In this document: one piece after another, positions 1-64,000 of the stretch
Numbering within the stretch: the first letter of the stretch is position 1
Layout of the letters: each line of letters starts with the position of its first letter
From: a virus
Length of the DNA stretch: 64,000 bases
Reading direction: 5' to 3' (one strand)
IMG/VR virus record: IMGVR_UViG_3300032288_005424
Position numbers and translations under genes: made by a program
The notes under the pieces: generated by a model
Databases searched by the model: none
What the model saw: the letters and a program-made list of their open reading frames with translations, nothing else
What the model was told of the DNA's origin: nothing

Positions 1-624
1 GTGAGCGTCATCTTCCGAAGGAGATCCGTCTGGGTTAGCTTTGTAATCTAGCATTGATCCCCAAGCTTTATCCTTTTCTCTTGTGCCAGAGGTATTCGAA
101 GATATGTAACCTGCGTATTTTAATAAAGTTCGATAAAGTTTGTAACCTAGGCCGGTTCCTCTAAGGCCGACTGGAATTCCTCCATTAGGAAAGTGGCTTC
201 GCTGGCTGTCAGATGGAGCCTCAGTTCTAAAGTGAATTGCATCGCTGTTATTTGGATAAACATCTCTCCAGTAACCAAAATTGCTAGTAAATCGACTTTC
301 GTCGATTCCCTTTAATTCATTCATTAAGTTGACTATTTCTTGTGGAAATTTGGGATAATAACTTCTAGTGTTCGAAGGTTTTTCCATAGTTATTTGAGTT
401 CTAGGAATTCTCTTTAGAGCCTGTTCCAATTCTGCTGCAACTTGAGTGAACGATCTAGTTGGCGGGCGATTTGCCATTTGTTCTCTTCGTCTAATTGTTT
501 CTTGACGAATTGTTCCCATTTGACTGCCTGAGAGTCTTTCAGGTCGTTTAACACCCATTTCGTCAACTAGCCCGTCTCTGTTTAGATTAGATTCGTTGAC
601 CATGTCAATAAATGAATTTATCAT
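1..624 (-). CDS. hypothetical protein, C-terminal part beyond the left window edge
   Basis: Open frame on the minus strand starting at the ATG whose complement is 622-624 and running off the edge without a stop; LRGTGLGYKLY resembles a GNAT R-G-x-G-x-G motif (weak). Confidence 0.45.
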   Translation of the reverse strand, partial: MINSFIDMVNESNLNRDGLVDEMGVKRPERLSGSQMGTIRQETIRRREQMANRPPTRSFTQVAAELEQALKRIPRTQITMEKPSNTRSYYPKFPQEIVNLMNELKGIDESRFTSNFGYWRDVYPNNSDAIHFRTEAPSDSQRSHFPNGGIPVGLRGTGLGYKLYRTLLKYAGYISSNTSGTREKDKAWGSMLDYKANPDGSPSEDDAH

Positions 625-693
625 GAATATAAAAAATTACTTTGAGTTATTTATTTCCGGAACCGCTGACGGTTCCATAGTAAAAGATCTAGT

Positions 694-1413
694 ATGCAAA
701 AGATAACATTCAATAAGAAATCAATTCTAATCTCATTTTGGGACGAATCTAGTGAAAAATGGATTGATCGAAACATTACTGAATCGGATTTACCAATTTC
801 ATGGTATTTGCCCTACGAGGTGTTTGTGGAGCCGAAAGTCACAATTAGGGATGTACTTGGGCTATTAGAACCCTATTCAGACCAACTGAATTTCATATTC
901 GTCAACTACATGAGAGGCTTGCTCTTTTCCGATCTTACTCAGCTATTGAAATCGGCAAAGTCTGAAAAGTCTAAGCTTAGCATAGACGCAATGTGTCTTA
1001 TTTGGGTGGGTGAAATAAAGTCAACATCAGGAGATGAAGAGGTTATTGACATTTATCCGACTCTAATGGCATTGGAAATTGATGAACTTGATCAGGATGG
1101 AGAAAATGACACATTTTATTCGGTGTTTGACGTTAATACTAAGCAACTTCTTGATTCGGAATTCATTGTTGATGATCTTTTGGAATTATATCGAGAGGAA
1201 GATCCTGATGAAACTGAATTCAGTGGAATAGCCGGCTGGAGCATGTTCGATTTTGTTCGTGGACTTCTTGGTGAATTGGTCATGTACGCGTTCGCAAATA
1301 GAATGATACAGTTGTCCGAACTCTCAAATCTGCCGCCTTTAACCGCTGATGAGCTTTTCAAACACATGGATAATTTAGACAAATTTTTCAAGAACGGCAA
1401 ATCTCGAGACTAA
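694..1413 (+). CDS. hypothetical acidic protein
   Basis: 239-aa ORF, AT-rich codon usage matches neighbours; no recognisable motif. Confidence 0.55.
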   Translation: MQKITFNKKSILISFWDESSEKWIDRNITESDLPISWYLPYEVFVEPKVTIRDVLGLLEPYSDQLNFIFVNYMRGLLFSDLTQLLKSAKSEKSKLSIDAMCLIWVGEIKSTSGDEEVIDIYPTLMALEIDELDQDGENDTFYSVFDVNTKQLLDSEFIVDDLLELYREEDPDETEFSGIAGWSMFDFVRGLLGELVMYAFANRMIQLSELSNLPPLTADELFKHMDNLDKFFKNGKSRD

Positions 1414-1507
1414 CTAAGTATAATATCATTAACTACTAACTACTACACTTTTGATTTCCGATTTGGAGCTATCGACACCGATGGCTCCTTTTTGGTATAA
1501 TATTAAT

Positions 1508-2527
1508 ATGAGAACCCGAAAAATAAAAACTTTTTACGATGACAGACAAGTTTTAGAGCAGGACTCTTACTCGAATTATAGTAAGTCTCCACTAAAGCCT
1601 AAACTGTTATTGGAATACTTTAAAGAAAAGGGTTTATTCAAGCATCTTTCAGTGACTAACGAGTTCAAACCGTACTCTAAAAACGACTTTAAACTGGCTC
1701 ATGAATCAAGTTACATTGAAGAGTTTTTTAATGGAACCGGGAGATGTAGTTCAAATGGCCTTGCTTGGTCAAAACAGTTCGCTGACTCAGTGCGATACAC
1801 AAATGCTTCTTTGCACGCGGCGATTCGAAATTCAATAGTAAATCCTTCAGAAGTAAGTTTCAGTCCAACTAGCGGATTTCACCATGCTAGGCCAAGCGGC
1901 GGAAGTGGATTTTGTACGTTTAGCGGTCAAGTAATTGCTTCTCTAAAGATTTACAGGGAGTTTGGAGCAAGCGGCGCATACCTTGACCTAGATGGCCACT
2001 TCGGCAATTCAATAGAGGACAGTCGATCATTTTGCAAAGAATTAAATTTAGCGATTCCTCAGGACTTTAATATCAATCCAATCGGCATTGATTCGGATTA
2101 CTTGGCAGATTTGGCCAAATGGTTAGAGAGGCTGAAGCATGCGATCATTAACGGTAAAATCCAATACGTCGTTTGGTGCCATGGAGCAGATTCACACGCA
2201 GATGATAACCTAGGAAGTCAATGCGAAACTGAATATTGGATAGCGTGTTCAACTCTTTTTTGGAGTTGGGTGAAAGAGATGGATGAATTGCTTGGAAGAC
2301 CTTTACCTGTATCTTGCGCGCTATTCGGAGGATACCGAGATGATGATTATACTTCAGTTTTAAGTTTGCATACTGCTGATTTCGTTGAGTGCTTTACCGA
2401 GTTACTTGGCTTGGACGTTAAATATACTATAGAGGTAAAGCCTCGTCTAAAAATGGGATACTACAATGACGAACTCATTACTGGAAAGAGAAAACGCGCA
2501 CGAAAGAGAATGGATCAAAAAATATAA
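1508..2527 (+). CDS. arginase/deacetylase-superfamily protein (HDAC / acetylpolyamine amidohydrolase-like)
   Basis: SGFHHARPSGGSGFCTFSGQV matches the HDAC PGHHA...GFC..N signature; DLDGHFGNS matches D-x-D-x-H-H-G-D-G; GADSHADDNLG matches G-x-D-x-x-x-D-x-L-G. Start chosen at MRTRKIKTFYDD (ORF track gives 1451). Confidence 0.55.
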   Translation: MRTRKIKTFYDDRQVLEQDSYSNYSKSPLKPKLLLEYFKEKGLFKHLSVTNEFKPYSKNDFKLAHESSYIEEFFNGTGRCSSNGLAWSKQFADSVRYTNASLHAAIRNSIVNPSEVSFSPTSGFHHARPSGGSGFCTFSGQVIASLKIYREFGASGAYLDLDGHFGNSIEDSRSFCKELNLAIPQDFNINPIGIDSDYLADLAKWLERLKHAIINGKIQYVVWCHGADSHADDNLGSQCETEYWIACSTLFWSWVKEMDELLGRPLPVSCALFGGYRDDDYTSVLSLHTADFVECFTELLGLDVKYTIEVKPRLKMGYYNDELITGKRKRARKRMDQKI

Positions 2528-2663
2528 CGACGTCAATAAAAAGGGAATCACCTCAGTTTACTGGAACGAAATCCTGGACATAATAAAATACCTAGAAAGT
2601 AAAGAGGAGTATGAAAAGTGCCAAGACCTCTGGGAATACTATCAATCAATTACCGGCCATTAA
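2466..2663 (+). CDS. small hypothetical protein (EEYEKCQDL motif)
   Basis: 65-aa ORF overlapping the end of the deacetylase gene in another frame; shares an E-E-[YF]-E-K-C-x-D-L motif with ORF 17530..17793. Confidence 0.35.
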   Translation: MTNSLLERENAHEREWIKKYNDVNKKGITSVYWNEILDIIKYLESKEEYEKCQDLWEYYQSITGH

Positions 2664-2677
2664 AAAAGTTACAAATT

Positions 2678-3118
2678 ATGAAAGTACTATTTTTAACAAT
2701 TATATTGTTCAGCTCTTTCATGGTCCTTGGCCTGAGTCAAATCAAAATCACGGATAGAAACGTCGATTCGTTAATTAAACCTTGGATAGGAAGGCCATAC
2801 CGGTATGGAGGAACGACTAAGGCTGGAATAGACTGTTCAGCATTCACTCAAAAAATTTGGATGGGGCTAGGTGTGCCGATACCAAGGACAGCTAAGTCGC
2901 AATACAAAGCCGCAGTCAAAGTTGATTCATGCGATTTGCAGATTGGAGATCTGCTGTTCTTCATGAGCAGGCAAAGTCCTTCAGGTTGGCACGTTGCATT
3001 CTATCTTGGAAATGGACAATTTGTTCATGCAGCAAATAGAAAAATGGGAGTAATTGTTCAGGAACTTTCCGAAGACGTTAAACGTCGAATTTATTCAATC
3101 GGTAGATTTACCAAATAA
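2678..3118 (+). CDS. secreted NlpC/P60-family cell-wall peptidase
   Basis: Signal peptide MKVLFLTIILFSSFMVLG; catalytic Cys context GIDCSAF, then GDLLFF...HVAFYLGNGQFVHA, typical of NlpC/P60. Confidence 0.6.
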   Translation: MKVLFLTIILFSSFMVLGLSQIKITDRNVDSLIKPWIGRPYRYGGTTKAGIDCSAFTQKIWMGLGVPIPRTAKSQYKAAVKVDSCDLQIGDLLFFMSRQSPSGWHVAFYLGNGQFVHAANRKMGVIVQELSEDVKRRIYSIGRFTK

Positions 3119-3120
3119 AA

Positions 3121-3144
3121 AAACCGCCACTTGGGCGGTTTTCT
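3121..3144. terminator. bidirectional rho-independent terminator
   Basis: AACCGCCacttgGGCGGTT hairpin with an A-run on the left and a T-run on the right, between convergent genes. Confidence 0.6.
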
Positions 3145-3162
3145 CATTCACAGGAAATTCAA

Positions 3163-3477
3163 TTAAGAATTAAGTTGTTCTTCTTCAGGTTTAGCAGCCT
3201 CAGCTTTTTCAGCCTTAGGTTGTTTGCCGTTAATCACATTCTTAACTCCAAGTAGTGCAGCACCAATCGTTGTGAACATCACAGATTGATTGATGATGTC
3301 GATTGACTTGTCTAGAAACATCTTATCGATGCAACCTAACAAGAAGCAAAGACCGCCGATGAAAATGATGTAAACTCCAGACGTTGAAGTCGCGGAGGTT
3401 TTACCATTGTCATTAGAGGTCATTTCACCAAAGGAGAATTTTTTAATGTCTCCGATTTTAGGAAGTGTCATAGCCAT
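3163..3477 (-). CDS. small membrane protein (holin-like candidate)
   Basis: Two predicted TM helices (GVYIIFIGGLCFLLGCI and MFTTIGAALLGV) with a charged C-terminal tail. Confidence 0.45.
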   Translation of the reverse strand: MAMTLPKIGDIKKFSFGEMTSNDNGKTSATSTSGVYIIFIGGLCFLLGCIDKMFLDKSIDIINQSVMFTTIGAALLGVKNVINGKQPKAEKAEAAKPEEEQLNS

Positions 3478-3486
3478 CTAGTTTTT

Positions 3487-4302
3487 TTAATTGACGTACT
3501 CTTTGAGAGATCTCTCAAGCCCGTCGGTGTTCTCAAGTTCTGACGATGATTCGTCATAGTAGTTTTTATAGCGTTCTTCTAAAAGAGCTGAGGCTTTTCC
3601 AAAGCCCAGTTGATCTAGTATTCGAATTGCGAGCCAATCCGCTTCTCTTTCTTGTCTTTCATCGTACTTAGCAAGACGATTCGATTCATGATGATTCAAT
3701 ACTGAGTGAGAAATTTCGTGAGCCTCAATCGCAAGAAGATGATCTTGTGTTAGATTCTGGTGTTCAACCTGGACTCCGTCTATGAATACTGTTTTTGAGT
3801 TTAGGTCAGCGAAGGCTGTTCCCAACCAGTCAAATATCTTGGCAACATTTCCGTAAAGTTCATCTTCTGGCCAGAGTACCAAAATTGTCCAACTTGGGTC
3901 AATCTCACTTTTCCAAACGGCACTAGGTTCTTGAGAAGTTTCATCTGAGCTCTCAGTTAAATTGTACTTCTTCATTTTTGAAGCCCGTCGACCTGTTAGG
4001 TCTCTCCAAAGTTCTCGAACGTCCGGTTGGGCCAAGGTATCGGCTTGTACCATTGAGTAGAACTGATTATCTGAATTTTGCAACATCGCAAAAAATTCAT
4101 CAAGAGTCGGTTTCTTCGGCAAGGCCTCAATCCTAGGTTTTAGTCTTCTGAACATTGGAAATAGCTCAGTTTCGTACTTGTCTCCAGTATGTGGGTTTCT
4201 TCCGAATTTACGATTAATTCCCAGATCACTAACTTTCTTTAGCGGCCTAGATTGAGCGGCATTTTCAAGTAACCAGTCATTAAATTTAAGTAAAGTCTTC
4301 AT
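3487..4302 (-). CDS. CTS-like N-terminus plus HExxH metallopeptidase-like protein
   Basis: N-terminus MKTLLKFNDWLLENA (family motif); HEISH zinc-binding motif (LAIEAHEISHSVLNHH). Confidence 0.5.
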   Translation of the reverse strand: MKTLLKFNDWLLENAAQSRPLKKVSDLGINRKFGRNPHTGDKYETELFPMFRRLKPRIEALPKKPTLDEFFAMLQNSDNQFYSMVQADTLAQPDVRELWRDLTGRRASKMKKYNLTESSDETSQEPSAVWKSEIDPSWTILVLWPEDELYGNVAKIFDWLGTAFADLNSKTVFIDGVQVEHQNLTQDHLLAIEAHEISHSVLNHHESNRLAKYDERQEREADWLAIRILDQLGFGKASALLEERYKNYYDESSSELENTDGLERSLKEYVN

Positions 4303-4352
4303 CTAGTTTATTTATTCGGGAGTCAGATAAATAACAAAAAAACAAAAAGATA

Positions 4353-4799
4353 ATGATCCATAAGTATCAACAATGGCTTGAAGAATCTGAAAAGGTTGAA
4401 GCGGGAGCAGATGTTCCATCAGAAACTCCTGAAACCTCAACTTCGGATTTGCCAACTGAAGAAACTCCGGCAGCAGACGCGCCAGTAGATGCAAACGCTG
4501 ACGCTCCTGAAATGACAGTCGATTCAGCTGAATCCGAAATCGAACAGTATCGTACGCTAGACACTACGCGCAGAGATGCAATCAAAGCTTTCAAAGCAAA
4601 ACAAGAGGAATTCTTGGAAATCCCAGATGAAACTCGTAAGAATCCAACTGAGGAAGCTGACAAAACTAAGGTTGAAACTCTAAAAACTGAATTGATTGAG
4701 CTCAATAAGACAATGAAAGACGCGATCAAAGCATGGGATTCTTTCAATGCAAAAGCGTTAGGAATTAGTGATGACGCTGATTTAGACGAAGAACCTTAA
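4353..4799 (+). CDS. acidic hypothetical protein, divergent CTS-like N-terminus
   Basis: MIHKYQQWLEESE start; highly acidic, Pro/Ala/Glu-rich. Confidence 0.5.
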   Translation: MIHKYQQWLEESEKVEAGADVPSETPETSTSDLPTEETPAADAPVDANADAPEMTVDSAESEIEQYRTLDTTRRDAIKAFKAKQEEFLEIPDETRKNPTEEADKTKVETLKTELIELNKTMKDAIKAWDSFNAKALGISDDADLDEEP

Positions 4800-4800
4800 T

Positions 4801-5082
4801 ATGGCAGAAAATCAAATCTCTGGATTCGCAGACACATTCTTATCTAAACTTAAAGAACAGTCATTCACAGTTCTTCTCATGGTAGGCGTGATTTGGTATC
4901 AAGGTAGAATGATGGAAGAGCGAGTAGCCTATTGGCAAAAGCTGTATGAGGACAGGGAAGCTTACATTCAACAAACAGCAAAGGAAGACAAACAGATTCT
5001 ATTAGACCGAATAAAGTATCTTCAGGACCAGAGAGACAAATACGTTGATGATGCAATCAACGAATTAAAAGAAACCAAGTAA
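4801..5082 (+). CDS. small membrane/coiled-coil protein
   Basis: One TM helix (FTVLLMVGVIWY) then a charged helical region; start overlaps the upstream stop (TAATATG). Confidence 0.45.
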   Translation: MAENQISGFADTFLSKLKEQSFTVLLMVGVIWYQGRMMEERVAYWQKLYEDREAYIQQTAKEDKQILLDRIKYLQDQRDKYVDDAINELKETK

Positions 5083-5088
5083 AATAGT

Positions 5089-5877
5089 GTGCAGTACTTA
5101 TTAGAATATAGTGACTGGGTCTCACAACGCGAACAGGAAATCAATGAAGATTGGGATCTTGGTGATTGGGCACATTTAACGGCTGATGTGGTTAGTGCGG
5201 TCGCCGATTCAGTTGTGCCAGGTTCAGGAGCAGCACTTGATCTAATTCATGCAGTGAGTTATTGGATTCAATCCGATTTGACCCAAAATCCAATTGAGAA
5301 ACTTTCCCTTAACCTACAGGGTGTTGTTACGTTAGGGTCGGTCGTTGCGATAGGCGCTTTTCAAGCAGCAGCAACCTCTTTTAAATTAGAAATTAAGGCA
5401 ATAACCGATGCATTCAAAAAGGGAGCTAATCCAGCAATGATTAGCCTTGCAAAGAAGTCAGCGTCTGGCGCAGCAAGCCATGCTCAAAAAATTTTAACCT
5501 TAATCACCGAAGTTGCGAAGTGGGTAGGAAGTCAACTTGCAAAGCTTAAGGATTCTACGTTAGGCAGTTGGTTAATTGAGAACTTTGGCTCTTTCAAAGC
5601 CGGTGTTGATAAAATTCTTAATTTCCTAACGGTGAAGGTCCCAAGTTCAATCAAGCAATTCTTGTCTTTATTGGCTAAATTGAATCCAGCGGCAGTCGGT
5701 GCTAATGCAGCAAGCGGTGAAGCTGGAGAACTTGCAATAAAACAAGTTGCCAAAACATACGCTGCGAATCAGAGCGCAAACACGTCAGTCAAATTGATTT
5801 CTCAAACAACTCAGACAACTAACCAGAAAATAGCTCAATTGCAGCAGAAAAAACCTGCAACTCCTAAAACTACTTAG
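5089..5877 (+). CDS. hypothetical protein (Ala-rich)
   Basis: 262-aa ORF; N-terminus MQYLLEYSDWVSQREQE is a divergent form of the family motif. Confidence 0.5.
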   Translation: MQYLLEYSDWVSQREQEINEDWDLGDWAHLTADVVSAVADSVVPGSGAALDLIHAVSYWIQSDLTQNPIEKLSLNLQGVVTLGSVVAIGAFQAAATSFKLEIKAITDAFKKGANPAMISLAKKSASGAASHAQKILTLITEVAKWVGSQLAKLKDSTLGSWLIENFGSFKAGVDKILNFLTVKVPSSIKQFLSLLAKLNPAAVGANAASGEAGELAIKQVAKTYAANQSANTSVKLISQTTQTTNQKIAQLQQKKPATPKTT

Positions 5878-5898
5878 TTGTTTTAATAGACATAATAG

Positions 5899-5925
5899 AA
5901 AAGCCGGAATTCTCCGGCTTTTTTA
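5899..5925. terminator. bidirectional terminator
   Basis: AAGCCGGAgaattcTCCGGCTT hairpin flanked by A- and T-runs between convergent genes. Confidence 0.6.
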
Positions 5926-5936
5926 ATGTGATCATG

Positions 5937-6533
5937 TTAGTATTGGTATACGGCATTGGGCCATAGGCAGGACGGCCGCTCAATCAATTTTAATTTATGA
6001 AGGTGATTTGTCATTCCATGAATAGCTCCCTCAATGTCATCAACCACCAAATAGGTACCCTCTTTGCTTAATGAATCGCAAATTTCCATTTCAATATTGA
6101 TATGATCTTGGTGATGACATCCGTCAATGTGAATCAGATCGTATTGTTTTTGCAGAGTCGGCATGACTTCGATTGAATTTCCTGCATGGTAAGTGATACG
6201 ATTGTTAAAAACAGAATTTAGATACTCAATGCAAGGTTGAGTAAATGCGAATTCATTAATATCATTCGCATCAATTAATAAATCGTCTGATGCCAATAGC
6301 ATTATGAACAGCGAGTGGCCTGCATAGTTACCGACTTCAAGGGCAGTCTTACAGTCTTTAGCTGTTTCGTACAAGAGTTGTTGTTTATCAAACGTTGCCT
6401 CATGGTAATCAAGAGTTTGACCATCCATCATGTAAGAGCCACCGCCGATTGGAAAACCGAAACTTTCAACGATTTTTTGTAGTTCTGTGAAGTGATGAAA
6501 GTTGTCTTTTAGTTTTTGAGAATAATCGCTCAT
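5937..6533 (-). CDS. class I SAM-dependent methyltransferase (O-methyltransferase-like)
   Basis: ALEVGNYAGHS (motif I-like), DLIHIDGCHH and YLVVDD resemble Methyltransf_24 / CmcI-type O-methyltransferases. Confidence 0.55.
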   Translation of the reverse strand: MSDYSQKLKDNFHHFTELQKIVESFGFPIGGGSYMMDGQTLDYHEATFDKQQLLYETAKDCKTALEVGNYAGHSLFIMLLASDDLLIDANDINEFAFTQPCIEYLNSVFNNRITYHAGNSIEVMPTLQKQYDLIHIDGCHHQDHINIEMEICDSLSKEGTYLVVDDIEGAIHGMTNHLHKLKLIERPSCLWPNAVYQY

Positions 6534-6643
6534 TTTAATTTAGGTCATTTTTTATGTGATCTGATTAGATCTAATTTTCAGGTTAGGTTACTATTAACTC
6601 TATAGTTATGGTGTGGCCAGTGTCATCTAGTGTGTGACCTAAA

Positions 6644-7306
6644 CTAGTTAAGTTTGAACTTATAGCCTGTTAATTTTTCAACCTCTTCCTTTTTAACTGC
6701 CCATTTTTCAAGACCAATTGGTTTGGCTGGGGTATTATTAAATATGTAGGCTTCCCAAAGCCCGGTCTTTTTAACGAAGATCACCTTCCAACACTTGGTC
6801 GGAACTGAGGTTGTACCAATTTTTCTTTCGACTCCAACTGAACCGCACCATACCATTACCGAATCGTATTGAGCGGCAAGTTCGCGAGTTCGTACCTCTA
6901 GCTTTTTCCAGTCACCAGCATTTAGTGAATGATATTGTGGAGCCATATTTGAAAAGTAGAAGCACTCCCTTTGCCAGTCAGCATTGCACTGGTTGTCCGC
7001 AGCTGGGCACATGTGTCCCCTGTCCGTGCCTGATCCAACGTAGTCCTTTGCCAAATTCGTTTCAGCCGGCAATAGAGGATCCGGTGCAAACTCGTCCTTG
7101 CGTGGAACCTTTGAGTCCGGGCAAATAAGCCTAGCCTTTGTGTCCCACCATTCAACCTTTAGCGAGTAATGAAGTTCTGGGCTGTAATAGGCAACATAGC
7201 CTTGGTGTTGGAGCTTAACAGTCTTTTCGGTTTTGGGTGGAGCCACAAAGCTCGTGATGAACAGTAACAGGATCGTTGCTACTATTGAGAGTTTAAAAGT
7301 TTTCAT
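6644..7306 (-). CDS. secreted DNA/RNA non-specific endonuclease (Serratia NucA family)
   Basis: Signal peptide; DRGHMCPAADN...FYFSNMAPQ...N matches the Endonuclease_NS active-site DRGH motif. Confidence 0.7.
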   Translation of the reverse strand: MKTFKLSIVATILLLFITSFVAPPKTEKTVKLQHQGYVAYYSPELHYSLKVEWWDTKARLICPDSKVPRKDEFAPDPLLPAETNLAKDYVGSGTDRGHMCPAADNQCNADWQRECFYFSNMAPQYHSLNAGDWKKLEVRTRELAAQYDSVMVWCGSVGVERKIGTTSVPTKCWKVIFVKKTGLWEAYIFNNTPAKPIGLEKWAVKKEEVEKLTGYKFKLN

Positions 7307-7381
7307 ATTTTTTATTTATTTTTGGCCTTTTTTCCTGGGCTTGAGTATATTATATTCATAACCAAATTTAAAAAAGAAGTC

Positions 7382-7753
7382 ATGAAAAAATTAATCATCG
7401 CAATCATCGCAGCAGTAAGCTTCCAAGTTGCAAACGCTCAAGTTAACCCGATCGAACAAAATCGTCAAGCGATTGAATTTCTTAAGGATCGTTGTTTAAC
7501 TTTTAATAAAGGTCAAGTTCCGGTACGAGTTGATAACTTGACTAAGGTGACCGATTCTTTGGACATCAAGAACATCAACTACAGTCGTACCACTTACGTT
7601 TTCTACGGCAGTCAAATCAATGATGAAACTTGCGGAGGCGGATCTAGCGAAGCCGCTACTGGCAGAACAGCAGTACCTTTCATTAAGTACAGAATCTACA
7701 CTCAAGGCGGATTGACCTACTTGGAAGTGGTTGACGGTAACTCTTACTTTTAA
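7382..7753 (+). CDS. small secreted protein
   Basis: Signal peptide MKKLIIAIIAAVSFQVANAQ; class-2 TATATT box at 7346-7351. Confidence 0.5.
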   Translation: MKKLIIAIIAAVSFQVANAQVNPIEQNRQAIEFLKDRCLTFNKGQVPVRVDNLTKVTDSLDIKNINYSRTTYVFYGSQINDETCGGGSSEAATGRTAVPFIKYRIYTQGGLTYLEVVDGNSYF

Positions 7754-7775
7754 TATCGAACCTTGCTAAAATACA

Positions 7776-7803
7776 AAAGGGACTCTATTGAGTCCCTTTT
7801 TTT
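7776..7803. terminator. bidirectional terminator
   Basis: AAAGGGACTCtattGAGTCCCTTTTTTT between convergent genes. Confidence 0.6.
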
Positions 7804-7819
7804 ATGTGTGTTAACCGGA

Positions 7820-9046
7820 TTATCTTCCAACTTGGCCTTCGCCTTGCTTTGCACCGCCGGTACCAGCTCCGCCTGGGCTAGAACTGCCGCTCGTCCAGTT
7901 ATGAACCAGCTGAACGCTATCGAACCAGGTTGAAACGCCGGATTCAGTTGCTTTAGCGATCAATCCGTTCTTGATGATGTCGCCGTATCCAGCAAATACA
8001 TCGGTCGATTCAGCGAATTCTGCCGGTGGTTTAACCGGTGCGATCGCTGTCGCTATTTGGGTGATCGCCTCGATTAGGCGTTTTGTGCCTTCTGGTTTTA
8101 ATTTATACTTCTTATTACGTTCATCGTATTGAACCAGAGCATTCATATCAGCCTTTGTGATTTTCGAAAGAGCTGAGCTTGTGTCCGGCATCTGATCGTT
8201 AACCAGCATTCTGTTACCTTTTACGAAACCTGCAATCTTCGTAGCTGCGGTGGTTGATGCAGCCGCTGAGTCCTTACCTGCAATCCAATCGTAATAACCT
8301 TTGAACACGCCATCCGTTGTTGCAATGTGGTCCTTTAGGCCAAGCAACTCAAGAGCAGCAATTGAAACGGTTGAGATCAGACCGTTTGAGATTGAACCTA
8401 GCGTACCTGGTTTTGCCCAATAGTAAGTGAAACCGCGTGCATCCGCTTCAGCAACAGCTTTACCCAACGTGAATTTAACCGCATAGTTCTTACACATACC
8501 AATGCCGAACTTGAACCTGGTCGTCATGTCAGCAAGGGCATTACCGAATCTGATCAGTGCAAGCATTCCGTTATTGGATGCCTTGATCGTGATTGGGCCG
8601 GTTATTTCTGACTTCTTGATTAGGATCGTGCCGGTTTCATAGATCTTTTTGCCGTTGATCTCTAGCATATCATCACCGGGCTTTGCAACCTTTTCGGTTG
8701 AGTCCAGGTTGATTTTGATCTTACCTGCTGCAGGTTGAACGTTTGGATCTGCCGAGTTTTGATTGCTTTGGCCTCCGAACTTGCTACCGTCAGTGTCGAG
8801 GTACTTTAGTTGGCCCAAATAGGAAAGGGTTATCGTGTAGATAGTATCCTTTTTAAATCCAAATTTGGTTGCATCTCCGAGGTTGCTGGCACTGCACGAG
8901 GCAGAGATGAAAGCAACTCCGTCTGCGGCTTGCTGGCCTTGTGCGGCTGGCTGTTGTTCAACAGCCTCGTTAAGCCAGTTCGAATAGGTCTTGATTATTC
9001 TTGACTTCATTGTAAACTTTTTTTTATTTTTTACGTGTTTGTCCAT
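7820..9046 (-). CDS. large hypothetical protein with CTS-like N-terminus
   Basis: 408-aa ORF; internal start MKSRIIKTYSNWLNEA (would begin at 9010) matches the family motif; Gly-rich C-terminus. Confidence 0.5.
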   Translation of the reverse strand: MDKHVKNKKKFTMKSRIIKTYSNWLNEAVEQQPAAQGQQAADGVAFISASCSASNLGDATKFGFKKDTIYTITLSYLGQLKYLDTDGSKFGGQSNQNSADPNVQPAAGKIKINLDSTEKVAKPGDDMLEINGKKIYETGTILIKKSEITGPITIKASNNGMLALIRFGNALADMTTRFKFGIGMCKNYAVKFTLGKAVAEADARGFTYYWAKPGTLGSISNGLISTVSIAALELLGLKDHIATTDGVFKGYYDWIAGKDSAAASTTAATKIAGFVKGNRMLVNDQMPDTSSALSKITKADMNALVQYDERNKKYKLKPEGTKRLIEAITQIATAIAPVKPPAEFAESTDVFAGYGDIIKNGLIAKATESGVSTWFDSVQLVHNWTSGSSSPGGAGTGGAKQGEGQVGR

Positions 9047-9151
9047 TTAGGATTTGGTCAATCAGGTAGAGTTATTTATTTTAGTCAAGGTCGACCAATT
9101 CGATTTGGGCTGTGGTACAATAACCTTATCTTAAACAAAATTCATTATAAC

Positions 9152-9436
9152 ATGAGCAAATCAAGCAAAAAGGCCGCTACGACAGTTAAAGCAACTGCTG
9201 CGGTAACAAAAACGTCAAGCCGTAAGGGTATGAGCTATGCAAAATTGAGCCAAGATCAAAAACGTGCGATCATCGCTAGCCGTAAAAAGCGTGGTGATGG
9301 TGCAGTGATCGCCGCTAAAATGGGCGTAACAACAACCTATGTGTCTAACGTAATCACTGGTCGTACTGAGAACACCCGAGTGGTTAATCAAATGTACGAC
9401 ATGGTTAGAGGTCGTAAGGTAAGAGCAACAGCTTAA
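9152..9436 (+). CDS. small basic putative DNA-binding protein
   Basis: Lys/Arg-rich; HTH-like segment AVIAAKMGVTTTYVSNVITG. Confidence 0.45.
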   Translation: MSKSSKKAATTVKATAAVTKTSSRKGMSYAKLSQDQKRAIIASRKKRGDGAVIAAKMGVTTTYVSNVITGRTENTRVVNQMYDMVRGRKVRATA

Positions 9437-9461
9437 GCCCCACAACCCCACCGAAACCCCA

Positions 9462-9488
9462 AAGGGAGCCCCGTAAGGCTCCCTTTTT
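9462..9488. terminator. bidirectional terminator
   Basis: AAAGGGAGCCccgtaaGGCTCCCTTTTTT. Confidence 0.6.
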
Positions 9489-9510
9489 TATGTGATTTGG
9501 CCAGAGACCT

Positions 9511-9795
9511 TTATTTCAAGAAGGATAGGGTCAGCAGCGAGTTCAATAGGGTTCTGTCCGCATCGCTTGCGATCGAGTACTTAGAGTCAACCGAACACGC
9601 AACTCCCATGTCGAATGGGCCGCCTTTGGTAATGGACTTGCTGTACTCCTTGAATTGGGCCTTTGCTGCATCGCTTAAGTAGCCCCAATTTTTACAGGCC
9701 TTTTTTAAGAGCTCAGCATCCGCTGGATTTGGAGCAGCCACTGCATCAGCTTCGTGCAGTTCTTTCCATTCATTAAATTTGCCGATAGTTGTCAT
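9511..9795 (-). CDS. hypothetical protein (CTS-like variant N-terminus)
   Basis: MTTIGKFNEWKELHEA. Confidence 0.45.
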   Translation of the reverse strand: MTTIGKFNEWKELHEADAVAAPNPADAELLKKACKNWGYLSDAAKAQFKEYSKSITKGGPFDMGVACSVDSKYSIASDADRTLLNSLLTLSFLK

Positions 9796-9821
9796 TGTTG
9801 TAAACTATTTTTTGTTATTTA

Positions 9822-10214
9822 TTATATCTGGATTTCCGGATTTGGAGTTTCAAATCGGCGCTTGCGCATGATGGTCTTGAAGACCAGATCCTTTTCTGAA
9901 CCGTCCGGGTCCGCAACGACCTTGATCGGCACGTTGAGCCAGGTGGCCAGCTGCTTTAGCACTGCTTCGCTTTCGTCGGGCAGTTTCGCCAGTTTATGAC
10001 CGGCCTTGTCGAATGCTTTGAGTAGCAGGGTCTCAAGCTCATCATAGCTTACCTGGGCCCCATTACGGGCATCATTGACCCGGTCCTTGAAGTGAGAGGT
10101 GAAGACGACATCAAGTCCAATCTCATTGAAGTGATCGTCGGCGAATCGCTCAAGGTCCCTAAAGTCCTGAGCATCAAGCTCCTCATTGAGCCATTGGGTA
10201 AATGTCTTTATCAT
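9822..10214 (-). CDS. hypothetical protein with CTS-like N-terminus (GC-richer)
   Basis: MIKTFTQWLNEE; GC content well above the genome average. Confidence 0.5.
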   Translation of the reverse strand: MIKTFTQWLNEELDAQDFRDLERFADDHFNEIGLDVVFTSHFKDRVNDARNGAQVSYDELETLLLKAFDKAGHKLAKLPDESEAVLKQLATWLNVPIKVVADPDGSEKDLVFKTIMRKRRFETPNPEIQI

Positions 10215-10226
10215 AGAGGTTATCTT

Positions 10227-10565
10227 TTAAACCATGCCCCATGCAGCAACCATCTCAACCGTTGCATGGATGTTGGGCTCTTCACCATGAGAGTATTCCA
10301 TCAGTTGCTCGGCAGCGGCCTGCATCTCGTCCGAGTCATAGAGGTATTTTTGGTCGAACTCCTCGGACAGGGCTCTGAGACGTTGCTCAAGCTTTGTGAT
10401 CAGGTCCTGGACCTCCGGGTCTTGGCTGAAGTGTTCGCTGATCGCATCGAGGATCTCGTCACGGTCGGTCAGTTCAACCTGGTCGGTAAAGCCCATTGAG
10501 GCAAGTTCATCACTTTCCTCGGATTCCTTAATGTACTGGCCAATGCCCTTCACTAGTTGTTTCAT
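10227..10565 (-). CDS. acidic protein; higher-GC paralog of ORF 28764..29096
   Basis: MKQLVKGIGQYIKESEE; ELASMGFTDQVEL / DPEVQDLITKLEQRLRALSEEF align with ELRSMGFSDYSAP / DPEVNAAIDTLKSRFRELFAKH of the AT-rich paralog. Confidence 0.5.
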   Translation of the reverse strand: MKQLVKGIGQYIKESEESDELASMGFTDQVELTDRDEILDAISEHFSQDPEVQDLITKLEQRLRALSEEFDQKYLYDSDEMQAAAEQLMEYSHGEEPNIHATVEMVAAWGMV

Positions 10566-10658
10566 TTGTTATCGTGGTTATTTCAGGGTTTATTTATCAT
10601 CGCGCGCCCGGCCCCGCCTAGGGGGTTTTGTAGGCGGTGCAGGCACGCCCGTTTTTTG

Positions 10659-10672
10659 GGTACATTAAACTT
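10659..10672 (+). promoter_or_regulatory. class-2 -10-like box (TGgTACATT) ending 6 nt before the ATG
   Basis: TTTTTTGGGTACATTAAACTT then ATG; the same architecture recurs at 13709 and 29146. Confidence 0.4.
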
Positions 10673-10846
10673 ATGAAAGGACAGTTTATAATTATAGACC
10701 TCAGAACCATGGACTTCATGAAGAACGAGGAGGGCCGCATGAACTTCTATGATACGCTAGACGATGCTCTGCTTGTATGTGGAATGTATGAATTTGAAAA
10801 TGCATGGGTTGTCCAACTCGTCCATAACCATCAAGAAAGAGATTAG
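10673..10846 (+). CDS. small hypothetical protein
   Basis: 58-aa ORF starting at MKGQFIIIDL, directly after the TACATTAAAC box. Confidence 0.4.
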   Translation: MKGQFIIIDLRTMDFMKNEEGRMNFYDTLDDALLVCGMYEFENAWVVQLVHNHQERD

Positions 10847-10863
10847 AGAGATAAACCTAGAAG

Positions 10864-11283
10864 ATGACATTAGCAGAGCTACACGAACTTTGGCGGATGG
10901 GAATCATTGGAGACCAGGAACTCATCCGTATCCAGATAGACCGCATCATGGGCAAGAGCCAACACGCGGGGACCTGGACCGGCCATGGGCTTGAACTTGT
11001 CGGACTCCGAATAACCGATTCAACCGGCTTAGACTCCGGACTCCGGGTTGAAATGGAAGCCAAGGGACCGACCGCAACCCTGAAGGCCGGGGCATTTGGG
11101 CTCAAGAACAATCGGGTCCGGTGCGATTGTGTGGTTCCAACCTGGATGATGGAGAGTCCGGATACCCTAAAGAGCCTGCTTGAAAACCGGCTCATTGTTC
11201 TTTTTGGGCACTTTACCTCCGGGGGAGAATCTGGCCCCGGTAGAGGGACCGGCAAATACGACCCAATTACTGGCTACGTGTAG
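10864..11283 (+). CDS. hypothetical protein (GC-rich island)
   Basis: 139-aa ORF at ~60% GC; its 3' end overlaps the first copy of a ~40-bp direct repeat. Confidence 0.4.
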   Translation: MTLAELHELWRMGIIGDQELIRIQIDRIMGKSQHAGTWTGHGLELVGLRITDSTGLDSGLRVEMEAKGPTATLKAGAFGLKNNRVRCDCVVPTWMMESPDTLKSLLENRLIVLFGHFTSGGESGPGRGTGKYDPITGYV

Positions 11284-11808
11284 CCCAAGCCCGGGGGAGA
11301 ATCTCTAACCGGTAGAGAGCCGGCCCAAAATTTCAATTTTTAGGTCAATTGCGGAGACCGGGAAACCCTAGGACCCGTAGATACCGAAATTGGTCCGGGA
11401 AGCCTCCTCCTGGCCATGGGGATTTCGGAAAAAAGTAAAGTGCTGCGGCCGTCCTCCTGGAGTACTTTTATTACCTCGGCAAGGTCACTCCCGGGGCACC
11501 GCCAGGCAGCCTGGGGGCCACTACCGGGGTCACCTGGGGGCTACTACCGGAGTCAGCCAGGCACTGCCCTGGGGCTGCTCCTGGGGTCACTGCCCGGGTC
11601 ACAGTTCCCGGTTACCCAGACCGGTCCGGGGCAAGGTCCGCCGGGCCGAAACTTGCAAGCAGCCGGGCAGGCGGAACCTCGCGAGACCCGGCAGGTCTGT
11701 ACAGACCTGTCAGCAGACCTGTCAGACGTTGCGGTTGGCTGAACAGACGTTGCGGTTTGCGGGGTCAGATACCGCGGTCTAGCTCGGTCTCGAGAACCTG
11801 GAACCAGG
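11284..11808. repeat. GC-rich non-coding region with tandem imperfect direct repeats
   Basis: Direct repeat CCGGGGGAGAATCT..CCGGTAGAG.GCCGGC at 11221 and 11291; CTACCGGGGTCACCTGGGGG / CTACCGGAGTCAGCCAGG / CTCCTGGGGTCACTGCCCGGGTCAC; CAGACCTGTCAG x2; CAGACGTTGCGGTT x2. Confidence 0.5.
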
Positions 11809-12156
11809 TTGGAGTATAAGAAGTTATTACTTAAATCCAGAAAAAAGATGTTATTGGAAAGTTTAGTTGCAGAATTCTTCAGGATTCTCGAGCGGTCTGG
11901 TCGGGACTGGCACCGGATCCGTTGGGCAATCCGCGGGCTGGAATCCGAAATCCGGCGTAGTGCTCACGGCCAACCCTGGTCCGAGGAGCTTGAAGAATAC
12001 CTTATCTTCCGGATTGGGGAGGCGCTGACCATTGCCCAAAGGGCGGCTGTTGCAAGGGAGGAGTTTGAATGGGCGCATGAAATTGCGATCAGGCTCCGGG
12101 AACTTGGCCACGATTTAGAAAAAACCTTAATAGACAACAATGCAGAAACAGATTGA
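11809..12156 (+). CDS. hypothetical protein
   Basis: 115-aa ORF with intermediate GC. Confidence 0.4.
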   Translation: MEYKKLLLKSRKKMLLESLVAEFFRILERSGRDWHRIRWAIRGLESEIRRSAHGQPWSEELEEYLIFRIGEALTIAQRAAVAREEFEWAHEIAIRLRELGHDLEKTLIDNNAETD

Positions 12157-12157
12157 C

Positions 12158-12319
12158 ATGATAGACCTCATTCTCGAGCGGGCGCTGGACCGCCATGGTC
12201 TAATAGACTGGACTTGGATAGACCACGAACTCGCAAAGAAGGGAGCAACGGTTGAGAGACGGGTCTTACACAAGCGGGTCAAGGCTCTGCTCGCGACCAG
12301 GGCCAAACGGCGTTGGTAG
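12158..12319 (+). CDS. small basic hypothetical protein
   Basis: 53-aa ORF (MIDLILERALDRHGL...) whose ATG overlaps the upstream stop (TGACATG). Confidence 0.3.
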   Translation: MIDLILERALDRHGLIDWTWIDHELAKKGATVERRVLHKRVKALLATRAKRRW

Positions 12320-12360
12320 AATATAATAACCTATCTCTAAAAAAATAAAAGAAAAAGAAT

Positions 12361-12585
12361 ATGCAAAAACTAACAACCCTACTCGCGGCCCTGCTTCTTG
12401 CGGCTGGCCTTGCCTTTCTTGCCTCGGTAATAATTGCCTTTCCGGTCAAGTGGCTCTGGAACTGGTTGATTCCGGAAATTTTTACCGGCGTCAAACCGAT
12501 CTCGGCTCTACAGGCCTGGGGTCTCGTGTTCCTGCTTAACCTCATGATTCCGAACCGTAATCGGACCGAGAAGAAATCGGATTAA
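12361..12585 (+). CDS. small two-TM membrane protein
   Basis: TATAAT box at 12322-12327; two hydrophobic helices. Confidence 0.5.
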   Translation: MQKLTTLLAALLLAAGLAFLASVIIAFPVKWLWNWLIPEIFTGVKPISALQAWGLVFLLNLMIPNRNRTEKKSD

Positions 12586-12669
12586 CCCTAAAAAATTTAG
12601 GAAAAAAGACCCGGGATTTTTATTTCTCGGGTTTTTTTGTTATATTTGTATCATAAATCCAGTAAAGAT

Positions 12670-12831
12670 ATGTACACGTTAGATTGCAACTATTACCAAA
12701 AGGAATTCCGCACGGTCGCCGAACTCTTAACCGACGTTCTCGAGAGCGGTACCGATCCGAACTACGAAATTCTGCGCAACGGCCAACCGACCGGCGAAAC
12801 CGCATGGGACCTCATCGGCCCCGTTGCCTAG
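12670..12831 (+). CDS. small hypothetical protein
   Basis: Preceded by a hairpin plus T-run (12608-12640) and a TTATATTTG -7 box; start MYTLDCNYYQ. Confidence 0.4.
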   Translation: MYTLDCNYYQKEFRTVAELLTDVLESGTDPNYEILRNGQPTGETAWDLIGPVA

Positions 12832-12846
12832 CAAATTTTTCCTTAG

Positions 12847-12940
12847 CGATCCCAGCCCAAAAAGGTTGGGATTTTTTTTTTAAAAAAAGTGAAAATAAAT
12901 TTTTTTGTTTGAGAAATTTTGGTTATATTTGCTTTATCAA
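12847..12940 (+). promoter_or_regulatory. terminator-promoter cassette A (host sigma-A type)
   Basis: ATCCCAgcccaaaaaggTTGGGAT hairpin plus T-run, then AAAAAGTGAAAATAAATTTTTTTGTTTGAGAAATTTTGGTTATATTTGCTTTATCA (TTTG then TAnnTTTG). Confidence 0.6.
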
Positions 12941-12953
12941 ACTTCAACAAACC

Positions 12954-13427
12954 ATGCTTAATCACACCACATTTCCAGCCGCTCTCCTTGCCGGCAACTC
13001 CCGTCTCACCATCACCAATCCAGCGACCGGTCAATGGATCAAGGTCAAGATGAAGCGTCGCAAGGACCGCGAAACCGGCAAGCCGGGTAATTGCTACTTC
13101 CTGTCGCTTGCGCTCTTGCAGGACGGGGACCTTGGCCACCGCTACGTCGGAGCCTACTTCGCGGATTCGGGCCGATTCAAGCCGGGTCGCGATGCCTCGG
13201 CCAGAGAAGTTCAGATCGCCGAATTCCTGATCCGTGCCGTTCGTAATCCGCAACTGTTGCAGGCTGCAGAGATCGAGCACTGCGGTAAATGTTTTGCCTG
13301 CGGCCGGACCCTAACCGTGCCGGAAAGTATCCGCTCGGGCTGGGGACCTGAATGTTTTACCCGCCAGTTCGGAGACCTCAGCCTCCGACCGCTTGCCGAG
13401 TTCGGATTACTTGACCCAATCGGGTAA
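12954..13427 (+). CDS. hypothetical protein (GC-rich)
   Basis: 157 aa starting MLNHTTFPAALLAG, 14 nt after the -7 box; CxxC pair (HCGKCFACG). Confidence 0.5.
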   Translation: MLNHTTFPAALLAGNSRLTITNPATGQWIKVKMKRRKDRETGKPGNCYFLSLALLQDGDLGHRYVGAYFADSGRFKPGRDASAREVQIAEFLIRAVRNPQLLQAAEIEHCGKCFACGRTLTVPESIRSGWGPECFTRQFGDLSLRPLAEFGLLDPIG

Positions 13428-13708
13428 TCCGGCCCGGCCGGGGCCGGACTCCCTAGTAAAGAGTACAATAATTTCATTAATTAAAACCATAAAATCATGA
13501 AGAAGTTAATTCAAAGATTCCTATTCGGAACCCCAATCCAGGGCGAGACGGTTGACCTAAGCGTTGGCAAGCCCAGAATTCAGAGCACTTGCGAACCTGC
13601 GGAGAAGGCAAGCTTCAATGAGGTATTCCAAAACGTGCACCGCGAATTACAGGCCGCAGCCGCAGAACGACTTGGGGTCAGGGGATAATCCAATCCCTTC
13701 GAGGATTG

Positions 13709-13722
13709 GGTATATTAAACCT
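13709..13722 (+). promoter_or_regulatory. class-2 -10-like box (GGGTATATTAAAC) ending 6 nt before the ATG
   Basis: Same architecture as 10659 and 29146; preceded by hairpin CCAATCCcttcgaGGATTGG. Confidence 0.4.
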
Positions 13723-13980
13723 ATGAATACGCCCAATCAACCCGAAAAAGAAAAGATACTCTATGACCTAACCGGCTTAGCCGCCAGCCTGGTCGCCGGA
13801 GGAATCTCTAGAAATCAGCCCGATATTCTGCTCATAGGTAAGATCTTAACCGTAAGCATCGGAGCCCTGGACTCAGAAGCCGGCAAGGAGAAATTAGAAG
13901 AATTCCTTGTTCAGATTCACAATGCGAGAGAGGAAGAAGAAGAAGTGAGAAAGATGTTAAAAGACCTGGGTATTGGGTAA
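13723..13980 (+). CDS. hypothetical protein
   Basis: 85-aa ORF beginning MNTPNQPEKEK. Confidence 0.45.
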   Translation: MNTPNQPEKEKILYDLTGLAASLVAGGISRNQPDILLIGKILTVSIGALDSEAGKEKLEEFLVQIHNAREEEEEVRKMLKDLGIG

Positions 13981-14230
13981 GATAACAATAATAAAAGATT
14001 ACAACTGGTGGAGGAAGTAACAAGAGTTACCAACTGACTGGAGTAAAGGATTCTACGGGTAAAAAGTCAGAGCCCGCTTGAGAGAATCGTCGGAGCAACA
14101 CCGAACTCCACCGCAAAATGATAAATTGGTTTGGTTGATTGATTCAGCAATGGGAGACTCGCAAGGTCTCCTTTGTTGGTTATTGAGTATATTAGTAATT
14201 ATCATTAACTCCTAAATAAAAAGAACCCTT

Positions 14231-14383
14231 TATGAATCCATTAATTCAAACATTTAAAGTACTATACAACTACGCCAAAGAAGAACCTCGTGATTTCGTA
14301 TTATCAATCGCCTTCATGATATTAATGATATTCATTGTTTGGGCGAGCCTATGGGGTCATGCAATAATTAGCGGCACCGTTTA
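14231..14383 (+). CDS. small membrane protein
   Basis: 50-aa ORF with one TM helix (LSIAFMILMIFIVWASLW); TATATT box at 14187-14192. Confidence 0.3.
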
Positions 14384-14461
14384 AAATTTAGGACATGAAT
14401 AATAAAGACATAGTAATAGATGACGTCTTGATTGGATAGACATTAAATCAATAGATATACC

Positions 14462-14707
14462 ATGGAAAAAATAAGTTGGGAACCGGTAAAGGACAGACAC
14501 TGCCACGGCCGTTGCGAGCTAGGCGAGCTATGGATCCGTTTGGACCGTGAGGGTAAAGTAAGCGGAATATACACGATGTTCGGCGAGACCAAGAAATGGT
14601 GTCCGGAATCCGAGGAAGAAGAAACCCTTGTTGGAGCAAAGGTAATCTGCGAATTACTCTTAGCTGGCGAGATCGCGGCCAGAAAAATAGAGAAAATTAT
14701 TCAATAA
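14462..14707 (+). CDS. small hypothetical protein
   Basis: 81-aa ORF. Confidence 0.4.
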   Translation: MEKISWEPVKDRHCHGRCELGELWIRLDREGKVSGIYTMFGETKKWCPESEEEETLVGAKVICELLLAGEIAARKIEKIIQ

Positions 14708-14746
14708 AAATTGTCAGGTGTCAAGTTTCTGTATTATATTTACAAT

Positions 14747-14887
14747 ATGGAAAATAACAAAGACCTAAAACCAGAACCCAAACAGGAAAAGCCAGAACCT
14801 TGCAAGCACGAACGCTATTACATTGCGGTCCGCCACGTGAGCGGACTTGTTGTAAGAAGGTGTTCAATTTGCGGAGTGAGAGTTTAA
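14747..14887 (+). CDS. small zinc-ribbon-like protein
   Basis: 46-aa ORF (CKHERYY...CSICG) preceded by GTGTCAAGTTTCTGTATTATATTTACAAT promoter; shorter than the ORF-track cutoff. Confidence 0.35.
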   Translation: MENNKDLKPEPKQEKPEPCKHERYYIAVRHVSGLVVRRCSICGVRV

Positions 14888-14908
14888 TTAAGACATTATC
14901 CAAAGAGA

Positions 14909-15020
14909 GCCCGGCCAATGGTCGGGCTTTTTGTTAATAACTATGTTAATAACTTTTTTTAAAAAAAGTGAAAATAAATTTTTTGGTTTGAGAAATTTGT
15001 TTTATATTTGCTCTATCAAT
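14909..15020 (+). promoter_or_regulatory. terminator-promoter cassette B
   Basis: AGCCCGgccaatggtCGGGCT plus T-run, then AAAAAAAGTGAAAATAAATTTTTTGGTTTGAGAAATTTGTTTTATATTTGCTCTATCA. Confidence 0.6.
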
Positions 15021-15049
15021 TATCAATTAACCCTTAAAAAACCAAACTT

Positions 15050-15427
15050 ATGCAAATCCAATTAACCCACCAAGAATCAGAACAGATGTTCCACAACGCT
15101 CTTTGCAACGGCTTAGGCTACATGAGCGGCTACGGTCTAGAATTCGAGTACAGCGACGAGCAGTACAGCGCAGCAAAGACAAAACTTCAGAGCCCATGCT
15201 TCGAGGACGTGCTCATGCAAATCCTACGCGACGGCGGTAGTCTAACTTTCGTAGACGTTGAATGCGACGGCGAATACACTCGCTCGGTCTCGTTAGCTGA
15301 TGTCCACGACAGAGTTCAAAAAACTCCAGCTCGCTTCTTGTTAGACATGATCAATGAGAACGACGATGCTGAGACAGCGGATGTAATTCTACAGACGGTG
15401 TTCTTCGAAGAGATCATCTTCGGATAA
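15050..15427 (+). CDS. hypothetical acidic protein
   Basis: 125-aa ORF followed by a long GC-rich hairpin containing ACTCCCTAGT. Confidence 0.5.
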   Translation: MQIQLTHQESEQMFHNALCNGLGYMSGYGLEFEYSDEQYSAAKTKLQSPCFEDVLMQILRDGGSLTFVDVECDGEYTRSVSLADVHDRVQKTPARFLLDMINENDDAETADVILQTVFFEEIIFG

Positions 15428-15562
15428 TCCACGGCCAGCCGGCCGGGCCAGTAGGCCACTCCCTAGTACGGGTGGTCCGCTGGCCCGGACCTTTAGAGCC
15501 AAAACGGGGTCGGACTCCCTAGTAAAGAATTTAAAATCAATAACCAATTAAATCAAAAGATC

Positions 15563-15769
15563 ATGCAACAAGAAATAATTAAAACCTTAACTGAATTAAA
15601 AAGAAACAAGAAGTACATCGCGCTCTCGCTCCACCCAGCAATCGGTAACTCAACGATTTCCAAGGAGGATAACAGACTCTTCATCAACGAAGGTCGAGGC
15701 GGTAAGTGGGAAGGAGTATCGGAAAGTTTCTACGACGAGATGGTCGCTAAGTTCGATTCACGTAGCTAG
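15563..15769 (+). CDS. small hypothetical protein
   Basis: 68-aa ORF. Confidence 0.4.
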   Translation: MQQEIIKTLTELKRNKKYIALSLHPAIGNSTISKEDNRLFINEGRGGKWEGVSESFYDEMVAKFDSRS

Positions 15770-15780
15770 AAAATATTTTT

Positions 15781-15835
15781 CACAAAAGTGAAAATAAATT
15801 TTTTTGTTTAAGAAAAAAGTGTTATATTTACAATC
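15781..15835 (+). promoter_or_regulatory. promoter C (sigma-A type) for the sigma-factor gene
   Basis: CACAAAAGTGAAAATAAATTTTTTTGTTTAAGAAAAAAGTGTTATATTTACAATC. Confidence 0.55.
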
Positions 15836-15867
15836 TCAATTATTAATCAATCAAAAACCCAACAATT

Positions 15868-16587
15868 ATGTCAAAAAGATTTGAAACAGCGGATGGCCTA
15901 CCGCAATACTTCAAGAGTATTGAATCAGTTGCCAAACCACTAAGCAAGACGGAGGAGCTTGCGCTAGCGGATAGAATCCAAGCGGGAGACGAGCGCGCGC
16001 TCAATGCTCTGGTAACCGCGAATCTAAAGTTCGTCGTAACCCTTGCGAATAAGTTTATCGGTATGGGATTACCGATCGATGACTTGATTCAAGAAGGAAA
16101 CGCTGGTCTAATTGAAGCGGCTCGTAAGTTTACATCAGATAAGGATGTTAAGTTTATTACCTATGCCCAGTTCTGGATTCGCAAGCGCTTGAATCTTGCT
16201 CTTTGCGATTACGGCAGAATCGTTAGGCTTCCGGTAAATCAAGAGTACGACATTTACAAGCGCAAGATGAAGGGAGAAGAAATCAATCTCTCAACCGTAC
16301 AGATCGATAAGCCTGTTGGCGAGGACGGTGACAATACAATCGGCGATATAATGCTTCGTACAGACTTTGCCGATCCGTTCGAGAAGGAAGAAACCAATCG
16401 TGTCTTGACCAGATTACTTTCAAAGTTAAGACCGACCGAAAGGGAGATTGTTGAATTGTTTTACGGTCTCGTGGGAGATGGCCTTTCTACGAAAGAAATC
16501 GCAGAGCAAGTTGGAAAGACCCCAGCTGAAGTTAACCGCGCGTTGAAGGTCGCACGTGCACAAATGAGAAAGGAGGTAAGCAAATGA
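15868..16587 (+). CDS. sigma-70 family RNA polymerase sigma factor (regions 2, 3, 4)
   Basis: Region 2 (NLKFVVTLANKF...DDLIQEGNAGLIEAARKFTSDKDVKFITYAQFWIRKRL) and region 4 (TEREIVELFYGL...LSTKEIAEQVGKTPAEVNRALKVARAQMRK). Confidence 0.7.
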   Translation: MSKRFETADGLPQYFKSIESVAKPLSKTEELALADRIQAGDERALNALVTANLKFVVTLANKFIGMGLPIDDLIQEGNAGLIEAARKFTSDKDVKFITYAQFWIRKRLNLALCDYGRIVRLPVNQEYDIYKRKMKGEEINLSTVQIDKPVGEDGDNTIGDIMLRTDFADPFEKEETNRVLTRLLSKLRPTEREIVELFYGLVGDGLSTKEIAEQVGKTPAEVNRALKVARAQMRKEVSK

Positions 16588-16799
16588 ATACGATAGAACA
16601 CGCAAACACGATGGCTGCCATGGCAGTCGATATCCTCTACTCTGAGGGTGATCCATTCAAGGAGCCAATAGATAAATCAAGACTCCAGTGGGAGATTCGT
16701 CAGGCCACCCTGAAGAAACTTGTGACTGAAGATTCAGACCTATTGGACGAAGACGAATTCCAAGCCTGCGTTAATAACTCTAAAATTCAAAAGGCATGA
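16584..16799 (+). CDS. small hypothetical protein
   Basis: 71-aa ORF whose start overlaps the sigma-gene stop (ATGA). Confidence 0.4.
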   Translation: MNTIEHANTMAAMAVDILYSEGDPFKEPIDKSRLQWEIRQATLKKLVTEDSDLLDEDEFQACVNNSKIQKA

Positions 16800-17092
16800 G
16801 CGTAGTAAGAATAATAAACGATACGGTCCACCTGTTCGAGAATTCGGGTAACCTGATAAGAACCATAACAAGCGGCGCGGTCTCAGCACAGATCTCTCCT
16901 GACGAGAGTCGTATTGTGCTAGTCACGGAGTCAGGGACCGCCCAGCTTTGGGACGTAAGAGGTAATTACCTACAGGATATTACGAGCGGAGCGGTCGATG
17001 CCCGATTCTCAGGAGACCTAATCATCGTTACCAAAGAGTACGGGCCGGATGAAGTTAGGGATGGGCGAGGAAATCTGCTCAGAACAATTTAA
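16796..17092 (+). CDS. repeat-containing small protein
   Basis: Internal repeats GNLIRTITSGAVSAQ / GNYLQDITSGAVDAR / GNLLRTI. Confidence 0.4.
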   Translation: MSVVRIINDTVHLFENSGNLIRTITSGAVSAQISPDESRIVLVTESGTAQLWDVRGNYLQDITSGAVDARFSGDLIIVTKEYGPDEVRDGRGNLLRTI

Positions 17093-17094
17093 CC

Positions 17095-17145
17095 GGTCTA
17101 AAAATAAATTTTTCCGTTTAAGAAAAAAGTATTATATTTACAATC
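17095..17145 (+). promoter_or_regulatory. promoter D (sigma-A type)
   Basis: AAAAATAAATTTTTCCGTTTAAGAAAAAAGTATTATATTTACAATC. Confidence 0.55.
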
Positions 17146-17167
17146 TCAACCCTAAAAATTTAAAATC

Positions 17168-17425
17168 ATGCGCTACAAATTAGGAAACAAATGGTCAGAC
17201 AACTTTGATTACGATGGAATGCTCGAGACCGGAGCACAGGTTACGGAAGAAACCCCGCTTGCAGACCTGCAGAAATTGTTTGACTCTTTCGAAGATGTCA
17301 ATTACCACACGGAATCCGAGCCGCTATGGGAAGCCATACAGGGCAAGAAGGCCGGGCAAGAAGAATACTTCAAGAAGAATCTAGCAGAGTTCAAGGCTCG
17401 CTGCTCAGCCTGCCTAGCAGAGTAA
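17168..17425 (+). CDS. small hypothetical protein
   Basis: 85-aa ORF. Confidence 0.45.
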   Translation: MRYKLGNKWSDNFDYDGMLETGAQVTEETPLADLQKLFDSFEDVNYHTESEPLWEAIQGKKAGQEEYFKKNLAEFKARCSACLAE

Positions 17426-17450
17426 AAGAATCTATCAAGAAAAAACAAAA

Positions 17451-17482
17451 GGGACCGAGGGTTAATCTTTCGGTCCCTTTTT
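17451..17482 (+). terminator. rho-independent terminator
   Basis: GGGACCGAgggttaatctTTCGGTCCC plus T-run, followed by a double TATAAT box (17485-17495). Confidence 0.6.
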
Positions 17483-17529
17483 AGTATAATATAATAGAGC
17501 CTAATTGGGTAAAAATAAATAATCAAACC

Positions 17530-17793
17530 ATGTCAGACCTAAATAAGTATTCCAAAATCCTGCTAGACCTCGTCTATCTTAGACAGACGGACTACGACGC
17601 TTTCATGAATCGCCTGTACGAAGCCTTGACCGGCGAGTTCAAGGATGTAATCAATGATTCAACCCCGGTCGAGGAGAAGTCTCAAGCAATATGGACCATG
17701 ATCAAGCATTTTGAAAAGAACGAAGAATTCGAGAAGTGCGCCGACCTGAAGAAATTAGCGGATCAATTACCTAAATCAAAAGATCATGTGTAA
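17530..17793 (+). CDS. small hypothetical protein (EEFEKCADL motif)
   Basis: 87-aa ORF sharing a motif with 2466..2663. Confidence 0.45.
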   Translation: MSDLNKYSKILLDLVYLRQTDYDAFMNRLYEALTGEFKDVINDSTPVEEKSQAIWTMIKHFEKNEEFEKCADLKKLADQLPKSKDHV

Positions 17794-17864
17794 GGTAATC
17801 CTAATAGTCGCAGCTTTCGTGTTGATTGAAGAATGGATCGTTCGCAAGAAAGCCTAAAACTTTT

Positions 17865-17925
17865 TTTGAAAAAAGTTTAAAATAAATTTTTTGGTTTCGC
17901 GGATTTTTGTTATATTTGCTCTATC
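17865..17925 (+). promoter_or_regulatory. promoter E (sigma-A type)
   Basis: TTTTTTTGAAAAAAGTTTAAAATAAATTTTTTGGTTTCGCGGATTTTTGTTATATTTGCTCTATCA. Confidence 0.55.
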
Positions 17926-17949
17926 ATTAACCAACTAAAATTTTAAATC

Positions 17950-18336
17950 ATGCAGAAATTAATTCTAGTCCGCTTCGGAAATCAACCGAACCCAATCGTC
18001 TCAATGGCTTTAAAACCCCATCTCGTTGGCAACGCGTTCGCCGGTCCAATCCCGGGCGCGATCATGTCGGTCTTTAACACCGAGTCCACGAAAGAGGAGA
18101 TCGCTGAAGACCTCAAAGAAACAGGTGCCTACTTCATGCTAATGCGAGCTGATGAAGCCACAATCAATCTTCCGGAAGAGTTGATGGAAGTAATTGCGCA
18201 AATCGTCGGTGAGGAACCTGGACGCGCGACAGACTCCAGTGAATTGACTATTGATGATATATTGGACCTCATCAACAAGAACGGTATTGAGTCCCTAACG
18301 CCCGAACAGAGACGTATCCTGGATAATCGCCATTAG
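17950..18336 (+). CDS. hypothetical acidic protein
   Basis: 128-aa ORF. Confidence 0.45.
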   Translation: MQKLILVRFGNQPNPIVSMALKPHLVGNAFAGPIPGAIMSVFNTESTKEEIAEDLKETGAYFMLMRADEATINLPEELMEVIAQIVGEEPGRATDSSELTIDDILDLINKNGIESLTPEQRRILDNRH

Positions 18337-18377
18337 GCGATTATCCCACTGTTAAATATAATCTAAACCCCATTTAT

Positions 18378-18593
18378 ATGAAGGAGATTGTAAGACTATA
18401 CTTATACACGGACGGCAAGGAAACTTGTATTAAAGACCCGCAAGAGATGATAAGACTTCTTTCAGACCCGCAGGAAGAAATAGACCTGGATTACCATGAT
18501 GCGAGAGGTTTCGCAAAGGTTGCAACCAGCAAAGACCTGATTGGAGAGACCGTCCAGGTTGGAGAAGTAGAGATTACTATTATTAACCATTAA
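18378..18593 (+). CDS. small protein, tandem paralog 1
   Basis: IRLLSDPQEEIDL...DLIGETVQVGEVEITII. Confidence 0.45.
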   Translation: MKEIVRLYLYTDGKETCIKDPQEMIRLLSDPQEEIDLDYHDARGFAKVATSKDLIGETVQVGEVEITIINH

Positions 18594-18605
18594 TCGAATT
18601 AGACC

Positions 18606-18830
18606 ATGCAAACACCAATAAACATTATAGATTGTATCGAGACCGTGGACAATTGGGGAGGTCAAGAAAAGTATTCAACTCAAGAAACGTTCAGACTCTT
18701 AAGTAATCCGGACGAATGGACAGACGACCAAATCTTTCGCGGCCCTGCTGGCGAGAGGTATTTTATAGACGACCTCATCGGAAAGAAAGTCACAGTCGGT
18801 CCAATGACATTTACCGTTCAAGAAGACTAA
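18606..18830 (+). CDS. small protein, tandem paralog 2
   Basis: FRLLSNPDEWTDD...DLIGKKVTVGPMTFTV, similar to 18378..18593. Confidence 0.45.
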   Translation: MQTPINIIDCIETVDNWGGQEKYSTQETFRLLSNPDEWTDDQIFRGPAGERYFIDDLIGKKVTVGPMTFTVQED

Positions 18831-18867
18831 AGATATTTCGAGAAATCGAGATTGGCGACAGGCTAAG

Positions 18868-18955
18868 GCTGCTCAGAAACGGGCAGCTTTTTTTTTGAAA
18901 AAAGTTTAAAATAAATTTTTTAGTGTCAAGTTTTTGTTGTATATTTGCTCTATCA
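18868..18955 (+). promoter_or_regulatory. terminator-promoter cassette F
   Basis: GCTGCtcagaaacggGCAGC plus T9, then GAAAAAAGTTTAAAATAAATTTTTTAGTGTCAAGTTTTTGTTGTATATTTGCTCTATCA. Confidence 0.6.
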
Positions 18956-18980
18956 TTAACCACCTAAATTATTAATCAAC

Positions 18981-19499
18981 ATGGCAAAGAAAATCCAAAC
19001 CACCGAACGCGCTAGCGGAACCTCATTCCACGGAACAGAATTCAGAGCGAGCGCAAACGAAATTATTGCAATCCTTGGCGAACCAACATACAATGACAAC
19101 AACGGCAGAGATAAGGTAAATCTTGAATGGGTATGCGAGACGGACGAAGGAGACGTCTTTACGATCTACGATTGGAAAGAGTATCGTCAAATCGGAATGG
19201 ACGAAAAGATTGATTGGCATATCGGAGGACACAGCGGCCGAGTAACTAAGAAGGCTGTGATGGAGCTTGAGAAGTTTGGAGTGAAGCCTTTGGAAGATAT
19301 GCTATCATTTAACGAATTTTTAAAAGAATCCAAAAAGCACAAACTAAGTATAGGCGATTTGATTGAATTTGATAACGCCGAAGCTAGAATTTATAATGTT
19401 TATACGACTAGAGGCGGTAAAGCCATGTACACAGTCGGCAGCTCAAAACATGGAACCATTGAGATTGAAGCCGAAGACATAGAAAAACAGATAAGGTAG
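18981..19499 (+). CDS. hypothetical protein
   Basis: 172-aa ORF. Confidence 0.5.
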   Translation: MAKKIQTTERASGTSFHGTEFRASANEIIAILGEPTYNDNNGRDKVNLEWVCETDEGDVFTIYDWKEYRQIGMDEKIDWHIGGHSGRVTKKAVMELEKFGVKPLEDMLSFNEFLKESKKHKLSIGDLIEFDNAEARIYNVYTTRGGKAMYTVGSSKHGTIEIEAEDIEKQIR

Positions 19500-19517
19500 A
19501 TTGATTGGATTACAGAA

Positions 19518-19605
19518 GCTGCTCAGAAATGGGCAGCTTTTTTTTTGAAAAAAGTTTAAAATAAATTTTTTTATTTGAGAAATTTGTTGTATATTTACAC
19601 TGTCA
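19518..19605 (+). promoter_or_regulatory. terminator-promoter cassette G (no ORF directly downstream)
   Basis: GCTGCtcagaaatggGCAGC plus T9, then GAAAAAAGTTTAAAATAAATTTTTTTATTTGAGAAATTTGTTGTATATTTACACTGTCA; about 100 nt follow without an ORF before the next cassette. Confidence 0.5.
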
Positions 19606-19708
19606 ATCAAACACTGACGGGACGGTTCGGAACAAGGAAGCGGGAGGTATACTCCGACCTGCACCAGACCTAGCGAGTTGTTAACAACCGAATGTTAATA
19701 ACTTTTTT

Positions 19709-19765
19709 TAAAAAAAGTGAAAATAAATTTTTTGGTTTGAGAAATTTGTTTTATATTTACAATCT
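19709..19765 (+). promoter_or_regulatory. promoter H (sigma-A type)
   Basis: AAAAAAAGTGAAAATAAATTTTTTGGTTTGAGAAATTTGTTTTATATTTACAATC. Confidence 0.55.
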
Positions 19766-19777
19766 AAATTAATCAAT

Positions 19778-20035
19778 ATGCCAACATCATTTCAACCAAT
19801 CGAAGCCCAAACATTACGGGCACAACTACAGACAGGAATTGTAAAATTCTTTTTTGTAAAAAAGGACGGCTCACTTCGTGAAGTCCAAGGAACCACCAAC
19901 TTACGCCACGTGCCGGCCGACAAACATCCTCAAGGCGTACGTCAAACCCCACCAAGCGTTATCACCTTCTGGGATCTCCTAGCGGGCGATTGGCGCAGTG
20001 CGAAAGTAGAAACTCAATTCTTTATTAACCCCTAA
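19778..20035 (+). CDS. small hypothetical protein
   Basis: 85-aa ORF. Confidence 0.45.
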   Translation: MPTSFQPIEAQTLRAQLQTGIVKFFFVKKDGSLREVQGTTNLRHVPADKHPQGVRQTPPSVITFWDLLAGDWRSAKVETQFFINP

Positions 20036-20047
20036 ACCCCACACATC

Positions 20048-20233
20048 ATGGTAACACAAGAAGCAATAGATGAAGCAATCAAAATATTCGGCGAGGACGT
20101 CGTTTATCAAGCAATGGAAGTCGTAGCAATGTCGGATCCCGATGGAGCCTACGCAATGTTCGAGGACATGGGCCAATTCGAAATGGCTGAAGCTGTAGAG
20201 TTTCTTTATTTCGACGGCTCTGCTGACGACTAA
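20048..20233 (+). CDS. small acidic protein
   Basis: 61-aa ORF. Confidence 0.4.
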   Translation: MVTQEAIDEAIKIFGEDVVYQAMEVVAMSDPDGAYAMFEDMGQFEMAEAVEFLYFDGSADD

Positions 20234-20283
20234 AATAGATAAAACTGTAGTACATTAGTCTTAACAATCAAATCAAAAGTAAT

Positions 20284-21414
20284 ATGCAAGAACGTATCGG
20301 TAAAAAAGAATTAGTAGTAAGAGACTTCTTTGAAGCTCAACACGGTGGTCGCGTGCCGCAACTAACCGTTCAACAATTGTACACCCAATTCATGACGCAG
20401 TCGACGGACGCCTCGGGCATCTCGTACGGTCTCTTCAATGGGGTAATCAAGAAGCTGCGCTTCGAAACGGGAGACTCCCTAGTCCCAGGCCCAGGCCAAA
20501 GCACGATAGCTAGAGCCACGGCTGGAGCACAGGCTGACTCCGTAGTAGAAATCAGCGATGAACCCGAGATCTTCGAGATTGGCTCAATGGAGTTTCCTAA
20601 CTTCCGCAAGTTCAAGACCGGCTCGGTGTTCGATCAATTAATGTCGGATCATGACGAGGCCGGCGGTATTTTCTCGGGCACGGCTAATATTGTAATCGGC
20701 GAGTCAGGTGTAGGTAAGTCAACCGTAACCTTGGACATGCTTGCCAAGATCAAGCAGCAGGACCCAACCGCCAAGATCTTGTACATCTCAAGCGAAATGA
20801 CTCGTAACGATCTATTCTTCTATTACAGAAAGATGCCGATCATCGAGACCATTCCTACTCTCTTGGTAATGGATTACCTAATGGGTCGTTTCGATAAGAC
20901 CTTAGAGAAGGCGATCAACGGCGACTATGACGTTATCCTAATTGACTCTCACCAAGACATTATTGTCAAGCTGAAAGACGTGCTTGGCTGGAAGTCTACC
21001 AAGGCCGAGACATGGTTAACCAACCTGATTATCGAAGCCGCTGACAAGAAAGGTAAAGCAATCTTCGCGATCCAACACATGACTAAGGGCGGTGAGTATG
21101 TCGGTTCAACCTACCTCAAGCACGCCACGACCTCAATGATGGAGATCAAGTTCGACGACGCGGGTCGCAGGTTCGTAGAGTTCTCGAAGAACCGCCGAGG
21201 CGGTAGCCTAGTCGGCAAGCGCTTGTACTACTCCCTAGTCCAAGGTGAGGTACGTTGGGACGAGGCCGCATGGAGACAGGAGACCGTGGTTAGCGAGTTG
21301 GCCGAGCAAGAGTCAGAACGCCGCCAACACTTGGAGGGCCAGTTCAACTCTCTGTTCCTAAGCGTTAAGAGACCCCAAACTGATGCAGAGAACGCTGAAA
21401 CTGCAGCAGAATAG
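20284..21414 (+). CDS. RecA-superfamily ATPase, RadA/Sms-like
   Basis: Walker A VIGESGVGKSTVTL; KNRRGG resembles the RadA KNRFG motif; hydrophobic strand plus D (ILIDSHQD) as Walker B; two GC-rich patches with ACTCCCTAGT. Confidence 0.5.
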   Translation: MQERIGKKELVVRDFFEAQHGGRVPQLTVQQLYTQFMTQSTDASGISYGLFNGVIKKLRFETGDSLVPGPGQSTIARATAGAQADSVVEISDEPEIFEIGSMEFPNFRKFKTGSVFDQLMSDHDEAGGIFSGTANIVIGESGVGKSTVTLDMLAKIKQQDPTAKILYISSEMTRNDLFFYYRKMPIIETIPTLLVMDYLMGRFDKTLEKAINGDYDVILIDSHQDIIVKLKDVLGWKSTKAETWLTNLIIEAADKKGKAIFAIQHMTKGGEYVGSTYLKHATTSMMEIKFDDAGRRFVEFSKNRRGGSLVGKRLYYSLVQGEVRWDEAAWRQETVVSELAEQESERRQHLEGQFNSLFLSVKRPQTDAENAETAAE

Positions 21415-21470
21415 TCGGAAACTTCAGCACATAATTTAGTATATTAACCCAATAAAATAAATCAATAGAC

Positions 21471-22589
21471 ATGATAAGCCAATCAGAATTCAATCAGATC
21501 AAATCAGACCTAAGCGGCAACGACCCCTTGGTAAAGCGAGTGAAGTTGTCAGACATCCAGTTGGACGACAACTCAATCAAACATAACCACATCGAGATCG
21601 AGGGATCACGAGTTCCGGTGTCGGATAAGTTCTTCAATCGTCTGGGCCAGATGGTAAACATCAACACCGGCCTAATCACGAAGATGAATAAGAACTCGGA
21701 CAAGGAGATCGAGACCAAGCTCTTACAGGCGGTTAAGTCCTATTCAGAAACCCGTGATGGTAATAAAGAGTTTCTCTTAATCGGCGACTCTACGAGCCAT
21801 CAGGTAACCAACATCGTGAAGGGAGACAAGTATAACAGATTATCTAATGATACGCTGTTCGCTACCGCAGAGACCATCCTAAACGAGATCCCGGACATGC
21901 ACGTTGAGTCAATCGACCGTGGCGGTCCAGGCGGATTATCCATTAACATGATCCATGGCAGCCAGATAGGTTACGAGAAGATCGGTAAGGACGAGGTATT
22001 CCGTTTCGGTATCTCTCTTGTAAACGGCCAGACAGTAAGCCGAGTTGACGACTTCTTCTATCGCTTGGCCTGTGCCAACGGAGCGGTAGCTCGCAACATG
22101 GACACCGCGTTCCAATTCGGTCAGGGTCAGGACGCCTTCCGCAAGTTGCTCGAGCAGATGCAAGGTTGGGCAAAGAACGGCTTCGTACCTAAGACCTTCC
22201 AAGACAGGTTGGAAAGAGCCATGACCACCAAGGCAAGCTACTCAGAATTGGAGAGAGCCTTGTACTCAGTAACCGGTGCAATCCAAGAGAACGACCCTAA
22301 CTTCAAGGCCCACTTGATCAAGAACGCAGAGTCTCAATTCTTTCCAGAGTTCGATGCAACCACGAAGCGTATCTTCCGTAAGGGTTACAATCCGCTACAG
22401 TTGACAGACGCTCAAAAGAAGTTCATCAAGACAGATGCTACAATCTGGGACGTTGTTAACGAGTTGACATGGATCGGTTCTCACGATACTGTCTTCAACT
22501 TAAAGAACCATAAAGGTTTCAAGGTAGAGGGTGGTAATCTATTCGCTAAGAGCTGGGATCTAGAACACGCAGGTCTAGCTACAATCTAA
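21471..22589 (+). CDS. hypothetical protein
   Basis: 372-aa ORF; TATATT box at 21440-21445. Confidence 0.5.
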   Translation: MISQSEFNQIKSDLSGNDPLVKRVKLSDIQLDDNSIKHNHIEIEGSRVPVSDKFFNRLGQMVNINTGLITKMNKNSDKEIETKLLQAVKSYSETRDGNKEFLLIGDSTSHQVTNIVKGDKYNRLSNDTLFATAETILNEIPDMHVESIDRGGPGGLSINMIHGSQIGYEKIGKDEVFRFGISLVNGQTVSRVDDFFYRLACANGAVARNMDTAFQFGQGQDAFRKLLEQMQGWAKNGFVPKTFQDRLERAMTTKASYSELERALYSVTGAIQENDPNFKAHLIKNAESQFFPEFDATTKRIFRKGYNPLQLTDAQKKFIKTDATIWDVVNELTWIGSHDTVFNLKNHKGFKVEGGNLFAKSWDLEHAGLATI

Positions 22590-22618
22590 GCCTTAAACAA
22601 ACTATCTATAACCGGAAA

Positions 22619-22648
22619 GGGGTCCTCACAAGGGACCCCTTTTTTTTG
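22619..22648 (+). terminator. rho-independent terminator
   Basis: GGGGTCCtcacaaGGGACCCC plus T9. Confidence 0.65.
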
Positions 22649-22761
22649 TGTTTAGTAAAACCTTAAACTCAATCCAAGTATAAGACTACTGTAGCTGATT
22701 AAACAGCTTTTCATTTTTACGACTGATGGATGGGCTTCCTAATAAGGAGCCCATTCGTCGT

Positions 22762-22905
22762 TTAGCCCTGGCCGACATTGCGCTTCACGTAGTTCTTGGA
22801 GCTCTTGTTGTTAGAGGTCTTAGACTTCGCGTGCACGCCGGGCCTGCTCACTTTAGTCTTTAGTCTAAAGGTCGAGGCAGCCGAGGTTTTAGTTGATTTA
22901 GCCAT
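22762..22905 (-). CDS. small Lys-rich basic protein (47 aa)
   Basis: MAKSTKTSAASTFRLKTKVSRPGVHAKSKTSNNKSSKNYVKRNVGQG read from the minus strand inside the GC-rich island; possibly a DNA-binding protein. Confidence 0.3.
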   Translation of the reverse strand: MAKSTKTSAASTFRLKTKVSRPGVHAKSKTSNNKSSKNYVKRNVGQG

Positions 22906-23035
22906 TGAGAGATTATGATTTATTGTTATTTAACCCAAAAACCGTGCCTCCCCCGGTGAGCTCTGGAGTTGAGCCCCCAGGCCATGGGGATTCGGGTCAC
23001 AAGTACCTTCATCGCCCCCAAATAAATAAACCAGT

Positions 23036-23485
23036 ATGACAAAGACACTAGCGCAAAAGGATTTAGACTTCATCAGATTCTGCATAGCAGAATTAGGGAT
23101 AACCACCGCTCCCAACATCAGGGTCGGGGATGACCACTCAAAGGCCCAAGACCGGAGAGCAATGGGTTACTACAGTCCCAAGGATAATTACATTTGGGTG
23201 CTAAGGGGCCAGCGAATCCCGGCTGACTGGTACCGAACCCTAGCCCATGAGCTTGTGCATTGGCGCCAACGCGAAGAGGGTAAGCCATTGGACGGGGCGG
23301 ACGGTAGCGAGATCGAGAATGAAGCTAACTCCAAGGCAGCGGTGCTCCTACGCGAATGGGGCCGCCGTTACGAACACATTTACGTGCTGGACGAGGACGA
23401 GCCCCAGATTCCAGTAGGCACTGACCTGCCTTTCGATGGCGGTGGTAGCCTGGCCGGCGAGCCAATGGTTCCATTCTCTCTCTAA
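23036..23485 (+). CDS. HExxH motif protein (putative Zn peptidase, ImmA/IrrE-like?)
   Basis: LAHELVHW motif; ~58% GC; converges on and overlaps the recombinase gene by 4 nt. Confidence 0.4.
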   Translation: MTKTLAQKDLDFIRFCIAELGITTAPNIRVGDDHSKAQDRRAMGYYSPKDNYIWVLRGQRIPADWYRTLAHELVHWRQREEGKPLDGADGSEIENEANSKAAVLLREWGRRYEHIYVLDEDEPQIPVGTDLPFDGGGSLAGEPMVPFSL

Positions 23486-24105
23486 TCCCCAATCAAGCGG
23501 CGGGACTCCAGGATGAGATCCGCTAGATCCGACTTTAACTCTTCCCGCATCTCTTCAGTTGTTAGGTGCTTGCTAACTACATGCAGCTCGACACCGTGCC
23601 AGGTCAGGAATCTCTCTATGATCTCTTGGCCAGCAAAGCGCGCGATCCTGTCAGGGGTCTCGACGACAATCATTGAGACCTGCTTGCGCAGTACCCCGTC
23701 CATGATCTTGTCCAGGCCGGACCTGCCAGCTAGGGTACCCGCGCGCCCAACATCTTCAATGACCCGGTCGACCCGGACCCCGGCCGCCGCACAGTACTTC
23801 AGGACCCGCTCGGTCTGGGCCGCGAGTCTGGCCTTGGCCCCTTTACCCAACGTGTGGTTTCCCTCGATCGGAGCGGATCGCGTGTAAACCCATACCTCTC
23901 GGGACTGGGGCAGCCTACTCCCTAGTAACTTAAGTAGGTCCTGCTTGTCGTAGTAGGTCCGGCCATTGACCTGATTCTTCCAGTTCTGCAGCCTGCCGTC
24001 GGCGACATAGCGGTCCAGGGTCTTGAGCGAGACCCCCAAGAACTGGGCGGCCTCCTTCTTGTACACGAGCTCCCCGGTCGGGAAGGTTCTAGTTTCTTGT
24101 TCCAT
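23482..24105 (-). CDS. IS607-family-like serine recombinase (N-terminal MerR-like HTH plus resolvase catalytic domain)
   Basis: N-terminal HTH (AAQFLGVSLKTLDRYVADGRL) followed by resolvase motifs VWVYTRSAP...DRVIEDVGRAGTLAGRSGLDKI...VSMIVVETPDRIARF...GVELHVV; HTH-first order as in IS607 TnpA; ~65% GC; start set at MEQETRT (track gives 24270). Confidence 0.55.
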   Translation of the reverse strand: MEQETRTFPTGELVYKKEAAQFLGVSLKTLDRYVADGRLQNWKNQVNGRTYYDKQDLLKLLGSRLPQSREVWVYTRSAPIEGNHTLGKGAKARLAAQTERVLKYCAAAGVRVDRVIEDVGRAGTLAGRSGLDKIMDGVLRKQVSMIVVETPDRIARFAGQEIIERFLTWHGVELHVVSKHLTTEEMREELKSDLADLILESRRLIGD

Positions 24106-24400
24106 GAGATTATTTATCAGGCCGGGTCCGTGGACTCTCGAGACATTCCCGGGCCCGGTGTCCCGCGGTGTCCGTATATGTCCCGAGTCGTGGGGCCCTC
24201 GCGACCCAGGGCAGCAGGTCCCAGGGCCCGGGGCCGGGCTCGCCGTACTCCGTAGTCCCCAGGTCCGCACAGTAGGTACCCCTTGGGCGTGGCTGGCCGG
24301 TTTACTCCCTAGTCCCGGGTAGGACCGCAGAGGGCCGTGGCAGCCCCCGGACCGGTGGTCGGCTGGGGCCCGGCTATCGGGCCCGGCTTGAGCGAGATTG

Positions 24401-24415
24401 GGTATACTAGCCTAT
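24401..24415 (+). promoter_or_regulatory. class-2 box GGTATACTAG 7 nt before a 29-aa membrane peptide ORF
   Basis: GGTATACTAGCCTAT then ATG (24416) MKRAGIRFDWAWPIVLVVVLASIIIFFIA. Confidence 0.35.
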
Positions 24416-24632
24416 ATGAAAAGAGCAGGGATAAGATTTGATTGGGCATGGCCTATAGTGCTGGTGGTAGTGTTGGCTTCTATAATAATCTTTTTTATAG
24501 CATAGGTAGACTGGGTAGGTTTACTAGACTAGGTAGGTTTAGTAGCTAGAGTAATCTCTTTACTTTTGGGTGTAGGGCGCGCCTCGGTGTTTTTGAGCGA
24601 GAAAAGGTCCACGGCCCGGCGAGCTCGGGTCT

Positions 24633-24647
24633 GGGTATAATAGACTC
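24633..24647 (+). promoter_or_regulatory. class-2 box GGGTATAATAG just upstream of the tRNA-like element
   Basis: TATAAT at 24635-24640; a TSS ~7 nt downstream would precede the element at 24651. Confidence 0.4.
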
Positions 24648-24650
24648 TAT

Positions 24651-24772
24651 AGTCAGGTGGCGGAACGGTAGACGCAACAAGTAAGCTAATGGAAAGTGTA
24701 CAATTCCATGAGGCCATTAATTCCGAGATGTAAGAGAAGTACATCGTGCCCGTTCGAATCGGGTCCTGACCA
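24651..24772 (+). ncRNA. tRNA-like element with a ~35-50 nt insertion in the anticodon region (pseudo-tRNA or unusual RNA)
   Basis: 5' AGTCAGG-TG-GCG-GAACGGTAGA-CGC (acceptor, U8, D-arm with GG) and 3' GCCCG-TTCGAAT-CGGGT-CCTGACC-A (T-arm plus acceptor pairing 6/7); the middle is 72 nt instead of 22-39. Confidence 0.3.
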
Positions 24773-24791
24773 CTAATACAAATAGATCAAC

Positions 24792-24977
24792 ATGAAAGAA
24801 CAAAAAGTACTCGTGACCGGCGATCAGGGCTCGCATGAGGTGCAGGCCAAGGTCGATGCCCTACTCGTGGAGGGTTGGCAGGTGGTGTCGGTCACCGCAC
24901 AGCACGTTTCCACAGGTTCAAGCCAGTTCTTTAGGGGCGGTTACTTCATCGTCTTTGAACGGGCGGCCGCCGAATAA
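24792..24977 (+). CDS. small hypothetical protein
   Basis: 61-aa ORF, GC-rich. Confidence 0.4.
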   Translation: MKEQKVLVTGDQGSHEVQAKVDALLVEGWQVVSVTAQHVSTGSSQFFRGGYFIVFERAAAE

Positions 24978-24985
24978 ATAACTCT

Positions 24986-25477
24986 ATGAAGTATATCAAA
25001 CTATTCGAGGAACTTGCCTCTGACCTGCCTACTCTAAGGGACGTGATCGACAATAACCCCGACGATTTCGAAGATTTTAGGTCCGCTGCGGTAGAGACCG
25101 CCTCGGCGCTTGGCCTCAAGCTCTCCGGCGAGGACAGCGAACTACAGGACATGGGGCTCATTGATGACGAGGCCCTGTTCGACCGGCTCGAGTTTGATCG
25201 TGTTAAGCTCGTCTTTAACATTACCGAACTTACCCATGCTGATGCTCCAAGGCTCAGGGCCCTGGTGCAAAAGTTTCCTGGCCTCTTCACGCTTGATTAC
25301 GATGAGATTAGGCCCGCCCGCAAAGCTGTTCCAAACAAGACTATAGACCCTGAGGTTGACCTCGAGCCCGGCGAGCCGGTGGACGTCATCGTGTGGAAGG
25401 ACCAGGCTGGCAATACCGCGGTCCAGTGGGAGAGCTACTACAATAACATGTGGTTCATGCTGGACTCAGCACTTTAA
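24986..25477 (+). CDS. CTS-like N-terminus protein, tandem paralog 1
   Basis: MKYIKLFEELASD; ~52% GC; similar throughout to 25499..26017. Confidence 0.55.
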   Translation: MKYIKLFEELASDLPTLRDVIDNNPDDFEDFRSAAVETASALGLKLSGEDSELQDMGLIDDEALFDRLEFDRVKLVFNITELTHADAPRLRALVQKFPGLFTLDYDEIRPARKAVPNKTIDPEVDLEPGEPVDVIVWKDQAGNTAVQWESYYNNMWFMLDSAL

Positions 25478-25498
25478 AAAAAAGAATAATAAACCCAA

Positions 25499-26017
25499 AT
25501 GAAATACCTTAAGATATTCGAAGAATTCAATAATTCAGAACTTGCAACTCTACAGGACGTGCTCAATCCGGACCATTATAACGGGGATGACGGTCGCCTT
25601 GAGATGTACTCAGAGGCTGCGCTTGAGACCTGTAAGATGCTTGGCGTTGCACTACCTCCGGAGTTCGCAGAGATCAATGATCTTGGTCTCATTGACCAGC
25701 ATGACCTCATGGACAGCTTACCGCTGGACTCTGTGGTTGAGGTCTTTAACATACTGGCTCTCACCCACCAGAACGAGCCGAGAGTTCGTGAATTCTGCCG
25801 CCGCTTTCCTGGTATACTAGCATACGATCCGGACACCGACGAGTATCGTCGACCTGAGAGTTCACGACAGCTTGAAGAGATCTTTATTGACTCGCCGGAA
25901 TACTGGGACGAGGTTAGGGTGGTGCTCTTTGAGGACAAGAACGGGCTGAGAGCGGTTGAATGGGAGGACCAAGACTATCTAGGCTACTTCATGCTTAGAC
26001 GGGACCTTGAAAAATAA
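25499..26017 (+). CDS. CTS-like N-terminus protein, tandem paralog 2
   Basis: MKYLKIFEEFNNSE; shares LGLID...ALTH...FPG with 24986..25477. Confidence 0.55.
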   Translation: MKYLKIFEEFNNSELATLQDVLNPDHYNGDDGRLEMYSEAALETCKMLGVALPPEFAEINDLGLIDQHDLMDSLPLDSVVEVFNILALTHQNEPRVREFCRRFPGILAYDPDTDEYRRPESSRQLEEIFIDSPEYWDEVRVVLFEDKNGLRAVEWEDQDYLGYFMLRRDLEK

Positions 26018-26043
26018 ATAATCTTGTAAAAAAAGAAACTCAC

Positions 26044-26334
26044 ATGAAGAAATTAATTAAAGGATTTCAACAATTCGTCAATGAAGCATCAGTTAATGAG
26101 ACCAAGTTAAAAAAGGACGTTGAAGAGCATTTTCACTATCCGGATGAAGACGCCGCTGATCAAGAGGCTTCTAGCAAAAGACGCAAAATTATGGATGAGC
26201 CGTATTCTGACGACGAAGACTACTCAGGAATGCGTAGTGTTATGAGAAAAAGATACAATAAAGATATGGGCATTTCTGATGATGAAGGCTCTGCTAAATC
26301 ACAAAAGATGACTAACCTCAGAAACCGTCGTTAA
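26044..26334 (+). CDS. CTS-like N-terminus small acidic protein
   Basis: MKKLIKGFQQFVNEASVNE. Confidence 0.5.
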   Translation: MKKLIKGFQQFVNEASVNETKLKKDVEEHFHYPDEDAADQEASSKRRKIMDEPYSDDEDYSGMRSVMRKRYNKDMGISDDEGSAKSQKMTNLRNRR

Positions 26335-26372
26335 TTACACGTATAATTAAAAACACTTTCATTTAATACTTG

Positions 26373-26402
26373 GGACCCGTACTTCACGGGTCTTTTTTTT
26401 TT
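26373..26402 (+). terminator. rho-independent terminator
   Basis: GGGACCCGTacttcACGGGTC plus T11. Confidence 0.65.
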
Positions 26403-26445
26403 GCCCGAACGGCTGGACGATAAATAACAATAAACTGGAATTCCA

Positions 26446-26952
26446 ATGTTCAATAACATTTCAGATATTCTTAAGAGCTTCACGCCCGCCCAGCGAATCA
26501 CGGCGCTGCTCATACTCGTGTTCACCATTGTGCTTATTAGTCTAGGCCCAAGCCTGATCGATCGCCACACGACTGACTGTTCCGAACTTGAGGTCAGGGT
26601 CAAGAGCCAACAGGTGCAGATCATGGAGCTCTCGGCTCAGGTCGAGAAACTCAATCGTGATCTCATCAGCGGCCAGAGCGAGTGCACTGCTAACCTAATT
26701 CAAAAACAGCAAGAGATCATGGGCATTGTCAATGGTATGATCGAGGAGACCCAGCGCAAGGCCGCCCTTGCAGGTCGTCGAGAGCAAATGATGAGGACCA
26801 GACCCGATCGAAGAGACGGTAGCGGAGACGGCAACGGTGAGCTCGCCTATTCAAGAGCTCCAGAGCCCGAACCTGTGCAGGTGATCGATGAGACCCTGCC
26901 CAAGCTTAAGCAGCTCAAGGCTCAAATTCAAAAAACCATGAAATCCAAGTAA
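26446..26952 (+). CDS. membrane-anchored coiled-coil protein
   Basis: N-terminal TM (ITALLILVFTIVLISLG) followed by a heptad-rich region. Confidence 0.45.
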   Translation: MFNNISDILKSFTPAQRITALLILVFTIVLISLGPSLIDRHTTDCSELEVRVKSQQVQIMELSAQVEKLNRDLISGQSECTANLIQKQQEIMGIVNGMIEETQRKAALAGRREQMMRTRPDRRDGSGDGNGELAYSRAPEPEPVQVIDETLPKLKQLKAQIQKTMKSK

Positions 26953-27917
26953 TGCCGAATGTAATAAAGTACAGCGCGAGCACCCAGACCAATGCGCTAA
27001 AAAGCGGTAACTTTTGGGTCGGGATCGGCGATGCTGACAAGGGCCCAACCGGCACCACCGGTTACTGGAACGGAATTAATCCTCCGGTCGGTGGCTACAC
27101 GTTCTATCTCAATAAAGCAGCCAACGGCCCGTCCGTTTATACTGCAGCAAATAGCTCTCAACTCATAAACCTGGTCAAGATTTTTTCTGGCACGACATTC
27201 GGTAGTGCTGCTGCCTGCATTAACTGGGCAAATGATAACCCGGACTACATGATTGTCAATCAAGAGTTTCCAATGACCATAACCGATGGCTTGCAGTTTG
27301 CATTCGATACTGACTACTCAATAAGTCACTCATCCGACGGTACCGATAAGTGGTACGACATGATAGGCGGAGCCTCATACACCAATGGGTCTGGGGCTGA
27401 CCCAGTCTGGATGAATGGAGTTGATGAAATAACCGTCTGCTGCCTGCTGGAAAAGACCGCAAGCACCGTCGGCCAATACGCGTATCATCCAATCAGCAAA
27501 TGGAACTCTGCCTATAATCTGAATGCGTCATTCGTTCTGTACCAGTTCGATGACTATCAGGGAAACGGAAACGATGGCATTCTTGGCTGGTACGGCTACA
27601 CCCAAAATTCAGGCTGGACCAACCTCACCGACCTGTTCATTAGGATGTTTCCCAACCAAACTCTAATGGTCAGCATGACTTACAGCTCCGCTGCCGGAGG
27701 TCAGATGTGGATCAATGACACAAAGGTCGGCAACCTGACCTCAGCCGGTGCCGGAGCGTTGGGCAATACTAATCATCCGACCTCGGTGTTTGGCATGTAC
27801 GGACCCATGCAGGTCGGCCCACTAAGAGTTCGCCAAGCCCTGTTCTACGATCGAGTGCTTAGCGACATGGAAATGTACTACAACTACGCAGCCGTCCAGT
27901 CAAGGCTGGTGTTTTAA
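26952..27917 (+). CDS. LamG / concanavalin-A-like lectin domain protein (tail fibre or receptor-binding candidate)
   Basis: C-terminal ...LRVRQALFYDRVLSDMEMYYNY resembles the LamG_3 ending (vaiYnRALsaaEi); start codon overlaps the upstream stop (TAATG). Confidence 0.45.
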   Translation: MPNVIKYSASTQTNALKSGNFWVGIGDADKGPTGTTGYWNGINPPVGGYTFYLNKAANGPSVYTAANSSQLINLVKIFSGTTFGSAAACINWANDNPDYMIVNQEFPMTITDGLQFAFDTDYSISHSSDGTDKWYDMIGGASYTNGSGADPVWMNGVDEITVCCLLEKTASTVGQYAYHPISKWNSAYNLNASFVLYQFDDYQGNGNDGILGWYGYTQNSGWTNLTDLFIRMFPNQTLMVSMTYSSAAGGQMWINDTKVGNLTSAGAGALGNTNHPTSVFGMYGPMQVGPLRVRQALFYDRVLSDMEMYYNYAAVQSRLVF

Positions 27918-28111
27918 CATAATCAACTAATGATGTACACAATAGAAGAACCCTATGCCAATTCAAGCACCCCACCAAAAGGAACTGTTCCCTTCTTTTT
28001 AGTAAAAGACGAGAACAACACAACCGTTTACACTGGAGTTACCAGAGCGGAGTGCCAGAAGTGGATCGATACTAATACGGCTCCATAATAAATAGAAATA
28101 AATCAAACGAT

Positions 28112-28753
28112 TTGAACGCTAATAATTTGAAATACGTTAAACTATACGAGAACTTCTTTGAGGACATGGAACGTGCAGCGGACCAAGCTCACAAGCCCGT
28201 GCCCTTTAAGAAGCAGGAGAAGAAGCCTAAGCCCGAACCGCAAGCCGAACCTCAAGAGGAGCCAGTTAAGGTTCAAGAACCCGCTGAAACCAGACCAGAA
28301 GAGGACACTACTGAAACGACGACTGAAGCACCAGCGCCTGAGGAACCCAAAACATTCAAGGACTGGCTCACAGGTAAAGTAAAAAAGCTTGTTGAGTTCG
28401 AAGAGACCGATCAGAGCGTGAGGTGCTGGGCAGAGCTTGAGAATGAAACCTCATGCCAATGGTCCATTTCAATGGAGGATTACCCAACGGTCGAGGCAAG
28501 TTTCAAGCTTGGAGCTGACACCGTCTATTTGGACGATGATACCTCTGGCGAGATTGCTCGTGAATACTACACTAAAAAGCGAGAGTACGATCCAAAACCT
28601 TGGACCGAATGCGTGCTACAGGTTGGAGCCCAATTTCCGGAATTCATGAGAAGAATGGAGAAGGAGGCAATCAATCGAGCGACCGATCAAGACATTGAAC
28701 TCTCAAAGATAATTGCAGCCCAATTCGGCACCCAAAAAACAGGCAAAAAATAA
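28112..28753 (+). CDS. CTS-like N-terminus protein with a Pro/Glu-rich linker
   Basis: MNANNLKYVKLYENFFEDME. Confidence 0.5.
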   Translation: MNANNLKYVKLYENFFEDMERAADQAHKPVPFKKQEKKPKPEPQAEPQEEPVKVQEPAETRPEEDTTETTTEAPAPEEPKTFKDWLTGKVKKLVEFEETDQSVRCWAELENETSCQWSISMEDYPTVEASFKLGADTVYLDDDTSGEIAREYYTKKREYDPKPWTECVLQVGAQFPEFMRRMEKEAINRATDQDIELSKIIAAQFGTQKTGKK

Positions 28754-28763
28754 AAGATCATTC

Positions 28764-29096
28764 ATGAAAAATTTAAAAGCATTCAATCAATTCATACATG
28801 AAGAACTCGATAAGGACGAAACTGGCGAGCTTAGAAGCATGGGTTTCTCTGATTACTCAGCTCCTTTCAGAGAACGTTATCAGGCATTAGTCGAAGAATG
28901 GGGTTCTGATCCTGAAGTAAATGCAGCAATCGATACTTTAAAATCCAGGTTCCGCGAACTGTTCGCAAAGCACATAGATTCCGATTCAGATGATGATGCT
29001 GAGGAGATTGAACAACTGAGAACATGGATGTACGATGCCAACGGTATTGACGATATCGGATGGTTCGAGTACATTTTTATCAATGACCTTTACTAA
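28764..29096 (+). CDS. CTS-like N-terminus acidic protein, AT-rich paralog of 10227..10565
   Basis: MKNLKAFNQFIHEE; ELRSMGFSDYSAP...DPEVNAAIDTLKSRFRELFAKH. Confidence 0.5.
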   Translation: MKNLKAFNQFIHEELDKDETGELRSMGFSDYSAPFRERYQALVEEWGSDPEVNAAIDTLKSRFRELFAKHIDSDSDDDAEEIEQLRTWMYDANGIDDIGWFEYIFINDLY

Positions 29097-29120
29097 TAAT
29101 TGATACTTATTTTTATAATT

Positions 29121-29146
29121 GACCGGTCCATGTGACCGGTTTTTTT
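29121..29146 (+). terminator. terminator
   Basis: GACCGGTCcatgtGACCGGT plus T7; followed by TGTACATTAAC box and a 35-aa membrane peptide ORF (29160..29267, MKRLNKWTFWDWAIIFIFSAWIVGMTWILMNAPLN). Confidence 0.55.
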
Positions 29147-29271
29147 GTACATTAACTTCATGAAAAGACTTAATAAATGGACGTTCTGGGATTGGGCAAT
29201 CATATTCATCTTTAGTGCATGGATAGTTGGCATGACCTGGATTCTAATGAACGCTCCGTTAAACTAACGCA

Positions 29272-29877
29272 ATGAAAATAACAGATGACGTAATCGTTAA
29301 ATTTTTTGGGCACGGCCGTGGATTCACAATGACCTCAATTAAAAGATGGGGCGGATTCATAAAGGACGAAGACGATCTTGAGCATGCCCAGTTTCATGCA
29401 ATCCGTAGTGCGGTTTCAGCCAAGGACCGTGAGATTGAATTTGAGAATGAGGTTCACATGGTGAATTACCTAATGAAGAATTGTTATTGGGGTTGGTGTG
29501 AGGCCGTTAAACGTAGGCTTAGATTACCAGTCGTATTGGAAAGTCAGCTGATTCCAGCTGGGGCAGAAGAAGATCGAGCACCTGTCAACAAGCTTGAAGA
29601 GTCGGTTGAGCCCAAGGAAATGGTGCTCGATCCTCACAGGCTACACGGAATCGCAAAACACCTTGTGCTTCAAGAACTCGGTCCAGTATCGGCCAGCATT
29701 TTTGAACTACACTACGTCAATGAATTAATTGTCAAGGATGTTGCAAAAGAGCTTGAACTCAAACCTGAGATCGTTCGAAATAGACTTACCACAATCAAGA
29801 GATTGCTCAATAGAAGGCTCAAGCATTTCGCGAATAATAATTATCAAATAGGCCGAGGCCGGCTTCACGCTTATTAA
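29272..29877 (+). CDS. ECF-like sigma factor / sigma-70 region-4 transcription factor
   Basis: Region-2-like FHAIRSAVSA...NYLMKNCYWGWCEAVKRR and region-4 HTH IFELHYVNELIVKDVAKELELKPEIVRNRLTTIKRLLNRRL. Confidence 0.5.
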   Translation: MKITDDVIVKFFGHGRGFTMTSIKRWGGFIKDEDDLEHAQFHAIRSAVSAKDREIEFENEVHMVNYLMKNCYWGWCEAVKRRLRLPVVLESQLIPAGAEEDRAPVNKLEESVEPKEMVLDPHRLHGIAKHLVLQELGPVSASIFELHYVNELIVKDVAKELELKPEIVRNRLTTIKRLLNRRLKHFANNNYQIGRGRLHAY

Positions 29878-29979
29878 TCCAGGCATACTTATTTTAAAAA
29901 CGGGATCCTTTAGACCCCGTTTTTTTATTTTACGGGAGTCCGGCAAATAAATAACTAGGTAAATAATTAGTAACTCCAA

Positions 29980-30204
29980 ATGAAGCACATCAAACTATTT
30001 GAGCAATTCATAACCGAATTCTACGCGGCTGAGCCGGCTACCAGACCGGCACCTACCATTGCTCCGACCAAGCCTGCTACAAGACCAAAACCGGGCCCAA
30101 TTCCTACAAAGAAACCGTTCAAACAACCTGAGCCAGCAAAAGCTCAAGCTGAAGACGTGTTGGCTCGTCTAAAAGAACTAGAGAATGAGAATGAAATCGT
30201 TTAA
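29980..30204 (+). CDS. CTS-like N-terminus small Pro-rich protein
   Basis: MKHIKLFEQFITEF. Confidence 0.45.
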   Translation: MKHIKLFEQFITEFYAAEPATRPAPTIAPTKPATRPKPGPIPTKKPFKQPEPAKAQAEDVLARLKELENENEIV

Positions 30205-31642
30205 ACAATTCATGAATGAGGCCGATATCAAGGGAAATCCAGCTATTTCGCCAGAGTACTTAGCCTCCCTAAACAAGAGAGCTGAGGCTAGTGCCAGAGA
30301 GATTGAAGAACGATATGGCCGTGAAGTGATGAATCTAATGAAGTTTGCGAAAGAAGTACAGGAAATTCAAAATAAGAAAGACGACACTGATAAATCAGCA
30401 AATGGGCCAACCGATAATGCTTCAAAGATCACTAAACTTGAGGCTTTAACCAAAAGTGTAATAGAACAGTTTTACGGTCCTATCCTTAGAGATACAGAAC
30501 TAGACATTAGAATTCCTACTGACCCACGTGAAATGAAGCAAAAAATGGATCAGGAAAAGTCGGAGGCTGATGAGATGCCGGCCTTCAAAGAAATTGAGGA
30601 CGATGCCACTCGAACAGCGATTCACAAGCGTAAGATCCTAAACATGATTACTCAGGGCGAGGCCATCAATTCAAAGAAAATGCTTTTGAGCGATGTTAAT
30701 AGGGACGGATTAGCCGAAATATTTGGAAAAGCTGATTCTGAAAAAATGATAGAGCTCTTAATTAAGATAACCGATATCTGTAATGCCAGAGACTGGCGTA
30801 TACCCGAGGAAGTTGCAGAATTAATGATCGAACAGGGGCAATCTCTGAGCGGCGTTTCTAAGATTGAATGGAAACCTAACAGGTCAAAACAAGATGACTC
30901 AGCCGATGAACCTGAAAATGATGAAGATTCACCAGCAGATGATCATTCAACCGATACTGCAAAGCTAATCATTTTGGGAATGGATCAAGCAATGCTTTTC
31001 CATGAAGCAGTCAAAGCAATTTACGGCTTAATTAATCAGGGTGGGCTTGCTCATCTTGATGATGAGACCATTGCAAAGGTCTTTATGAACGCTGACACTC
31101 CAAGGGATGAGGTTCAAGATCTTAAGAGAGCTAAGCTAACTGCTGCGGATCTTAGAGATTTCATCAATGATTTCCCAGAGGTTGCGACTATTGAAAACGG
31201 TCGAGAATACGTTTGGGGTAAGATGATTGATGCAAGCATTCTACCCGATGCAAAGTTCCTTGAACTAATGCGATTGATCTTCACAGCAGCTCCTCTTTAC
31301 AGACAGGTTAGTGAGAACGAACCGCCTTACTCAGAAGAGGAAATCTCTGCTGCTCGCGAAGCAATGCCTAAAGCCCAAGCGGTCGTTAACAAGTTGATTC
31401 AGCTAATACAAGACGAGCTCGCTGACTGGGAAGATTCAGTTTCGGGTTCAGAATACGATGATGAAGATTACGGAGACTCTAGCTTCGATAACGCGTTCGA
31501 TAATGGTTTTTTACCAAGAGCAGCCAGAGGCGAAATGAGCCAGTCTGAAATTCAGAGTTTGATTGACCAAGCACTAGATCGCCGAGACTTTGCTGAAGTC
31601 CAAAGACTTTCTAAACTATTGAAAGAGAGTAATTTAAGTTAA
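30191..31642 (+). CDS. CTS-like N-terminus large acidic protein
   Basis: MKSFKQFMNEADIK, near-identical to the T4 internal-protein CTS MKTYQEFIAEA; ~484 aa. Confidence 0.55.
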   Translation: MKSFKQFMNEADIKGNPAISPEYLASLNKRAEASAREIEERYGREVMNLMKFAKEVQEIQNKKDDTDKSANGPTDNASKITKLEALTKSVIEQFYGPILRDTELDIRIPTDPREMKQKMDQEKSEADEMPAFKEIEDDATRTAIHKRKILNMITQGEAINSKKMLLSDVNRDGLAEIFGKADSEKMIELLIKITDICNARDWRIPEEVAELMIEQGQSLSGVSKIEWKPNRSKQDDSADEPENDEDSPADDHSTDTAKLIILGMDQAMLFHEAVKAIYGLINQGGLAHLDDETIAKVFMNADTPRDEVQDLKRAKLTAADLRDFINDFPEVATIENGREYVWGKMIDASILPDAKFLELMRLIFTAAPLYRQVSENEPPYSEEEISAAREAMPKAQAVVNKLIQLIQDELADWEDSVSGSEYDDEDYGDSSFDNAFDNGFLPRAARGEMSQSEIQSLIDQALDRRDFAEVQRLSKLLKESNLS

Positions 31643-32466
31643 TGAAGCATTTAAAACTATTTGAAAGTTGGGTCAATGAGGCTCTAACCGCAGATCAAAT
31701 TGCTGCACAGATTCAAGCAGCAGTCGCCGGCATTGGCACGGACGAGACTGCTCTAACCTCAGCAATCCGATCAATTCCTGACGCAGCTTCTTTAGTTAAA
31801 ATCAACAAGACTTTAAAAGCAGGTCATGAGGATCAGCAGAAAGCATGGGCATATCCAAGCGTTGGTGATGCAATTAATGGAGAGCTTGGATTGTTTGACT
31901 CTGATTACAAGACTCAGATAATGACCCACATCAAGAACATTAGAGCAGAACAGTACCTTAATTCGTTCAAAGCCCCGCCTCCTCCAACCGACCCGGTCAT
32001 TGCATCAATCAAGGATCGCGTAATAAAACATGAAGGCTCAAAGCCTTTCAAATACCTGGATTCCAGAAAGATCCCAACTATTGGAGTAGGTTTTAATCTT
32101 ACTCGAGGGGACGCTTCTCTCCAATTAAAAAAGGTTGGAGCTAATCCTGAAAAGATCAAGTCGGGTAAATCTCCATTGACTCAGGACCAGATAAATGCTC
32201 TGCTTTTTACTGATCTTAAACAGGCAAAGTTAAATGCCCAAGATCTAGTTCCAAACATGGAAACTCTACCCACCCAAGTTCAAGGAGTCTTAACTGAAAT
32301 GGTTTTCAACCTGGGCAAGACTGGGCTTTCTGAGTTCAAGAATTTTCTAGCCCACATAAAACAGAAAAACTTTGATGCTGCCTCAGACGAAATGCTAAAG
32401 TCTACATGGGCAAAACAGGTCGGCGAAAGAGCCATAACCTTAGCAGGTCTCATCAAAGCAGCCTAA
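31642..32466 (+). CDS. CTS-like N-terminus plus GH24 (T4-type) lysozyme domain
   Basis: MKHLKLFESWVNEA; HEGSKPFKYLDSRKIPTIGVGFNL matches the GH24 E-G-x(n)-Y-x-D-x-x-G-x-x-T-I-G-x-G core. Confidence 0.65.
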   Translation: MKHLKLFESWVNEALTADQIAAQIQAAVAGIGTDETALTSAIRSIPDAASLVKINKTLKAGHEDQQKAWAYPSVGDAINGELGLFDSDYKTQIMTHIKNIRAEQYLNSFKAPPPPTDPVIASIKDRVIKHEGSKPFKYLDSRKIPTIGVGFNLTRGDASLQLKKVGANPEKIKSGKSPLTQDQINALLFTDLKQAKLNAQDLVPNMETLPTQVQGVLTEMVFNLGKTGLSEFKNFLAHIKQKNFDAASDEMLKSTWAKQVGERAITLAGLIKAA

Positions 32467-32473
32467 CTTTTTT

Positions 32474-32491
32474 GGTATAATAGGTCTATCT
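32474..32491 (+). promoter_or_regulatory. class-2 box TTTTGGTATAATAGG 10 nt before the sigma-gene ATG
   Basis: TATAAT at 32476-32481. Confidence 0.4.
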
Positions 32492-33037
32492 ATGGACTTA
32501 AATTTACGCTACGTCGATCCAATGGTCGACATGGCCAAAACCGGTGATGATCGTGCTCTTGCAGATTTGTGGAATCAATGGAAGCCTTTAGCCTATAAGA
32601 CGGCTGCTAAATACTTAACCGATCGGGGCGAACTTGATCAAGCTGTAGCTCAGGGACTTGCTAAAGCTCTCATGAATCTAGACAAGTGGAGCGGAACTGG
32701 CCCTTTCGCTGCCTGGTTAGCAAGGGTCGTTTGTAACGAAACTGTTAATTGGATTAGGCAATTCAAGACAAAGGCAAAGGTATTTTCTGACATTGATGGA
32801 ATTGATGTTAAAATCGAAGACGTTCATGCGGACAGGCCGGCTCTAAATTTAATTAGGGGAATCGTTGATAATCTTCCGACTAGACAACAATTTGCATTCA
32901 AGCTTGTTGTCTATGAGGATTTATCGTATGAGGAGGCTGCTGTGCACATGGGCACAACAGCCGGTGCAGTCAAGTCAAACGTGCATGATGCAAAGACTAA
33001 ACTAAGAAAATTGTTGTCTGGGACTGGGCTTCGATAA
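32492..33037 (+). CDS. ECF-type RNA polymerase sigma factor
   Basis: Region 2 (DLWNQWKPLAYKTAAKYL...FAAWLARVVCNETVNWIRQ) and region 4 (LPTRQQFAFKLVVYEDLSYEEAAVHMGTTAGAVKSNVHDAKTKLRKLL). Confidence 0.65.
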   Translation: MDLNLRYVDPMVDMAKTGDDRALADLWNQWKPLAYKTAAKYLTDRGELDQAVAQGLAKALMNLDKWSGTGPFAAWLARVVCNETVNWIRQFKTKAKVFSDIDGIDVKIEDVHADRPALNLIRGIVDNLPTRQQFAFKLVVYEDLSYEEAAVHMGTTAGAVKSNVHDAKTKLRKLLSGTGLR

Positions 33038-33089
33038 TTCTTATGAAGCTCACCTAAAATAAATAAACCTGAAATAAATTACGCAATAA

Positions 33090-33962
33090 ATGCCAAAGTA
33101 CATAAAGCTATTTGAATCTTTCATTGGTGAAGCCGCTGATGACCTGATGACGGTCTTCAACGATACAAGCAAGGTCAAATGGACCGTTTACGCTTCAATA
33201 TTTAAACTTTCCAGCAAGAAACTGGGTAAGATGATGGCGGTTACCGATGCCAATAAGGTTAAGGAATTGGGTTACAACGTGTTAGCCATGTTAACTGTAG
33301 CAGACAATGCAGTCATTACTAAATTAAAGGATGCGGGTGGACTTGCTCTTACTACTCAATCCGGAACTCTAGAACAATTGCCTGGAGGAGAACCTAACTA
33401 CGCATATTCGGCTAGGTTCGGATTCAAAGTAACTGAAAAATTAGGTAGCGCAAAGATAGATTCAATCTCTGATATACTAGATGGACTTGGAACAACCGGT
33501 TCCGCCGGAACAGCCGGTACTTCAGGTTCAGCAGGCAGTGCTGCTGATAAAATGTTCGGAGCAGCTTCAGCCAATTTCGATAAAGCGATGCAAGAGGCTG
33601 GCGTAAAACAGATTGCCGCCTACTTACGAATGATTAACAATCCAGCTCTACAATCAGCAGCCGGTCAAGACCCGTCAATCAAGACTCTTCTTGATGCTCA
33701 AGCAGCGGCGGTTACGCAAGCTGATAAAGATGCAAAGGAGAGAGAAATTGAGCCCAAGGTCAAAGCCGCATTGACTTCAAGGTTGGCTCAAGTTCAAGCC
33801 GACTTCAGCACTACGCAAGATCCTAACCTAAAGAAACAGGCTCAAGATAAAGCTCAACAGCTAGACTCTCTAATAAAAAATTACAAGCCTGAATTTGGAC
33901 CTGCACTTAATGTGGGTTCAGCTGGAACATCAGGTTCAGCTGGAATTTCTGCACAAAAATAA
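33090..33962 (+). CDS. CTS-like N-terminus protein with duplicated GSAGTSGSAG segments
   Basis: MPKYIKLFESFIGEA; internal and C-terminal S/G/A/T repeats. Confidence 0.5.
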   Translation: MPKYIKLFESFIGEAADDLMTVFNDTSKVKWTVYASIFKLSSKKLGKMMAVTDANKVKELGYNVLAMLTVADNAVITKLKDAGGLALTTQSGTLEQLPGGEPNYAYSARFGFKVTEKLGSAKIDSISDILDGLGTTGSAGTAGTSGSAGSAADKMFGAASANFDKAMQEAGVKQIAAYLRMINNPALQSAAGQDPSIKTLLDAQAAAVTQADKDAKEREIEPKVKAALTSRLAQVQADFSTTQDPNLKKQAQDKAQQLDSLIKNYKPEFGPALNVGSAGTSGSAGISAQK

Positions 33963-33971
33963 TGATAGAGT

Positions 33972-34838
33972 TTGAAATACATTAAATTATTTGAAGAGCA
34001 TTCGCTAAATTCACTAAATGCACAAAAGGCCGATTTAGATGGGCTAAAGGACATAGGGATCATTTCTCCAACAGAGTACACAGATAAGATAAAGGACATC
34101 AATCGTCAAATAAAGTCTATGTTAACAACCGGCTCAATGAATACAATGTATTCAAAGAAATGGTTCGATGATATTAGAACTGTACCTGAGTTCAAATGGC
34201 TAGTTGATGTAGTTGATTCTCCTGAATACTCAAACTTGGTTTCAAAGGGAGTTGCTTTATCTTCAAGTTTTACTCAATTAATGAATCATACACTGGTCTT
34301 TTCGAAAAATCAGGAAAGGCGAGTAGAGTCTGATTATGCAATTGGATTCTTTGGAGCTACTAAAACGGTTAGACGAATCGTACCTAAAACTGGGAATCGG
34401 GACATGGACATGATAATAAAGATTTTCAAGTCTCCAACCGAAGATGACTTCTTCAAATCAGCCATGTCGTACATCGCTGACACAATTGACTTTACGACCA
34501 ACTATTTTAGTTCAAAGCGAGCAGTCAAAGCTGAGCTTTTAAAACAAGAAACCGTTGCCGAATTCAAAAAGGTTATGGTCGAATTCATTAAGAAAAAAAT
34601 GCCAGGAGCAGATGATTCGCAAATCCGAAAATTGTCAGACCATCTTCATGCTTTAATTGGATGGAACCTAGCAGAGATCAAACCTGCAACAAAAGCATTG
34701 AAGACTTGGCTAACAACAGATAAGACGGTAAATCTGTCCATATACTCGTATGCTCCACTTGATGGAGAACTTCAACAGCTCCTATTAAACGATCCAAGAT
34801 TAATTGTTCACAATCGAGCTCAACGAAGTTTAACATAA
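33972..34838 (+). CDS. CTS-like N-terminus protein
   Basis: MKYIKLFEEHSLNS. Confidence 0.5.
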   Translation: MKYIKLFEEHSLNSLNAQKADLDGLKDIGIISPTEYTDKIKDINRQIKSMLTTGSMNTMYSKKWFDDIRTVPEFKWLVDVVDSPEYSNLVSKGVALSSSFTQLMNHTLVFSKNQERRVESDYAIGFFGATKTVRRIVPKTGNRDMDMIIKIFKSPTEDDFFKSAMSYIADTIDFTTNYFSSKRAVKAELLKQETVAEFKKVMVEFIKKKMPGADDSQIRKLSDHLHALIGWNLAEIKPATKALKTWLTTDKTVNLSIYSYAPLDGELQQLLLNDPRLIVHNRAQRSLT

Positions 34839-34856
34839 AATGTAAAATTTAATAAA

Positions 34857-36329
34857 ATGAAGTACCTAAGGATATTTGAAAGTTGGATGACCAACGAAGA
34901 TCAGATGATCGATGAAAACATGCAGGCCGCAAAGTCCTTCATGCTAAAAAGACTTGCTGATCGTTTGCGTAAGCCGGTTCAAGAGCTTTCGCCTGAAGAA
35001 CAGACTCAGGCCCTAAGCGATCCAAAGTACAAGGAGATCCTTGCTCTACTTGGAGAAAAGTACAGAGGATACGCTGGATCCTTCGTTAATTTCGTATTCC
35101 TTCAAAGAATAGCAATTCAACAATTACAACTTCTATTGGCTGAGATTGAAGCGAATCGTGAATTCATCAGCTCACTACCTCATACGATTGAGGCCTATTC
35201 AAAAGGTAATCCAGACCAAACCTCTAGAATTTCAGGATTTGAGGCATTAATGGACCAATTCGCGCAAATTAAGTTTCGTAGAAAAGGTAAATGGATCATT
35301 GACAAATTACCTGGAGTTATAAGAGCCAAAGCAAGAGAGGCGAGTCCTGAAGAACAACAGGCACTATTAAGAATTGGAGCTACTCTTGCGGATCAGGATC
35401 CGGAAATTCAAAAGCGATTAATGAAAAAGGTTAATCGTTTCTTGAGCAAGCCAATTGCAGATTTTATTGCCTATGCTCGTAACTTCGCTGATGCTCAAAA
35501 CACAGAAGGCGCGCCCAAATTGGCTGCACAGGCTGAAGATCTTGCACCGGCGGTTAATGTGTTATACGATGATGAGCGTTACGTAGTAATGTCAATCAGA
35601 ACTGAAGCTGCACAAAAGGCCCTATGTTCCGCTGCTAACTGGTGTATTAACACATGGGCATGGAAGCAGTACGCAACCGGTGCAGTACAGATAAACATCT
35701 TTGATTTTGGAGTTCCTAGCACAGATCCTTTACATATAGTGGGCACAACGATTTACTACAACGGTAAGGTTAGAACCTCACATGACATCAACGACATTGC
35801 TATCAAGAAATCTGACGATCCAGCAGAACACTTTACCAAATTGGGATATCCGACCGATGTTGTTGATTCAATCGTTAAACCGCTTGCAGCCGAATGCGCG
35901 GTCAAGCAAGTGCTAGATGAAGGAGCATCGGCTAAAACCGGCAGAGCGATCATAGACAAGATCATGACGGCAGGTCACAGCTTGCAAATAGCTGATCAAA
36001 CAATGTCGGCCTATGCTGAGCAGGAAATAGCTAATGTGATTGATCAGGAAATGGGTCAACTAATTAAAATGCAGGACGTGATTGACTCATTCAAACAGTA
36101 CGGTGTTGTATCAACGTTTGCCGCAAAGCTATATAATAAATTGATAGTCGGCTCGGCGATTTCACAAAACGACAACGAAGCGATCTTGGCAAAGACCGCA
36201 CGAGGTTTCAAGTTGATGGAGGCTGCAATCGCTGCAGGTACTTTTGAAAAACAGGCGAATACTAAACGTAAGATTGAAGCAATCCTTGCGGTCAAGGACC
36301 AGATTCTGGCCATGATCTCTAACCAGTAA
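34857..36329 (+). CDS. CTS-like N-terminus large protein
   Basis: MKYLRIFESWMTNED; 490 aa. Confidence 0.5.
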   Translation: MKYLRIFESWMTNEDQMIDENMQAAKSFMLKRLADRLRKPVQELSPEEQTQALSDPKYKEILALLGEKYRGYAGSFVNFVFLQRIAIQQLQLLLAEIEANREFISSLPHTIEAYSKGNPDQTSRISGFEALMDQFAQIKFRRKGKWIIDKLPGVIRAKAREASPEEQQALLRIGATLADQDPEIQKRLMKKVNRFLSKPIADFIAYARNFADAQNTEGAPKLAAQAEDLAPAVNVLYDDERYVVMSIRTEAAQKALCSAANWCINTWAWKQYATGAVQINIFDFGVPSTDPLHIVGTTIYYNGKVRTSHDINDIAIKKSDDPAEHFTKLGYPTDVVDSIVKPLAAECAVKQVLDEGASAKTGRAIIDKIMTAGHSLQIADQTMSAYAEQEIANVIDQEMGQLIKMQDVIDSFKQYGVVSTFAAKLYNKLIVGSAISQNDNEAILAKTARGFKLMEAAIAAGTFEKQANTKRKIEAILAVKDQILAMISNQ

Positions 36330-36362
36330 CCTTTTGCCCAATATTTAGTATAATAAGCCAGT

Positions 36363-36965
36363 ATGGTCAACAATACTGAGCAGATCAGATCGATGTTAAG
36401 ATTCGATTCTGAAGATACTTTTTACTTTTTACAAATCTTCAAGAGACGTAAGGACAATCCTGACATGGACAAGGACATGATAGTTCTTGCGAATTACTGT
36501 GTCAAGTCATTAGCTCATTTCGATAAGCTTGTGCCTGATGTAATTAAACAGTGTCAAGACAATAATGCTCGAGCCTATTTCAGGTTTAATCGTAGAAGTT
36601 ATAAAAAGGCCGCTTTAAAAGCTATGAGGTTAACCGCTGAATACATTGAGGCCGGTCAATATAGGTCAGTCCGAAAAGCATTTGATTCTGCGGCCGGCAT
36701 GTATCATGCAGATCCCGACAAGACCTGGATAATCGATATCGATTACAAAGATCTTGAAGGAGACCGCGATCAATCGATCAATGAAATAATCAGCGCCGTT
36801 CAAAATCTAATTTCTGAAACTGATAGAGACGATACGGTTTGGACAATCAACAGCAAGAACGGGATTCACCTGATCTGTCGACCTTTCAATCTCCAGAAAT
36901 TCAAAATCTCTTATCCAAAAATAGACGTTCACAAAGATAATCCAACAATTTTATATGCAAACTAA
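36363..36965 (+). CDS. hypothetical protein
   Basis: TATAAT box at 36349-36354; 200 aa. Confidence 0.5.
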   Translation: MVNNTEQIRSMLRFDSEDTFYFLQIFKRRKDNPDMDKDMIVLANYCVKSLAHFDKLVPDVIKQCQDNNARAYFRFNRRSYKKAALKAMRLTAEYIEAGQYRSVRKAFDSAAGMYHADPDKTWIIDIDYKDLEGDRDQSINEIISAVQNLISETDRDDTVWTINSKNGIHLICRPFNLQKFKISYPKIDVHKDNPTILYAN

Positions 36966-37161
36966 TTTATTACAAGACCTAGCAACATACTTAATCGTGG
37001 GCCTTATTTGGGGAGCCATCATTGAGCACATTGAATCAAAGCAAAAGGATCGCCAGCCTCCAAAAACTATGAAGGCTAGAGTAGTCATCATTCTAACTTG
37101 GCCAATAACGGTCTTTCTCATGCTACTTGGAATGATCCGAAATTTATTAACTGGAAAATAA
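36955..37161 (+). CDS. small membrane protein
   Basis: Two TM helices; overlaps neighbours. Confidence 0.35.
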   Translation: MQTNLLQDLATYLIVGLIWGAIIEHIESKQKDRQPPKTMKARVVIILTWPITVFLMLLGMIRNLLTGK

Positions 37162-37166
37162 GAAAT

Positions 37167-37376
37167 ATGTCAAAAACAATAATCGTACACGAGAGATTTA
37201 GGACCAATGAACTAAGTCTTAAACCCGGCGGATACTCAGTGACCGTCGTTTATTCAAATGGGACTCAAAGAATCTACAATAACGTGAAGAATCCAAAAGC
37301 CTACATCAATTCTATTGCAAAGGACGAGACAATCGTTAAGACTCTAGTAGACGGTGAAGTTTACTGGACTCGATAA
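37167..37376 (+). CDS. small hypothetical protein
   Basis: Start set at MSKTIIVHERF to avoid the frame overlap; the track ORF starts at 37098. Confidence 0.4.
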   Translation: MSKTIIVHERFRTNELSLKPGGYSVTVVYSNGTQRIYNNVKNPKAYINSIAKDETIVKTLVDGEVYWTR

Positions 37377-37397
37377 ATAAAATAAAGATTTTAATTA

Positions 37398-38090
37398 ATG
37401 AAAATTGCTGGAATGCAAAGGCTTTCTCAAGTCGATGAACACAAGATCGGACTTGATCTGATAAAATATTCAATAAATCACATCTCTCAATTCTGTTCTC
37501 ATCTGTATTTTTTACAGATAGGAGATATTAATGAAGAGACTCTATCTCATATTGAATCATTGGGAAAGCCCTATAAGATCGTAAGAACTCAAGTTGATTA
37601 CGGAAGGGGCTGGAACTTCAAGAACAATGAAAGCCTAGACGAGATGTACAGATTAATAGACGATGAGCAATTCGATTGGGTCGTGTATCCTGATATGGAC
37701 AATCTACTTCCTGCAAACATGATTGAGCTACTAGAACAAGCGGATGAAATTGCAGCAGAGACCGTTAGGCTACATATAATTGAATGTTTTGGAGGAGTTG
37801 ACGAAATAATCGAGGTAAAACCGGGATTTCCAATAGGACCTCACTTCATTGCAGTCAAGCACGCTAAAGATATTACGTTCGTAGGGTCTGACGGTTTTTG
37901 TGAGGCTCGTAAACTCGATCGTAAGCTTGTTAGACATGAAACTCCTTACTGTGCTCGTCACATGAGATACGTTGGAGCTTCTCAAATTGAGAATCGTAAA
38001 AGCATGAACTACTTTCAAGAATACTTTTTACAGGATCATGCAACAATTAAATATTTGGAAAATCAAAAAATAGACTACTACAAAAGATGA
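37398..38090 (+). CDS. hypothetical protein (possible glycosyltransferase partner)
   Basis: 230 aa; DxD-like YPDMDNLLP; translationally coupled to the GT2 gene downstream (ATGA overlap). Confidence 0.4.
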   Translation: MKIAGMQRLSQVDEHKIGLDLIKYSINHISQFCSHLYFLQIGDINEETLSHIESLGKPYKIVRTQVDYGRGWNFKNNESLDEMYRLIDDEQFDWVVYPDMDNLLPANMIELLEQADEIAAETVRLHIIECFGGVDEIIEVKPGFPIGPHFIAVKHAKDITFVGSDGFCEARKLDRKLVRHETPYCARHMRYVGASQIENRKSMNYFQEYFLQDHATIKYLENQKIDYYKR

Positions 38091-38905
38091 CAGTAAGTTT
38101 CGTTTGCACGACGTACCGTAGATACAGATGCGTTGAGAGAATTATAGAACAGTTCATTCAACAGGATTACCTTCATAAAGAATTAATTATCTTCAATACT
38201 GATGTTGAGAATCCAATGAGCCTTGATCCTGATCTGGCTGATCTGAACATAAAGCTCGTCAACAATGATACTGATTACGTAACTGGCAACTCATACACCA
38301 ATCGTGGAGCGATTTGCAGAGACGCGGTTACTCATGCAACTGGAGAGTACTTCATGCTTGCGGATGATGACGATGCCTATTTGCCATGGCATATTCGCCA
38401 AGCTGTGGATGGAATCTCAGCAAACGGTAAGGACGCTTGGAAACCGGAGAGAAGTATCTTTGCAACCCCTCATAAGGTTGAACTTACTCGAAATACTCTG
38501 GAAGCATCAGTAATAGTAAGGATGAATCGAATCCGAGAAATTGGATTTAGAGATGATATGACTGGATACGAGGGCTTAAGCTGGTACACCAAGCTTAGGG
38601 ACGAAAAGAATCTGGACGAGCACTTTACTCATTACGTTCCGTCTTACTGTTTTAACTGGTCCGATCCTTCTGATATGGCAGGTCACAAGCAGTCAGGCGA
38701 TATTAACAATCCAGCCAATTTCGATAATCATAAGATTGCCTCTACTGATGTTTCAGCAAAACCTTTAAATCGCTGCGGCCAGTCTGTAATAGATCCTTTC
38801 TACAACAGGTTCTATGAATTTTTATCTAATACTAAAAACAATTACGATCCGGAACTATGGGAAAAATACGTAAGCCCTTACGTCCAGGAGAGATTGGAGG
38901 CTTAG
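38087..38905 (+). CDS. family-2 glycosyltransferase
   Basis: VSFVCTTYRRY resembles the GT2 N-terminal signature; acidic DxD-type motif FMLADDDDAY. Confidence 0.5.
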   Translation: MTVSFVCTTYRRYRCVERIIEQFIQQDYLHKELIIFNTDVENPMSLDPDLADLNIKLVNNDTDYVTGNSYTNRGAICRDAVTHATGEYFMLADDDDAYLPWHIRQAVDGISANGKDAWKPERSIFATPHKVELTRNTLEASVIVRMNRIREIGFRDDMTGYEGLSWYTKLRDEKNLDEHFTHYVPSYCFNWSDPSDMAGHKQSGDINNPANFDNHKIASTDVSAKPLNRCGQSVIDPFYNRFYEFLSNTKNNYDPELWEKYVSPYVQERLEA

Positions 38906-38918
38906 ATAAATAATTCTG

Positions 38919-40076
38919 ATGAAACTTTTTAAATTCACCGAATTCATAAATGAGGGCCAATTCTACCAAGATCAATTGAATCCAATGGTCTGGGACGGAG
39001 AAGAGCTTAACCCGGAGATCAGAACCAAGCTTCTACAGATCGCTCATGACTTCTACGAGGACTTAAAAGTTAGTGCTCCAATTGAGGACATTCAACTTAC
39101 AGGTTCCCTAGCTAACTATAACTGGACCGAGTACTCTGACTTTGACGTACACGTCATCATGGATCTTTCTAAGATAAACGACGACGTTGAACTTGTAAAG
39201 ATAGCAATGGAAGGTTTAAAAACTGTATGGAATCAACGCCATCCTGTAAATATTGGAGGATACGATGTTGAGTTGTACGCTCAGGACATGAATCAATTAC
39301 ACCTGGCATCAGGTCTGTACTCTTTACTAAAGGGCGAATGGCTTAGAAAGCCAGATTACAATCCGCCAAGCGTAGATCCAAAGGACGTTCAGATAAAATC
39401 CGACCACTACATTTATGCTATAAAGCAACTCATGAAAGAGATTCAAGGTGCTGGACCTGAAGAGGCTCGTGATATTATGGAAAGAGCTTCTGTTCTAAAG
39501 AAAAAGATCTCAAGGTCAAGGGACGAGCAGCTCGCTCATAAGGGCGGAGAGTTCTCGGTCGAGAATCTAGTATTTAAAAGATTACGTAATGAAGGTTGGA
39601 TCGGTAAATTGATTGACCTAAAATCTCAAGCATATTCACACATCTATTCAGAACCATCGGATGCAGTTGATTCTAAATTCTCAACTGAATCGGATGTAGT
39701 AGACGAATCTGTTTCTTTCGGTAAGGGTAACACAGTCGTTGTAATGGGTCCCGATGTCGAGGGAGGTCGTAGGCTTTTTGTGTTCTACGTCGATTGGGTC
39801 AGAGAAGTTGAAAGAGCTGGCCGTTGGGTAAACATGGTTGGACTCTCTTCTCCGATGATGATTCGTCAGGAGAACGGAAATCTAATCGCAAAGCCAGTAA
39901 TGTTTAATTCTCAAACTCTACAGAAGTACGCGGGTCTTAGCGATTACCAAGTCGTTCTAAATTCAAAAACGAAAACTCCGTTTTGGTTCGAGACAGTTAA
40001 ATTCTCAAACCATATTCCAATGCTTAGAGCATTAAGAAACCAATTAATGGGAATTCCTGGAGTTAAGATACCTTAA
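38919..40076 (+). CDS. CTS-like N-terminus plus pol-beta-superfamily nucleotidyltransferase-like protein
   Basis: MKLFKFTEFINEG; LTGSLANYNWTEYSDFDVHVIMD fits the minimal NTase motif hG[GS]x(9-13)Dh[DE]h. Confidence 0.45.
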   Translation: MKLFKFTEFINEGQFYQDQLNPMVWDGEELNPEIRTKLLQIAHDFYEDLKVSAPIEDIQLTGSLANYNWTEYSDFDVHVIMDLSKINDDVELVKIAMEGLKTVWNQRHPVNIGGYDVELYAQDMNQLHLASGLYSLLKGEWLRKPDYNPPSVDPKDVQIKSDHYIYAIKQLMKEIQGAGPEEARDIMERASVLKKKISRSRDEQLAHKGGEFSVENLVFKRLRNEGWIGKLIDLKSQAYSHIYSEPSDAVDSKFSTESDVVDESVSFGKGNTVVVMGPDVEGGRRLFVFYVDWVREVERAGRWVNMVGLSSPMMIRQENGNLIAKPVMFNSQTLQKYAGLSDYQVVLNSKTKTPFWFETVKFSNHIPMLRALRNQLMGIPGVKIP

Positions 40077-40080
40077 TTTT

Positions 40081-40094
40081 GGTATAATAGCATT
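40081..40094 (+). promoter_or_regulatory. class-2 box GGTATAATAG 6 nt before the ATG
   Basis: TATAAT at 40083-40088, AGCATT, ATG at 40095; a leaderless transcript is predicted. Confidence 0.4.
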
Positions 40095-40553
40095 ATGCGA
40101 AAACTATTTTTAACGCTAATTTTATTGGCAGTAACCGGTGTATCACATGCGCAGATCGTGATTGATCAAGCCGGAGATGACTGGCGTTCCAAAGTAGATT
40201 CAGCAATATCGCTGATCAAAACTTCACCAAGCTTTTATTACGGAGGATTGCTGACCGTGTGCGACACAATATCGTTCTTCAATGCAAGCTTTTCAAGCTG
40301 CGATGGTTCCTTTCAAAAAAAGGGAACCATTTTCGTTTCGGCAAACGACGTTAGGCTCGGCATTCAAAACATTGCAGCAGTCATTGTGCATGAAAGCCTG
40401 CACCTAAACCTGAGAATGCAAGGAATCACAATTCCACCAAGGCAAGAAGAGCACTTGGCATACACTTACGAATGGCAGTTCCTAAAGAATTTACCTGGAG
40501 CAGACCGATCTTTAATCAAATACGCTGAGGAACGCATGAAACAATTTAGGTAA
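40095..40553 (+). CDS. secreted HExxH motif protein
   Basis: Signal peptide MRKLFLTLILLAVTGVSHAQ; HESLH motif. Confidence 0.45.
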   Translation: MRKLFLTLILLAVTGVSHAQIVIDQAGDDWRSKVDSAISLIKTSPSFYYGGLLTVCDTISFFNASFSSCDGSFQKKGTIFVSANDVRLGIQNIAAVIVHESLHLNLRMQGITIPPRQEEHLAYTYEWQFLKNLPGADRSLIKYAEERMKQFR

Positions 40554-40589
40554 AACCTTTTATAAAAAATCGAATACAATACAAACTAT

Positions 40590-42425
40590 ATGGCATCTAC
40601 TAAAGAAATAGGAAAGAAGTACCAACTGCTTGATGAGATTGAGCACGTTCTTAAAAGACCTGGAATGTACATTGGTTCTACTAAACCTCACACGGCAAAT
40701 GAATGGATTCTCGGAGACGGCCTCTATTCAAAAGAGGAATTGACCTACAATCCAGGATTCTTGAAGCTGTTTGATGAAATCATTTCAAATTCGGTCGACG
40801 AACACAAGAGGGCAGGTAAAATCAATACAATAAAGGTATCTGTGACTGCTGACACAATCACAGTATGGGATAACGGAGGAATTCCAGTCGTTCAACATCC
40901 TCAACATAAAGTTTGGATTCCAGAATTAATTTTCTCTAACTTAAGAGCAGGCTCAAATTTCAACGATGAAGAAGGCAGAACCGTTGCAGGAACTAATGGA
41001 GTTGGAGCTTCATTAGTTAATATTTTCTCAAAGCGTTTCGTGATTGACACGGCTGACGGAAAGAATCGTTTCTTACAGACGTTTACTGATAACATGTCAA
41101 AGAGAACGACTCCAAAAACAAGTCGAACGTCTCAAGGCTTTACCGAAATAACTTACGTTCCGGATCTTTTAAGATTTGAAATGAAGAAGATAGATGACGC
41201 TCATTGCAAGATGATGCGTAAACGTGTAATTGATATTGCTGCCGCGAATCCGGGTCTCAAGCTTGAATTTAACGGCGAGAAATATCGATTCAAAACATTC
41301 AAGGAATACGTTGATCTGTATGTAAACGATTCAATTTGGGAAAGATCAAAGGACTGGGAAATATCCTTTGGGGTTTCAAAGGACGGTTTCCAATCAGTAT
41401 CGTTCGTCAATTCAATCCACACAAAGGATGGCGGAACCCATGAGAACTATATCTTAAATCAGGTAATTGAGTATCTCAGAGCCATGATCAAGAAGAAGCA
41501 CAAGGTCGATGTTAAACCATCAGAAATAAAAAACCATGTATTTCTTTTCATAAACTGCACGGTAATAAATCCGGCATTCTCATCTCAGACCAAAGAAAAG
41601 TTAATCACTGAGCCCAAGGATTTCGGTACGAAACACGACGTGACTGAGAAATTCGCAAAGGCCGTATTTGGGTCAGAGGTAATTCAGTCTTTGCTTGATT
41701 GGATCGAGCAGAAAAAGAATGCAGAAGAGAGAGCAGAACTACGTAAGCTTAATAAATCGTTAGCTAGCACTAAAGTGCTTAAGTTAATTGATGCAAAAGG
41801 TAAGGACCGTAATAAATGCGTGCTTGGAATATTTGAAGGTATGTCAGCTCTTTCAGCCGTACGTAAGTTCAGAGATCCGCAAACTTTCGGAGCCTTTCCT
41901 CTGAAGGGTAAATTCCTGAACGTTAGTGAGATGACAAACTCTGGGGTCATCCAGAATGATGAGGTCGTCCAGCTAATGGCTTCATTAGGAATCAAATTAG
42001 GAGAGGAACCGGGTGATCTGAGATATGGCAAGGTGTATATCTATACTGATGCTGATCCGGACGGAGACTCTATTGCAGGTCTGCTAATTAACTTTTTTAA
42101 CAAGTACTGGCCAGAACTATTCGATCAAGGTCGAGTATTCAAAGTCATGACTCCGTTAGTCGTTGCTAAAAAGGGCAAGGAGGTAAAACCGTTCTACTCA
42201 AACGAAGAGTATTCCGAATGGGAAAAGAAGACTGGCGCAAAGGGTTGGGATGTTGAATACAAGAAAGGTCTTGCTGCATTGGAAGACGTTGAGTACCGAG
42301 ACATTATCCACAGCCCAGTTCTCGTTAAGCTGCAGAACGACAAGAATTTCAAGGACAGCTTGAACGATTGGTTTGGATCAGACTCTGAACCTCGCAAGGA
42401 GAAACTACTTAAACTTTCAATATAA
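40590..42425 (+). CDS. type II DNA topoisomerase large subunit (GyrB/ParE-like ATPase plus Toprim; T4 gp39-type)
   Basis: LEHVLKRPGMYIGS (GyrB N-terminal hallmark), GHKL ATPase motifs, Toprim FEGMSA and YTDADPDGDSIAGL. Confidence 0.85.
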   Translation: MASTKEIGKKYQLLDEIEHVLKRPGMYIGSTKPHTANEWILGDGLYSKEELTYNPGFLKLFDEIISNSVDEHKRAGKINTIKVSVTADTITVWDNGGIPVVQHPQHKVWIPELIFSNLRAGSNFNDEEGRTVAGTNGVGASLVNIFSKRFVIDTADGKNRFLQTFTDNMSKRTTPKTSRTSQGFTEITYVPDLLRFEMKKIDDAHCKMMRKRVIDIAAANPGLKLEFNGEKYRFKTFKEYVDLYVNDSIWERSKDWEISFGVSKDGFQSVSFVNSIHTKDGGTHENYILNQVIEYLRAMIKKKHKVDVKPSEIKNHVFLFINCTVINPAFSSQTKEKLITEPKDFGTKHDVTEKFAKAVFGSEVIQSLLDWIEQKKNAEERAELRKLNKSLASTKVLKLIDAKGKDRNKCVLGIFEGMSALSAVRKFRDPQTFGAFPLKGKFLNVSEMTNSGVIQNDEVVQLMASLGIKLGEEPGDLRYGKVYIYTDADPDGDSIAGLLINFFNKYWPELFDQGRVFKVMTPLVVAKKGKEVKPFYSNEEYSEWEKKTGAKGWDVEYKKGLAALEDVEYRDIIHSPVLVKLQNDKNFKDSLNDWFGSDSEPRKEKLLKLSI

Positions 42426-42508
42426 TGAAACGATTTATAAGATTTATAACAAAAATACAGATGTCAATTGATTGGACTCGCGAACGCTCAACATTTCAAA
42501 AATTCTAA

Positions 42509-42889
42509 ATGACAGATAACAAAACCCTAATTCTTGCAGAGTTTGAGAAACTCAAAGGCCAGTTCGTAATCAATGCGTGTTGGGATATCGAAAGACTGAT
42601 TGCGGTCGGCGAAGATGAGATGGATTACTATTGGATAACTTACAACGGCCGTAAACTTAAGTGGAATACTTGCGTCGGCAGACTCATGCCTCTCAAGGGT
42701 CATTTAAGAGATAAGGATTATGCTGAGCTGATTAGACTAGCTAAGCTAAATCATTACGATCAGGTAACTCTTTGGAGTAACAGCGAGCCAGAGAAATTTC
42801 AAGCGGCTCGTGAAGAACATGTCAAAGAGCTTTTGACTCTACCGGAAGATCATCGATTTTTAACACCAGTCTGTTTAGACCTAAATTAG
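42509..42889 (+). CDS. hypothetical protein between the topoisomerase subunit genes
   Basis: 126-aa ORF. Confidence 0.45.
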   Translation: MTDNKTLILAEFEKLKGQFVINACWDIERLIAVGEDEMDYYWITYNGRKLKWNTCVGRLMPLKGHLRDKDYAELIRLAKLNHYDQVTLWSNSEPEKFQAAREEHVKELLTLPEDHRFLTPVCLDLN

Positions 42890-42903
42890 TATATTAATAA
42901 CCC

Positions 42904-44265
42904 ATGATTCAATTAAAGAATAAAACTGTAACAGAATATCTTGATCAGGATTACGCGATGTACGGTATGTACACGCTTGAGAACAGGGCGATTCCATCAG
43001 TCATTGACGGATTCAAACCAACTCAACGCAAGATCATCTTCATTGCTGATAAAGTTTGGCGTTCAGGTAATGAGAAGCCTTTAAAGATATTTCAATTAGG
43101 CGGTAAGATCGCATCTGATGCACACTATCATCACGGTGATGGTTCACTAAATGGTGCAATCATTGGTATGGCTCAATCATTCAAGAACTCATTACCGTTA
43201 CTTGACGAGATTGGCCAATTCGGTTCGTTACGATCTCCTGAGGCAGGCGCTGCTCGTTACATCTCAACCAAGCTCACTGGTAATTTCAGACTCTTATACA
43301 AAGACTTTGAACTATTGGAGAATCAGGTAGAAGAAGGTAATGTGATTGAGCCTAAGTTCTTTTTACCTATCATCCCAACCGTTTTGTTGAATGGTAGTTC
43401 AGGAATTGCTGTGGGATTCGCTACTAATATTTTAAACCGAAATCCTCTTGACCTTGTTGATTCTTGCCTAAGGGTGCTAGATGGAAAGAAGGTCGGTAAG
43501 CTTTTACCTTGGTGGAAGGAATACTCAGGCCCAGTCGAGAATGTTACGGGAACCAACCAGTACATAATGCGCGGAGTCTATGAGATTCAGAATACGACAA
43601 CGGTTAATATCACTGAGCTTCCGCCATCAATGACATTTCAAAAGTACGAGACTCATCTTAACTCCTTACAAGACAGAGGTATCATTTACTCGTATGAGGA
43701 TAACTCAACTGATGGAATCAATTACACCATTAAATTCGCAAGAGCAACTTTAGCTGACTTAATCGCAAAGGGCAAACTGGATCAGACTCTAAAGATGGTT
43801 GAGACTGAGACTGAGAACTTGACATGTTTGAATGAAAAGGGCAAGCTAATCATATTCGAAGACGTTCCGCAAGTGGTGGAATACTTCGTTAACTTTAGAT
43901 TAGGATTCTATTCAAAACGCAAAGCCTTCTTGATTAAGAAGTACGGCGAAGAATTGGTGTACTTATCAAATAGAGCAAAGTTCGTAAAGTTAATCATTGA
44001 CGGTAAACTAAAGATCAATAACGTTCCTCGCAAAGAAATAGTCCTCTACTTACAGACTGCTGGCTTCGATGAGGTTAATGGATCTTACAATTACTTGCTA
44101 AACATGCCAATTCATTCCTTGACTAAGGAAACTTATGAGCAGCTCTTAAAAGAGGTTGCTGAAAAGAAAGCCGAATTGGCTGAGATCAAAAAGAAAGAGC
44201 CGATTGAAATGTACAAGGAGGATCTTGTTGAGCTGAAGAAAAACCTTAAAGCGACACTAAAGTAG
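42904..44265 (+). CDS. type II DNA topoisomerase DNA-cleavage subunit (GyrA N-terminal-like; T4 gp52-type)
   Basis: AMYGMYTLENRAIPSVIDGFKPTQRKIIF matches the GyrA N-terminus; active-site Tyr in GAARYISTKL; TATATT box at 42890-42895. Confidence 0.8.
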   Translation: MIQLKNKTVTEYLDQDYAMYGMYTLENRAIPSVIDGFKPTQRKIIFIADKVWRSGNEKPLKIFQLGGKIASDAHYHHGDGSLNGAIIGMAQSFKNSLPLLDEIGQFGSLRSPEAGAARYISTKLTGNFRLLYKDFELLENQVEEGNVIEPKFFLPIIPTVLLNGSSGIAVGFATNILNRNPLDLVDSCLRVLDGKKVGKLLPWWKEYSGPVENVTGTNQYIMRGVYEIQNTTTVNITELPPSMTFQKYETHLNSLQDRGIIYSYEDNSTDGINYTIKFARATLADLIAKGKLDQTLKMVETETENLTCLNEKGKLIIFEDVPQVVEYFVNFRLGFYSKRKAFLIKKYGEELVYLSNRAKFVKLIIDGKLKINNVPRKEIVLYLQTAGFDEVNGSYNYLLNMPIHSLTKETYEQLLKEVAEKKAELAEIKKKEPIEMYKEDLVELKKNLKATLK

Positions 44266-44295
44266 AATATTTAAGTTAGACTAAATTTTAATACA

Positions 44296-44673
44296 ATGAC
44301 ACTATTTAAAGAAACTGCCAGTAAAATATTAGGCATGAACGGAAGAATGATCTCTGGATCAAAGAGCGGATATTGCAATAAGTATCCAAAAAACATTGCA
44401 GTATTTAATGCAAACGTATGTACCAAGAAAGAAGGAAAGATCTGGTACGGTGATATTGACGTGACATTAAGTCGCGAAGGACTATCTGAACTATCGAGAT
44501 CATTGGAGACTGACGTTTACGTTCTTTTTGAAATGGATGCTAGATTCGAGAACGAAGCCTCTCCTAAATTAGAAAATGCACTAGTCGTATTTAGCCAAGA
44601 CGGCTCATGTAAAGTAGGCGAACGTTACAAAGGCTACCTAGACTCCGAAAGTTTAACCAATAAAAATCGTTAA
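44296..44673 (+). CDS. hypothetical protein
   Basis: 125-aa ORF. Confidence 0.45.
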   Translation: MTLFKETASKILGMNGRMISGSKSGYCNKYPKNIAVFNANVCTKKEGKIWYGDIDVTLSREGLSELSRSLETDVYVLFEMDARFENEASPKLENALVVFSQDGSCKVGERYKGYLDSESLTNKNR

Positions 44674-44676
44674 TCT

Positions 44677-45228
44677 ATGATTAAATCATTCACTCAATTT
44701 ATCGCAGGTCTTTTTGAAAAGAAGGGCGATTCCCATTCCTATGGCTGTGCCATGGTGTATTTCGATTTTCCACAAATGCAAGAATTCCATGCTGAAATAG
44801 AGCCGGAAGACGTTTATACCGAAGATGGTGATCGATCTTTTGGATTAGAGGACGAACCTCATACCACTCTGCTCTACGGTCTTCACTCAAACGAGATTGA
44901 TGATGATACTGTAATCGACATTTGTAAGTCTAGACAAATAGGCCCACTAATGTTAGTTAATGCTTCTCTATTTGAAAATGAGAATTACGATGTACTGAAG
45001 TTCGATGTTCAGAACTCTACTCTATACGATATTAATGCCAAGCTTAGCGAATTACCTCACACAACTAATTTTCCAGACTATCATCCACACGCGACGATCG
45101 GTTACTTAAAACCCGGAATGGGCAAGAAATACGTTGAGAAATTCAAGAACAAAACGTATGAGGTGAATCCAAACAAGATAGTTTACTCAAAACCAGATGG
45201 TGATCGTATAGAAGAATCATGGAACTAA
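44677..45228 (+). CDS. CTS-like N-terminus plus 2H phosphoesterase (LigT / Acb1-like)
   Basis: MIKSFTQFIAGL; two H-x-[TS]-x motifs (HTTLLYGL and HATIGYL) diagnostic of the 2H phosphoesterase superfamily. Confidence 0.55.
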   Translation: MIKSFTQFIAGLFEKKGDSHSYGCAMVYFDFPQMQEFHAEIEPEDVYTEDGDRSFGLEDEPHTTLLYGLHSNEIDDDTVIDICKSRQIGPLMLVNASLFENENYDVLKFDVQNSTLYDINAKLSELPHTTNFPDYHPHATIGYLKPGMGKKYVEKFKNKTYEVNPNKIVYSKPDGDRIEESWN

Positions 45229-45683
45229 TTAGCACCTACATTTGTAAGAAAGGAGATATTGGAGTTCACGATAACATGTTCGGCGGAACAATCCTTTCAA
45301 TAATAGACGATGCCTCAGCCAGTTATGCATCTCAGACCTGCGATACGCAGAGAGTCGTGACCTTGAAAATAGATGAGCTCATCTTTGAAAAACCAGTAAA
45401 GGTCGGTAATATTCTGAAAGTTTACGGCGAAGTTAAGGAATTTGGAACAACATCAGTTACTCTCTACATTGAGGTTCGTAAGCACAATGTTTACACAGGC
45501 CTTCAGACAGTAGTCACTCACACGAATATCAAGTTCGTAAGAATCGACGATGAAGGTACTCCGCTTGCGATTAGCGAAAGAGTCAAGGAGAGATACGCTG
45601 AGCGTATGAAGGAATACGGCAGAGCACTGCTCACGCCAGAGGAAATGATTACAAAGAAAACAAATTCCAAAAAGCAACAATGA
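45219..45683 (+). CDS. hotdog-fold acyl-CoA thioesterase
   Basis: VHDNMFGGTILSIIDDASA resembles the thioesterase HGG...D active-site region. Confidence 0.6.
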   Translation: MELISTYICKKGDIGVHDNMFGGTILSIIDDASASYASQTCDTQRVVTLKIDELIFEKPVKVGNILKVYGEVKEFGTTSVTLYIEVRKHNVYTGLQTVVTHTNIKFVRIDDEGTPLAISERVKERYAERMKEYGRALLTPEEMITKKTNSKKQQ

Positions 45684-46633
45684 ACTATAAAATTTTCTCA
45701 ATCGACGGCTCTAAACTAGCCAAAGACATCGCGATCCAATTGGACGCTGACGATTACGATCAAATCTTAGGCAAATTCAAGGTGGACACCTTTTCGGACG
45801 GAGAGATTAGCCCACAATTCATGGAATCAGTTAGGGACAAGAAAGTTTTCTTGGTCTCAAGCACAACAACTCCTGAAAAAATGCTGACCCTATTGCTCTC
45901 GATTGATGCTGCAAAAAGAGCTTCCGCTTCTGAAGTGATTGTTGTATTGCCGTATTTCGGTTATTCAAGACAGGATCGTAAGGAAGGCATGCGTGGAGCG
46001 ATCGGTGCAAAGTTAATGGCAGATCTTTTACAAACGGCTGGTGCAAGCAGAATCATTTCAATAGATCTACATGCTGAACAGATTCAAGGATTCTTTGATA
46101 TTCCGGTGAACATGATCCCAGGTCATGTAGCATTCGCTCCATTCATTAGGACTCTAACCTCTGCTGAATATTGTATTTGTTCGCCAGATGCAGGTGGAGT
46201 AAAAAGAGCAAGCCGCTTTTATCAAAAATTTCTGTATAAATTTCCGGACACTCACTTTGCAATGTTGTCAAAGTTGAGAGACAAGCCCAATTCAATTGAG
46301 AGAATGGATCTAATTGGAGACGTCAAGGATCGTCACGTGATCTTAGTCGATGATATGATAGACACCGGCGGAACTCTAGTAAATGCTGCTAGACTCCTAA
46401 AGGAGGGCGGCGCAAAGAAGGTAACCGCTGTAATCTCACACGGTGTGTTGTCGGGCCTAGGCCATGAAAGAATTGCTGGATCTACCGATCTTGACAAGTT
46501 GATCATTACCGATTCTATTGAGCAAATCAATAACCCCAAGATCCAGGTGGTAAGCTGTGCTCCAGCGATCGCTGCCGCAATCGAAGCAATCGTTAATTCA
46601 ATATCAATGGACAATCACTTAGAAAAAATATAA
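45680..46633 (+). CDS. prs: ribose-phosphate pyrophosphokinase (PRPP synthetase)
   Basis: FSDGEISPQF, VVLPYFGYSRQDRK, DLHAEQIQGFFDIPV, VDDMIDTGGTL; all canonical Prs motifs. Confidence 0.85.
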   Translation: MNYKIFSIDGSKLAKDIAIQLDADDYDQILGKFKVDTFSDGEISPQFMESVRDKKVFLVSSTTTPEKMLTLLLSIDAAKRASASEVIVVLPYFGYSRQDRKEGMRGAIGAKLMADLLQTAGASRIISIDLHAEQIQGFFDIPVNMIPGHVAFAPFIRTLTSAEYCICSPDAGGVKRASRFYQKFLYKFPDTHFAMLSKLRDKPNSIERMDLIGDVKDRHVILVDDMIDTGGTLVNAARLLKEGGAKKVTAVISHGVLSGLGHERIAGSTDLDKLIITDSIEQINNPKIQVVSCAPAIAAAIEAIVNSISMDNHLEKI

Positions 46634-46814
46634 TCACATGATAACTCAAGAAATCCTAGACTCTTTCGTTTACGAAACTCTTAATGGCGAATTCGAAGTC
46701 ACCGACCCGACCGAATTTGATCAAGTGCTAGTTGGTGGTCCGTTTGAAACAAAAAAAGCAGCCGAAGCTGCTTTCATTGAATTCGTTGAGAAAAACTCAA
46801 TTGAGTTCGAGTAG

Positions 46815-47564
46815 TTAAAACGTCATCTTTAAAATTAATGAAGCGGTTTCCTGAGAAGGACTAACCGCTTTATTTATGTAGTAAGGATAGCCTTGATAAC
46901 TGTAAATGTAGAGAACTCCAACTTCGTAACCCCTTTTGATTTTATAGGTTAAAGTATTCGTACTTCGCATGTTCAAGTTACTTGAGTAATCAACGTTACG
47001 ATCGCTAAAAACCGCAGGTTGATAAAGAGTGGTTGACGACAGTTTAAACAGGCCCGACTCGTATTCTAACTTAAATCTAGTGGAGAGTCTAATCGTGAAG
47101 TTATTCTTTGTCTGATCAATGCTTGACCAATAGTATTCAGGTAAAATGATTTCAGAAATGGATATGTCCCAGCCACCTCCTTCTAAAATATCATGAGCTG
47201 CTCCAAGGCCTAATGAACCTCTGAGCTTAATATTTCGCATGTACGATTTCTCGTCCTCAGTGAATGCGAGTATTTTCCAGGCTCCAAACTTACGAGCGAC
47301 ATTGCCTGTAAGATAAAGTTCATTCTCGTACAGATTCATCTTGGTCTGACCGTACGGTGACTGCTCGCTCCAACGGTATGTTGGAGTCAGGGCCCAAGTA
47401 AATTTACCAGTGTCCTTTTTGATATCAGCCTTGACCGTAACTCCGATTGAACTAAAATTTCCCCTGGAACCGTCGGCTCCAAGGGAAATTGATTTAGAGA
47501 TCGGTTGAGCGTTGCTAATACTAGTGGCCAATATAGCCAATGTAAAAAATAGTAATCCTTTCAT
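46815..47564 (-). CDS. outer-membrane beta-barrel-like protein
   Basis: Signal peptide MKGLLFFTLAILATSISNAQ; alternating amphipathic strands; C-terminal ...LKMTF with terminal Phe. Confidence 0.45.
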   Translation of the reverse strand: MKGLLFFTLAILATSISNAQPISKSISLGADGSRGNFSSIGVTVKADIKKDTGKFTWALTPTYRWSEQSPYGQTKMNLYENELYLTGNVARKFGAWKILAFTEDEKSYMRNIKLRGSLGLGAAHDILEGGGWDISISEIILPEYYWSSIDQTKNNFTIRLSTRFKLEYESGLFKLSSTTLYQPAVFSDRNVDYSSNLNMRSTNTLTYKIKRGYEVGVLYIYSYQGYPYYINKAVSPSQETASLILKMTF

Positions 47565-47570
47565 ACTTTG

Positions 47571-47879
47571 TTAGTCAGCTACAATTCTGCCTACTTGAGA
47601 TGCGACGATGTAGGTAGGCATGTAAGTGCCGTAACCGGCAACGAACGAACCCGGAGAAGTGTCGATCACCTCATCCCTGTATCTAGGTCGACAGTCCGGT
47701 AGAAGTCCAGGCTCGAGTCCATAAATAGAAAGAATTTGCGCGAGCTCAGGGTACTGTTCAACTGAGTAGTATGATCCGTCGCATAGTAGCCAATTAGACT
47801 GCCTCTTGCCCAGCGATTGAAATATATCTCCAACTGCTTTTTTTGGAATCACTCGCCTTGGCGGTATTGGTGCTGGCAT
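47571..47879 (-). CDS. phage tail collar domain protein (MdpB-like)
   Basis: WLLCDGSYYSVEQYPELAQILSIYG matches the Collar domain (W.CDG....Y..L....G). Confidence 0.5.
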   Translation of the reverse strand: MPAPIPPRRVIPKKAVGDIFQSLGKRQSNWLLCDGSYYSVEQYPELAQILSIYGLEPGLLPDCRPRYRDEVIDTSPGSFVAGYGTYMPTYIVASQVGRIVAD

Positions 47880-47889
47880 TAGTTAATGA

Positions 47890-48717
47890 TTATTTTAATA
47901 GAGCGTAGTACTCTTTGAAGTGTTTCAAGCGGTCAGGTAATCCGATTGTTCCACCGTTAACTCTTTTAGTAACTGCGGTCACAGTAGCGTCGTCTGCTCC
48001 CTTATCGCAAATTGCCCAAAGACCATTTGACTGAAAAAAGAATGCAGCAGAAGCCAAAGGATACTTTGTTGCAACTAGATCAGGATTTGAGATAACATCT
48101 TCATCAACAGTTTTGTCGAATCTAGCGTAGTTGTCCTTTCCTGTCAATTGGATGTAACCTCGACCGCGGAATTTGTAACCTTCGCCAGTTGCCTCAGCTC
48201 CATTACCCATACGGTTACCGTAAACTAGGTTAGCAATTTTTTCTGGCTTGCGCTCGTATTCTAGAGCCTTTGCGTCGGTTGGGAAGTACTTAGCGAAAAT
48301 ACCTCTTAGACCTTTCGCTCCGTAATTTAGGTTTTCTTGAACTGCCTTAAACCCGCCAGACTCATGGCCGCATTGTGCCAAGAAGTGAGCAAGTCTCAGT
48401 GGAGTTGTAATACCGAATTTTGCAGCAGTATCGGGGATCTGAGCGATCACTGAATCGGGAACGTGTCCTTTTAGATTAGCTAGTTTAAATTCGCTAGCCG
48501 GGATTGCAACTTGTGCAGCTGCTTGAGCTGGGGCTGCTCCCATTAATTTTGACCAAGAGGCCGGGCCAACAATACCGTCAGCCGTTAAGCCATTCGCGGC
48601 TTGCCATTCTTTTACCTTGGCTTCAGTACCGGGTCCAAATTGACCGTCTGCTGCAAGACCAAGTTTTTCCTGAAGTTGTTTGACTTCAGGGCCGGAAGAT
48701 CCATTCTTTAGTAACAT
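47890..48717 (-). CDS. endolysin: peptidoglycan-binding domain plus GH19 (chitinase-like) lysozyme
   Basis: PG_binding_1 repeats (GSSGPEVKQLQEKLG...DGQFGPGTEAKVKEWQ); GH19 core RLAHFLAQCGHESGGF...GRGYIQLTGKDNY. Confidence 0.7.
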   Translation of the reverse strand: MLLKNGSSGPEVKQLQEKLGLAADGQFGPGTEAKVKEWQAANGLTADGIVGPASWSKLMGAAPAQAAAQVAIPASEFKLANLKGHVPDSVIAQIPDTAAKFGITTPLRLAHFLAQCGHESGGFKAVQENLNYGAKGLRGIFAKYFPTDAKALEYERKPEKIANLVYGNRMGNGAEATGEGYKFRGRGYIQLTGKDNYARFDKTVDEDVISNPDLVATKYPLASAAFFFQSNGLWAICDKGADDATVTAVTKRVNGGTIGLPDRLKHFKEYYALLK

Positions 48718-48783
48718 ACGTGTGATTTTCTTGTTATTTATTCAAATGCAACAGGCTTAAAGAGTCTAATAAATAATACCAGT

Positions 48784-49155
48784 ATGAGTCATCATGTCAA
48801 TCTGAAAAGTGCAAAGTTAATTCTTGGTTGGTGTATTGAAAAATACGGTCCCAGCGAATACGCTAATTTAAAAACTCTAAAGATCAAACTTGATTCTAAT
48901 TTAGAGTACATTGGCCAGTACATGCAATACAACAATACAATTACTCTGAACCCAAGGTATCACAGGTCCTTATTGGGTTGGTGTTCAACCGTCATTCATG
49001 AGTACACGCATTTTCAACAGGACATGAATAAGTACCATGAATATCGGACGAGTTATGAAAATCATCCCTATGAGCTAAGTTCAAATAATCGAAGTAACCG
49101 CGACAAACTTGAGGCCAAACGATTCGTTCTAGGGAAACTTCGATCTAAAAAGTAG
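48784..49155 (+). CDS. HExxH motif small protein
   Basis: VIHEYTHF. Confidence 0.4.
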   Translation: MSHHVNLKSAKLILGWCIEKYGPSEYANLKTLKIKLDSNLEYIGQYMQYNNTITLNPRYHRSLLGWCSTVIHEYTHFQQDMNKYHEYRTSYENHPYELSSNNRSNRDKLEAKRFVLGKLRSKK

Positions 49156-49197
49156 TATAATAATAACTCAATCTTTAACTTAAAAAAACAAACAGAC

Positions 49198-49368
49198 ATG
49201 AAAAATCTATTTTTCGCGATCGCAATGATCTTCGCTGTAGCTTTGACAAGCTGTCAAAATACTGCAACTGAGGCAACATCAACTTGCCAAGACACTACCT
49301 GCGTTGACTCTACTGCAACCGCAGTTGACACGACAAGTGTTAAAGTTGATAGCGTAAACACTAAGTAA
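49198..49368 (+). CDS. small lipoprotein
   Basis: Lipobox LTSC (MKNLFFAIAMIFAVALTSCQN); TATAAT box at 49156-49161. Confidence 0.4.
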   Translation: MKNLFFAIAMIFAVALTSCQNTATEATSTCQDTTCVDSTATAVDTTSVKVDSVNTK

Positions 49369-49394
49369 TCAATTACATATTTTTACGATCTTTT

Positions 49395-49430
49395 CTGCCC
49401 GAGCCTAGGTTCGGGCAGCTTTGTTTTGGA
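49395..49430 (+). terminator. terminator
   Basis: CTGCCCGAgcctaggtTCGGGCAG plus T-rich tail. Confidence 0.55.
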
Positions 49431-49454
49431 TAAATAATAAGAAAGTCGTAAAAA

Positions 49455-51380
49455 ATGAAACAAATCCAAGCTTTATTTCTTGGGGTGTGTCTCTTTCTAA
49501 TAGGAGGCATTTCCAATCAGGTTGCTGCACAAACTTGCCCAGTTGCACCAACCTCAGCAACACCTTACGTCCTGATCGATTCGTCGTACCAGGTAGGAAC
49601 GGTCGCTTCGGGCAAAACCTATGCTAGCTTCTGCTACGCCAATCCAACTTCCACAAAAATTACAGGTCTTCAGTTTAGAGTATGGTATGATAAGACTGCA
49701 TTTGCCGGCGCAAATCCAGTTGTCACCTCAGCCAATACCAGCTGGTCGCAAAGCCTGAATTACGTGGTTAATGCAACTGAAGGTAATATCACAATTACCA
49801 TCGCGTACACAGGTTCTAGTTCAACATTCACCATTCCAGACGGAAGACAATTTACTGTTGAATTTACTCACTCAACTAACTTCCAGACGTACACTTCAAT
49901 TTCAAATCTCGCAATCACTGGAACTACAACCTTTCCAACAAGTTCTGCGAACATTAACGGTTTAGATGACACTTTGGCTCTTTATAGTTATGGTGGAGTC
50001 ATGAAGAACGTTAAGCTTAATTTTCATGGTGAATTCACAAACGTGACTGGTTCTCCAGCAAAGAATCTAACTTTGGCTTTAGAGAAAAAACCTAAGACTG
50101 GTTCTACTTGGACTCAGGTTGCCTCTTACACAACTAACACTCTAGGAAAATTCTCGTTCTCAGAAGATGTTGATACCACTTACTATGATGCACGCATTTA
50201 TGTTAAAGGGGATACTCTTGGTGTGGGTAACATCGTCTCAACTGCGGACGCTCAAAAAATCAATGACTGGATCCTAGGACTAGCTACTCCTACCGGTTTT
50301 GATTACTACACTGGAGACGTTAACGGATCAAACGGAATTACTATCGCTGACGTTTATGGCGCATTCGGAAGAATTGCTGGGCGTTTCAGTGCATGGCCTA
50401 ATTCAGTAATGGACATTCTATTCTTCTCTGCATCAGAATACGCAACGATTAACGGATCATCGACTAACTATCGCTCAACAATTCCAGGTACAACTAATCT
50501 GTACTACACAATTAGCGGAGGAGTTGTAGATTCAGTTAAATTCTATGTTGCTTCTCCTGGTGATGCTAACGGTACAGGTTACAACATGGCACGTTTGACC
50601 CCAATTCCAATCATTAATCCAGCAAATGCTAATAAATACATAATTGATGAAACTGTTGAATACGATAATTTGAATTTATCAGTAATGGAAGTCAATGTTC
50701 CTAAATTATCAGTAGAAGAAGGTAACCTAGTTAATATTCCAGTAAAGGTTTTGACTAACGGTTCAGATCGAGTAGGAGCTCTTCAATTGGCTCTAATGTA
50801 CGATCAAGCCCTATTGGAGTTTAGAGGAATTAACGGAACTGAGAAATCTCAAAAGTGGATGGCCTTCGTTAATCCATCAAACGGTGTAGTTGAATGGGGA
50901 GGATTTGATCCAACTGGCAAAGATAACTTAATGAACAGCGGCGAAGAAGTAGTTACTATTCAATTCGCAGCGCTTAAGCCTCAAGACGAATGGGGTAAAA
51001 GCCCTCTGTATACTACTCGTAAATTCGCAGGAGACGCTTCAGCTAGAGATATGGTAATCACTCCAACCAACGGAATGGTCTCAGTTTTGAGAGTCATGGG
51101 CGGAGGATTTAACATCGGCGATGAAGATTTTGAAATTTATCCTAATCCAACACAGGGAGAAATTCAGGTAGTTTTCAGCGTTAAAGAAGATACTAAAGCC
51201 ACAGTATCAGTTTATACTCTAGACGGTAAAAATGTAATAGAGATAATCAACGAACAAGTGCCCGAAGGAAAATATCGGTACTCAGCAGATCTGGGATTTT
51301 TAACACCTGGAACTTACACAGCAATTTTACAAACAGCTAGTGATAATCGAATCACTGCAAAAAGAATAATCAAAAACTAA
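49455..51380 (+). CDS. secreted protein with a type IX secretion system C-terminal sorting domain
   Basis: Signal peptide MKQIQALFLGVCLFLIGGISNQVAAQ; C-terminal ~80 aa (IYPNPTQGEIQVVF...VYTLDGKNV...GKYRYSADLGFLTPGTYTAILQT...KRIIKN) fits the T9SS CTD (TIGR04183-like); dockerin-like GDVNGSNGITIADV. Confidence 0.6.
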   Translation: MKQIQALFLGVCLFLIGGISNQVAAQTCPVAPTSATPYVLIDSSYQVGTVASGKTYASFCYANPTSTKITGLQFRVWYDKTAFAGANPVVTSANTSWSQSLNYVVNATEGNITITIAYTGSSSTFTIPDGRQFTVEFTHSTNFQTYTSISNLAITGTTTFPTSSANINGLDDTLALYSYGGVMKNVKLNFHGEFTNVTGSPAKNLTLALEKKPKTGSTWTQVASYTTNTLGKFSFSEDVDTTYYDARIYVKGDTLGVGNIVSTADAQKINDWILGLATPTGFDYYTGDVNGSNGITIADVYGAFGRIAGRFSAWPNSVMDILFFSASEYATINGSSTNYRSTIPGTTNLYYTISGGVVDSVKFYVASPGDANGTGYNMARLTPIPIINPANANKYIIDETVEYDNLNLSVMEVNVPKLSVEEGNLVNIPVKVLTNGSDRVGALQLALMYDQALLEFRGINGTEKSQKWMAFVNPSNGVVEWGGFDPTGKDNLMNSGEEVVTIQFAALKPQDEWGKSPLYTTRKFAGDASARDMVITPTNGMVSVLRVMGGGFNIGDEDFEIYPNPTQGEIQVVFSVKEDTKATVSVYTLDGKNVIEIINEQVPEGKYRYSADLGFLTPGTYTAILQTASDNRITAKRIIKN

Positions 51381-51397
51381 AAAAAACGGAAATCTGT

Positions 51398-51736
51398 ATG
51401 TCAGACGAACAAAACGTAGAGACCAATGACGGAACTTGGTCAGGATTAAAGAAAACAATAATTGGCGTTGCAACTACGGCAATTATGGCAGGTGGAACTT
51501 ACTTCACAACCACTCTATTCGGAGGCCACGATAAGGAAGAAACTAAAACTGAGCAAGCTGCACCAGCTGCTGCGCCGGTTATCAATCTAAACGTTGATAA
51601 TTCTTCTAAGAACGTTGCAAACGGTGGAGGAACAACCACCGTGATCAAAGAAAAAACAATCGTTGAAAAACCAGCGGCCGCTAAAGAAGAAAAGAAAGTG
51701 GAAAAGAAGAGCGAAACTGAGGATTCACCTTGGTAA
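51398..51736 (+). CDS. small membrane protein
   Basis: One TM helix (IIGVATTAIMAGGTYFTTTLFGG). Confidence 0.4.
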   Translation: MSDEQNVETNDGTWSGLKKTIIGVATTAIMAGGTYFTTTLFGGHDKEETKTEQAAPAAAPVINLNVDNSSKNVANGGGTTTVIKEKTIVEKPAAAKEEKKVEKKSETEDSPW

Positions 51737-51886
51737 TATGAAATACGTTCTTTTGACGCTTGGCATCGAGGCTGTCCTGTTTTTGACATGGGTTTTCTTT
51801 GAAGCTAAAAGACAAATAAAGGAAGAAGAGTCTGGGCGGTTTTGGCCGCCCGACTTTTTCGACCGTTAAAAAAACAAATCGTAAAA

Positions 51887-52291
51887 ATGAAAAAATGGTT
51901 TTCAGGTAGTAATGAATATGTAAAGGTTGAAGACAAGAACCGATTCTATTATATGCTACAACAAATGCAAGCTAATCGTTGGAGAATTACTGCCATCGTA
52001 TTAGGTTTATTCACATTGATTATTGTTGGCATTAATGCCGGAGTATTCATGGGAGCTACAATCAATGAAGATTGGAAAGAGATGTTGCTAATTCTATTAG
52101 GAGCTTTCGTTGGTAACCTAAATAAAGTGGTTGACTACTGGTTCAACTCTGAAGACAGAGATAAAATGCTGATTCAAAAGGTTGACGAAGAGGATGGTTT
52201 CTCATTATCAAATATTGCAGATCCAAACGCTAACCAAGTAAGTTCTATCAAGGTTGAGTCTGAATTATCGGACGAAGAGCCTCTAGCTTGA
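51887..52291 (+). CDS. membrane protein
   Basis: Start set at MKKWFSG, after the hairpin at 51834-51859; TM RITAIVLGLFTLIIVGINAGVFM. Confidence 0.4.
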   Translation: MKKWFSGSNEYVKVEDKNRFYYMLQQMQANRWRITAIVLGLFTLIIVGINAGVFMGATINEDWKEMLLILLGAFVGNLNKVVDYWFNSEDRDKMLIQKVDEEDGFSLSNIADPNANQVSSIKVESELSDEEPLA

Positions 52292-52344
52292 TTTTTAAAA
52301 AAATAAGGGCGGTCTTTGATCGCCCTTTTTACTATTCACAAATT

Positions 52345-53061
52345 ATGAAAAATATTATATGCTTATTGCTAGGCTTGGCTTTGGCCTTCTCAGCTAAATC
52401 CCAAACGATCGGCAGCATTAAAACCGACAAATACAAGGCAAGTTTTGAAAAAGAAGCCTCGCTTGACTCTATGCCAGAGTACACTGACACTCTTAAAATT
52501 CCAATTCAATTACTAAAGATCGGAATCAATGAAGAGCTTTATGAAATGTATCCGGAATTAAAGGACAAGCGAGTAGGACTTGGCGTTACGAACATTGTGC
52601 TTGAGTATCTTGAAATGACCAACCGTTTTGAATTCACAGAAGACAAAAAGGAAATTAAAGAAAGAATGGTTAATCAATTCAAGGCAAGCGACAAAGGCTT
52701 TACCGAGAATAAAATTGACGGCCGCGGAAAGGTTAAGTTGGCCAAGTACTTTGTCTATATCGAAGTTTACGATTTTTCAGTGTCAGAAGACGAGGTTGTA
52801 AAAGCAAAAGGGCAGGCAAAAGCAACTCAAACGACTAGGCTAGGATTACAGATCAAATTCGTTGATGCTGAATCTGGAGCAATCGTCATGGGTTCTGGAT
52901 TGGGAGAAGCTTCTACTGTCAAGATGTCAACCATATTAGATGACGTTGACGAAATTAAGTTCAACCAGTCGACAATAGGAATTACGACTAAGAAATCTCT
53001 TGAATACGCAACTTATCATGTGGTTCAAAAGCTAATAAAGAAAGGTGTTTTTAAACAATAA
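52345..53061 (+). CDS. CsgG-like lipoprotein (curli secretion-channel family) - tentative
   Basis: Lipoprotein-type signal MKNIICLLLGLALAFSAKSQ; GLGVTNIVLEYLEMTNRFEFTE and LQIKFVDAESGAIVMGSG resemble CsgG core segments (eye alignment only). Confidence 0.35.
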   Translation: MKNIICLLLGLALAFSAKSQTIGSIKTDKYKASFEKEASLDSMPEYTDTLKIPIQLLKIGINEELYEMYPELKDKRVGLGVTNIVLEYLEMTNRFEFTEDKKEIKERMVNQFKASDKGFTENKIDGRGKVKLAKYFVYIEVYDFSVSEDEVVKAKGQAKATQTTRLGLQIKFVDAESGAIVMGSGLGEASTVKMSTILDDVDEIKFNQSTIGITTKKSLEYATYHVVQKLIKKGVFKQ

Positions 53062-54695
53062 TGAAAAGGATACTTGTAACATTAACTGTATTATGCATGG
53101 CTTTGTCAGCAATGGCTCAAAGCTTTACCTACAGCTATGTGAATCCCTGTAATGGAAACATTGAAAAGATAGTGATTCCTTCCGGATCAAATTCGGTTGC
53201 CGTGACTTACTATAATCAAATACGAGTTTTCAGCGAAGCTGATTTCTCAAATGGAACGTTTGACGCATGGGCAAGTTCAGTGTTTAATTCATACAGCCAA
53301 GTTTCTCCATGTGCAGGTATCGGAACAACTACGGTCGTTTCACTGACTCAAAACACAGCAATGACGATGATCTCAATAATGGGATCGTTAACCACAATTA
53401 GCGATGCGTTAGGCAGTGTTAATTCGTTGGGAGGATTAACTGCGTCCGTTACTAGCGGGAGCGGTGGGTCAGATGGATCTAAAGGAAGTAACAACTCTAA
53501 AAAGACTAAATCAAATGACGCAGGTGGACAAGGAACATCGCAATCAACAGGTTCCTCTAATTCTTCCGGTGGAAGTTCTCAATCTACTGGTTCTACTTCG
53601 ACAAGCGGGCAGGGCTCAAGCGGATCAAGTTCAACTACTGGATCAACTGGAAGCTCAACTCAATCTTCTACAGGAACACCACAATCTCAGAGTGGTTCAA
53701 CTCAAGGAGGAAGTTCGTCGTCTCAGCCGACTCTAAGCGGAGGATCGACTAGCGGTTCTAGTTCAAGCGGTTCAAATTCAGGAAGCTCGACTACTGGTTC
53801 CGGATCTTCAAGTTCAACCAGCGGATCGAGCTCAGGAGGATCAACAAATGGCTCAAGCTCAGGATCCTCAAGTTCAACTGACGGATCAACCAGCGGATCG
53901 GGCTCAGGAGGATCAAGCACTGGCTCAGGATCTTCTAGTGGAGGTTCAACTAAAACAGAAGCAGCGGCTGAAGACAAAAAAACCGATGCACTAAGCGGTT
54001 CAAATAATGCAGTTAGATCAACACCCACTAACGGAACTGGAAATTCAAAGAATGGATTAAGGCCGATGGTTGTCGCAGGTAGCGATTTAGCCGGATTTAA
54101 TTTTAAAGACGGGGATGTTGCGTTCGGTGGAAAGATTAACGGCAACTACACGTCAGTTAGATACGATCAACGCCGATCTCATGGATTGTTATTTGACTAC
54201 ACAACCGCGATCAAAGGACCTAACATTACCGGTTTTTACGCATGGATGAAACCGAAAAGAATCACATTACTTTCAAATACATTGACTATCGGATTTGAAG
54301 GCAAGGGCTCAATTTATAATAGCGTTGCATTCGGACAGATGAGAGATATTGGAAAATCTAAAAGACTAAAGCTTGTTTACATGGCATCCGCTTCCGTTGG
54401 CGAAGTGTATGACGAAGCTTTTTTAGGAACCGCTCTAATTGCTGGAGGAATGTACGACTGGAGAGTCAGCAAAAAGCTAGATCTTAAACTTATGGCTCTT
54501 GGAGTTTACGCTCCATACGTGAGCTACTACAACGATATTTTACTACAGTCTCCTTATGTTATTTTGCCAAGCATTGGAACTAATATTAAGGTGACAAAGA
54601 ATTTTAGATTCAACATAAACTGGGGAGGAGCGTGGGCCATAAATCAAAATGTGTTGAACTACACGATAACAATTGGAACAAGACTTGTGCTTTAA
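53061..54695 (+). CDS. secreted protein with a long S/G/T-rich low-complexity linker and a C-terminal beta-rich domain
   Basis: Signal peptide MKRILVTLTVLCMALSAMAQ; ~180 aa of SGS/TGS repeats; C-terminal ~200 aa with alternating hydrophobic strands. Confidence 0.5.
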   Translation: MKRILVTLTVLCMALSAMAQSFTYSYVNPCNGNIEKIVIPSGSNSVAVTYYNQIRVFSEADFSNGTFDAWASSVFNSYSQVSPCAGIGTTTVVSLTQNTAMTMISIMGSLTTISDALGSVNSLGGLTASVTSGSGGSDGSKGSNNSKKTKSNDAGGQGTSQSTGSSNSSGGSSQSTGSTSTSGQGSSGSSSTTGSTGSSTQSSTGTPQSQSGSTQGGSSSSQPTLSGGSTSGSSSSGSNSGSSTTGSGSSSSTSGSSSGGSTNGSSSGSSSSTDGSTSGSGSGGSSTGSGSSSGGSTKTEAAAEDKKTDALSGSNNAVRSTPTNGTGNSKNGLRPMVVAGSDLAGFNFKDGDVAFGGKINGNYTSVRYDQRRSHGLLFDYTTAIKGPNITGFYAWMKPKRITLLSNTLTIGFEGKGSIYNSVAFGQMRDIGKSKRLKLVYMASASVGEVYDEAFLGTALIAGGMYDWRVSKKLDLKLMALGVYAPYVSYYNDILLQSPYVILPSIGTNIKVTKNFRFNINWGGAWAINQNVLNYTITIGTRLVL

Positions 54696-54697
54696 AT

Positions 54698-56998
54698 ATG
54701 AAAAATATTATTCTAATAATACTTGCATTCGCTCTACTATTCCCTAAATTAGCGGAGGCTCAAGCGACCTCAGTTAATTTAGGGACTTCGAGTACCTCAG
54801 CCCTGTCCGCTACTTATAATACTTGGACAAAGGTTGACCCTAATATTACAATAACTGCAAATGGAACCATCTCTGGATTCAGGGTTCAAATTTCGCAAAC
54901 CTATACAAGCGGAGATCAATTACGATCTACTGGGACTCTACCTTCTGGAGTTAGCTCTTCTTTTAATACGACCACCGGTATACTTGCATTTAGCGGAACA
55001 GCATCCGCTTCTGACTGGCAAACGGTATTGAGAGGAGTCGAGTTTAGATCGACCACTACTACGTGCTATGCACTACAGAGGAGAGTAACGTTCGTAGCTG
55101 GAGCAGTTTTCTATAATCCTCTTACTGAACATTTTTATGAATATGTATCTGGCTCAATAACCTTTACAAACTCAGTAACCTCTGCTCAAGCTCGATCTTA
55201 TTTTGGTAGAGCAGGATATTTAGCAACAATGTCATCAGAGGCTGAAAATAATTTTGTTTGGAGACTAATGGCCAGCGATTGCTGGTTCGGTGCATCTGAC
55301 GAAGTTGGCTTGGTAAATTCAGCAAAGGGAACCACTGCATTCGCTAGTCAAGCTGCGGTTGAGGGTAAATGGCACTGGATCTCAGGTCCCGAAAAAGGGA
55401 TCAATTTTTCAAATGGTAATGCAGGAGCTGGCCCAACTACCGTATCTGGACAATACGCTAAATGGGCGCCTGGCGAACCCAACAACTCAGGTGGCGAGCA
55501 TTACGGTCAATTCTATTCAGCCAATCTAGGCCAGTGGAATGACTTACCTAATACGAATCTCGGAGGATACCTTTGCGAGTATGGGGACATGCCCGGAGAT
55601 ATTACGAGCAGCGTTACCATACTGACTAGGGATATTGAAATTAGTAATTCTTCAAGTGGCTATATCACTGGTGGAAACATCAATGTGTGTTCTGGCTCAA
55701 ACAGTACAACTCTAACTCTAACCAATTTAACAGGGTCAGTTGTACGTTGGGAATCTTCGCTTGATAATTTCTTTACGGCTGGAACAACGATTTCAAGTAC
55801 CTCATCGACCTTAACTATTACTAACTTAACTAGGACCACTTACTATAGAGCAATCGTAAATTCAACGAGTCCAGTCTCGTGCACAGGATTAGCGACGTCA
55901 AGCGTATTTCTATCAGTCAAACCGACCAGAGCCGGCACAGTATTCGCTGCGAACAATTCAATATGTTCAGGCGGCCTAGCTGAATTGACCCTGTCCGGAC
56001 AACAGGGTAACGTGAATAAGTGGCAACGTTCGATCAACAACATAAATTGGACGGATATTACAAACACTAGCACGAGCTTGACTGAAACCATTAATACAGC
56101 TGGAACTTATTACTATCGAGTTGAGGTGCAGACTCCAAGCTGCGGAAGTGCAGTATTTTCAGATTCAAAAATAATTACTGTGACTTCTGGAACTCCACCG
56201 ACCGGTGGATCAGTTTCGTCGGCAGTTCATCCAACCTCGACAAACTCAGGAACGTTGACGTTAAGCGGCCATACTGGAACAATTGTTAAATGGCAAAGAT
56301 CAACAAATTCCGGCGTAACATGGACAGACATCGCAAATACTGGAACGACTAACTCATACTCAAATCAGACTGACGGTACCATGTTCAGAGCTCAATTGAC
56401 TAGCGGTACCTGCGGAAACGCATTCTCTTCTGCTGGCACAATCACAGTTGCTCCATTCACTCACTCCGGTTCTGTGTACAACGCTGAGAATACTGGAATT
56501 CAAAACGTCGTTGTCAATCTACTTCATAAATTAAAAACTGATTTAGTTTACAGTGCATTGAGCTCTTCAACCACCGCTGCAAACGGCAGTTACTCGTTCT
56601 CCACATCATTGAGCGTTAACAAATACGATTTCATAATCAGCATTAACTCAGCAGCTGTTGATTCGCCGACGTCGGCTGACGCTGAGTCTTTTAATCAAAA
56701 GGTACTTTACCAATCGTTCGTCTCGAAAGACTATTATCGAATGGACGCTAATTCAAATGGAAAGTTATCAATCACTGATGTATTCTTAGTGTATGCTAAA
56801 AAGAGTGGATTAATTTCCACGTGGCCTTACTCTACCCCAAATTACAGGATATTTACAGCATCGCAATGGTCGGCGATAAACTCAAGCGCGAGTAATTTAG
56901 TTGCAACATATCCTGGGACTCAGGCGCTAACCACACCAACCTTGACTTCCGGTGGAACTACTAATTTCTATATCGTTAAAACCGGCTTAATAAAATAA
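54698..56998 (+). CDS. large secreted protein with a C-type lectin domain and repeated beta-rich (Ig-like) modules
   Basis: Signal peptide MKNIILIILAFALLFPKLAEAQ; WHWISGPEKG...YAKWAPGEPNNSGGEHYGQFYSANLGQWNDLPN...YLCEY matches the CTLD WIGL/EPN/WND motifs. Confidence 0.55.
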   Translation: MKNIILIILAFALLFPKLAEAQATSVNLGTSSTSALSATYNTWTKVDPNITITANGTISGFRVQISQTYTSGDQLRSTGTLPSGVSSSFNTTTGILAFSGTASASDWQTVLRGVEFRSTTTTCYALQRRVTFVAGAVFYNPLTEHFYEYVSGSITFTNSVTSAQARSYFGRAGYLATMSSEAENNFVWRLMASDCWFGASDEVGLVNSAKGTTAFASQAAVEGKWHWISGPEKGINFSNGNAGAGPTTVSGQYAKWAPGEPNNSGGEHYGQFYSANLGQWNDLPNTNLGGYLCEYGDMPGDITSSVTILTRDIEISNSSSGYITGGNINVCSGSNSTTLTLTNLTGSVVRWESSLDNFFTAGTTISSTSSTLTITNLTRTTYYRAIVNSTSPVSCTGLATSSVFLSVKPTRAGTVFAANNSICSGGLAELTLSGQQGNVNKWQRSINNINWTDITNTSTSLTETINTAGTYYYRVEVQTPSCGSAVFSDSKIITVTSGTPPTGGSVSSAVHPTSTNSGTLTLSGHTGTIVKWQRSTNSGVTWTDIANTGTTNSYSNQTDGTMFRAQLTSGTCGNAFSSAGTITVAPFTHSGSVYNAENTGIQNVVVNLLHKLKTDLVYSALSSSTTAANGSYSFSTSLSVNKYDFIISINSAAVDSPTSADAESFNQKVLYQSFVSKDYYRMDANSNGKLSITDVFLVYAKKSGLISTWPYSTPNYRIFTASQWSAINSSASNLVATYPGTQALTTPTLTSGGTTNFYIVKTGLIK

Positions 56999-57010
56999 AA
57001 ACAATAACAC

Positions 57011-57493
57011 ATGAAACAGCTTATTTTCTTTTTAGTTCTCATACTTGGAGTGCAGCTTCAAGCATTCAGTCAAAACTGCGTCAAGGTCGATACAGTCTAC
57101 ACAACCGCTAAGATAAAGGAATTAAAGAATCGCAGGATCACATTCGGGATTCGCCAGATCGCAGAAGAAGAACTTTCCAATAAGTACCAAATCTGCCAGG
57201 AAGGTGAGCCCATAGGGATCGAGGTTGCCTATGTTGGAACTCCAAAAAAGAGCTTCACGTTTGGCGGAGTAGGCGGAGCTGTTCAAACTACTGAGGTTCT
57301 TGTTAAGCTTCACATGGCCGGTCTTGTGTATGACGGTAATGGAGCAGAAGAAACTTCCGCACAAATGATGTTCATTCAATTGAATGACGATCAGATTCCA
57401 TTCGACAAGACGACTCTATCTACTGCTCTAAAGAGAGCGATCGCCGATGCAGTAAAAAAGATGACCACGGTTAAACCAATTGAGGGAAATTGA
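57011..57493 (+). CDS. secreted hypothetical protein
   Basis: Signal peptide MKQLIFFLVLILGVQLQAFSQ. Confidence 0.45.
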   Translation: MKQLIFFLVLILGVQLQAFSQNCVKVDTVYTTAKIKELKNRRITFGIRQIAEEELSNKYQICQEGEPIGIEVAYVGTPKKSFTFGGVGGAVQTTEVLVKLHMAGLVYDGNGAEETSAQMMFIQLNDDQIPFDKTTLSTALKRAIADAVKKMTTVKPIEGN

Positions 57494-57517
57494 GTAGAAT
57501 AGTCTAAAATTCTATTC

Positions 57518-57736
57518 ATGGATCAATCTAACATTAAGGTTGGCTTGGAAAACTCAACAGCAATTGTATGTGACGAGTGCGGCAGCCAAACATTCAAGGA
57601 GGTTACTTACCTTAGACGTATTTCTCGATTATTGACCGGTGCTCCGGAAGACATGATCGTGCCAATTCCTGCGTTTGCATGCTCGAGCTGCAATCACGTA
57701 AACGAACAATTCCAATTAAAGGATCAAAAAAAGTAA
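57518..57736 (+). CDS. zinc-ribbon small protein
   Basis: CDECG...CSSCNH. Confidence 0.4.
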   Translation: MDQSNIKVGLENSTAIVCDECGSQTFKEVTYLRRISRLLTGAPEDMIVPIPAFACSSCNHVNEQFQLKDQKK

Positions 57737-57742
57737 ATTAAG

Positions 57743-58018
57743 ATGATAACAGTAACTGACTACTGGGCTCCATGGTGCGGCCCTTGTAAAATGATGATGC
57801 CTACTATTGAAAAACTGGCAGAGGAATACAACGTTCCGGATAGCAAAGTTCAAATAAAAAAGGTAAACGTTGATGAAGACTCCGAAACTGCAGCTAAACT
57901 TGGAATCCGTTCCATTCCTACTCTAGTATTTGAAAAGAACGGAGATGAGGTTGATCGTAAAAGCGGATCTTTACCCTATGAGAAAATTAAAGAAATAATT
58001 GAAAATCTGAAAGGCTAA
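57743..58018 (+). CDS. thioredoxin
   Basis: WAPWCGPCK active-site motif. Confidence 0.75.
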   Translation: MITVTDYWAPWCGPCKMMMPTIEKLAEEYNVPDSKVQIKKVNVDEDSETAAKLGIRSIPTLVFEKNGDEVDRKSGSLPYEKIKEIIENLKG

Positions 58019-58701
58019 TGGAAATAACTTTCATATCTGATACTCACTGGTTGGTGAGAGATGCACAAGACTGCAGAGACATGAATGATCTTTTACCGGG
58101 TGGTCCAATTTTGGTGCATGCTGGCGACGTGAGTGGCCGAGGCACTGAGTCAGAAATTCGAAAGTTTCTTGACTGGTTTAGTAAGTTGCCTTACACGCAT
58201 AAGATACTAATCTCAGGAAATCATGATTTCTTTTTTGAAGTGGCCAAGCCTGATGAGGTTGAGGCCTTGATCGCAGAGTATCCTGGAATTACTTATTTGA
58301 ACGATAATGGAGTAACGATTGAGGGCATAAAGTTTTGGGGTAGTCCAGTCACGCCGTTCTTTCATAATTGGGCATTCAATAGATGGCCGAACGAAATTAA
58401 ACCTCATTGGGACCTGATTCCCGAAGGAATTGATGTTTTGATAACTCACGGCCCTCCAAGGGGAATATTGGACTTCACAGAATACGATCGTGACCATGTC
58501 GGCTGTCCGACCCTACTTGATAAGGTTAAGCAGATAAAACCAAAGGTTCACGTGTTCGGCCACATTCATGAGGCTAGGGGAAAGAAGGAAATTGACGGAA
58601 CCGTTTTTATCAATGCGTCAATGGTTACCTTAAGATACGAACTCCGATACGAAACTCCATACACTGTGGACGTTGAACCAAATTCTCAAACTTTAGTATA
58701 A
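58018..58701 (+). CDS. calcineurin-like metallophosphoesterase
   Basis: Metal-ligand motifs ISDTH, GD (VHAGDVSGRG), GNHD (ILISGNHDF), THGP and GH (VFGHIHEARG) in the canonical order. Confidence 0.65.
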   Translation: MEITFISDTHWLVRDAQDCRDMNDLLPGGPILVHAGDVSGRGTESEIRKFLDWFSKLPYTHKILISGNHDFFFEVAKPDEVEALIAEYPGITYLNDNGVTIEGIKFWGSPVTPFFHNWAFNRWPNEIKPHWDLIPEGIDVLITHGPPRGILDFTEYDRDHVGCPTLLDKVKQIKPKVHVFGHIHEARGKKEIDGTVFINASMVTLRYELRYETPYTVDVEPNSQTLV

Positions 58702-58708
58702 TAACCGT

Positions 58709-58939
58709 ATGAAAAATAAATTAAAACAAATCGCAATATTCGTCCTGTGCTTAGCGATAGGTTTCGAATCAATACATTTGGCTTTCTGGCTAATGAACAT
58801 GCCTAGCACTCCGCTATTTTGGCTTGGAATCCTGGTCCTTACGGCAATTGCCTTTATCTCAGGAACCTATGTTTGGCAAAAGGTTGGAGCTTGGATCGAA
58901 AAAAAGTTCGAAGAAACTGAGAATTCTAATCATCATTAA
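58709..58939 (+). CDS. small two-TM membrane protein
   Basis: Two hydrophobic helices. Confidence 0.4.
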   Translation: MKNKLKQIAIFVLCLAIGFESIHLAFWLMNMPSTPLFWLGILVLTAIAFISGTYVWQKVGAWIEKKFEETENSNHH

Positions 58940-58967
58940 TCATTTCAACAATTTAAAACAACTATAA

Positions 58968-59804
58968 ATGAACAAAGGAAAATTGACACTAGCCGTACTC
59001 GGCTTTTTAATCGCATTGACGTTAATGATTAACTCTTGCGAACGCATTGACGCTGGCCATGTTGGAGTTAAGGTAAATCTCTACGGAACCGGTAAGGGAG
59101 TTGACGATGTTACTGAATGTACTGGACTTGTTTTTTACAATCCGCTTTCAACTAAGATCTATGAGTTTCCAACCTACATCCAACACAAGGAATACACCGA
59201 GGACCAATCATTTGTGATTAACTCAAAGGACGGTTCCGAATTCCATGTAAGTCCAATCGTTAACTATTCAGTACAGCGCGATAAAGTTCCGGCTATATTC
59301 GCAAAGTATCGAAGAAGTTTAGAATCGATTGAGGAAGGTTTCTTAAAGACAACAATATACGATGCCTTTCGTATGACTGCTAATTCCTACACAGCTGAGG
59401 AATTAATTTCGAATCGTCAAACTTTTGAAACCAAGGTACGCGCTAAATTAGACACCGACCTCTTAAGAGAAGGTTTCTTGATTAGCCAATTGACCTCTAA
59501 CTTGGGTTATCCTGAAACATTCAAGAAGGCTATTGAAGCCAAGAATAATGCAGTACAGACCGCATTGACTGCCGAGAATCAAGTCAAAACCGCTGAGGCC
59601 CAGGCTAAAATCAAGGTTGCAACTGCCGAGGGTAATGCTCAAGCAATGCTGACCCAAGCAAAGGCTGAGGCTGAAGCAAACCGTGTAAAACAGTCTACCT
59701 TGACTCCGATGCTACTACAACAAATGTGGATTGAGAAATGGAACGGTGCTTTACCGACGACTCAATTAGGAGCAGGTACAAACATGCTATACAATGTCAA
59801 GTAA
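58968..59804 (+). CDS. SPFH / band-7 (prohibitin/HflKC-like) membrane protein
   Basis: N-terminal TM anchor, then an SPFH-like domain and a long Ala/Glu/Lys/Gln coiled-coil (AEAQAKIKVATAEGNAQAMLTQAKAEAEANR). Confidence 0.6.
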   Translation: MNKGKLTLAVLGFLIALTLMINSCERIDAGHVGVKVNLYGTGKGVDDVTECTGLVFYNPLSTKIYEFPTYIQHKEYTEDQSFVINSKDGSEFHVSPIVNYSVQRDKVPAIFAKYRRSLESIEEGFLKTTIYDAFRMTANSYTAEELISNRQTFETKVRAKLDTDLLREGFLISQLTSNLGYPETFKKAIEAKNNAVQTALTAENQVKTAEAQAKIKVATAEGNAQAMLTQAKAEAEANRVKQSTLTPMLLQQMWIEKWNGALPTTQLGAGTNMLYNVK

Positions 59805-59978
59805 TAACTCAGCAGAAAAAATTGAAATAACTGTATCAATAACTAAGGACGGTCAAACAGTAAAAGCTGTCCTTGGTTATGATCAGATAAAAGAGGTCAA
59901 AGAGTTCCATAATCAGGATCTCATTGAAACAACGATTAACCTTCTTCAACACGAAATCGAAAGAGGAATTTAATCAAA

Positions 59979-60063
59979 GGAGAGGTGGCAGAGCGGTTGA
60001 ACGCGGCGGTCTTGAAAACCGTTTTAGGTAACACTAACGGGGGTTCGAATCCCTCCCTCTCCG
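59979..60063 (+). tRNA. tRNA-Ser (anticodon UGA), type II with long variable arm
   Basis: GGAGAGG acceptor, D-arm GCAGAGCGGTTGAACGC, anticodon loop CTTGAAA, long variable arm, T-arm GGGGGTTCGAATCCCTC, 3' CCTCTCC-G. Confidence 0.8.
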
Positions 60064-60079
60064 CAAAATAACAATACGA

Positions 60080-60352
60080 ATGATTAGAAAAGTATTTGGA
60101 CCTGCTTTATCTATTGTCGCAATAGCAATAGTTGCCTACTTAATCGTGCTTGGTATCAAATGGGAAAGTTCAAGACCTAGAGAAGTGGTTAAGATTGAAA
60201 CTCGAATGCCTAAGCATGTTTCAAGATTACAGGTCGAAAAAATTTCTGAATTGATTCAAGAGTCTGGGCTCTATACTTTAAAGATAGATGACACGGTTAG
60301 CGTGCTGCTCTATAAAGAATCTAATCATTCAACTTTAATTCAAATAAAATAA
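60080..60352 (+). CDS. small membrane protein
   Basis: One TM helix (ALSIVAIAIVAYLIVLGI). Confidence 0.4.
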   Translation: MIRKVFGPALSIVAIAIVAYLIVLGIKWESSRPREVVKIETRMPKHVSRLQVEKISELIQESGLYTLKIDDTVSVLLYKESNHSTLIQIK

Positions 60353-60357
60353 TAGAA

Positions 60358-61047
60358 ATGATTAAAAACACTACGCCCTATTTGGGAAAGATCAGACTTA
60401 AGTTTGAAAAGTTTCCTCACTATTCAGGAAAAGATAAGCTGAATAAAATTCACCTAAACCTTGGATTCACCAAGTTGGTCAGTCGCATAACTCCTTTCAG
60501 AGATGAGAGCGGTTGGGTTGTAAATCCTGAATGCATTGAGTTGATTAAAAAGAATACTGGCCTTAAGGTTGAGACTCACAAGTTTGGACCAAATGACGAG
60601 TACACATTACCGAATTCGTGCATGAATCTTGACGGGCAGTACGTTGGCTCAATCGAAGAAGGTTGGTGGTACTACAATAACGGATTGCGAGCAACTAAGG
60701 GCTCTCATCCGCACACAGCTTGGAGCAAAGAGGCCAAGCAATGGATAGGTTACTCACATAGAGCTGCATGCGCGTTCGGTAAGGGAGACAAACTTTTCGA
60801 TGCAAATTGGGTTCCAAACGATGACGAACTTCTTGCTCTTGAAAAGCACTACGTAAAGCATTTAGGAGAATTTCAAAAGGAATATTCTGAGTGGGTACAA
60901 AGCGGATCTGATCACAAGGAAGAGGAATTCACTCTAAATAAATGGGCAGTAGGCCACATTCCTTTCAAGTTACGTGGAAGTAAAACGATTCATTCTTACG
61001 AAGATGCTTACAAAGCAGCCGTTAACTTTGCTAAATACATAGGTTAA
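60358..61047 (+). CDS. hypothetical protein
   Basis: 229-aa ORF. Confidence 0.5.
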   Translation: MIKNTTPYLGKIRLKFEKFPHYSGKDKLNKIHLNLGFTKLVSRITPFRDESGWVVNPECIELIKKNTGLKVETHKFGPNDEYTLPNSCMNLDGQYVGSIEEGWWYYNNGLRATKGSHPHTAWSKEAKQWIGYSHRAACAFGKGDKLFDANWVPNDDELLALEKHYVKHLGEFQKEYSEWVQSGSDHKEEEFTLNKWAVGHIPFKLRGSKTIHSYEDAYKAAVNFAKYIG

Positions 61048-61385
61048 TGAATTTATTTCTAGGTTTTCTGTATGGTTTCGTAGCTCAAACATTAACATTC
61101 ATTCAGCTACAAGGACCCATGAAGTGGGACTTGTTAAAAAATAACAAGAATTGGCTGGTCCTATTAGGACTGCCAATTTCTTGGCTTTTCATGAATTCTG
61201 TAAAAAATTTCGTGCTAGCATTTGAAGGACTAATTTGGCCAAGCAGATTGATCGGCTTCTCAATTGGGATAACAGTATTCACGATAATGTCCCAATGGAT
61301 GTTCTCTGAGGGTCTTAATCTAAAAACTGTGATTTGTCTTTTGCTAGGACTCACGATACTTGCAATACAATTATTTTGGAAATGA
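61047..61385 (+). CDS. membrane protein (3-4 TM)
   Basis: Hydrophobic throughout. Confidence 0.4.
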   Translation: MNLFLGFLYGFVAQTLTFIQLQGPMKWDLLKNNKNWLVLLGLPISWLFMNSVKNFVLAFEGLIWPSRLIGFSIGITVFTIMSQWMFSEGLNLKTVICLLLGLTILAIQLFWK

Positions 61386-61681
61386 TTAAAGGTTCTGAAC
61401 AAAATCGAAAACAAAGGGACGTTGAACTTGCGCGACTCGTTCAAGAGTTCACTGAGAAGCTAGAACATGATCCTTACCAGCCTGGTGTAGTACACCCTGA
61501 AGTCTATCCTGATGATTTACAGGAGGTAATTGAGGATCTTTTCTTCGTTAGAGGATTTTCCGAGGCAACCATCAAGGTCAGTAAGAATCTGGACGGAATG
61601 TCAATTCAGGTTCAAGTTTTAAACCGGGGCGGAATAAATAATAAAAATTCCTCAACACTGGATGAAACTAAAGAGATTTAA
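61382..61681 (+). CDS. small hypothetical protein
   Basis: Start MIKGSEQNRK overlapping the upstream stop (ATGA). Confidence 0.4.
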   Translation: MIKGSEQNRKQRDVELARLVQEFTEKLEHDPYQPGVVHPEVYPDDLQEVIEDLFFVRGFSEATIKVSKNLDGMSIQVQVLNRGGINNKNSSTLDETKEI

Positions 61682-62234
61682 CGAATTCATAGCGATAAAT
61701 GAATCAATTCACGAATTTACAGTAGACGAGCTACTTGTCTTGATAGATGGTGAAATTTATCAACCTTACGAGTTTGACGTAGACCTGGCCTGGGAGCATG
61801 AACCTGCTGACCCGGAAGTTGGCATACCTAACTCATACTATTATGTTGAAAATTATGAACTATATCAAGTAACCAAAGTTTCTAAATTAGTAGATCCGGA
61901 AATCAAGAATGAACTTATGGATTTACTGTCTCCTCCAAGCGATGAAATCTCAACAGAGCTTGCTGGTTTCGGATTCAGAGAAGAGGCTAGAGAAGACCGT
62001 ATCACTGACATAGCTTTCTCCGGCGATTGGCAACAAAACTGGAAAGACTTGGCCGGTGATGAGCTAAAGGCTTTTTCGAAACAGTTTATTCAACTTTACG
62101 AGACTAACCAGCTTAAGACGATCGTCGGTAACCTTACGGATGCTCTACAAACAGAAGTAAATAATGTTGAATCTGATTACGAGGATCATTCTGACGACGG
62201 TTATGATTACGACGATTATCACGATAGATATTAA
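61662..62234 (+). CDS. CTS-like N-terminus acidic protein
   Basis: MKLKRFNEFIAINES. Confidence 0.5.
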   Translation: MKLKRFNEFIAINESIHEFTVDELLVLIDGEIYQPYEFDVDLAWEHEPADPEVGIPNSYYYVENYELYQVTKVSKLVDPEIKNELMDLLSPPSDEISTELAGFGFREEAREDRITDIAFSGDWQQNWKDLAGDELKAFSKQFIQLYETNQLKTIVGNLTDALQTEVNNVESDYEDHSDDGYDYDDYHDRY

Positions 62235-62273
62235 ATCTGCCCAAATAAATAACCTAAAATTACACGAATCTAC

Positions 62274-62837
62274 ATGAAACTTTTAAAGTTCACAGAATTT
62301 GTTAACGAATCACAAGTTAACGAAGCACAACTAAAGGACAAAGCAATAATTGCTAAGTTGGAAAGAATTCACGAAATCAAAGAAAGATTGAAAGAGCTAA
62401 CTACTGAAACTAAAGCTATTGAAGGAGAGCTAAAGGAGTTCGATGCATCAGTTAAACCCATCTTTGATGCAATGAAAGTTCTTAACGATAAATTGGCAAC
62501 TACTGAGAAGTACGTAATGAAAATTACAAGATACGGTGGAGAAGGAACTGCTGTTGCTTACGGAAAGGCCGTTGAGCAAGCTCTTACTCAAGTTGACGAA
62601 GCTGCTCAAGCAATCATCAATGAATGTGTTAGACAGCATACTAGCATTACTCAAGTTAAACACTCTTTTGAAATTAACAAATTGGACGAGGGCAAATTAA
62701 CTGACAAGGCTAAAGCTGTAATCGCTAAAATTTCAGATAAGATTAAAGCGATAGTTACTAAATTCAAGAGTTTCTTTGACTCTAAGATCTCTAAGATCGA
62801 TGCAGCTAACGAAAAGCTTGCAGCTATCAAAAAATAA
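62274..62837 (+). CDS. CTS-like N-terminus coiled-coil protein
   Basis: MKLLKFTEFVNESQVNEA. Confidence 0.5.
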   Translation: MKLLKFTEFVNESQVNEAQLKDKAIIAKLERIHEIKERLKELTTETKAIEGELKEFDASVKPIFDAMKVLNDKLATTEKYVMKITRYGGEGTAVAYGKAVEQALTQVDEAAQAIINECVRQHTSITQVKHSFEINKLDEGKLTDKAKAVIAKISDKIKAIVTKFKSFFDSKISKIDAANEKLAAIKK

Positions 62838-62845
62838 TTGAACCT

Positions 62846-63325
62846 ATGCTCAAGCCACTAGTTCAGAGCTTCAATGAGTACACTATCAACGAGGCCAAAT
62901 CAAATCATCCAGCTAAATATAAAGCGCCTGAGGGCAGTTCCCGAGACTCTAAGTTAGACAAGGCACAGGCTCTACTGAAGGCCGGTAAAAAGGAGGAGGC
63001 TTATAAGTTGCGTGATGAAATGGAAAAGGCCGAAAGATCTAAACTGGATTGGAAGAACACTCCGCGTAAGGATTCACAAGTTGATGAAGCTAAAAAGGCT
63101 GGTAGAAACTTAAGCAAAGAAACTCTTGCAAAGATCAGAGCGGTTGCAACCAAAAAAGGTTACTCATTCGCCGATCTCAAAAGAGAATACGTCAAGGGCC
63201 TAGGTGCTTTCTACTCTTCCGGTTCAAGACCTGGAATGACGGCTCATCAATGGGCAATGGCAAGAGTAAATTCAGCTTCTCCAAGTAAATCTTGGGCAAA
63301 CGTAAAAAAGGTTGGAAAAAAATAA
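62846..63325 (+). CDS. CTS-like N-terminus basic protein
   Basis: MLKPLVQSFNEYTINEA. Confidence 0.5.
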   Translation: MLKPLVQSFNEYTINEAKSNHPAKYKAPEGSSRDSKLDKAQALLKAGKKEEAYKLRDEMEKAERSKLDWKNTPRKDSQVDEAKKAGRNLSKETLAKIRAVATKKGYSFADLKREYVKGLGAFYSSGSRPGMTAHQWAMARVNSASPSKSWANVKKVGKK

Positions 63326-63340
63326 AACCCTTTTTCAAAA

Positions 63341-63355
63341 AGTAGGTATAATAGC
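63341..63355 (+). promoter_or_regulatory. class-2 box AGTAGGTATAATAGC with no ORF downstream (leader of the tRNA cluster or a small RNA)
   Basis: TATAAT at 63347-63352; ~190 nt without a convincing ORF, then hairpin 63547-63576, then tRNA-Phe. Confidence 0.35.
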
Positions 63356-63546
63356 TTTATAAATAACTAGACAAAAATTCAAAAACTCGTGCAAACACTA
63401 ACGAACATATCAAAAAACACTCAAAACTGGAATCAGTATCCGGCAGGCACATCAATTGTGATGACAGCTGAGATTAAAGATTTTGGGGTTATTCGAGGTT
63501 CAAGTGGACGAAGTTAAAGAAAAATATTAACTATGAAAACAACGAA

Positions 63547-63576
63547 CCTCGAACCTAAAAAATTCGAGGTTTTTTG
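63547..63576 (+). terminator. hairpin plus T-run immediately upstream of tRNA-Phe
   Basis: CCTCGAAcctaaaaaaTTCGAGG plus TTTTTTG. Confidence 0.5.
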
Positions 63577-63583
63577 TTTTATA

Positions 63584-63660
63584 TGGTGCGGTAGCTCAGA
63601 TGGTAGAGCACAGGACTGAAAATCCTGGTGTCGGCAGTTCGATCCTGCCCCGCACCACCA
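63584..63660 (+). tRNA. tRNA-Phe (anticodon GAA), CCA encoded
   Basis: GGTGCGG-TA-GCTCAGATGGTAGAGC-ACAGGACTGAAAATCCTG-GTGTC-GGCAGTTCGATCCTGCC-CCGCACC-A-CCA. Confidence 0.85.
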
Positions 63661-63745
63661 AAAAAAGATTATGAAAATGAAACGATTAGTAATGAAACGA
63701 AAACGATAAGGTCCCGATGACTCTCATTGAGCTGCGGGACAATAA

Positions 63746-63822
63746 GACTTCGTAACTCAGTTGGTTAGAGTACCATACTTTTAATATGGGAGTCACAGGT
63801 TCGAGTCCTGTCGGGGTCACCA
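63746..63822 (+). tRNA. tRNA-Lys (anticodon UUU), CCA encoded
   Basis: Acceptor GACTTCG/CGGGGTC (two G-U pairs), D-arm ACTCAGTTGGTTAGAGT, anticodon arm CCATA-CTTTTAA-TATGG, T-arm ACAGGTTCGAGTCCTGT. Confidence 0.7.
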
Positions 63823-63830
63823 ATAAAAAT

Positions 63831-63904
63831 TGCGGGATGCGTAGAAAAGGCTATCTCGTCAGTCTCATAAGCTGAAGTTCCCGGTTCGAGTCCGGGTCCC
63901 GCAA
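63831..63904 (+). tRNA. putative tRNA-Met or tRNA-Ile2 (anticodon CAU), irregular D-arm
   Basis: Acceptor TGCGGGA/TCCCGCA, anticodon arm TCAGT-CTCATAA-GCTGA, T-arm CCCGGTTCGAGTCCGGG; D-arm spacing is non-canonical. Confidence 0.5.
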
Positions 63905-63915
63905 CTAAAAAATAC

Positions 63916-63989
63916 ACGGGTGTGGTGCAATGGTAGCATTCCGGTCTCCAAAACCGTCGATGGGAGTTCGAATCTCTCCACCCGTGCCA
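63916..63989 (+). tRNA. tRNA-Trp (anticodon CCA), CCA encoded
   Basis: Acceptor ACGGGTG/CACCCGT, D-arm GTGCAATGGTAGCAT, anticodon loop CTCCAAA, T-arm GGGAGTTCGAATCTCTC, discriminator G plus CCA. Confidence 0.75.
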
Positions 63990-64000
63990 AATATTAAGAA

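Follow-up and report, generated by a model that had tools for sequence, protein, structure and literature searches.

A divergent predicted deacylase of the histone-deacetylase fold in a putative large phage of Bacteroidota

Results

The deacylase gene and its surroundings

The features of the locus are collected in Table 1. The deacylase gene lies in an open reading frame (ORF; 1451..2527, + strand) with its first ATG at position 1508 and a TAA stop at 2525-2527. As the homologues share the start Met encoded at 1508 (P0001: 339 aa, 100% coverage; consensus MRxxKIKTFY), the gene model 1508-2527 is right and the TTG at 1451 was dropped as start codon. No signal peptide was found in the protein. 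Most deacylase copies of phage lineage A carry basic C-terminal tails, whose net charge reaches up to +8; most of the cellular copies end before this position or carry short tails that are not rich in Arg and Lys.

Table 1. Features of the deacylase locus, with positions in the window.
Feature	Position	Strand	Basis or remark
Conserved 239-aa ORF directly upstream of the deacylase gene	694..1413	+	Lineage synteny
Predicted zinc deacylase gene of HDAC fold, 339 aa	1508..2527	+	ORF, PF00850, AlphaFold (AF2), Foldseek, dN/dS
Family-specific N-terminal loop motif SKSPLKP, residues 25-31	1580..1600	+	Alignment A1
L2-loop motif SNGLAWSK, residues 82-89	1751..1774	+	HMMER alignment to 9gz5/9rjd
Putative foot-pocket gatekeeper F124, tandem catalytic H125/H126, GFC wall F135/C136	1877..1915	+	HDAC8 and liHDAC11 alignments
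Motif HHARPSGGSGFC, residues 125-136	1880-1915	+	HHA..GFC-type core motif
DLDGHFGN (DLDGH: residues 160-164, nt 1985-1999)	1985..2008	+	D160, D162, H164, N167
AIP, residues 182-184, second aromatic channel-wall position	2051..2059	+	Profile 'avPk' vs 9gz5 'lYPK'
GADSHADDNLG, residues 226-236, with predicted third zinc ligand D228 and conserved D233	2183..2215	+	HDAC8 alignment
FGGY, residues 273-276, with putative catalytic Tyr276	2324..2335	+	VcHdaH alignment
Arg/Lys-rich C-terminal tail GYYNDELITGKRKRARKRMDQKI	2456..2524	+	pLDDT <50; specific to the window's phage lineage
Conserved 65-aa ORF that shares 62 nt with the 3' end of the deacylase gene	2466..2663	+	Called in relatives
Tad6 homologue	60358-61047		Anti-Thoeris

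In 35 loci of the window's phage lineage the 239-aa ORF adjoins the deacylase gene on its upstream side or is separated from it by one small ORF. It gave no Pfam, PADLOC or PDB sequence match; its adjacency reflects lineage-wide synteny and was not accepted as evidence for a functional partner. The 65-aa ORF is 61-62% identical in loci L084 and L085 and belongs to a family of homologous small ORFs present in 22 loci, again with no Pfam match. A GNAT acetyltransferase was dropped as conserved partner, since it appeared only once, weakly, in L085. A cell-wall role, considered for neighbours of the NlpC/P60, VanY and peptidoglycan-binding types, was likewise dropped because the deacylase has no signal peptide; to our knowledge, moreover, the known peptidoglycan deacetylases are of another family than the HDAC fold, which was also counted against this role.

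The window, i.e. the whole 64-kb stretch of DNA analysed here, encodes a T4-type topoisomerase II, a PRPP synthase, a tRNA cluster, the Tad6 homologue and mostly ORFans, and shares its gene order with 27 viral contigs in IMG/VR that reach about 271 kb. It further encodes a protein with a T9SS sorting domain, indicative of a host from the Bacteroidota. Scans of the largest window ORFs with PHROGs and Pfam recognised neither a capsid nor a terminase gene, and the phage identity therefore rests on the IMG/VR synteny and the other markers. Megablast of positions 1-25000 against phage records gave no match, and an Rfam scan of the whole window revealed tRNAs only. Overall, the window looks like part of a large phage of a Bacteroidota host. 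Within its lineage the deacylase gene is located in a stably syntenic block and not in a variable island; in L084 a Tad6 gene lies about 3 kb downstream of it.

Fold and family

The deacylase matched Pfam PF00850 (Hist_deacetyl) with an E-value of 3.6e-16 and 59.8 bits vs a gathering score of 27.9, and this domain was present in all of the top 120 of 1090 homologues. Its AF2 model (pLDDT 89.9, pTM 0.88) retrieved 479 PDB chains in Foldseek at E<=1e-3, the best 50 listed being HDAC-family enzymes throughout. Ranks 1 to 5 were taken by class IV enzymes, with L. interrogans HDAC11 (9gz5; E 1.4e-14, TM 0.76 normalised to the target) as best match, followed by Vibrio cholerae HdaH (VcHdaH; 9gky/9gkv). 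The family profile, when compared with PDB sequences, gave the same order (5e-14 for 9gz5, 1e-12 for 9gkv, 3e-9 for HDAC8 and 9e-7 for HDAC6), the margin of class IV being small. Scans of the deacylase with PHROGs, NCBIfam and PADLOC yielded no match. The dN/dS values of the gene against its relatives were between 0.05 and 0.09; together with the Pfam and profile E-values and the number of homologues they place the motif match far beyond chance. Evidently, the gene is real and selectively maintained, and its product is a deacylase of the histone-deacetylase fold whose zinc-dependent chemistry we infer from sequence. The first-pass annotation as a phage-encoded enzyme of the HDAC/arginase superfamily was thus upheld by sequence, profile, predicted fold and conservation. 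The protein appears to belong to a discrete, divergent subfamily with the class IV enzymes as probable nearest solved relatives, where this proximity means the profile and fold rankings, the only tree built being a neighbour-joining (NJ) tree within the family.

With the class IV enzymes, whose bacterial deacylases form cluster 5 of Graf et al. 2024 (VcHdaH, 9GKV/9GKY; L. interrogans HDAC11, 9GZ5/9RJD; human HDAC11), its best sequence and fold matches, the deacylase has in common the short single-domain build (about 300-340 aa), the His-His/Asp/His/Asp/Tyr catalytic set and the Asn of the H-x-G-N motif. The class I enzymes HDAC8, HDLP and AcuC also share the fold and the zinc and catalytic residues; core residues 114-179 align with an E-value of about 2e-7, and the N-terminal K-x-P-K loop resembles the L1/R37 region of HDAC8. 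However, the similarity to class I is weaker than that to class IV, Asn167 stands in place of Asp183 and an equivalent of Asp101 is missing. The automatic JGI label of the gene is 'AcuC-like', and more distant relatives are annotated only as 'hypothetical protein' or 'AcuC-like'. An AcuC identity was rejected, as the class I similarity is secondary, NCBIfam gave no match and no acuABC-type or acetyl-CoA synthetase (acs) neighbourhood was found in the 143 loci examined.

Acetylpolyamine amidohydrolases (APAH, cluster 4; 3Q9B and those of Imitervirales) are likewise virus-encoded HDAC-fold amidohydrolases, and the HDAC-fold matches in BFVD were giant-virus APAH proteins with no phage protein among them. 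They constitute another subfamily, however, which lies far lower in both rankings, and their viral carriers infect eukaryotes. HDAC domains are furthermore encoded by two isolated large phages (133-143 kb), in gene 204 of Microbacterium phage Magritte and in gp202 of Rhodococcus phage E3, the latter annotated as 'putative histone deacetylase'. Both phages have actinobacterial hosts, the two proteins are 26-29% identical over 51-66% of the protein, and both are outside the subfamily.

Catalytic site and substrate pocket

The three zinc-deacetylase motifs that had been noted within 1508-2527 are all present, and the catalytic FGGY motif was found in addition. The zinc ligands, on whose presence in an alignment with HDAC8 the assignment had been made to depend, are complete: D162, H164 and D228 align with D178, H180 and D267. 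In the same way, H125/H126 align with H142/H143 and the stretch from the gatekeeper to GFC corresponds to HDAC8 W141-H142-H143...F152-C153; in liHDAC11 the counterpart of F124-H125-H126 is F122-H123-H124. The DLDGHFGN motif aligns with HDAC8 D176-L-D178-L-H180-H-G-D183, D160 taking the position of the K+ site and His partner and D162 and H164 those of zinc ligands, and GADSHADDNLG aligns with GADTIAGD, which contains D267. Y276 aligns with the tyrosine of VcHdaH 291-GGGY-294 (PMC11532494). N167 is Asn as in classes II and IV vs Asp in class I, and is invariant in alignment A1. Active-site conservation, which the first-pass annotation had asked to be checked, is nearly complete: H125/H126, D160, D162, H164, D228 and Y276 do not vary in 136 of the 138 members compared, phage and cellular alike, the remaining two being sequences cut by contig ends. 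Position 124 is Phe in 87 and Met in 51 of the 138 members.

The pocket assignments that follow rest on alignments to solved enzymes at 16-18% identity and TM-scores of 0.66-0.76. S25, S27, P28, K30 and P31 of the L1 motif are invariant in alignment A1, and the profile alignment places SKSPLKP on 'AKIPKRA' of the HDAC8 L1/R37 region; it differs from HPFD, the L1 motif of class IV clade B (PMC13325672). In the L2 loop, Gly84 takes the position of HDAC8 Asp101 and HDAC11 Glu94 (HMMER alignment to 9gz5/9rjd, posterior at least 0.95 there), and the motif NGLxWSK is common to the family and VcHdaH ('IGFPWSK', G-x-x-W-S-K). A missing acidic residue at the rim is a sign of non-peptide substrates according to the authors of PMC13325672. 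Of the aromatic channel pair of hsHDAC11 (Phe152 and Tyr209) the first is kept as F135 (Phe in 130 and Tyr in 8 of 138 members), while the second is replaced by Ile or Val (position 183: I 89, V 48, S 1), where liHDAC11 has Tyr189 and HDAC8 Phe208. Two features of peptide-lysine recognition, the acidic rim residue and the second aromatic wall, are accordingly missing in the deacylase.

Active clade B HDAC11 enzymes, which are fatty-acyl-lysine deacylases, have a bulky Phe/Tyr gatekeeper before the His pair and an open foot pocket lined by small residues (Ser94/Ala98 in liHDAC11; PMC13325672). The bulky hydrophobic F/M gatekeeper and S94/T98, which occupy the place of the clade A Arg-Glu plug, fit this clade, whereas the L1 motif and the rim Gly in place of Glu do not. 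Clade A, which lacks peptide activity, is marked by a Thr/Ser gatekeeper, an Arg-Glu salt bridge that shuts the pocket, an Arg in the L1 motif and Gly at the rim. From this set only the rim Gly is matched; the gatekeeper is not Thr/Ser and the Arg-Glu pair is absent. By these residues the family seems to fit neither clade, and the phage copies differ from class IV also by their added basic tail. For VcHdaH, the closest motif-sharing enzyme, only weak peptide activity is reported (PMC13325672).

Distribution among phages and hosts

The deacylase gene is carried by 56 IMG/VR contigs representing at least four unrelated phage contexts; in some contexts outside the window's lineage it lies beside or a few genes from a T4-type terminase (TerL). 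Among 50,697 phage records only 7 contained matches, 4 of them unannotated huge-phage genomes; homologues in a 636-kb and a 735-kb phage record are 55% and 46% identical. Synteny with the 636-kb phage LR756504 was dropped, the deacylase alone being common over a 31-kb region. Literature searches on phage HDAC-type enzymes yielded only sirtuin or irrelevant mentions and a polyamine survey (PMC9992855), and the huge-phage paper PMC7162821 does not mention deacetylases. The first-pass statement that such enzymes are unusual in phages consequently holds for curated collections and has to be qualified for metagenomic large phages of Bacteroidota, where the gene occurs repeatedly and host chromosomes carry it as well.

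Subfamily members are carried by Bacteroidota chromosomes, some other metagenome-assembled genomes (MAGs) and, repeatedly, large phages. Copies in cellular contexts are 47-59% identical, many of these loci being MAG contigs and possibly misbinned phage DNA. For some of them misbinning is unlikely in view of an isolate genome and of T9SS, OmpA and desaturase contexts; the isolate Xanthocytophaga flavus has two chromosomal copies, with genes for a K+ transporter and a PAS sensor protein as neighbours. In the within-family NJ tree phage and cellular sequences are interleaved, with a Saprospiraceae clade adjoining that of the window. In Crocinitomicaceae the gene is part of a conserved array in which a fatty-acid desaturase gene lies two genes away.

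At about 21 cellular loci the deacylase is accompanied by a vWA protein and a 380-aa protein in varying order and surroundings, which points to a functional link between the three; one of these loci lies among SocA_Panacea, HTH_XRE and Fic genes. In the model of the 380-aa partner an OmpR-type winged helix is combined with an archaemetzincin-like domain. PADLOC gave no match for the vWA protein and a weak ZorA-like match for the 380-aa partner, and the three-gene module is absent from 56 of 56 viral loci.

Discussion

We consider it probable that the gene encodes a host-derived, catalytically competent Zn2+-dependent N-deacylase which acts in the infected Bacteroidota cell; activity, metal and benefit to the phage are inferred. 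By analogy with HDAC8 and HDAC11, D162, H164 and D228 would hold the zinc, which together with Y276 would polarise the amide carbonyl of an N-acyl amine, and H125/H126, buttressed by D160 and N167, would activate the water and protonate the leaving amine, so that a carboxylate and a free amine would be released. The phage copy has apparently passed between phage and host genomes and retains all pocket residues found in the cellular enzymes; from this, it most likely acts in the host cytoplasm on the same host substrate as these enzymes. It would then serve as an auxiliary enzyme by which the phage enhances a host activity or takes it over. The single likeliest guess for the substrate, to be taken as tentative, is acyl-lysine, with acyl groups from acetyl to medium-chain, on proteins of host or phage.

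Ranked nearly as likely as acyl-lysine is a substrate of non-peptide nature, namely an N-acyl amine such as an N-acyl amino-acid lipid or a medium-chain acyl amide of Bacteroidota. That the deacylase is such a small-molecule or lipid N-deacylase is possible, and non-peptide substrates have likewise been proposed for the clade A class IV enzymes. Binding of decanoic and hexanoic acid, with hardly any action on peptides, has been described for VcHdaH and a clade A enzyme from Chlamydomonas (PMC13325672; PMC11532494), which favours this reading, as do Gly84, the L2 motif common with VcHdaH, the loss of the second aromatic wall and the Crocinitomicaceae desaturase. On the other hand, the Phe/Met gatekeeper is that of the peptide-active clade B and the Arg-Glu plug is missing, and the desaturase neighbourhood is confined to one clade and may be coincidence.

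An APAH/HDAC10-like polyamine deacetylase, which would free spermidine or putrescine from N-acetylated pools for translation and for packaging of the large genome as in giant eukaryotic viruses, is unlikely. Large genomes need counter-ions, and the missing peptide-backbone-binding rim residue fits a small-molecule substrate. Imitervirales APAHs have been characterised and do release spermidine from N-acetylspermidine; in the same 2023 survey of polyamine enzymes of viruses, however, APAH homologues were confined to giant viruses of eukaryotes, with none in phages (PMC9992855). Furthermore, APAH is absent from the best 60 PDB sequence matches of the family profile (weakest listed E 6e-6), 3q9b ranks only 36th by fold (TM 0.60-0.61) behind class IV, II and I enzymes, and the window ORFs scanned include no further polyamine gene. 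By similarity ranking, polyamines thus appear the least favoured of the functions proposed in the first-pass annotation; for DNA precursors, also proposed there, no link to the deacylase was found.

It is rather improbable that the deacylase serves counter-defence, i.e. that it strips an acyl mark set by an acyltransferase of host defence or a toxin, or disrupts the host module of deacylase, vWA and metzincin-like/winged-helix proteins. The cellular three-gene loci, including the one among SocA_Panacea, HTH_XRE and Fic genes, the domains of the 380-aa partner and the Tad6 cargo of the window and of L084 speak for such a role; the PADLOC results, the lack of the module in every viral locus and the position of the gene in a stably syntenic block speak against it. 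We also know of no acyltransferase-based defence that is reversed by an HDAC-fold enzyme. In a broader and equally doubtful version, the subfamily would be part of an undescribed bacterial conflict or signalling module from which large phages have repeatedly captured the deacylase in order to remove or forestall an acyl mark or acylated signal that the host employs against infection. The proposed module comprises the HDAC-fold deacylase, the vWA protein and a regulator with a catalytically degenerate archaemetzincin-like and an OmpR-type DNA-binding domain. If this were true, the deacylase would be the first HDAC-fold counter-defence enzyme, and its lineage-specific Arg/Lys-rich tail might direct it to a nucleic acid or nucleoprotein target.

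A cellular origin of the window through misassignment, or a pseudo-enzyme in place of an active deacylase, is very improbable: the 64 kb hold no recognised capsid or terminase gene and close homologues occur in MAGs labelled Bacteroidota, but the gene order common with the IMG/VR viral contigs, the topoisomerase II, Tad6, tRNA array and ORFans, and the related copies beside TerL argue against a cellular origin, and the invariant catalytic residues and a dN/dS <0.1 against a pseudo-enzyme.

The probable N-deacylase belongs to a well-known enzyme class, and without its substrate the finding is an annotation-level advance. Among isolated phages, zinc-dependent HDAC-type enzymes are very rare, and not one has been studied. 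Since several lineages of very large phages of Bacteroidota carry the gene in strongly conserved form and host chromosomes have it too, removal of some acyl group is evidently useful in infection. Class IV HDACs are the closest enzymes that have been characterised, and a compact enzyme that is kept by phage and host alike and has culturable carriers such as Xanthocytophaga flavus offers a practical route to the natural substrate of their bacterial members. The deacylase could thereby show whether phages reprogramme host acylation, be it of proteins, polyamines or lipids.

Deacylase gene model and catalytic site

In the ORF listing of the window, the plus-strand reading frame 1451..2527 has its first ATG at 1508 and a TAA stop at 2525-2527. 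The gene model 1508-2527 is correct, because the close homologues from the homologue search and from A1 (the 47-sequence alignment of the family) are likewise 339 aa long, match the query over its whole length and share its N-terminus, MRxxKIKTFY. The first-pass annotation had read the gene as a phage-encoded HDAC/arginase-superfamily deacetylase on three zinc-deacetylase motifs, all of which were found in the translation. Its identity as a predicted deacetylase of this superfamily is further supported by Pfam PF00850 (Hist_deacetyl, E 3.6e-16, 59.8 bits versus a cut-off of 27.9), the catalytic-residue alignment and fold matches. Besides the HDAC8 equivalents from the phmmer alignment, profile alignment places D228 at HDAC8 D267 and Y276 at the tyrosine of the GGGY motif in V. 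cholerae HdaH (VcHdaH; motif numbering from PMC11532494). Zinc-ligand loss relative to HDAC8, the check proposed by the same annotation, was not found, since D162, H164 and D228 all align. Seven catalytic and metal residues are invariant in A1 and, except for two sequences ending at contig ends, in 138 phage and cellular sequences; against nine relatives (72-91% amino-acid identity) dN/dS was 0.05-0.09. From this invariant site we propose that the enzyme would follow the standard HDAC mechanism.

Features of the window and of compared loci, with HDAC8 equivalents of deacylase residues
Feature	Position	Strand	Remark
HHARPSGGSGFC motif	residues 125-136; nt 1880-1915	+	
DLDGH motif	residues 160-164; nt 1985-1999	+	
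GADSHADDNLG motif	residues 226-236; nt 2183-2215	+	
Catalytic FGGY	residues 273-276; nt 2324-2335	+	
H125/H126			HDAC8 H142/H143 (phmmer alignment)
F135			HDAC8 F152 (phmmer alignment)
D160			HDAC8 D176 (phmmer alignment)
D162			HDAC8 D178 (phmmer alignment)
H164			HDAC8 H180 (phmmer alignment)
Conserved 65-aa ORF	2466-2663	+	overlaps last 62 nt (tail-coding part) of deacylase gene
NlpC/P60 peptidase	2618-3118	+	
Class I SAM methyltransferase	5937-6533	-	
DNA/RNA non-specific endonuclease	6644-7306	-	hydrophobic N-terminus resembling signal peptide
DUF6011 protein	12684-13427		just downstream of first GC island
MerR-type HTH + serine recombinase	23482-24270	-	in second GC island; Resolvase, E 7e-12
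Split T4-type topoisomerase II	40590-42425, 42904-44265		
Ribose-phosphate pyrophosphokinase (PRPP synthase)	45680-46633		PHROG 619
PG_binding_1 + GH19-like lysin	47890-48717	-	
641-aa protein	49455-51380	+	cohesin domain + T9SS C-terminal sorting domain (Por_Secre_tail)
Five tRNAs (Ser, Phe, Lys, Met, Trp)	within 59979-60064 and 63585-63989		
Tad6 homologue, 229 aa	60358-61047	+	Pfam PF25188 'Type I Thoeris inhibitor Tad6', E 9.3e-22
SPFH protein			in window
Metallophosphoesterase			in window
Cellular three-gene module, locus L031	4021-5163		example
Cellular three-gene module, locus L058	5180-5845		example

Phage origin of the window

At about 40% GC the window is dominated by ORFans, and its topoisomerase II, PRPP synthase and tRNAs are typical large-phage equipment. 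The 641-aa protein is phage-borne and apparently uses the type IX secretion system (T9SS) of the host; its sorting domain points to a Bacteroidota host. Neither a capsid nor a terminase gene was recognised within the 64-kb window when the largest ORFs were searched against PHROGs and Pfam.

The deacylase lies in a conserved block (PDDEXK nuclease, 656-aa protein on the minus strand, 239-aa protein, deacylase, small overlapping ORF) found in approximately 33-35 loci, 27 of them IMG/VR viral contigs of up to ~271 kb. In the non-syntenic viral contigs L117, L134 and L137 (up to 391 kb) a gene for the large terminase of T4 type (TerL; Terminase_6N, E 3.9e-23) lies within one to a few genes of it. 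Furthermore, tblastn against 50,697 phage records detected family members in LR756504 (636 kb; 55% identity) and in LR756501/03 (735 kb; 46%); over the 31-kb region compared, the deacylase is the only gene that LR756504 and the window have in common. From the synteny, the TerL neighbours and the phage-record matches we conclude that the gene is phage-borne, as first annotated, and carried by several unrelated large-phage lineages.

Cell-envelope and nuclease cargo was observed both around the deacylase and elsewhere in the window, and the related contig L084 also encodes a Tad6 homologue, ~3 kb downstream of its deacylase gene. Two GC islands (~10700-12700 and ~22000-26000; 52-53.5% GC versus the ~40% background) contain few long ORFs and gave no RNA family in Rfam; the second is possibly a mobile-element insertion.

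Most window-lineage phage deacylases, one sub-lineage excepted, end in an Arg/Lys-rich tail of 15-29 aa whose net charge can be as high as +8 (loci L001-L005, L084-L109, L113, L130, L138); in the window it reads GKRKRARKRMDQKI (nt 2456-2524, +). Cellular copies mostly stop before the tail, the longer ones having short tails that are not Arg/Lys-rich, and a second phage lineage (L110/L111/L127/L140) carries a 58-74-aa charged extension instead. In relatives the overlapping 65-aa ORF is likewise predicted as a gene, with 61-62% identity in contigs where the deacylase has 62-67%.

Fold and active-site pocket

The AlphaFold2 model computed with A1 (pLDDT 89.9, pTM 0.88) is disordered only in the last ~23 residues. 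Among the best 50 Foldseek matches listed from the PDB all are HDAC-family chains, and the top five are class IV enzymes, namely L. interrogans HDAC11 (9gz5; E 1.4e-14, TM 0.68 and 0.76) and VcHdaH (9gky/9gkv), followed by class II, class I and bacterial HdaH enzymes at ~1e-12 to 1e-11; the acetylpolyamine amidohydrolase (APAH) 3q9b ranks 36th. In sequence profile as in fold, the nearest solved enzymes belong to class IV (PMC11532494; 'cluster 5' in Graf et al. 2024), at 16-18% identity and with a modest margin over other classes.

The class IV 'selectivity filters', as described in PMC13325672, were mapped via a HMMER alignment whose posterior was high in the relevant stretch. There, the foot-pocket gatekeeper is Phe/Tyr in the peptide-active clade B and Thr/Ser in clade A, which is without peptide activity. 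Preceding the His pair, this position is F124 in the deacylase and F (87) or M (51) across the 138 family sequences, resembling clade B. The positions at which clade A closes the pocket by an Arg-Glu salt bridge are S94/T98, so the foot pocket is probably open in the family, and N167 of the H-x-G-N motif equals the Asn of classes II and IV. In contrast, the peptide-backbone-binding rim residue (HDAC8 D101, HDAC11 E94) is replaced by Gly84 within NGLxWSK, as in clade A (the VcHdaH motif is IGFPWSK), and the second aromatic channel wall (Tyr189 in liHDAC11, Tyr209 in hsHDAC11) is Ile/Val, matching neither clade. The L1 motif SKSPLKP is nearer to the 'KIPKR' region of HDAC8 than to the HPFD of clade B. 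Because gatekeeper and pocket are clade B-like, the rim clade A-like and the channel wall unlike both, the family would represent a mosaic outside both clades, and we treat it as a putative separate subfamily allied to class IV.

Distribution and probable exchange with hosts

A word-indexed search returned 1090 homologues, the best 120 all at least 53% identical, and an exhaustive profile search of 1.84 billion representatives gave 1887 clusters at E<=1e-3, of which 93 reached E<=1e-30. The family is named 'hypothetical protein' at NCBI and 'AcuC-like' at JGI, and no NCBIfam model matches it. One-genome-per-species data contained 122 stretches with relatives, predominantly Bacteroidota MAGs. 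Chromosomal contexts are plain in several cases: a conserved Crocinitomicaceae array (PorP/SprF-like and OmpA-like proteins, both read from sequence, DUF4249, fatty-acid desaturase, unknown protein, deacylase, porin-like protein, C1 peptidase), a Saprospiraceae copy adjoining a large gliding/T9SS-type protein, and the isolate Xanthocytophaga flavus NT2B1, with two copies near a KUP-type potassium transporter, a PAS sensor protein and a cold-shock protein. Some cellular loci have tandem family ORFs: L022, L023 and L031 each show two adjacent plus-strand ORFs, which may be split genes, and L034 has two full-length paralogues of 314 and 332 aa at positions 5998 and 7176.

In the neighbour-joining tree the window clade adjoins a second phage lineage and a Saprospiraceae chromosomal clade (667 members in its 90% cluster). 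Since viral and cellular sequences interleave, the tree supports repeated host-phage exchange, which for the window clade may have run either way. In the MAG loci L014, L015, L021 and L054 the gene directly upstream of the deacylase encodes a tyrosine integrase (Phage_integrase + Arm-DNA-bind_5), which suggests that the family also spreads by carriage on integrative elements.

Role and substrate

Every pocket residue examined is common to phage and cellular copies (138 sequences), so the two enzymes most likely share one substrate, which would have to be present in the host cell. No signal peptide was found in the deacylase, which would therefore work in the cytoplasm. Together with the strong constraint in several phage lineages, these features lead us to read the protein as a putative host-derived auxiliary deacylase.

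Acyl-lysine on proteins is one candidate substrate: deacylating it is the commonest role of bacterial HDAC homologues, and the clade B-like gatekeeper fits it. On the other hand, a non-peptide N-acyl amine is favoured by the absence of the rim acid and of the aromatic wall, and also by the weak peptide activity of VcHdaH and the decanoic acid trapped in it, both reported in PMC13325672. An APAH-type polyamine deacetylase is the reading least supported by similarity, APAHs standing low in the fold ranking and in the profile comparison with the PDB, and viral APAHs are known so far only from giant eukaryotic viruses (PMC9992855), to which BFVD matches likewise point.

A role in conflict was considered for ~21 cellular loci from two distinct regions of the tree (L022, L023, L028, L030, L031, L038, L040, L041, L044, L047, L049, L051, L053, L055, L058, L059, L062, L063, L065, L068, L143), where genes for a small vWA protein (Pfam VWA, E 1e-7) and for a 380-aa protein are linked to the deacylase gene. 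The 380-aa protein comes from a family of 440 members that carries no annotation; in its AF2 model a Cys4 site and a winged helix of OmpR type accompany an archaemetzincin-like domain, which lacks HExxH. Gene order and surroundings differ among loci, which speaks for a functional link within the module, and one locus sits amid SocA_Panacea, HTH_XRE and Fic genes. Nevertheless, PADLOC gave no match to the module except a weak ZorA-like one, none of the 56 viral loci carries it, and the conflict-system reading is improbable.

Enzymes of this class are well known, and a few isolated phages have annotated HDAC-domain genes, e.g. Rhodococcus phage E3 gp202. New is the scale: a class IV-like subfamily with all catalytic residues intact, common to Bacteroidota and at least four large-phage lineages. 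Its importance would rise sharply if the deacylase proved to remove a mark set by host defence, or if it led to the substrates, so far elusive, on which bacterial deacylases of class IV-like type act.

Follow-up and report, generated by a model that had tools for sequence, protein, structure and literature searches.

The shared N-terminal peptide and its carriers

The window analysed here, 64,000 nt of the viral record IMGVR_UViG_3300032288_005424, contains 23 open reading frames, about 20% of its genes, that begin with a peptide of the consensus M-K-x-[IL]-K-x-[FY]-x-[EQ]-[FWY]-[ILVM]-N-E-[ASE]. A preliminary description had put the number of such carriers at about 24, and all 18 of the N-termini that it quoted are found at their ORFs. 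Carriers are named by the position of the start codon, which is the first coordinate for plus-strand genes and gives 624, 4302, 9010, 9795, 10214 and 10565 on the minus strand; two of them, 28127 and 33972, have TTG starts. In the following list a slash marks the predicted cleavage site, and bit scores come from an HMM whose sole training set was the window's 22 tag peptides.

1..624, minus, carrier, 5' part of an ORF that leaves the window (656 aa at full length in L167), MINSFIDMVNE/S, 9.3 bits
3487..4302, minus, carrier, 271 aa, MKTLLKFNDWLLE/NA, zinc-peptidase motif
4353..4799, plus, carrier, 148 aa, acidic, MIHKYQQWLEE/SE, weak Phage_scaffold match
7820..9010, minus, carrier, 396 aa, MKSRIIKTYSNWLNE/A, alternative start at an upstream ATG (9046)
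9511..9795, minus, carrier, 94 aa, MTTIGKFNEWKELHE/A
9822..10214, minus, carrier, 130 aa, MIKTFTQWLNE/E, body similar to phrog_23027 (function unknown)
10227..10565, minus, carrier, 112 aa, acidic, MKQLVKGIGQYIKE/SEE
24986..25477, plus, carrier, 163 aa, acidic, MKYIKLFEEL, L-F-E site only, paralog of 25499
25499..26017, plus, carrier, 172 aa, acidic, MKYLKIFEEF, paralog of 24986
26044..26334, plus, carrier, 96 aa, MKKLIKGFQQFVNE/A
28127..28753, plus, probable carrier, TTG start, (M)KYVKLYENFFED, weak score of 5.0 bits
28764..29096, plus, carrier, 110 aa, acidic, MKNLKAFNQFIHE/E
29980..30204, plus, carrier, 74 aa, Pro-rich, MKHIKLFEQFITE/F, ortholog in LR745206
30191..31642, plus, carrier, 483 aa, MKSFKQFMNE/ADI, 213 homologs
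31642..32466, plus, carrier, 274 aa, MKHLKLFESWVNE/A, C-terminal phage lysozyme domain
33090..33962, plus, carrier, 290 aa, MPKYIKLFESFIGE/A
33972..34838, plus, carrier, 288 aa, TTG start, (M)KYIKLFEEH
34857..36329, plus, carrier, 490 aa, MKYLRIFESWMTNE/D, ortholog in LR745206
38919..40076, plus, carrier, 385 aa, MKLFKFTEFINE/G, nucleotidyltransferase-like, phrog_36119
44677..45228, plus, carrier, 183 aa, atypical tag tail, MIKSFTQFIAGLFE/K, 2H phosphoesterase
61662..62234, plus, carrier, 190 aa, acidic, MKLKRFNEFIAINE/S
62274..62837, plus, carrier, 187 aa, MKLLKFTEFVNE/S
62846..63325, plus, carrier, 159 aa, MLKPLVQSFNEYTINE/A, DUF5824

The carriers are clustered along the window. The stretch from 24986 to 36329 is not a run of twelve consecutive tagged genes, as had been described, since carriers make up 11 of its 16 ORFs and are interrupted by 26446, 26952, 27930 and two sigma-like ORFs (29272 and 32492). 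Beyond the tag the bodies are unrelated, apart from the paralogs 24986 and 25499 (E 3e-23) and, weakly, 10565 and 24986. In some relatives the 29980 protein is fused with a 34857-type protein. The proposed enzymatic identities vary in strength: the lysozyme (31642) matches PF00959 at 2.7e-11 and the peptidase (4302) has its HExxH motif as HEISH at residue 195, but the 2H phosphoesterase (44677) has two HxT motifs with weak Acb1/2H matches and the nucleotidyltransferase (38919) has a weak match only. The set may be a counter-defence toolkit, as had been suggested, a reading that draws on a few weak domain matches.

The peptide is nearly confined to N-termini and occurs there far more often than chance would give. 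A loose regular expression matched 17 N-termini against 2 internal positions (19,416 residues), a 44-fold difference in rate, and all 7 matches of a strict one across the six frames were N-termini, although such tests are circular inside the window and the independent ones are the scans of T4 and of the relative LR745206 described below. Among the 22 window peptides the conserved core columns are an aromatic residue (21/22), a second aromatic (19/22), an aliphatic residue (17/22) and Glu (14/22). An [ILVM]-x-E site follows the second aromatic in 18 of the 23 carriers, whilst in the remaining five, which lack a canonical second site, positions 6-8 read [LI]-[FY]-E. The helical hydrophobic moment of the tag is high (0.457 vs 0.298, p = 1e-5). 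Because its charge is neutral to acidic and a hydrophobic core is absent, the tag does not qualify as a Sec, Tat, lipoprotein or membrane-anchor signal. The pI is below 5 in 9 of 22 carriers. Classic signal peptides are present on many other proteins of the window.

Tagged proteins and the upstream element in a relative

LR745206 is a 635-kb relative, with a topoisomerase II that is 57% identical. A search of it with the window HMM gave at least 67 tagged proteins, at least 7% of its genes, falling into 64 unrelated body clusters; 60 matches fall in residues 1-8, another 8 coincide with an in-frame Met and 3 are truly internal. Twelve window genes have homologs in LR745206, five of which are carriers whose orthologs are tagged too; the ortholog of the 44677 protein begins MKLKKYKQFIKES. 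The commonest form of the tag in LR745206 is shorter, MK[YH][IL]KxFNE, with Phe rather than Ile or Leu at P3. The cargo turns over between the relatives, as 7 body families are absent from the window. An RNA ligase is among the tagged proteins of a relative.

Many carriers also share an upstream element. The sequence ATAAATAA is over-represented in the window and co-oriented with genes (24 sites vs 4.7 expected), and it precedes 13 of 22 carriers as against 10 of 91 other genes (p = 6e-6), at the following sites.

647..654, minus, ATAAATAA, upstream of 624
4308..4315, minus, ATAAATAA, upstream of 4302
4327..4334, plus, ATAAATAA, upstream of 4353
9072..9079, minus, ATAAATAA, upstream of 9010
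9815..9822, minus, ATAAATAA, upstream of 9795
10590..10597, minus, ATAAATAA, upstream of 10565 and 10214
24974..24981, plus, ATAAATAA, upstream of 24986 and 25499
26014..26021, plus, ATAAATAA, upstream of 26044
29947..29954, plus, ATAAATAA, upstream of 29980, 30191 and 31642
33059..33066, plus, ATAAATAA, upstream of 33090, 33972 and 34857
38906..38913, plus, ATAAATAA, upstream of 38919
61634..61641, plus, ATAAATAA, upstream of 61662
62245..62252, plus, ATAAATAA, upstream of 62274 and 62846

In LR745206 the analogous TAATATATA lies upstream of 32 of the 67 carriers (p = 1e-10), and its spacing has the same two modes as that of ATAAATAA in the window. Across LR745206-like loci the genes for portal, protease-scaffold and capsid protein also follow a related element of the ATATATA type, which does not always match the 9-mer exactly. 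ATAAATAA is promoter-like, a putative late promoter at most, and in some AT-rich relatives it sits within an A-rich leader just 5' of the capsid-protein ATG.

Selection on the peptide

The element and the clustering, together with the turnover of cargo, might suggest that a promoter-plus-leader cassette has spread by duplication or recombination and that the peptide is a functionless relic; shuffling has reportedly been proposed for the internal-protein loci of T-even phages. This is very improbable, as the tag DNA is conserved no further than the peptide demands, and the peptide has been kept across clades and even where the bodies of orthologs are only 30% identical, which calls for purifying selection on the peptide itself. 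It is retained in 38 of 42 co-linear homologs, including all 8 with less than 40% body identity; homologs of 33090 with only 30% body identity are still tagged, as are nearly all of the 120 members listed (of 213 matches) in the 30191 family. The tag is an add-on. Homologs of 38919 in cyanophage S-CRM01 and Maribacter phage Molly are without it and start with the conserved domain, and in the AF2 model of the 30191 protein residues 1-10 are predicted to be unstructured (pLDDT < 50, against 84 overall) with the remainder well folded.

A second explanation places the function in the mRNA, with a shared 5' coding element or an AT-rich unstructured start favouring translation and the peptide as a by-product. 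It presumes a host without Shine-Dalgarno pairing and one favoured class of genes, and would fit with the A-rich upstream leaders and with a tag rich in K, N, I, F, Y and E, whose codons are AT-rich. Related freshwater phages moreover encode the ribosomal protein bS21, for which a late-translation bias has been proposed (PMC9723584). In the tag, however, the conserved K, F, E and N use their synonymous codons in genome-wide proportions (22 AAG and 21 AAA at the conserved K, 17 TTC and 16 TTT at the conserved F), and it follows that selection is on the peptide rather than on an RNA element. The motif also survives between genomes of 41% and 29% GC, its position-specific aromatic, aliphatic and Glu columns go beyond composition, and the portal, protease and capsid genes have the ATATATA-type element but not the peptide. 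An mRNA-level origin, which the preliminary description had named as one that would overturn its reading, thus has very little probability.

Similarity to the T4 capsid-targeting sequence

When the HMM built from the window was run over six frames of 32 kb of T4 DNA (43,131 residues), the N-termini of the internal proteins IPII and IPIII ranked first and second, with 12.5 and 11.7 bits, and the next match scored 6.3. Both begin with MKTYQEFIAEA, as had been pointed out; the same had been said of IPI, which begins MKTFKEFTS...ITEA. Within the T4 capsid-targeting sequence (CTS), residues 4 and 7 set targeting and residues 8 and 10 set processing, according to a review of Mullaney and Black 1996 (PMC9026906). 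The four best-conserved core positions of the tag align with Y4, F7, I8 and E10 of IPIII.

Like the tag, the CTS of IPI, IPII and IPIII lies at the extreme N-terminus, comprises 10-19 residues and is found on otherwise unrelated proteins. The two have in common M-K-x-aromatic-x-x-aromatic-aliphatic-x-E followed by a small residue, and the 30191 tag, at 10 residues, equals that of IPIII in length. Most window tags are longer than in T4 (13-16 residues), owing to an extra N-terminal [IL]-K turn, and unlike T4 they usually have Asn at P2. The T4 CTS has a handful of carriers, as against 23 in 64 kb here and at least 67 in the 635-kb relative, and T4 cargo consists mainly of small basic DNA-binding proteins whereas the cargo here includes enzymes. 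Unlike with the T4 CTS, packaging and cleavage are predictions from sequence for the window proteins.

Head-assembly genes of the relatives

Neither the window nor about 26 kb of flanking sequence yielded a prohead protease, portal or capsid gene. LR745206 has head genes of the T4 type, including Portal_T4 (2.7e-57) and Gp23 (1.8e-26). In an hhalign comparison (81.6%, E 1e-5) 148 columns of its protease domain align with T4 gp21, including the gp21 motifs GELNHP and VSSRG; Pfam gives the protease a sub-threshold match to Peptidase_S77 (E 0.005), and gp21 was not recovered with it in a sequence-profile search of the PDB. In 79 of 80 related loci the gp21-like protease is, unlike in T4, fused to a scaffold, which consists of about 11 tandem 14-residue repeats, 'NIAYSEY[ILV]AENLDK', with the tag-like core 'YSEYIAEN'. 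A PSSM of the core built from the window places these repeats 29th to 97th among 188,975 positions, and every repeat has an I-A-E site, as in T4 'FIAE/A'. The capsid-protein propeptide ends '...EYAE[FY]H[SQ]INE-NAY' in 103 relatives, and lines up by eye with the gp23 cleavage site 'FLTE/AEIGG'. For the window's own ~271-kb clade, head genes resembling these would be expected.

Comparison with other systems

In phiKZ-like giant phages many head-internal proteins are cut after Glu by a T4-related prohead protease, and a large mass of ejected protein is a hallmark of giant phages (PMC5694885). The propeptides of phiKZ, 201phi2-1 and SPN3US are mostly longer than 100 residues and share no single short motif, whereas the window tag has one short consensus and an aliphatic P3 as in T4. 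HK97-like phages, like the relatives, have the protease and scaffold as one polypeptide and a capsid protein with an N-terminal propeptide, but the protease of the relatives is gp21-like (S77) rather than of the HK97 type and their scaffold, unlike that of HK97-like phages, repeats a 14-residue unit in a regular array, with a cleavage site predicted in every copy.

Encapsulin cargo-loading peptides are short sequences appended to unrelated enzymes that direct them into an HK97-fold shell. As short linear peptides on unrelated enzymes they are like the tag; unlike it, they usually sit at the C-terminus, attach to the shell protein instead of a scaffold and are not cut off. No encapsulin-type operon is present here.

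Proposed role of the tag

The shared N-terminus is probably a greatly expanded version of the T4-type capsid-targeting and cleavage tag. The CTS interpretation of the preliminary description is to that extent borne out in part, by the T4 ranking, the mutagenised residues and the head genes of the relative. The peptide of 10-16 residues would be a cargo tag that doubles as a propeptide. As a short amphipathic helix, its two aromatics three positions apart would dock the protein on the scaffolding core of the prohead by imitating the scaffold's own repeat unit. After closure of the shell, a gp21-like prohead serine protease would cut behind the Glu of [ILVM]-x-E, or in some carriers at [LI]-[FY]-E, and the mature protein, freed inside the head, would exit with the DNA at infection. 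The phage lineage would have attached this tag to dozens of unrelated proteins, with a proposed cargo of lysozyme, zinc peptidase, 2H phosphoesterase, nucleotidyltransferase-like protein and many small acidic or basic proteins, and the RNA ligase in a relative.

The main competitor is a sorting or docking tag for another destination or partner, such as another structure assembled late, a compartment made by the phage, a chaperone- or secretion-type adaptor or a lifetime-limiting degron, in which case the likeness to T4 would be that of a generic amphipathic helix. The number and variety of tagged proteins fit a general cellular signal more easily than capsid cargo, and the short form in LR745206 ends in F-N-E rather than a T4-type site. 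To our knowledge no packaged-protein set comes near this number of tagged proteins, it is not obvious that packaging could extend to all of them, and enzymes such as RNA ligase and 2H phosphoesterase are not known as virion proteins in T4, which counts against capsid targeting. The Phe at P3 in LR745206, the five window carriers with no canonical second site and the lack of head genes in the window and its flanks count against it too. A different destination nevertheless seems rather unlikely, given that IPII and IPIII are a specific match, the top two of the 43,131 T4 positions scanned, that the conserved positions are the T4 targeting and cleavage residues, that the scaffold repeats and the final residues of the capsid-protein propeptide show similar motifs, and that the tag lacks the character of a secretion or membrane signal. 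If the tag is indeed for capsid targeting, this jumbo phage may inject an unusually large protein toolkit along with its DNA.

A common N-terminal tag on unrelated proteins

Twenty-three ORFs of the window, termed carriers and named by their start coordinates, begin with forms of a common tag, among them MKSFKQFMNEA (30191) and MKHLKLFESWVNEA. The N-termini quoted in the preliminary description were all found in the window. Its 'twelve consecutive genes' need correction: of the 16 ORFs from 24986 to 36329, 11 are carriers. Two further carriers lie ~5 kb upstream of the window, behind another copy of the promoter-like octamer ATAAATAA. The tag is 10–16 aa in length and follows a single consensus, with folded, conserved sequence beginning directly after it. 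The motif is confined to the N-terminus: a strict regular expression gives seven matches over six frames of the window, all of them N-terminal, and a loose one gives 17 N-termini against 2 internal sites. Paralogy as the source of the common N-terminus is rejected, since the bodies are unrelated and clear paralogy extends past the tag only in the pair 24986/25499. Two carriers, 28127 (with a weak score) and 33972, were found to start with TTG because the motif runs on upstream of the first ATG, and the tag thus reveals their true starts.

The preliminary description had itself raised the alternative of a conserved 5' RNA element. This is rejected, because the synonymous codons at the conserved K, F, E and N positions occur in genome-wide proportions, without extra conservation of synonymous sites, and because the motif is retained at the protein level in LR745206, a 635-kb relative with 29% GC. 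The same genome-typical codon use speaks against any effect exerted through the mRNA, which is very unlikely to explain the tag.

When the whole of LR745206 was scanned with an HMM of the window tags at a threshold of at least 6 bits, 71 matches were returned, of which 60 fall within the first 8 residues, 8 coincide with an in-frame Met and 3 are genuinely internal. Filtering by position leaves 67 carriers, in 64 unrelated body clusters and with a T4-type RNA ligase 1 among them, and many more tag matches lie just under the threshold. Twelve window genes have homologs in LR745206, and five of the twelve are carriers with tagged orthologs. In LR756504 and in Prevotella phage Lak-A1, 50 kb of sequence surrounding the capsid gene showed no tag, and the claim made here is confined to the clades of the window and of LR745206.

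Likeness to the T4 capsid-targeting sequence

In T4 the internal proteins IPII and IPIII share the N-terminus MKTYQEFIAEA; that of IPI is MKTFKEF...ITEA. An HMM trained on 22 peptides of the window only was scanned over 43,131 six-frame residues of T4 DNA, where the N-termini of IPII and IPIII took ranks 1 and 2 (12.5 and 11.7 bits), the next match scoring 6.3. The best-conserved core columns of the tag are an aromatic residue in 21/22 peptides, a second aromatic in 19/22, an aliphatic in 17/22 and Glu in 14/22, and they align with IPIII residues 4, 7, 8 and 10. The two aromatic columns, column 7 (F/Y) and column 10 (F/W/Y), are aligned by the HMM to Y4 and F7 of IPII/IPIII. A review of the mutagenesis by Mullaney and Black names residues 4 and 7 as the main determinants of targeting, with processing governed by residues 8 and 10 (PMC9026906). 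Behind the second aromatic residue, 18 of the 23 carriers have [ILVM]-x-E, a predicted site of the [L/I]-x-E type cut by the T4 prohead protease gp21 (IPIII positions 8–10); the remaining five show [LI]-[FY]-E nearer the start, at positions 6–8.

The tag therefore has the traits of a T4-type capsid-targeting sequence (CTS), namely a short (~10–20 aa) propeptide at the extreme N-terminus of unrelated proteins, the aromatic pair equivalent to IPIII Tyr4/Phe7 and, in its sequence form, the gp21 motif [L/I]-x-E that ends the tag. By contrast, the inner-body propeptides of phiKZ-like phages are often more than 100 aa long and differ between proteins (PMC5694885), a pattern at odds with a tag of 10–16 aa with one consensus and folded sequence right behind it. 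Full-text literature searches turned up the T4 targeting sequence and the long phiKZ-like propeptides, and no account of a short common tag in huge or jumbo phages or of this tag family.

Signal peptides of the Sec, Tat or lipoprotein type, defined by a hydrophobic h-region of 7–15 residues behind a positively charged n-region, are rejected for the carriers, as the tags are amphipathic, hold 2–3 acidic residues and lack a hydrophobic run. Classic N-terminal signal peptides do occur in the window, in unusual number (6644-7306, 7382-7753, 40095-40553, 46815-47564, 49455-51380 and 52345-57493), and these form a class of N-terminus of their own beside the tagged one.

Head machinery and a possible docking site

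LR745206 encodes matches to Portal_T4 (2.7e-57) and Gp23 (1.8e-26), and between these two genes lies one for a 707-aa protein whose N-terminal domain aligns with T4 gp21.

Protease-scaffold fusion of LR745206
L012:2546-4669 (locus of the relative), equal to LR745206 198546-200669: protease-scaffold fusion

The alignment with gp21 (hhalign 81.6%, E 1e-5, 148 columns) includes the motifs GELNHP and VSSRG. The Pfam S77 match of the protein is sub-threshold, and gp21 was absent from the matches of a PDB sequence-profile search with this domain; the likeness emerged in the hhalign comparison with T4 gp21. The scaffold part repeats one 14-residue (two-heptad) unit, NIAYSEY[ILV]AENLDK, perfectly about 11 times, and 79 of 80 related head loci have such a fusion of protease with 14-residue-repeat scaffold. 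With a core PSSM trained on the window, the scaffold repeats rank 29th–97th of 188,975 positions, and every repeat holds a predicted I-A-E cleavage site, comparable to 'FIAE|A' of T4. The N-terminus of the fusion, MKPVLIVEN, resembles the LIE-9 site of T4 gp21, and the propeptide of the capsid protein in 103 relatives ends '...EYAE[FY]H[SQ]INE-NAY', which aligns by eye with the cleavage site of the T4 capsid protein gp23.

The most economical reading, and one that is probably correct, is that the tag acts as a T4-type targeting-and-cleavage tag. Judged from the sequence likenesses, it would dock on the scaffold by imitating the scaffold repeat NIAYSEYIAENLDK, and would then be removed by a gp21-like protease. 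Two points count against this reading: the number of tagged proteins is far above that of any packaged set known to the authors, and a short form of the tag in LR745206 ends F-N-E. These leave some room for another kind of sorting or degradation tag, which is unlikely.

Searches aimed at the head genes of the window's own clade gave the following. T4 head proteins found nothing in the window by tblastn, and no head genes lie in the 5–10 kb past each window end. In IMG/VR scans with two capsid-protein queries, the 80 best matches were only AT-rich LR745206-like contigs, and the capsid protein, searched against a protein database, had about 2,000 matches, none tied to ~271-kb contigs. Two DNA patterns in which ATAAATAA was coupled to capsid-protein motifs matched AT-rich relatives only.

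Promoter-like elements upstream of the carriers

The octamer ATAAATAA occurs at 24 sites in the window against 4.7 expected, nearly always in the orientation of the downstream gene. It lies upstream of 13 of 22 carriers as opposed to 10 of 91 other genes (p = 6e-6), and the remaining carriers are mostly downstream in the same apparent transcription units as ATAAATAA-preceded genes. It is also found before an endolysin-like gene and, outside the window, a Laminin_G_3 gene. The late promoter of T4 is TATAAATA, which ATAAATAA resembles; ATAAATAA is a putative late promoter. Two ORFs within the main carrier cluster are candidates for the factor that reads it.

Sigma-70-like ORFs in the window
29272-29877: sigma-70-like ORF
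32492-33037: sigma-70-like ORF

One of the two has Sigma70_r2 and r4_2 matches, the other a weak r4_2 match only.

LR745206 has a different element, the 9-mer TAATATATA, before 32 of its 67 carriers (p = 1e-10); its distances fall into two modes as for ATAAATAA, 12–15 or ~28–34 nt. Across the LR745206-like clade a related element of the ATATATA type, which sometimes departs from the exact 9-mer, lies before the portal, protease-scaffold and capsid genes. Since these head genes have the element without the peptide, genes of that class do not carry the tag in general. At L176:3690-3800, the capsid locus of one AT-rich relative, and in six to seven others, ATAAATAA stands 12 nt before the capsid-protein ATG in an A-rich leader, downstream of a conserved ATATATAG element; in such AT-rich genomes the octamer need not be a promoter.

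The tag as a module and turnover of the cargo

The tag behaves as a unit separable from the body. Homologs of the nucleotidyltransferase-like carrier 38919 occur in cyanophage S-CRM01 and Maribacter phage Molly; they have no tag and start with the conserved domain. Among co-linear homologs the tag is kept in 38 of 42, including all 8 with less than 40% body identity; that it is a relic of recombination is most improbable. The 30191 family has 213 members, and nearly all of the 120 homologs listed start MK[STN]F.QF..E-ADI, the exceptions being gene calls that begin at an inner Met. In the AF2 model of the 30191 protein (pLDDT 84, pTM 0.78) residues 1–10 are unstructured and the fold begins directly behind them.

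Syntenic loci of relatives hold seven tagged body families with no counterpart in the window, one of them a GxGxxG flavoprotein-like ORF, and the cargo set therefore turns over. In some relatives (L024:8293-10014, L034:8329-10014) the equivalent of the small Pro-rich carrier at 29980-30204 of the window is joined to the C-terminus of the 34857-type carrier, which makes it likely that the two work together. For most carriers, neither Pfam nor PHROGs gave a function.

The window and its clade

The window holds about 113 ORFs at ~41% GC and encodes five tRNA genes and T4-type topoisomerase II subunits. GenBank phages gave no close DNA match to it; the large topoisomerase subunit is 56–57% identical to those of the uncultured 'huge phages' LR745206 and LR756502 (635–642 kb). 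Near-identical fragments of the window are present in IMG/VR, and four contigs of 270.1–271.3 kb (3300034117_002447, 3300042430_002694, 3300034060_001466 and 3300033992_001502) hold its genes at differing offsets, which suggests that these are complete and circularly permuted, with a genome size of ~271 kb for the clade.

Further features of the window (protein assignments are precomputed or weak family matches)
1481-2527: histone-deacetylase-family enzyme
2678-3118: NlpC/P60 peptidase
6644-7306: secreted Endonuclease_NS
44677-45228: Acb1-like 2H phosphoesterase
59979-60064: tRNA-Ser
60358-61047: Tad6 (anti-Thoeris family name)
63585-63989: tRNA-Phe, -Lys, -Met and -Trp, clustered at the end of the window behind TATAAATAA (at 63358)

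Directly beyond the window end are RNaseH-like, Ro60/TROVE-vWA and two Laminin_G_3 genes. Two GC-rich islands (10600-14000 and 22600-24900; GC 0.49–0.535 against ~0.40 elsewhere) contain no ORFs other than short, odd, Arg-rich ones and have neither an Rfam nor a phage DNA match; their edges are GC-rich hairpin-like sequence adjoining ATAAATAA elements.

Implications for huge phages

Tagged proteins make up about 20% of the genes in the window region and number at least 67 in LR745206. There is perhaps an even chance that, in this lineage of jumbo and huge phages, tens of different proteins are brought into the capsid by a T4-like tag that mimics the scaffold repeat, so that the virion delivers a pre-made set of enzymes and inhibitors with the DNA, the cargo turning over quickly between relatives. 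The suggested recognition mechanism, mimicry of a repeated scaffold unit, is testable in T4-like systems, and tag-based packaging, which has been engineered in T4 for the delivery of foreign proteins, would have here a large natural expansion. If the tag acts like the T4 sequence, the cargo could be read from sequence alone, and a simple HMM would list the proteins co-injected with the DNA of a huge, uncultured phage. This would bear directly on the purpose that extra genes serve in jumbo and huge phages and on how these phages survive the first minutes of infection.

Follow-up and report, generated by a model that had tools for sequence, protein, structure and literature searches.

GC-rich stretches in the accessory arm of a freshwater jumbo phage are probably long-lived and position-stable

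The GC-rich stretches described here are probably long-lived, position-stable compartments of the accessory/regulatory arm of a freshwater jumbo-phage lineage, rather than recent imports. The islands look ancestral and maintained, and not like decaying imports, because the same loci are GC peaks in relatives and substitutions in them are balanced. Preferential fixation of G/C may keep their GC high. The most probable cause would be GC-biased repair or gene conversion as co-infecting relatives recombine frequently, possibly helped by an exchange of alleles with relatives richer in GC. The data analysed are a 64 kb stretch of DNA (the window) and fragments of relatives. The window derives from a freshwater jumbo phage with relatives of 250-271 kb, and the host is probably a member of the Bacteroidota. 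Features are listed in Table 1.

Three GC-rich segments had been reported in a preliminary description and are real: GC is 51.7% at 9800-13700 (island 1), 56.5% at 22650-24450 (island 2) and 51.5% at 24800-26020 (island 3), versus 40.7 ± 2.7% in the flanks. The ~38% given there for the background was slightly low, as 500-nt windows across 1-7500 and 28750-64000, which we define as background, have a mean GC of 0.407 (sd 0.027, maximum 0.488). Island windows have a mean of 0.530 and a maximum of 0.648 (Mann-Whitney p = 2e-14 versus background). The island limits are fuzzier than was claimed: the entire arm at ~7.5-28.75 kb is elevated (GC 0.474), as is inter-island DNA (0.438; p = 4e-5 versus background), and 26.4-28.5 kb, beyond the range first described, likewise has ~0.50-0.53 GC.

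Table 1. Features of the GC-rich arm and the AT-rich paralog beyond it.
Feature	Coordinates	Strand	Remarks
130-aa gene, N-terminal motif MIKTFTQWLNEE	9822..10214	-	ORF; GC 0.51, GC3 0.61
112-aa gene, GC-rich paralog of 28764-29096	10227..10565	-	GC3 0.63
139-aa ORF, doubtful coding status	10864..11283	+	GC 0.55
Conserved GC-rich non-coding repeat element	11215..11847	.	GC 0.60 overall, peak 0.715
Five small GC-rich genes	11848..13427	+	ORF calls and codon-position test
First two of the five genes: 102 aa; 59 aa		+	
74-aa membrane protein (of the five)	12361-12585	+	
53-aa gene (of the five)	12670-12831	+	
172-aa DUF6011 protein (of the five)	12909-13427	+	DUF6011 E = 2e-8
Terminator-promoter cassettes between small genes	12590-12672, 12838-12958, 14915-15050, 15775-15870, 17845-17952, 18850-18982, 19500-19620	+	
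GC hairpin and one ACTAGGGAGT (13448-13457)	13430..13457	-	Directly past DUF6011 stop codon
ACTAGGGAGT pair, 56 nt apart	15458..15523	-	Local GC peak past gene 15050-15427
RecA/RadA/DnaB-superfamily ATPase (AAA_25)	20284..21414	+	Pfam and PDB matches; GC3 0.62
Antisense ACTAGGGAGT copies in ATPase gene	20474-20483, 20537-20546 (one mismatch), 21230-21239	-	
149-aa zincin-like putative metallopeptidase	23036..23485	+	GC3 0.61
207-aa IS607-type transposase-like protein	23482..24105	-	GC 0.59, GC3 0.74
ACTAGGGAGT copy inside transposase-like gene	23917-23926	-	Codons L-L-G-S-R
Non-coding leader/array	24106..24400	-	GC 0.70; upstream of transposase-like gene
61-aa gene and tandem paralogs (163 aa, 172 aa) with N-terminal motif	24792..26017	+	GC3 0.55-0.66
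AT-rich paralog of 10227-10565	28764..29096	+	GC3 0.39

The same island juxtaposition occurs in at least six independent assemblies (JGI, ENA, Logan) at 92-99% nucleotide identity. An assembly chimera or binning artefact, in which foreign GC-rich DNA was joined to a phage contig, is suggested by the composition itself and nothing further; it has next to no probability and is refuted because JGI, ENA, Logan and IMG/VR assemblies, made independently, all contain these junctions. The same loci are also GC peaks in relatives down to ~51-55% protein identity, whose backgrounds are 37-45% GC. Island 2 is a syntenic block in every relative examined. In L014, L016, L021, L023, L024, L029, L030 and L107 the gene order is sigma factor ... 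ATPase, 372-aa gene, zincin-like gene and transposase-like (recombinase-like) gene. Across the relatives, GC3 of the recombinase-like gene is 0.49-0.77 and GC of the spacer upstream of it is 0.52-0.71, where backgrounds are 0.37-0.45. The ATPase and 372-aa core genes share the raised GC3, which declines with distance from the repeat array upstream of the recombinase-like gene.

The N-terminal motif noted earlier in four ORFs is present in each (MIKTFTQWLNEE at 9822, MKQLVKGIGQYIKESEE at 10227, MKYIKLFEEL at 24986 and MKYLKIFEEF at 25499), and at least 14 of the window's ORFs match a regular expression for it. The tandem paralogs at 24986-25477 and 25499-26017 are 39% identical (E = 1e-30), and orthologs of the 24792..26017 genes in L014 (62-73% identical) have a GC3 of 0.47-0.49. 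Orthologs of gene 9822..10214 in L103/L105 have a GC3 of 0.56-0.60. The proposed paralogy of 10227-10565 and 28764-29096 was borne out (39% identity over 70 aa, E = 4e-9). Syntenic orthologs of 10227-10565 (L103/L105; 53-75% identity) have a GC3 of 0.60-0.61 beside neighbours at 0.28-0.39, and the gene, which has a ATAAATAA box at 10597, is missing in L036. Like the AT-rich paralog itself, its L014 and L024 orthologs have a low GC3 (0.27-0.31). Thus, composition tracks location, not gene origin, because the orthologs of the AT-rich paralog remain AT-rich. Variable sites by codon position number 17/16/52 in 9822..10214, a third-position excess, 19/9/29 in 10227..10565 and 25/16/70 in the zincin-like gene, which is syntenic in every relative and has only weak Pfam matches (DUF6782, MPTase-PolyVal), all under cutoff. 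The ORF at 10864..11283 is a lineage-specific cassette without such an excess (24/18/25) and without a match in a Pfam search; in each of the two frames, amino acid identity is lower than nucleotide identity, and the opposite strand holds a 132-aa ORF that is the gene caller's choice in L103/L105.

Coding GC excess lies mostly at the third codon position (GC3 0.54-0.74 versus 0.31-0.44 in 30-64 kb). This would be expected if island genes were adapted to the host tRNA pool while the AT-rich bulk used the phage tRNAs, of which there are at least 21, mostly with U34 anticodons; host-type promoters ahead of many island genes also agree with such expression classes. We consider this quite improbable, as the GC-richest parts are non-coding, paralogs of the same family differ by location, and the islands mix host-type-promoter genes with genes carrying the ATAAATAA box and N-terminal motif, as do AT-rich genes.

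Both of the sharpest GC peaks, 11400-11800 (0.64-0.715) and 24100-24400 (0.68-0.73), are non-coding DNA. The element at 11215..11847 contains two CCGGGGGAGAAT..GGTAGAG units, four 23-nt repeats of CCTGGGGGCCACTACCGGGGTCA type, two copies each of CAGACCTGTCAG and CAGACGTTGCGGTT, and a nearly invariant core of ~100 nt (GGAAAAAAGTAAAGTGCTGCGGCCG.CCTCC.GGAGTAC....). Its variable sites lack codon periodicity (57/60/59), and no gene was called in the L001 counterpart. The element is kept in L001, L036, L038 and L039, more weakly in L099, L084, L086, L088 and L102, and is a GC peak in L084 (0.64 versus ~0.36) and other relatives too. Conservation of two non-coding peaks might indicate structured RNAs (RNA genes or leaders) standing out in an AT-rich genome, and a tRNA-like relic is nearby at 24651-24773. 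For 11215..11847 the folding z-scores are -2.15 (11284-11847, plus strand, slightly better than shuffles) and -1.29. This explanation is nonetheless improbable: no Rfam family was found at gathering or E-value thresholds, covariation is weak (RNAalifold terms of just -1.83 and -0.18 kcal/mol), conservation takes the form of sequence blocks with variable spacers, and the raised GC3 of ~15 protein genes is left unexplained. A consensus RNA structure was also looked for in the 24106..24400 array, and none was found.

That array consists of GGGACTAGGGAGTAC phased at 57-58 bp upstream of the fixed-position transposase-like gene. In the window it has two 57-nt units beginning GGGACTAGGGAGTA (exact at 24304-24313, one mismatch at 24247-24256); a conserved ~145-nt leader and a ATAAATAA box then precede the ATG. 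Relatives have 2-5 units with a 57-58 nt period, the last constantly 136-147 nt before the ATAAATAA box. Seven exact and two one-mismatch copies of the 10-mer core ACTAGGGAGT occur in the window, all on the minus strand and only within 13.4-24.4 kb (0/100 shuffles reached 9 matches); there are none elsewhere in the window or in other parts of the same phage. Orientation is identical in all relatives. The 15458..15523 pair is kept in L014/L020, and in the ATPase gene the AC TCC CTA GT codons are invariant across ~20 relatives while adjacent synonymous sites vary. Sharp breakpoints at the motif copies were not seen in identity profiles. The oriented motif and arrays are candidate sites at which a phage protein would bind DNA, and the adjacent transposase-like protein may be the most parsimonious choice for that role; against this, the 57-58 bp spacing is unlike the ~10-bp phasing of IS607 ends. 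Such a nucleoprotein structure might act as an origin, in regulation, or as a site of recombination or nicking.

The transposase-like protein has an N-terminal HTH_17/MerR-like domain followed by a serine-recombinase domain (Pfam HTH_17 and Resolvase), and its Arg, Ala and Gly content is high. Its match to the NCBIfam IS607 model has E = 1.4e-26, and the solved structures that it matches best are catalytic domains of IS607-family TnpA. Its variable sites are 38/17/87 by codon position. Domain architecture, best database matches and adjoining direct repeats would suit an IS607-family insertion sequence that is still active and came from a GC-rich source. This is very unlikely, as the gene occurs once, always at the same syntenic position, in more than 20 relatives, has no TnpB partner and scores 93 bits against a curated cutoff of 110, and as the canonical YxRVSS catalytic serine is not conserved and is missing in this copy. 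The protein probably no longer behaves as a mobile element. IS607-family TnpA binds short directly repeated motifs cooperatively (PMC6188088), and IS607 ends have 9 bp repeats with ~10 bp phasing (PMC6188088, PMC4058570). The phage protein shares with TnpA the MerR-like N-terminal HTH followed by a serine-recombinase catalytic domain and the short direct repeats adjoining the gene, and differs in its score below the family cutoff, unconserved serine, lack of TnpB and fixed position. Unlike IS607 ends, the repeats here are of 10-15 bp, 57-58 bp apart, and also lie kilobases off in other genes.

Substitutions were polarised among strains of 92-99% identity. When all data are combined, 57 AT-to-GC and 61 GC-to-AT changes fall at GC-rich sites, which implies an equilibrium GC of 0.56 (observed 0.57); AT-rich sites have 99 and 93 (implied 0.40, observed 0.39). 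These AT-to-GC counts may be inflated both by parsimony with outgroups 11-17% divergent and by the counting of imported tracts as point changes. The AT-to-GC rate per AT site in GC-rich sites is ~2.3 times that of the AT-rich remainder (Fisher p = 2.6e-6). Within 13.7-24.66 kb only, GC-rich sites of the same strains have an observed AT-to-GC:GC-to-AT ratio of 41:47, where the AT-rich regime expects 19.7:56.3 (p = 4e-5). Diversity in the full data set is higher in GC-rich bins (3.0% of sites versus 1.6%). Among the closest strains only (at least 97.5% identity), the 26 changes at GC-rich sites comprise 9 AT-to-GC and 17 GC-to-AT, which fits the AT-biased background regime. Young variants are expected to look like this under a fixation bias, yet the equilibrium claim is weakened just as much. 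A further point against it is the unexplained AT-to-GC excess (33:12) in the AT-rich left arm, 1-9800.

Within the region, variability and mosaicism are highest in the islands. Between close relatives, cassettes have been gained, lost or replaced at 9.5-11.4 kb and near 24.6-25.0 kb, and modules in L054 are discordant (ATPase 90% identical, recombinase-like gene 63.5%). The preliminary description held that the islands came from a related higher-GC phage and not from the host. The phage part stands, since every homolog found for the island genes is on a phage-like contig of one clade. Composition as a mark of acquisition by this phage does not, given that the same loci are GC-rich across AT-rich relatives with balanced substitutions. 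An origin from a higher-GC phage, either recent and confined to this phage or ancient in the common ancestor with repeated allele replacement from GC-richer relatives, is unlikely but deserves weight. Higher-GC relatives with the same module exist (L066/L067: 0.54-0.57 GC across 6 kb; ATPase and 372-aa orthologs with GC3 0.83-0.88, ATPase 0.83), module-level discordance (L054, L019) shows inter-lineage exchange, and imported tracts would likewise yield balanced or GC-ward "substitutions". The cassette turnover at 9.5-11.4 kb and the Arg, Ala and Gly content of the recombinase-like protein also suit acquisition. However, these higher-GC lineages are the most distant relatives (51-56% identity), and no donor-like, closely related higher-GC version was found for any island gene. 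The nearest non-self homologs of each island gene tested are in AT-rich relatives with the same islands. Recent acquisition is further contradicted by the synteny and shared GC signature in all AT-rich relatives to ~51-55% identity, and acquisition by the raised GC3 of the adjacent core genes, fading away from the array.

Long-lived, position-stable islands can be compared with several known systems. Repeated terminator-promoter cassettes frame small island genes: seven composite cassettes (12590..19620) have a terminator hairpin with a T-run and then a Bacteroidota-type promoter (TTTG ... TATATTTG), and AT-rich cassettes, with terminators at 12603 and 12848, separate the 74-aa, 53-aa and DUF6011 genes. 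Hyperplastic regions of T4-type phages carry PeSL promoter-terminator cassettes and are not described as GC-rich islands (PMC2839356, PMC4122927). As in PeSL, a repeated composite of stem-loop terminator and early promoter flanks small variable ORFs here (seven copies, 12.6-19.6 kb), and indels between relatives are located in these spacers; unlike PeSL, the promoter is of Bacteroidota type (TTTG/TAnnTTTG).

Oriented, dispersed cis-sites include Chi, parS inside parB, and the strand-specific nick sites of T5/phiKMV-type phages. The motif here is similar in being short, confined to one strand and present both inside genes, that of its candidate binder among them, and in non-coding DNA; it differs in its unrelated sequence and phased 57-58 bp arrays.

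Recombination- and repair-linked GC enrichment occurs in prokaryotes (PMC6867656). The islands resemble the outcome of GC-biased gene conversion in their local excess of AT-to-GC fixation, greatest at synonymous sites, in what is the most variable and apparently the most recombining part of the genome. Such conversion was reportedly described in prokaryotes by Lassalle et al. in 2015; to our knowledge, no phage genome has been reported in which it takes the form of stable islands on a kilobase scale.

Morons, the compositionally atypical accessory cassettes of tailed phages, are a concept of Juhala and Hendrix. The similarities are small genes of odd composition with their own promoter and terminator between conserved genes, and a presence or absence that differs between close relatives. 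Unlike in morons, the atypical composition here also spans conserved core genes and non-coding repeat elements, is common to orthologous loci of a deep clade and is apparently maintained. Therefore, given this deep-clade sharing and apparent maintenance, the classical inference of recent acquisition from atypical composition fails here.

The three segments singled out as GC-rich in the preliminary description are indeed so: their GC contents of 0.515-0.565 compare with 0.407 ± 0.027 (maximum 0.488) in background 500-nt windows (Mann-Whitney p = 2e-14) and with 42.9% for the entire window. Their edges are softer than had been claimed, with GC raised throughout the arm from 7.5 to 28.75 kb (0.474) and 26.4-28.5 kb, beyond the named segments, also at ~0.50-0.53. 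Inside genes it is chiefly the third codon positions that carry the excess (GC3 0.54-0.74, vs 0.31-0.44 elsewhere). The arrangement of the islands is reproduced in six independent assemblies at 92-99% identity, ruling out an assembly artefact. A codon-position test on variable sites confirms most island ORFs as coding. The 139-aa ORF at 10864-11283 lacks a codon-position signal on both strands and is unsupported as a solid gene.

Coordinates of features in the window discussed in the text
Feature	Coordinates	Strand	GC	Remarks
GC-rich segment (island 1)	9800-13700		0.517	
GC-rich segment (island 2)	22650-24450		0.565	
GC-rich segment	24800-26020		0.515	
Genes coding by the variable-site test	9822-10214; 10227-10565; 11848-13427; 24792-26017			Five small genes in 11848-13427
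ATPase gene	20284-21414	+		RecA/RadA/DnaB superfamily
Zincin-like gene	23036-23485	+		149 aa; coding by the variable-site test
Recombinase-like gene	23482-24105	-		207 aa; coding by the variable-site test
Non-coding GC peak	~11215-11847		0.60 (peak 0.715)	Many short tandem repeats around a ~100-nt nearly invariant core
Non-coding GC peak (array and leader)	24106-24400	-	0.70	Upstream of minus-strand gene 23482-24105
Core motif ACTAGGGAGT	within 13448-24313	-		7 exact and 2 one-mismatch copies
Motif copies in ATPase gene	20474-20546			63 nt apart
18-nt tandem repeat TAGACTAGGTAGGTTTAC	24507-24549	+		x2.4
tRNA-like relic	24651-24773	+		
Gene for 485-aa protein	30185-31642	+		N-terminal motif
Terminator + promoter cassettes	12590-19620			Seven, between small genes
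Indel breakpoints between close relatives	14208/14445; 14710/14932-14973; 17804/17864; 18574/18830			In or near spacers (coarse mapping)
N-terminal-motif genes (examples)	4302, 9010, 10214, 24986, 25499, 26044, 28764, 29980, 31642, 33090, 34857, 38919, 61662, 62274			

Among the genes of the window are those for a sigma factor and a type II topoisomerase, along with many small ORFs and five tRNAs, and a sister contig carries at least 16 further tRNAs just downstream. A contig on which the phage continues past window position 64000 (L007) has at least 21 tRNA genes at 7706-18011; one, with anticodon TCA and called as tRNA-SeC, could be an opal suppressor. Megablast of a 16-kb region found no DNA-level match among 50,697 phage records, and most large window proteins have no function in PHROGs. 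The 485-aa protein is without a PHROG family, and its only relatives in the phage database are two 635-642 kb uncultured 'megaphage' records (30% identity). Relatives come from lake IMG/VR contigs of 250-271 kb and from one of 254 kb with the bin label 'uncultured Bacteroidetes', and the intergenic spacers contain TTTG ... TATATTTG promoters, the Bacteroidota consensus. Thus, we regard the window as belonging to a freshwater jumbo phage with a probable Bacteroidota host. When cellular genomes were searched for relatives of the recombinase-like gene, two phage-like contigs binned into MAGs came up and nothing else, and the host is therefore narrowed no further than a 'Bacteroidetes bin'. The tRNA-like relic combines a 7-bp acceptor stem (GGTCAGG/CCTGACC), a D arm and a canonical T arm (GCCCG-TTCGAAT-CGGGT) with an aberrant middle of ~60 nt; ARAGORN returned only a poor model (intron-containing tRNA-Gly with a poor anticodon stem), and an Rfam search of this stretch found nothing.

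The N-terminal motif reported for four island ORFs is present in all of them, and at least 14 window ORFs carry it. Some 14-20 window proteins start MKxxKxFxxF..(N)E, and a ATAAATAA box (24 in the window) lies 5-25 nt upstream of many of these genes. The T4 late promoter is TATAAATA, and the T4 capsid-targeting sequence, MKTYQEFIAE, is cleaved by the prohead protease. We take the ATAAATAA box and the MKxxKxFxxF..(N)E start to resemble this pair, which by analogy would suggest that the proteins are late-expressed and virion-packaged.

One gene order is found in the relatives (sigma factor ... WYL_2 protein, ATPase, 372-aa protein, zincin-like, recombinase-like). The 300 nt upstream of the recombinase-like gene have 0.52-0.71 GC in every relative (background 0.37-0.45), and the gene itself is always the GC3 maximum (0.49-0.77), even where the proteins are just 51-57% identical. 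GC3 is raised too in the ATPase, 372-aa and zincin-like genes, decreasing with distance. Island 1 shows the same behaviour. Its non-coding element at ~11215-11847 is also the GC peak of its surroundings in phages further removed (0.64 vs ~0.36 in L084). The proposed paralogy of genes 10227-10565 and 28764-29096 holds (39% identity over 70 residues, E = 4e-9). Orthologs of the former in two loci (L103/L105) keep its position at 53-75% identity with GC3 0.60-0.61 (neighbours 0.28-0.39), and those of the latter stay AT-rich (GC3 0.27-0.31). Thus, composition follows the place in the genome and not the gene family. Synonymous sites are probably saturated at these divergences. A composition that was simply foreign would be expected to have decayed already.

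These observations make the proposal of an acquisition from a related phage of higher GC only partly right. It holds in that the genes are part of the phage gene pool and the region has a mosaic make-up, but the GC richness itself is old, syntenic and apparently maintained. As in genomic islands and morons, composition is atypical for the genome. Islands 1 and 2 are syntenic clade-wide, where morons would be absent from close relatives or in non-orthologous positions, and the parts that vary among relatives are sub-cassettes within 9.5-11.4 kb only. Of the island 1 genes, those at 12361-13427 have their own promoter and terminator (terminators at 12603 and 12848, with repeated promoter cassettes). 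The drift to recipient composition expected of amelioration was not seen, AT-to-GC and GC-to-AT changes being balanced at the 92-99% divergence scale.

Mosaicism is evident in relatives at 80-90% nucleotide identity, in which 9.5-11.4 kb is deleted or replaced and the non-coding element retained. An acetyltransferase takes the place of the window's 61-aa gene in L003 and L014, and in L054 the ATPase is 90% identical and the recombinase-like gene 63.5%. Recurrent allele exchange with GC-richer relatives is the main alternative to the fixation bias proposed below. GC-richer relatives do exist: two loci (L066/L067) have 0.54-0.57 GC over 6 kb and an ATPase ortholog with GC3 0.83. They are the most distant members, however, and not plausible recent donors.

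For the substitution spectrum, 14 close strains and 8 outgroups (83-89% identity) were mapped to the window, biallelic sites were polarised by parsimony, and sites with local GC >= 0.52 formed the GC-rich class. GC-rich sites show 57 AT-to-GC and 61 GC-to-AT changes, implying an equilibrium GC of 0.56 (observed 0.57); for AT-rich sites the counts are 99 and 93 and the implied equilibrium 0.40 (observed 0.39). Counted per AT site, AT-to-GC changes are 2.3-fold more frequent in the GC-rich than in the AT-rich class (p = 2.6e-6), a figure subject to parsimony with outgroups 11-17% divergent and to the counting of imported tracts as point changes. Within 13.7-24.66 kb only, where the same strains cover both classes, GC-rich sites give 41:47, where the AT-rich regime would predict 19.7:56.3 (p = 4e-5). 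The density of variable sites is 3.0% in the GC-rich class and 1.6% in the AT-rich class. Among the closest strains the GC-rich class has an AT-to-GC:GC-to-AT ratio of 9:17 (n = 26, a small sample), which fits AT-biased mutation input followed by GC-biased fixation and alone proves nothing. A further caveat comes from the left arm (window 1-9800), where very close strains show an AT-to-GC excess at AT-rich sites (33 vs 12), opposite in direction to the remaining AT-rich class.

In a GC-biased gene-conversion hotspot, an AT-to-GC fixation bias would be confined to the region. The raised AT-to-GC rate at GC-rich sites may partly stem from polarisation and import artefacts, and the youngest variants are few; the mosaic identity profiles and raised diversity are indirect signs bearing on local recombination. 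The most likely mechanism would be a fixation bias towards GC that goes with the frequent recombination of this cassette-shuffling arm, to which sequence constraint from conserved repeat arrays may add.

Variable sites in 11284-11847 are spread evenly over codon positions (57/60/59), as in non-coding DNA, and both of the sharpest GC peaks are therefore non-coding. Rfam searches at gathering and E-value thresholds gave tRNAs and chance-level matches only, and neither folding nor RNAalifold yielded a convincing structure for either element (covariation terms -1.83 and -0.18 kcal/mol). The arrays are without consensus RNA structure, so selection acts on sequence. A second repeat, CGGGGGAGAAT, has only two local copies in the window, not above chance.

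The spacer upstream of the recombinase-like gene consists of tandem 57-58 bp units, each beginning with GGGACTAGGGAGTAC: two in the window and up to five in relatives, the final unit lying at a fixed 136-147 nt ahead of a conserved ATAAATAA box and the ATG. The window copies of the core ACTAGGGAGT coincide with local GC peaks, and none of 100 shuffles contained nine or more matches. In all relatives, each copy is on the strand of the recombinase-like gene, and none was found in other parts of the same phage. Two copies lie antisense within the ATPase gene, and their codons AC-TCC-CTA-GT are invariant in ~20 relatives, with adjacent synonymous sites variable. The recombinase-like gene itself contains one copy. 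The paired ATPase copies flank a low-complexity linker, LVPGPGQSTIARATAGAQADSV, and distant orthologs have a single copy and no linker; the pair looks like an in-frame duplication of the motif unit within the gene. In the most distant relatives of the recombinase-like module (L066/L067, L065, L068-L070; contigs 0.51-0.58 GC), ACTAGGGAGT still occurs in pairs with a 57-nt spacing, some of them within the gene or past it. Just distal to the array, upstream sequences of three relatives (L016, L043, L048) have a recurrent GGGACTAGGGCA(A)GGCCCATG unit, which, like the TAGACTAGGTAGGTTTAC repeat of the window, looks like a degenerate form of the motif. Identity profiles of L054, L019, L014 and other relatives showed no recombination breakpoints at motif copies, and identity declines gradually towards the array. 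Besides a protein-binding site, the oriented motif could be a promoter, a processing site, a strand-specific nick site or an origin. We take it to resemble T7/T3 promoters loosely, a likeness that carries no weight in the argument.

Atypical base composition is routinely taken as a sign of recent horizontal transfer, and here this rule misleads: the islands predate the divergence of the clade and are seemingly kept GC-rich actively. If this maintenance is linked to recombination, they would clearly exemplify how biased fixation at a local scale shapes the genome of a virus. The conserved one-strand motif, phased arrays and immobile transposase-like gene together make a concrete candidate, open to testing, for a DNA-protein system new to phages. 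A fuller reading, which we regard as rather unlikely, is that this freshwater jumbo-phage clade has a previously undescribed cis-element system of oriented GGGACTAGGGAGTAC, 57-58 bp arrays, a domesticated IS607-type protein and invariant genic copies. It would organise a recombination-prone region (an origin, nicking, cassette-exchange or nucleoprotein site) whose activity holds kilobase-scale islands at their own equilibrium inside an AT-rich genome.

The 207-aa protein has the architecture of IS607-family TnpA, an N-terminal HTH_17/MerR-like domain followed by a serine-recombinase domain (Pfam HTH_17 E = 6e-8, Resolvase E = 7e-12), and its best PDB matches are ISC1904, ISC1926, MJ0014 and IS1535 TnpA. 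Against NCBIfam NF033518 (transpos_IS607) it scores 93.2 bits (E = 1.4e-26) and its relatives 96-103 bits, below the curated cutoff of 110. As judged from the alignment, the canonical YxRVSS serine of IS607 is apparently not conserved in the phage family and is missing from the window copy: at the catalytic YxRVS(S/T) site the clade consensus is YCRAAG and the window copy reads YTRSAP...GKGAKARL. Some relatives have VS(S/A)xxRL ~10 residues further on, and the window copy lacks it. The 68 homolog clusters of the protein all belong to this phage group. Unlike mobile IS607 elements, which occur in several copies or varied locations, the gene is present once per retrieved locus, always between the zincin-like gene and the array. 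IS607-family TnpA binds short directly repeated motifs cooperatively, the repeats being helically phased at ~10 bp (PMC6188088), which makes the neighbouring 207-aa protein the most economical candidate for binding the GGGACTAGGGAGTAC arrays. These repeats are also direct, but their 57-58 bp spacing is unlike published cases (PMC6188088), and element ends are not definable. The window's aligned composite cassettes, each a terminator hairpin with a T-run followed by a Bacteroidota-type promoter (TTTG...TATATTTG), flank small variable ORFs as do the PeSL cassettes of T4-type hyperplastic regions (PMC2839356, PMC4122927). Compositional islands, morons and hyperplastic regions are already known in general; new here are islands that persist, a motif system confined to one strand and an IS607-like gene that stays in place.
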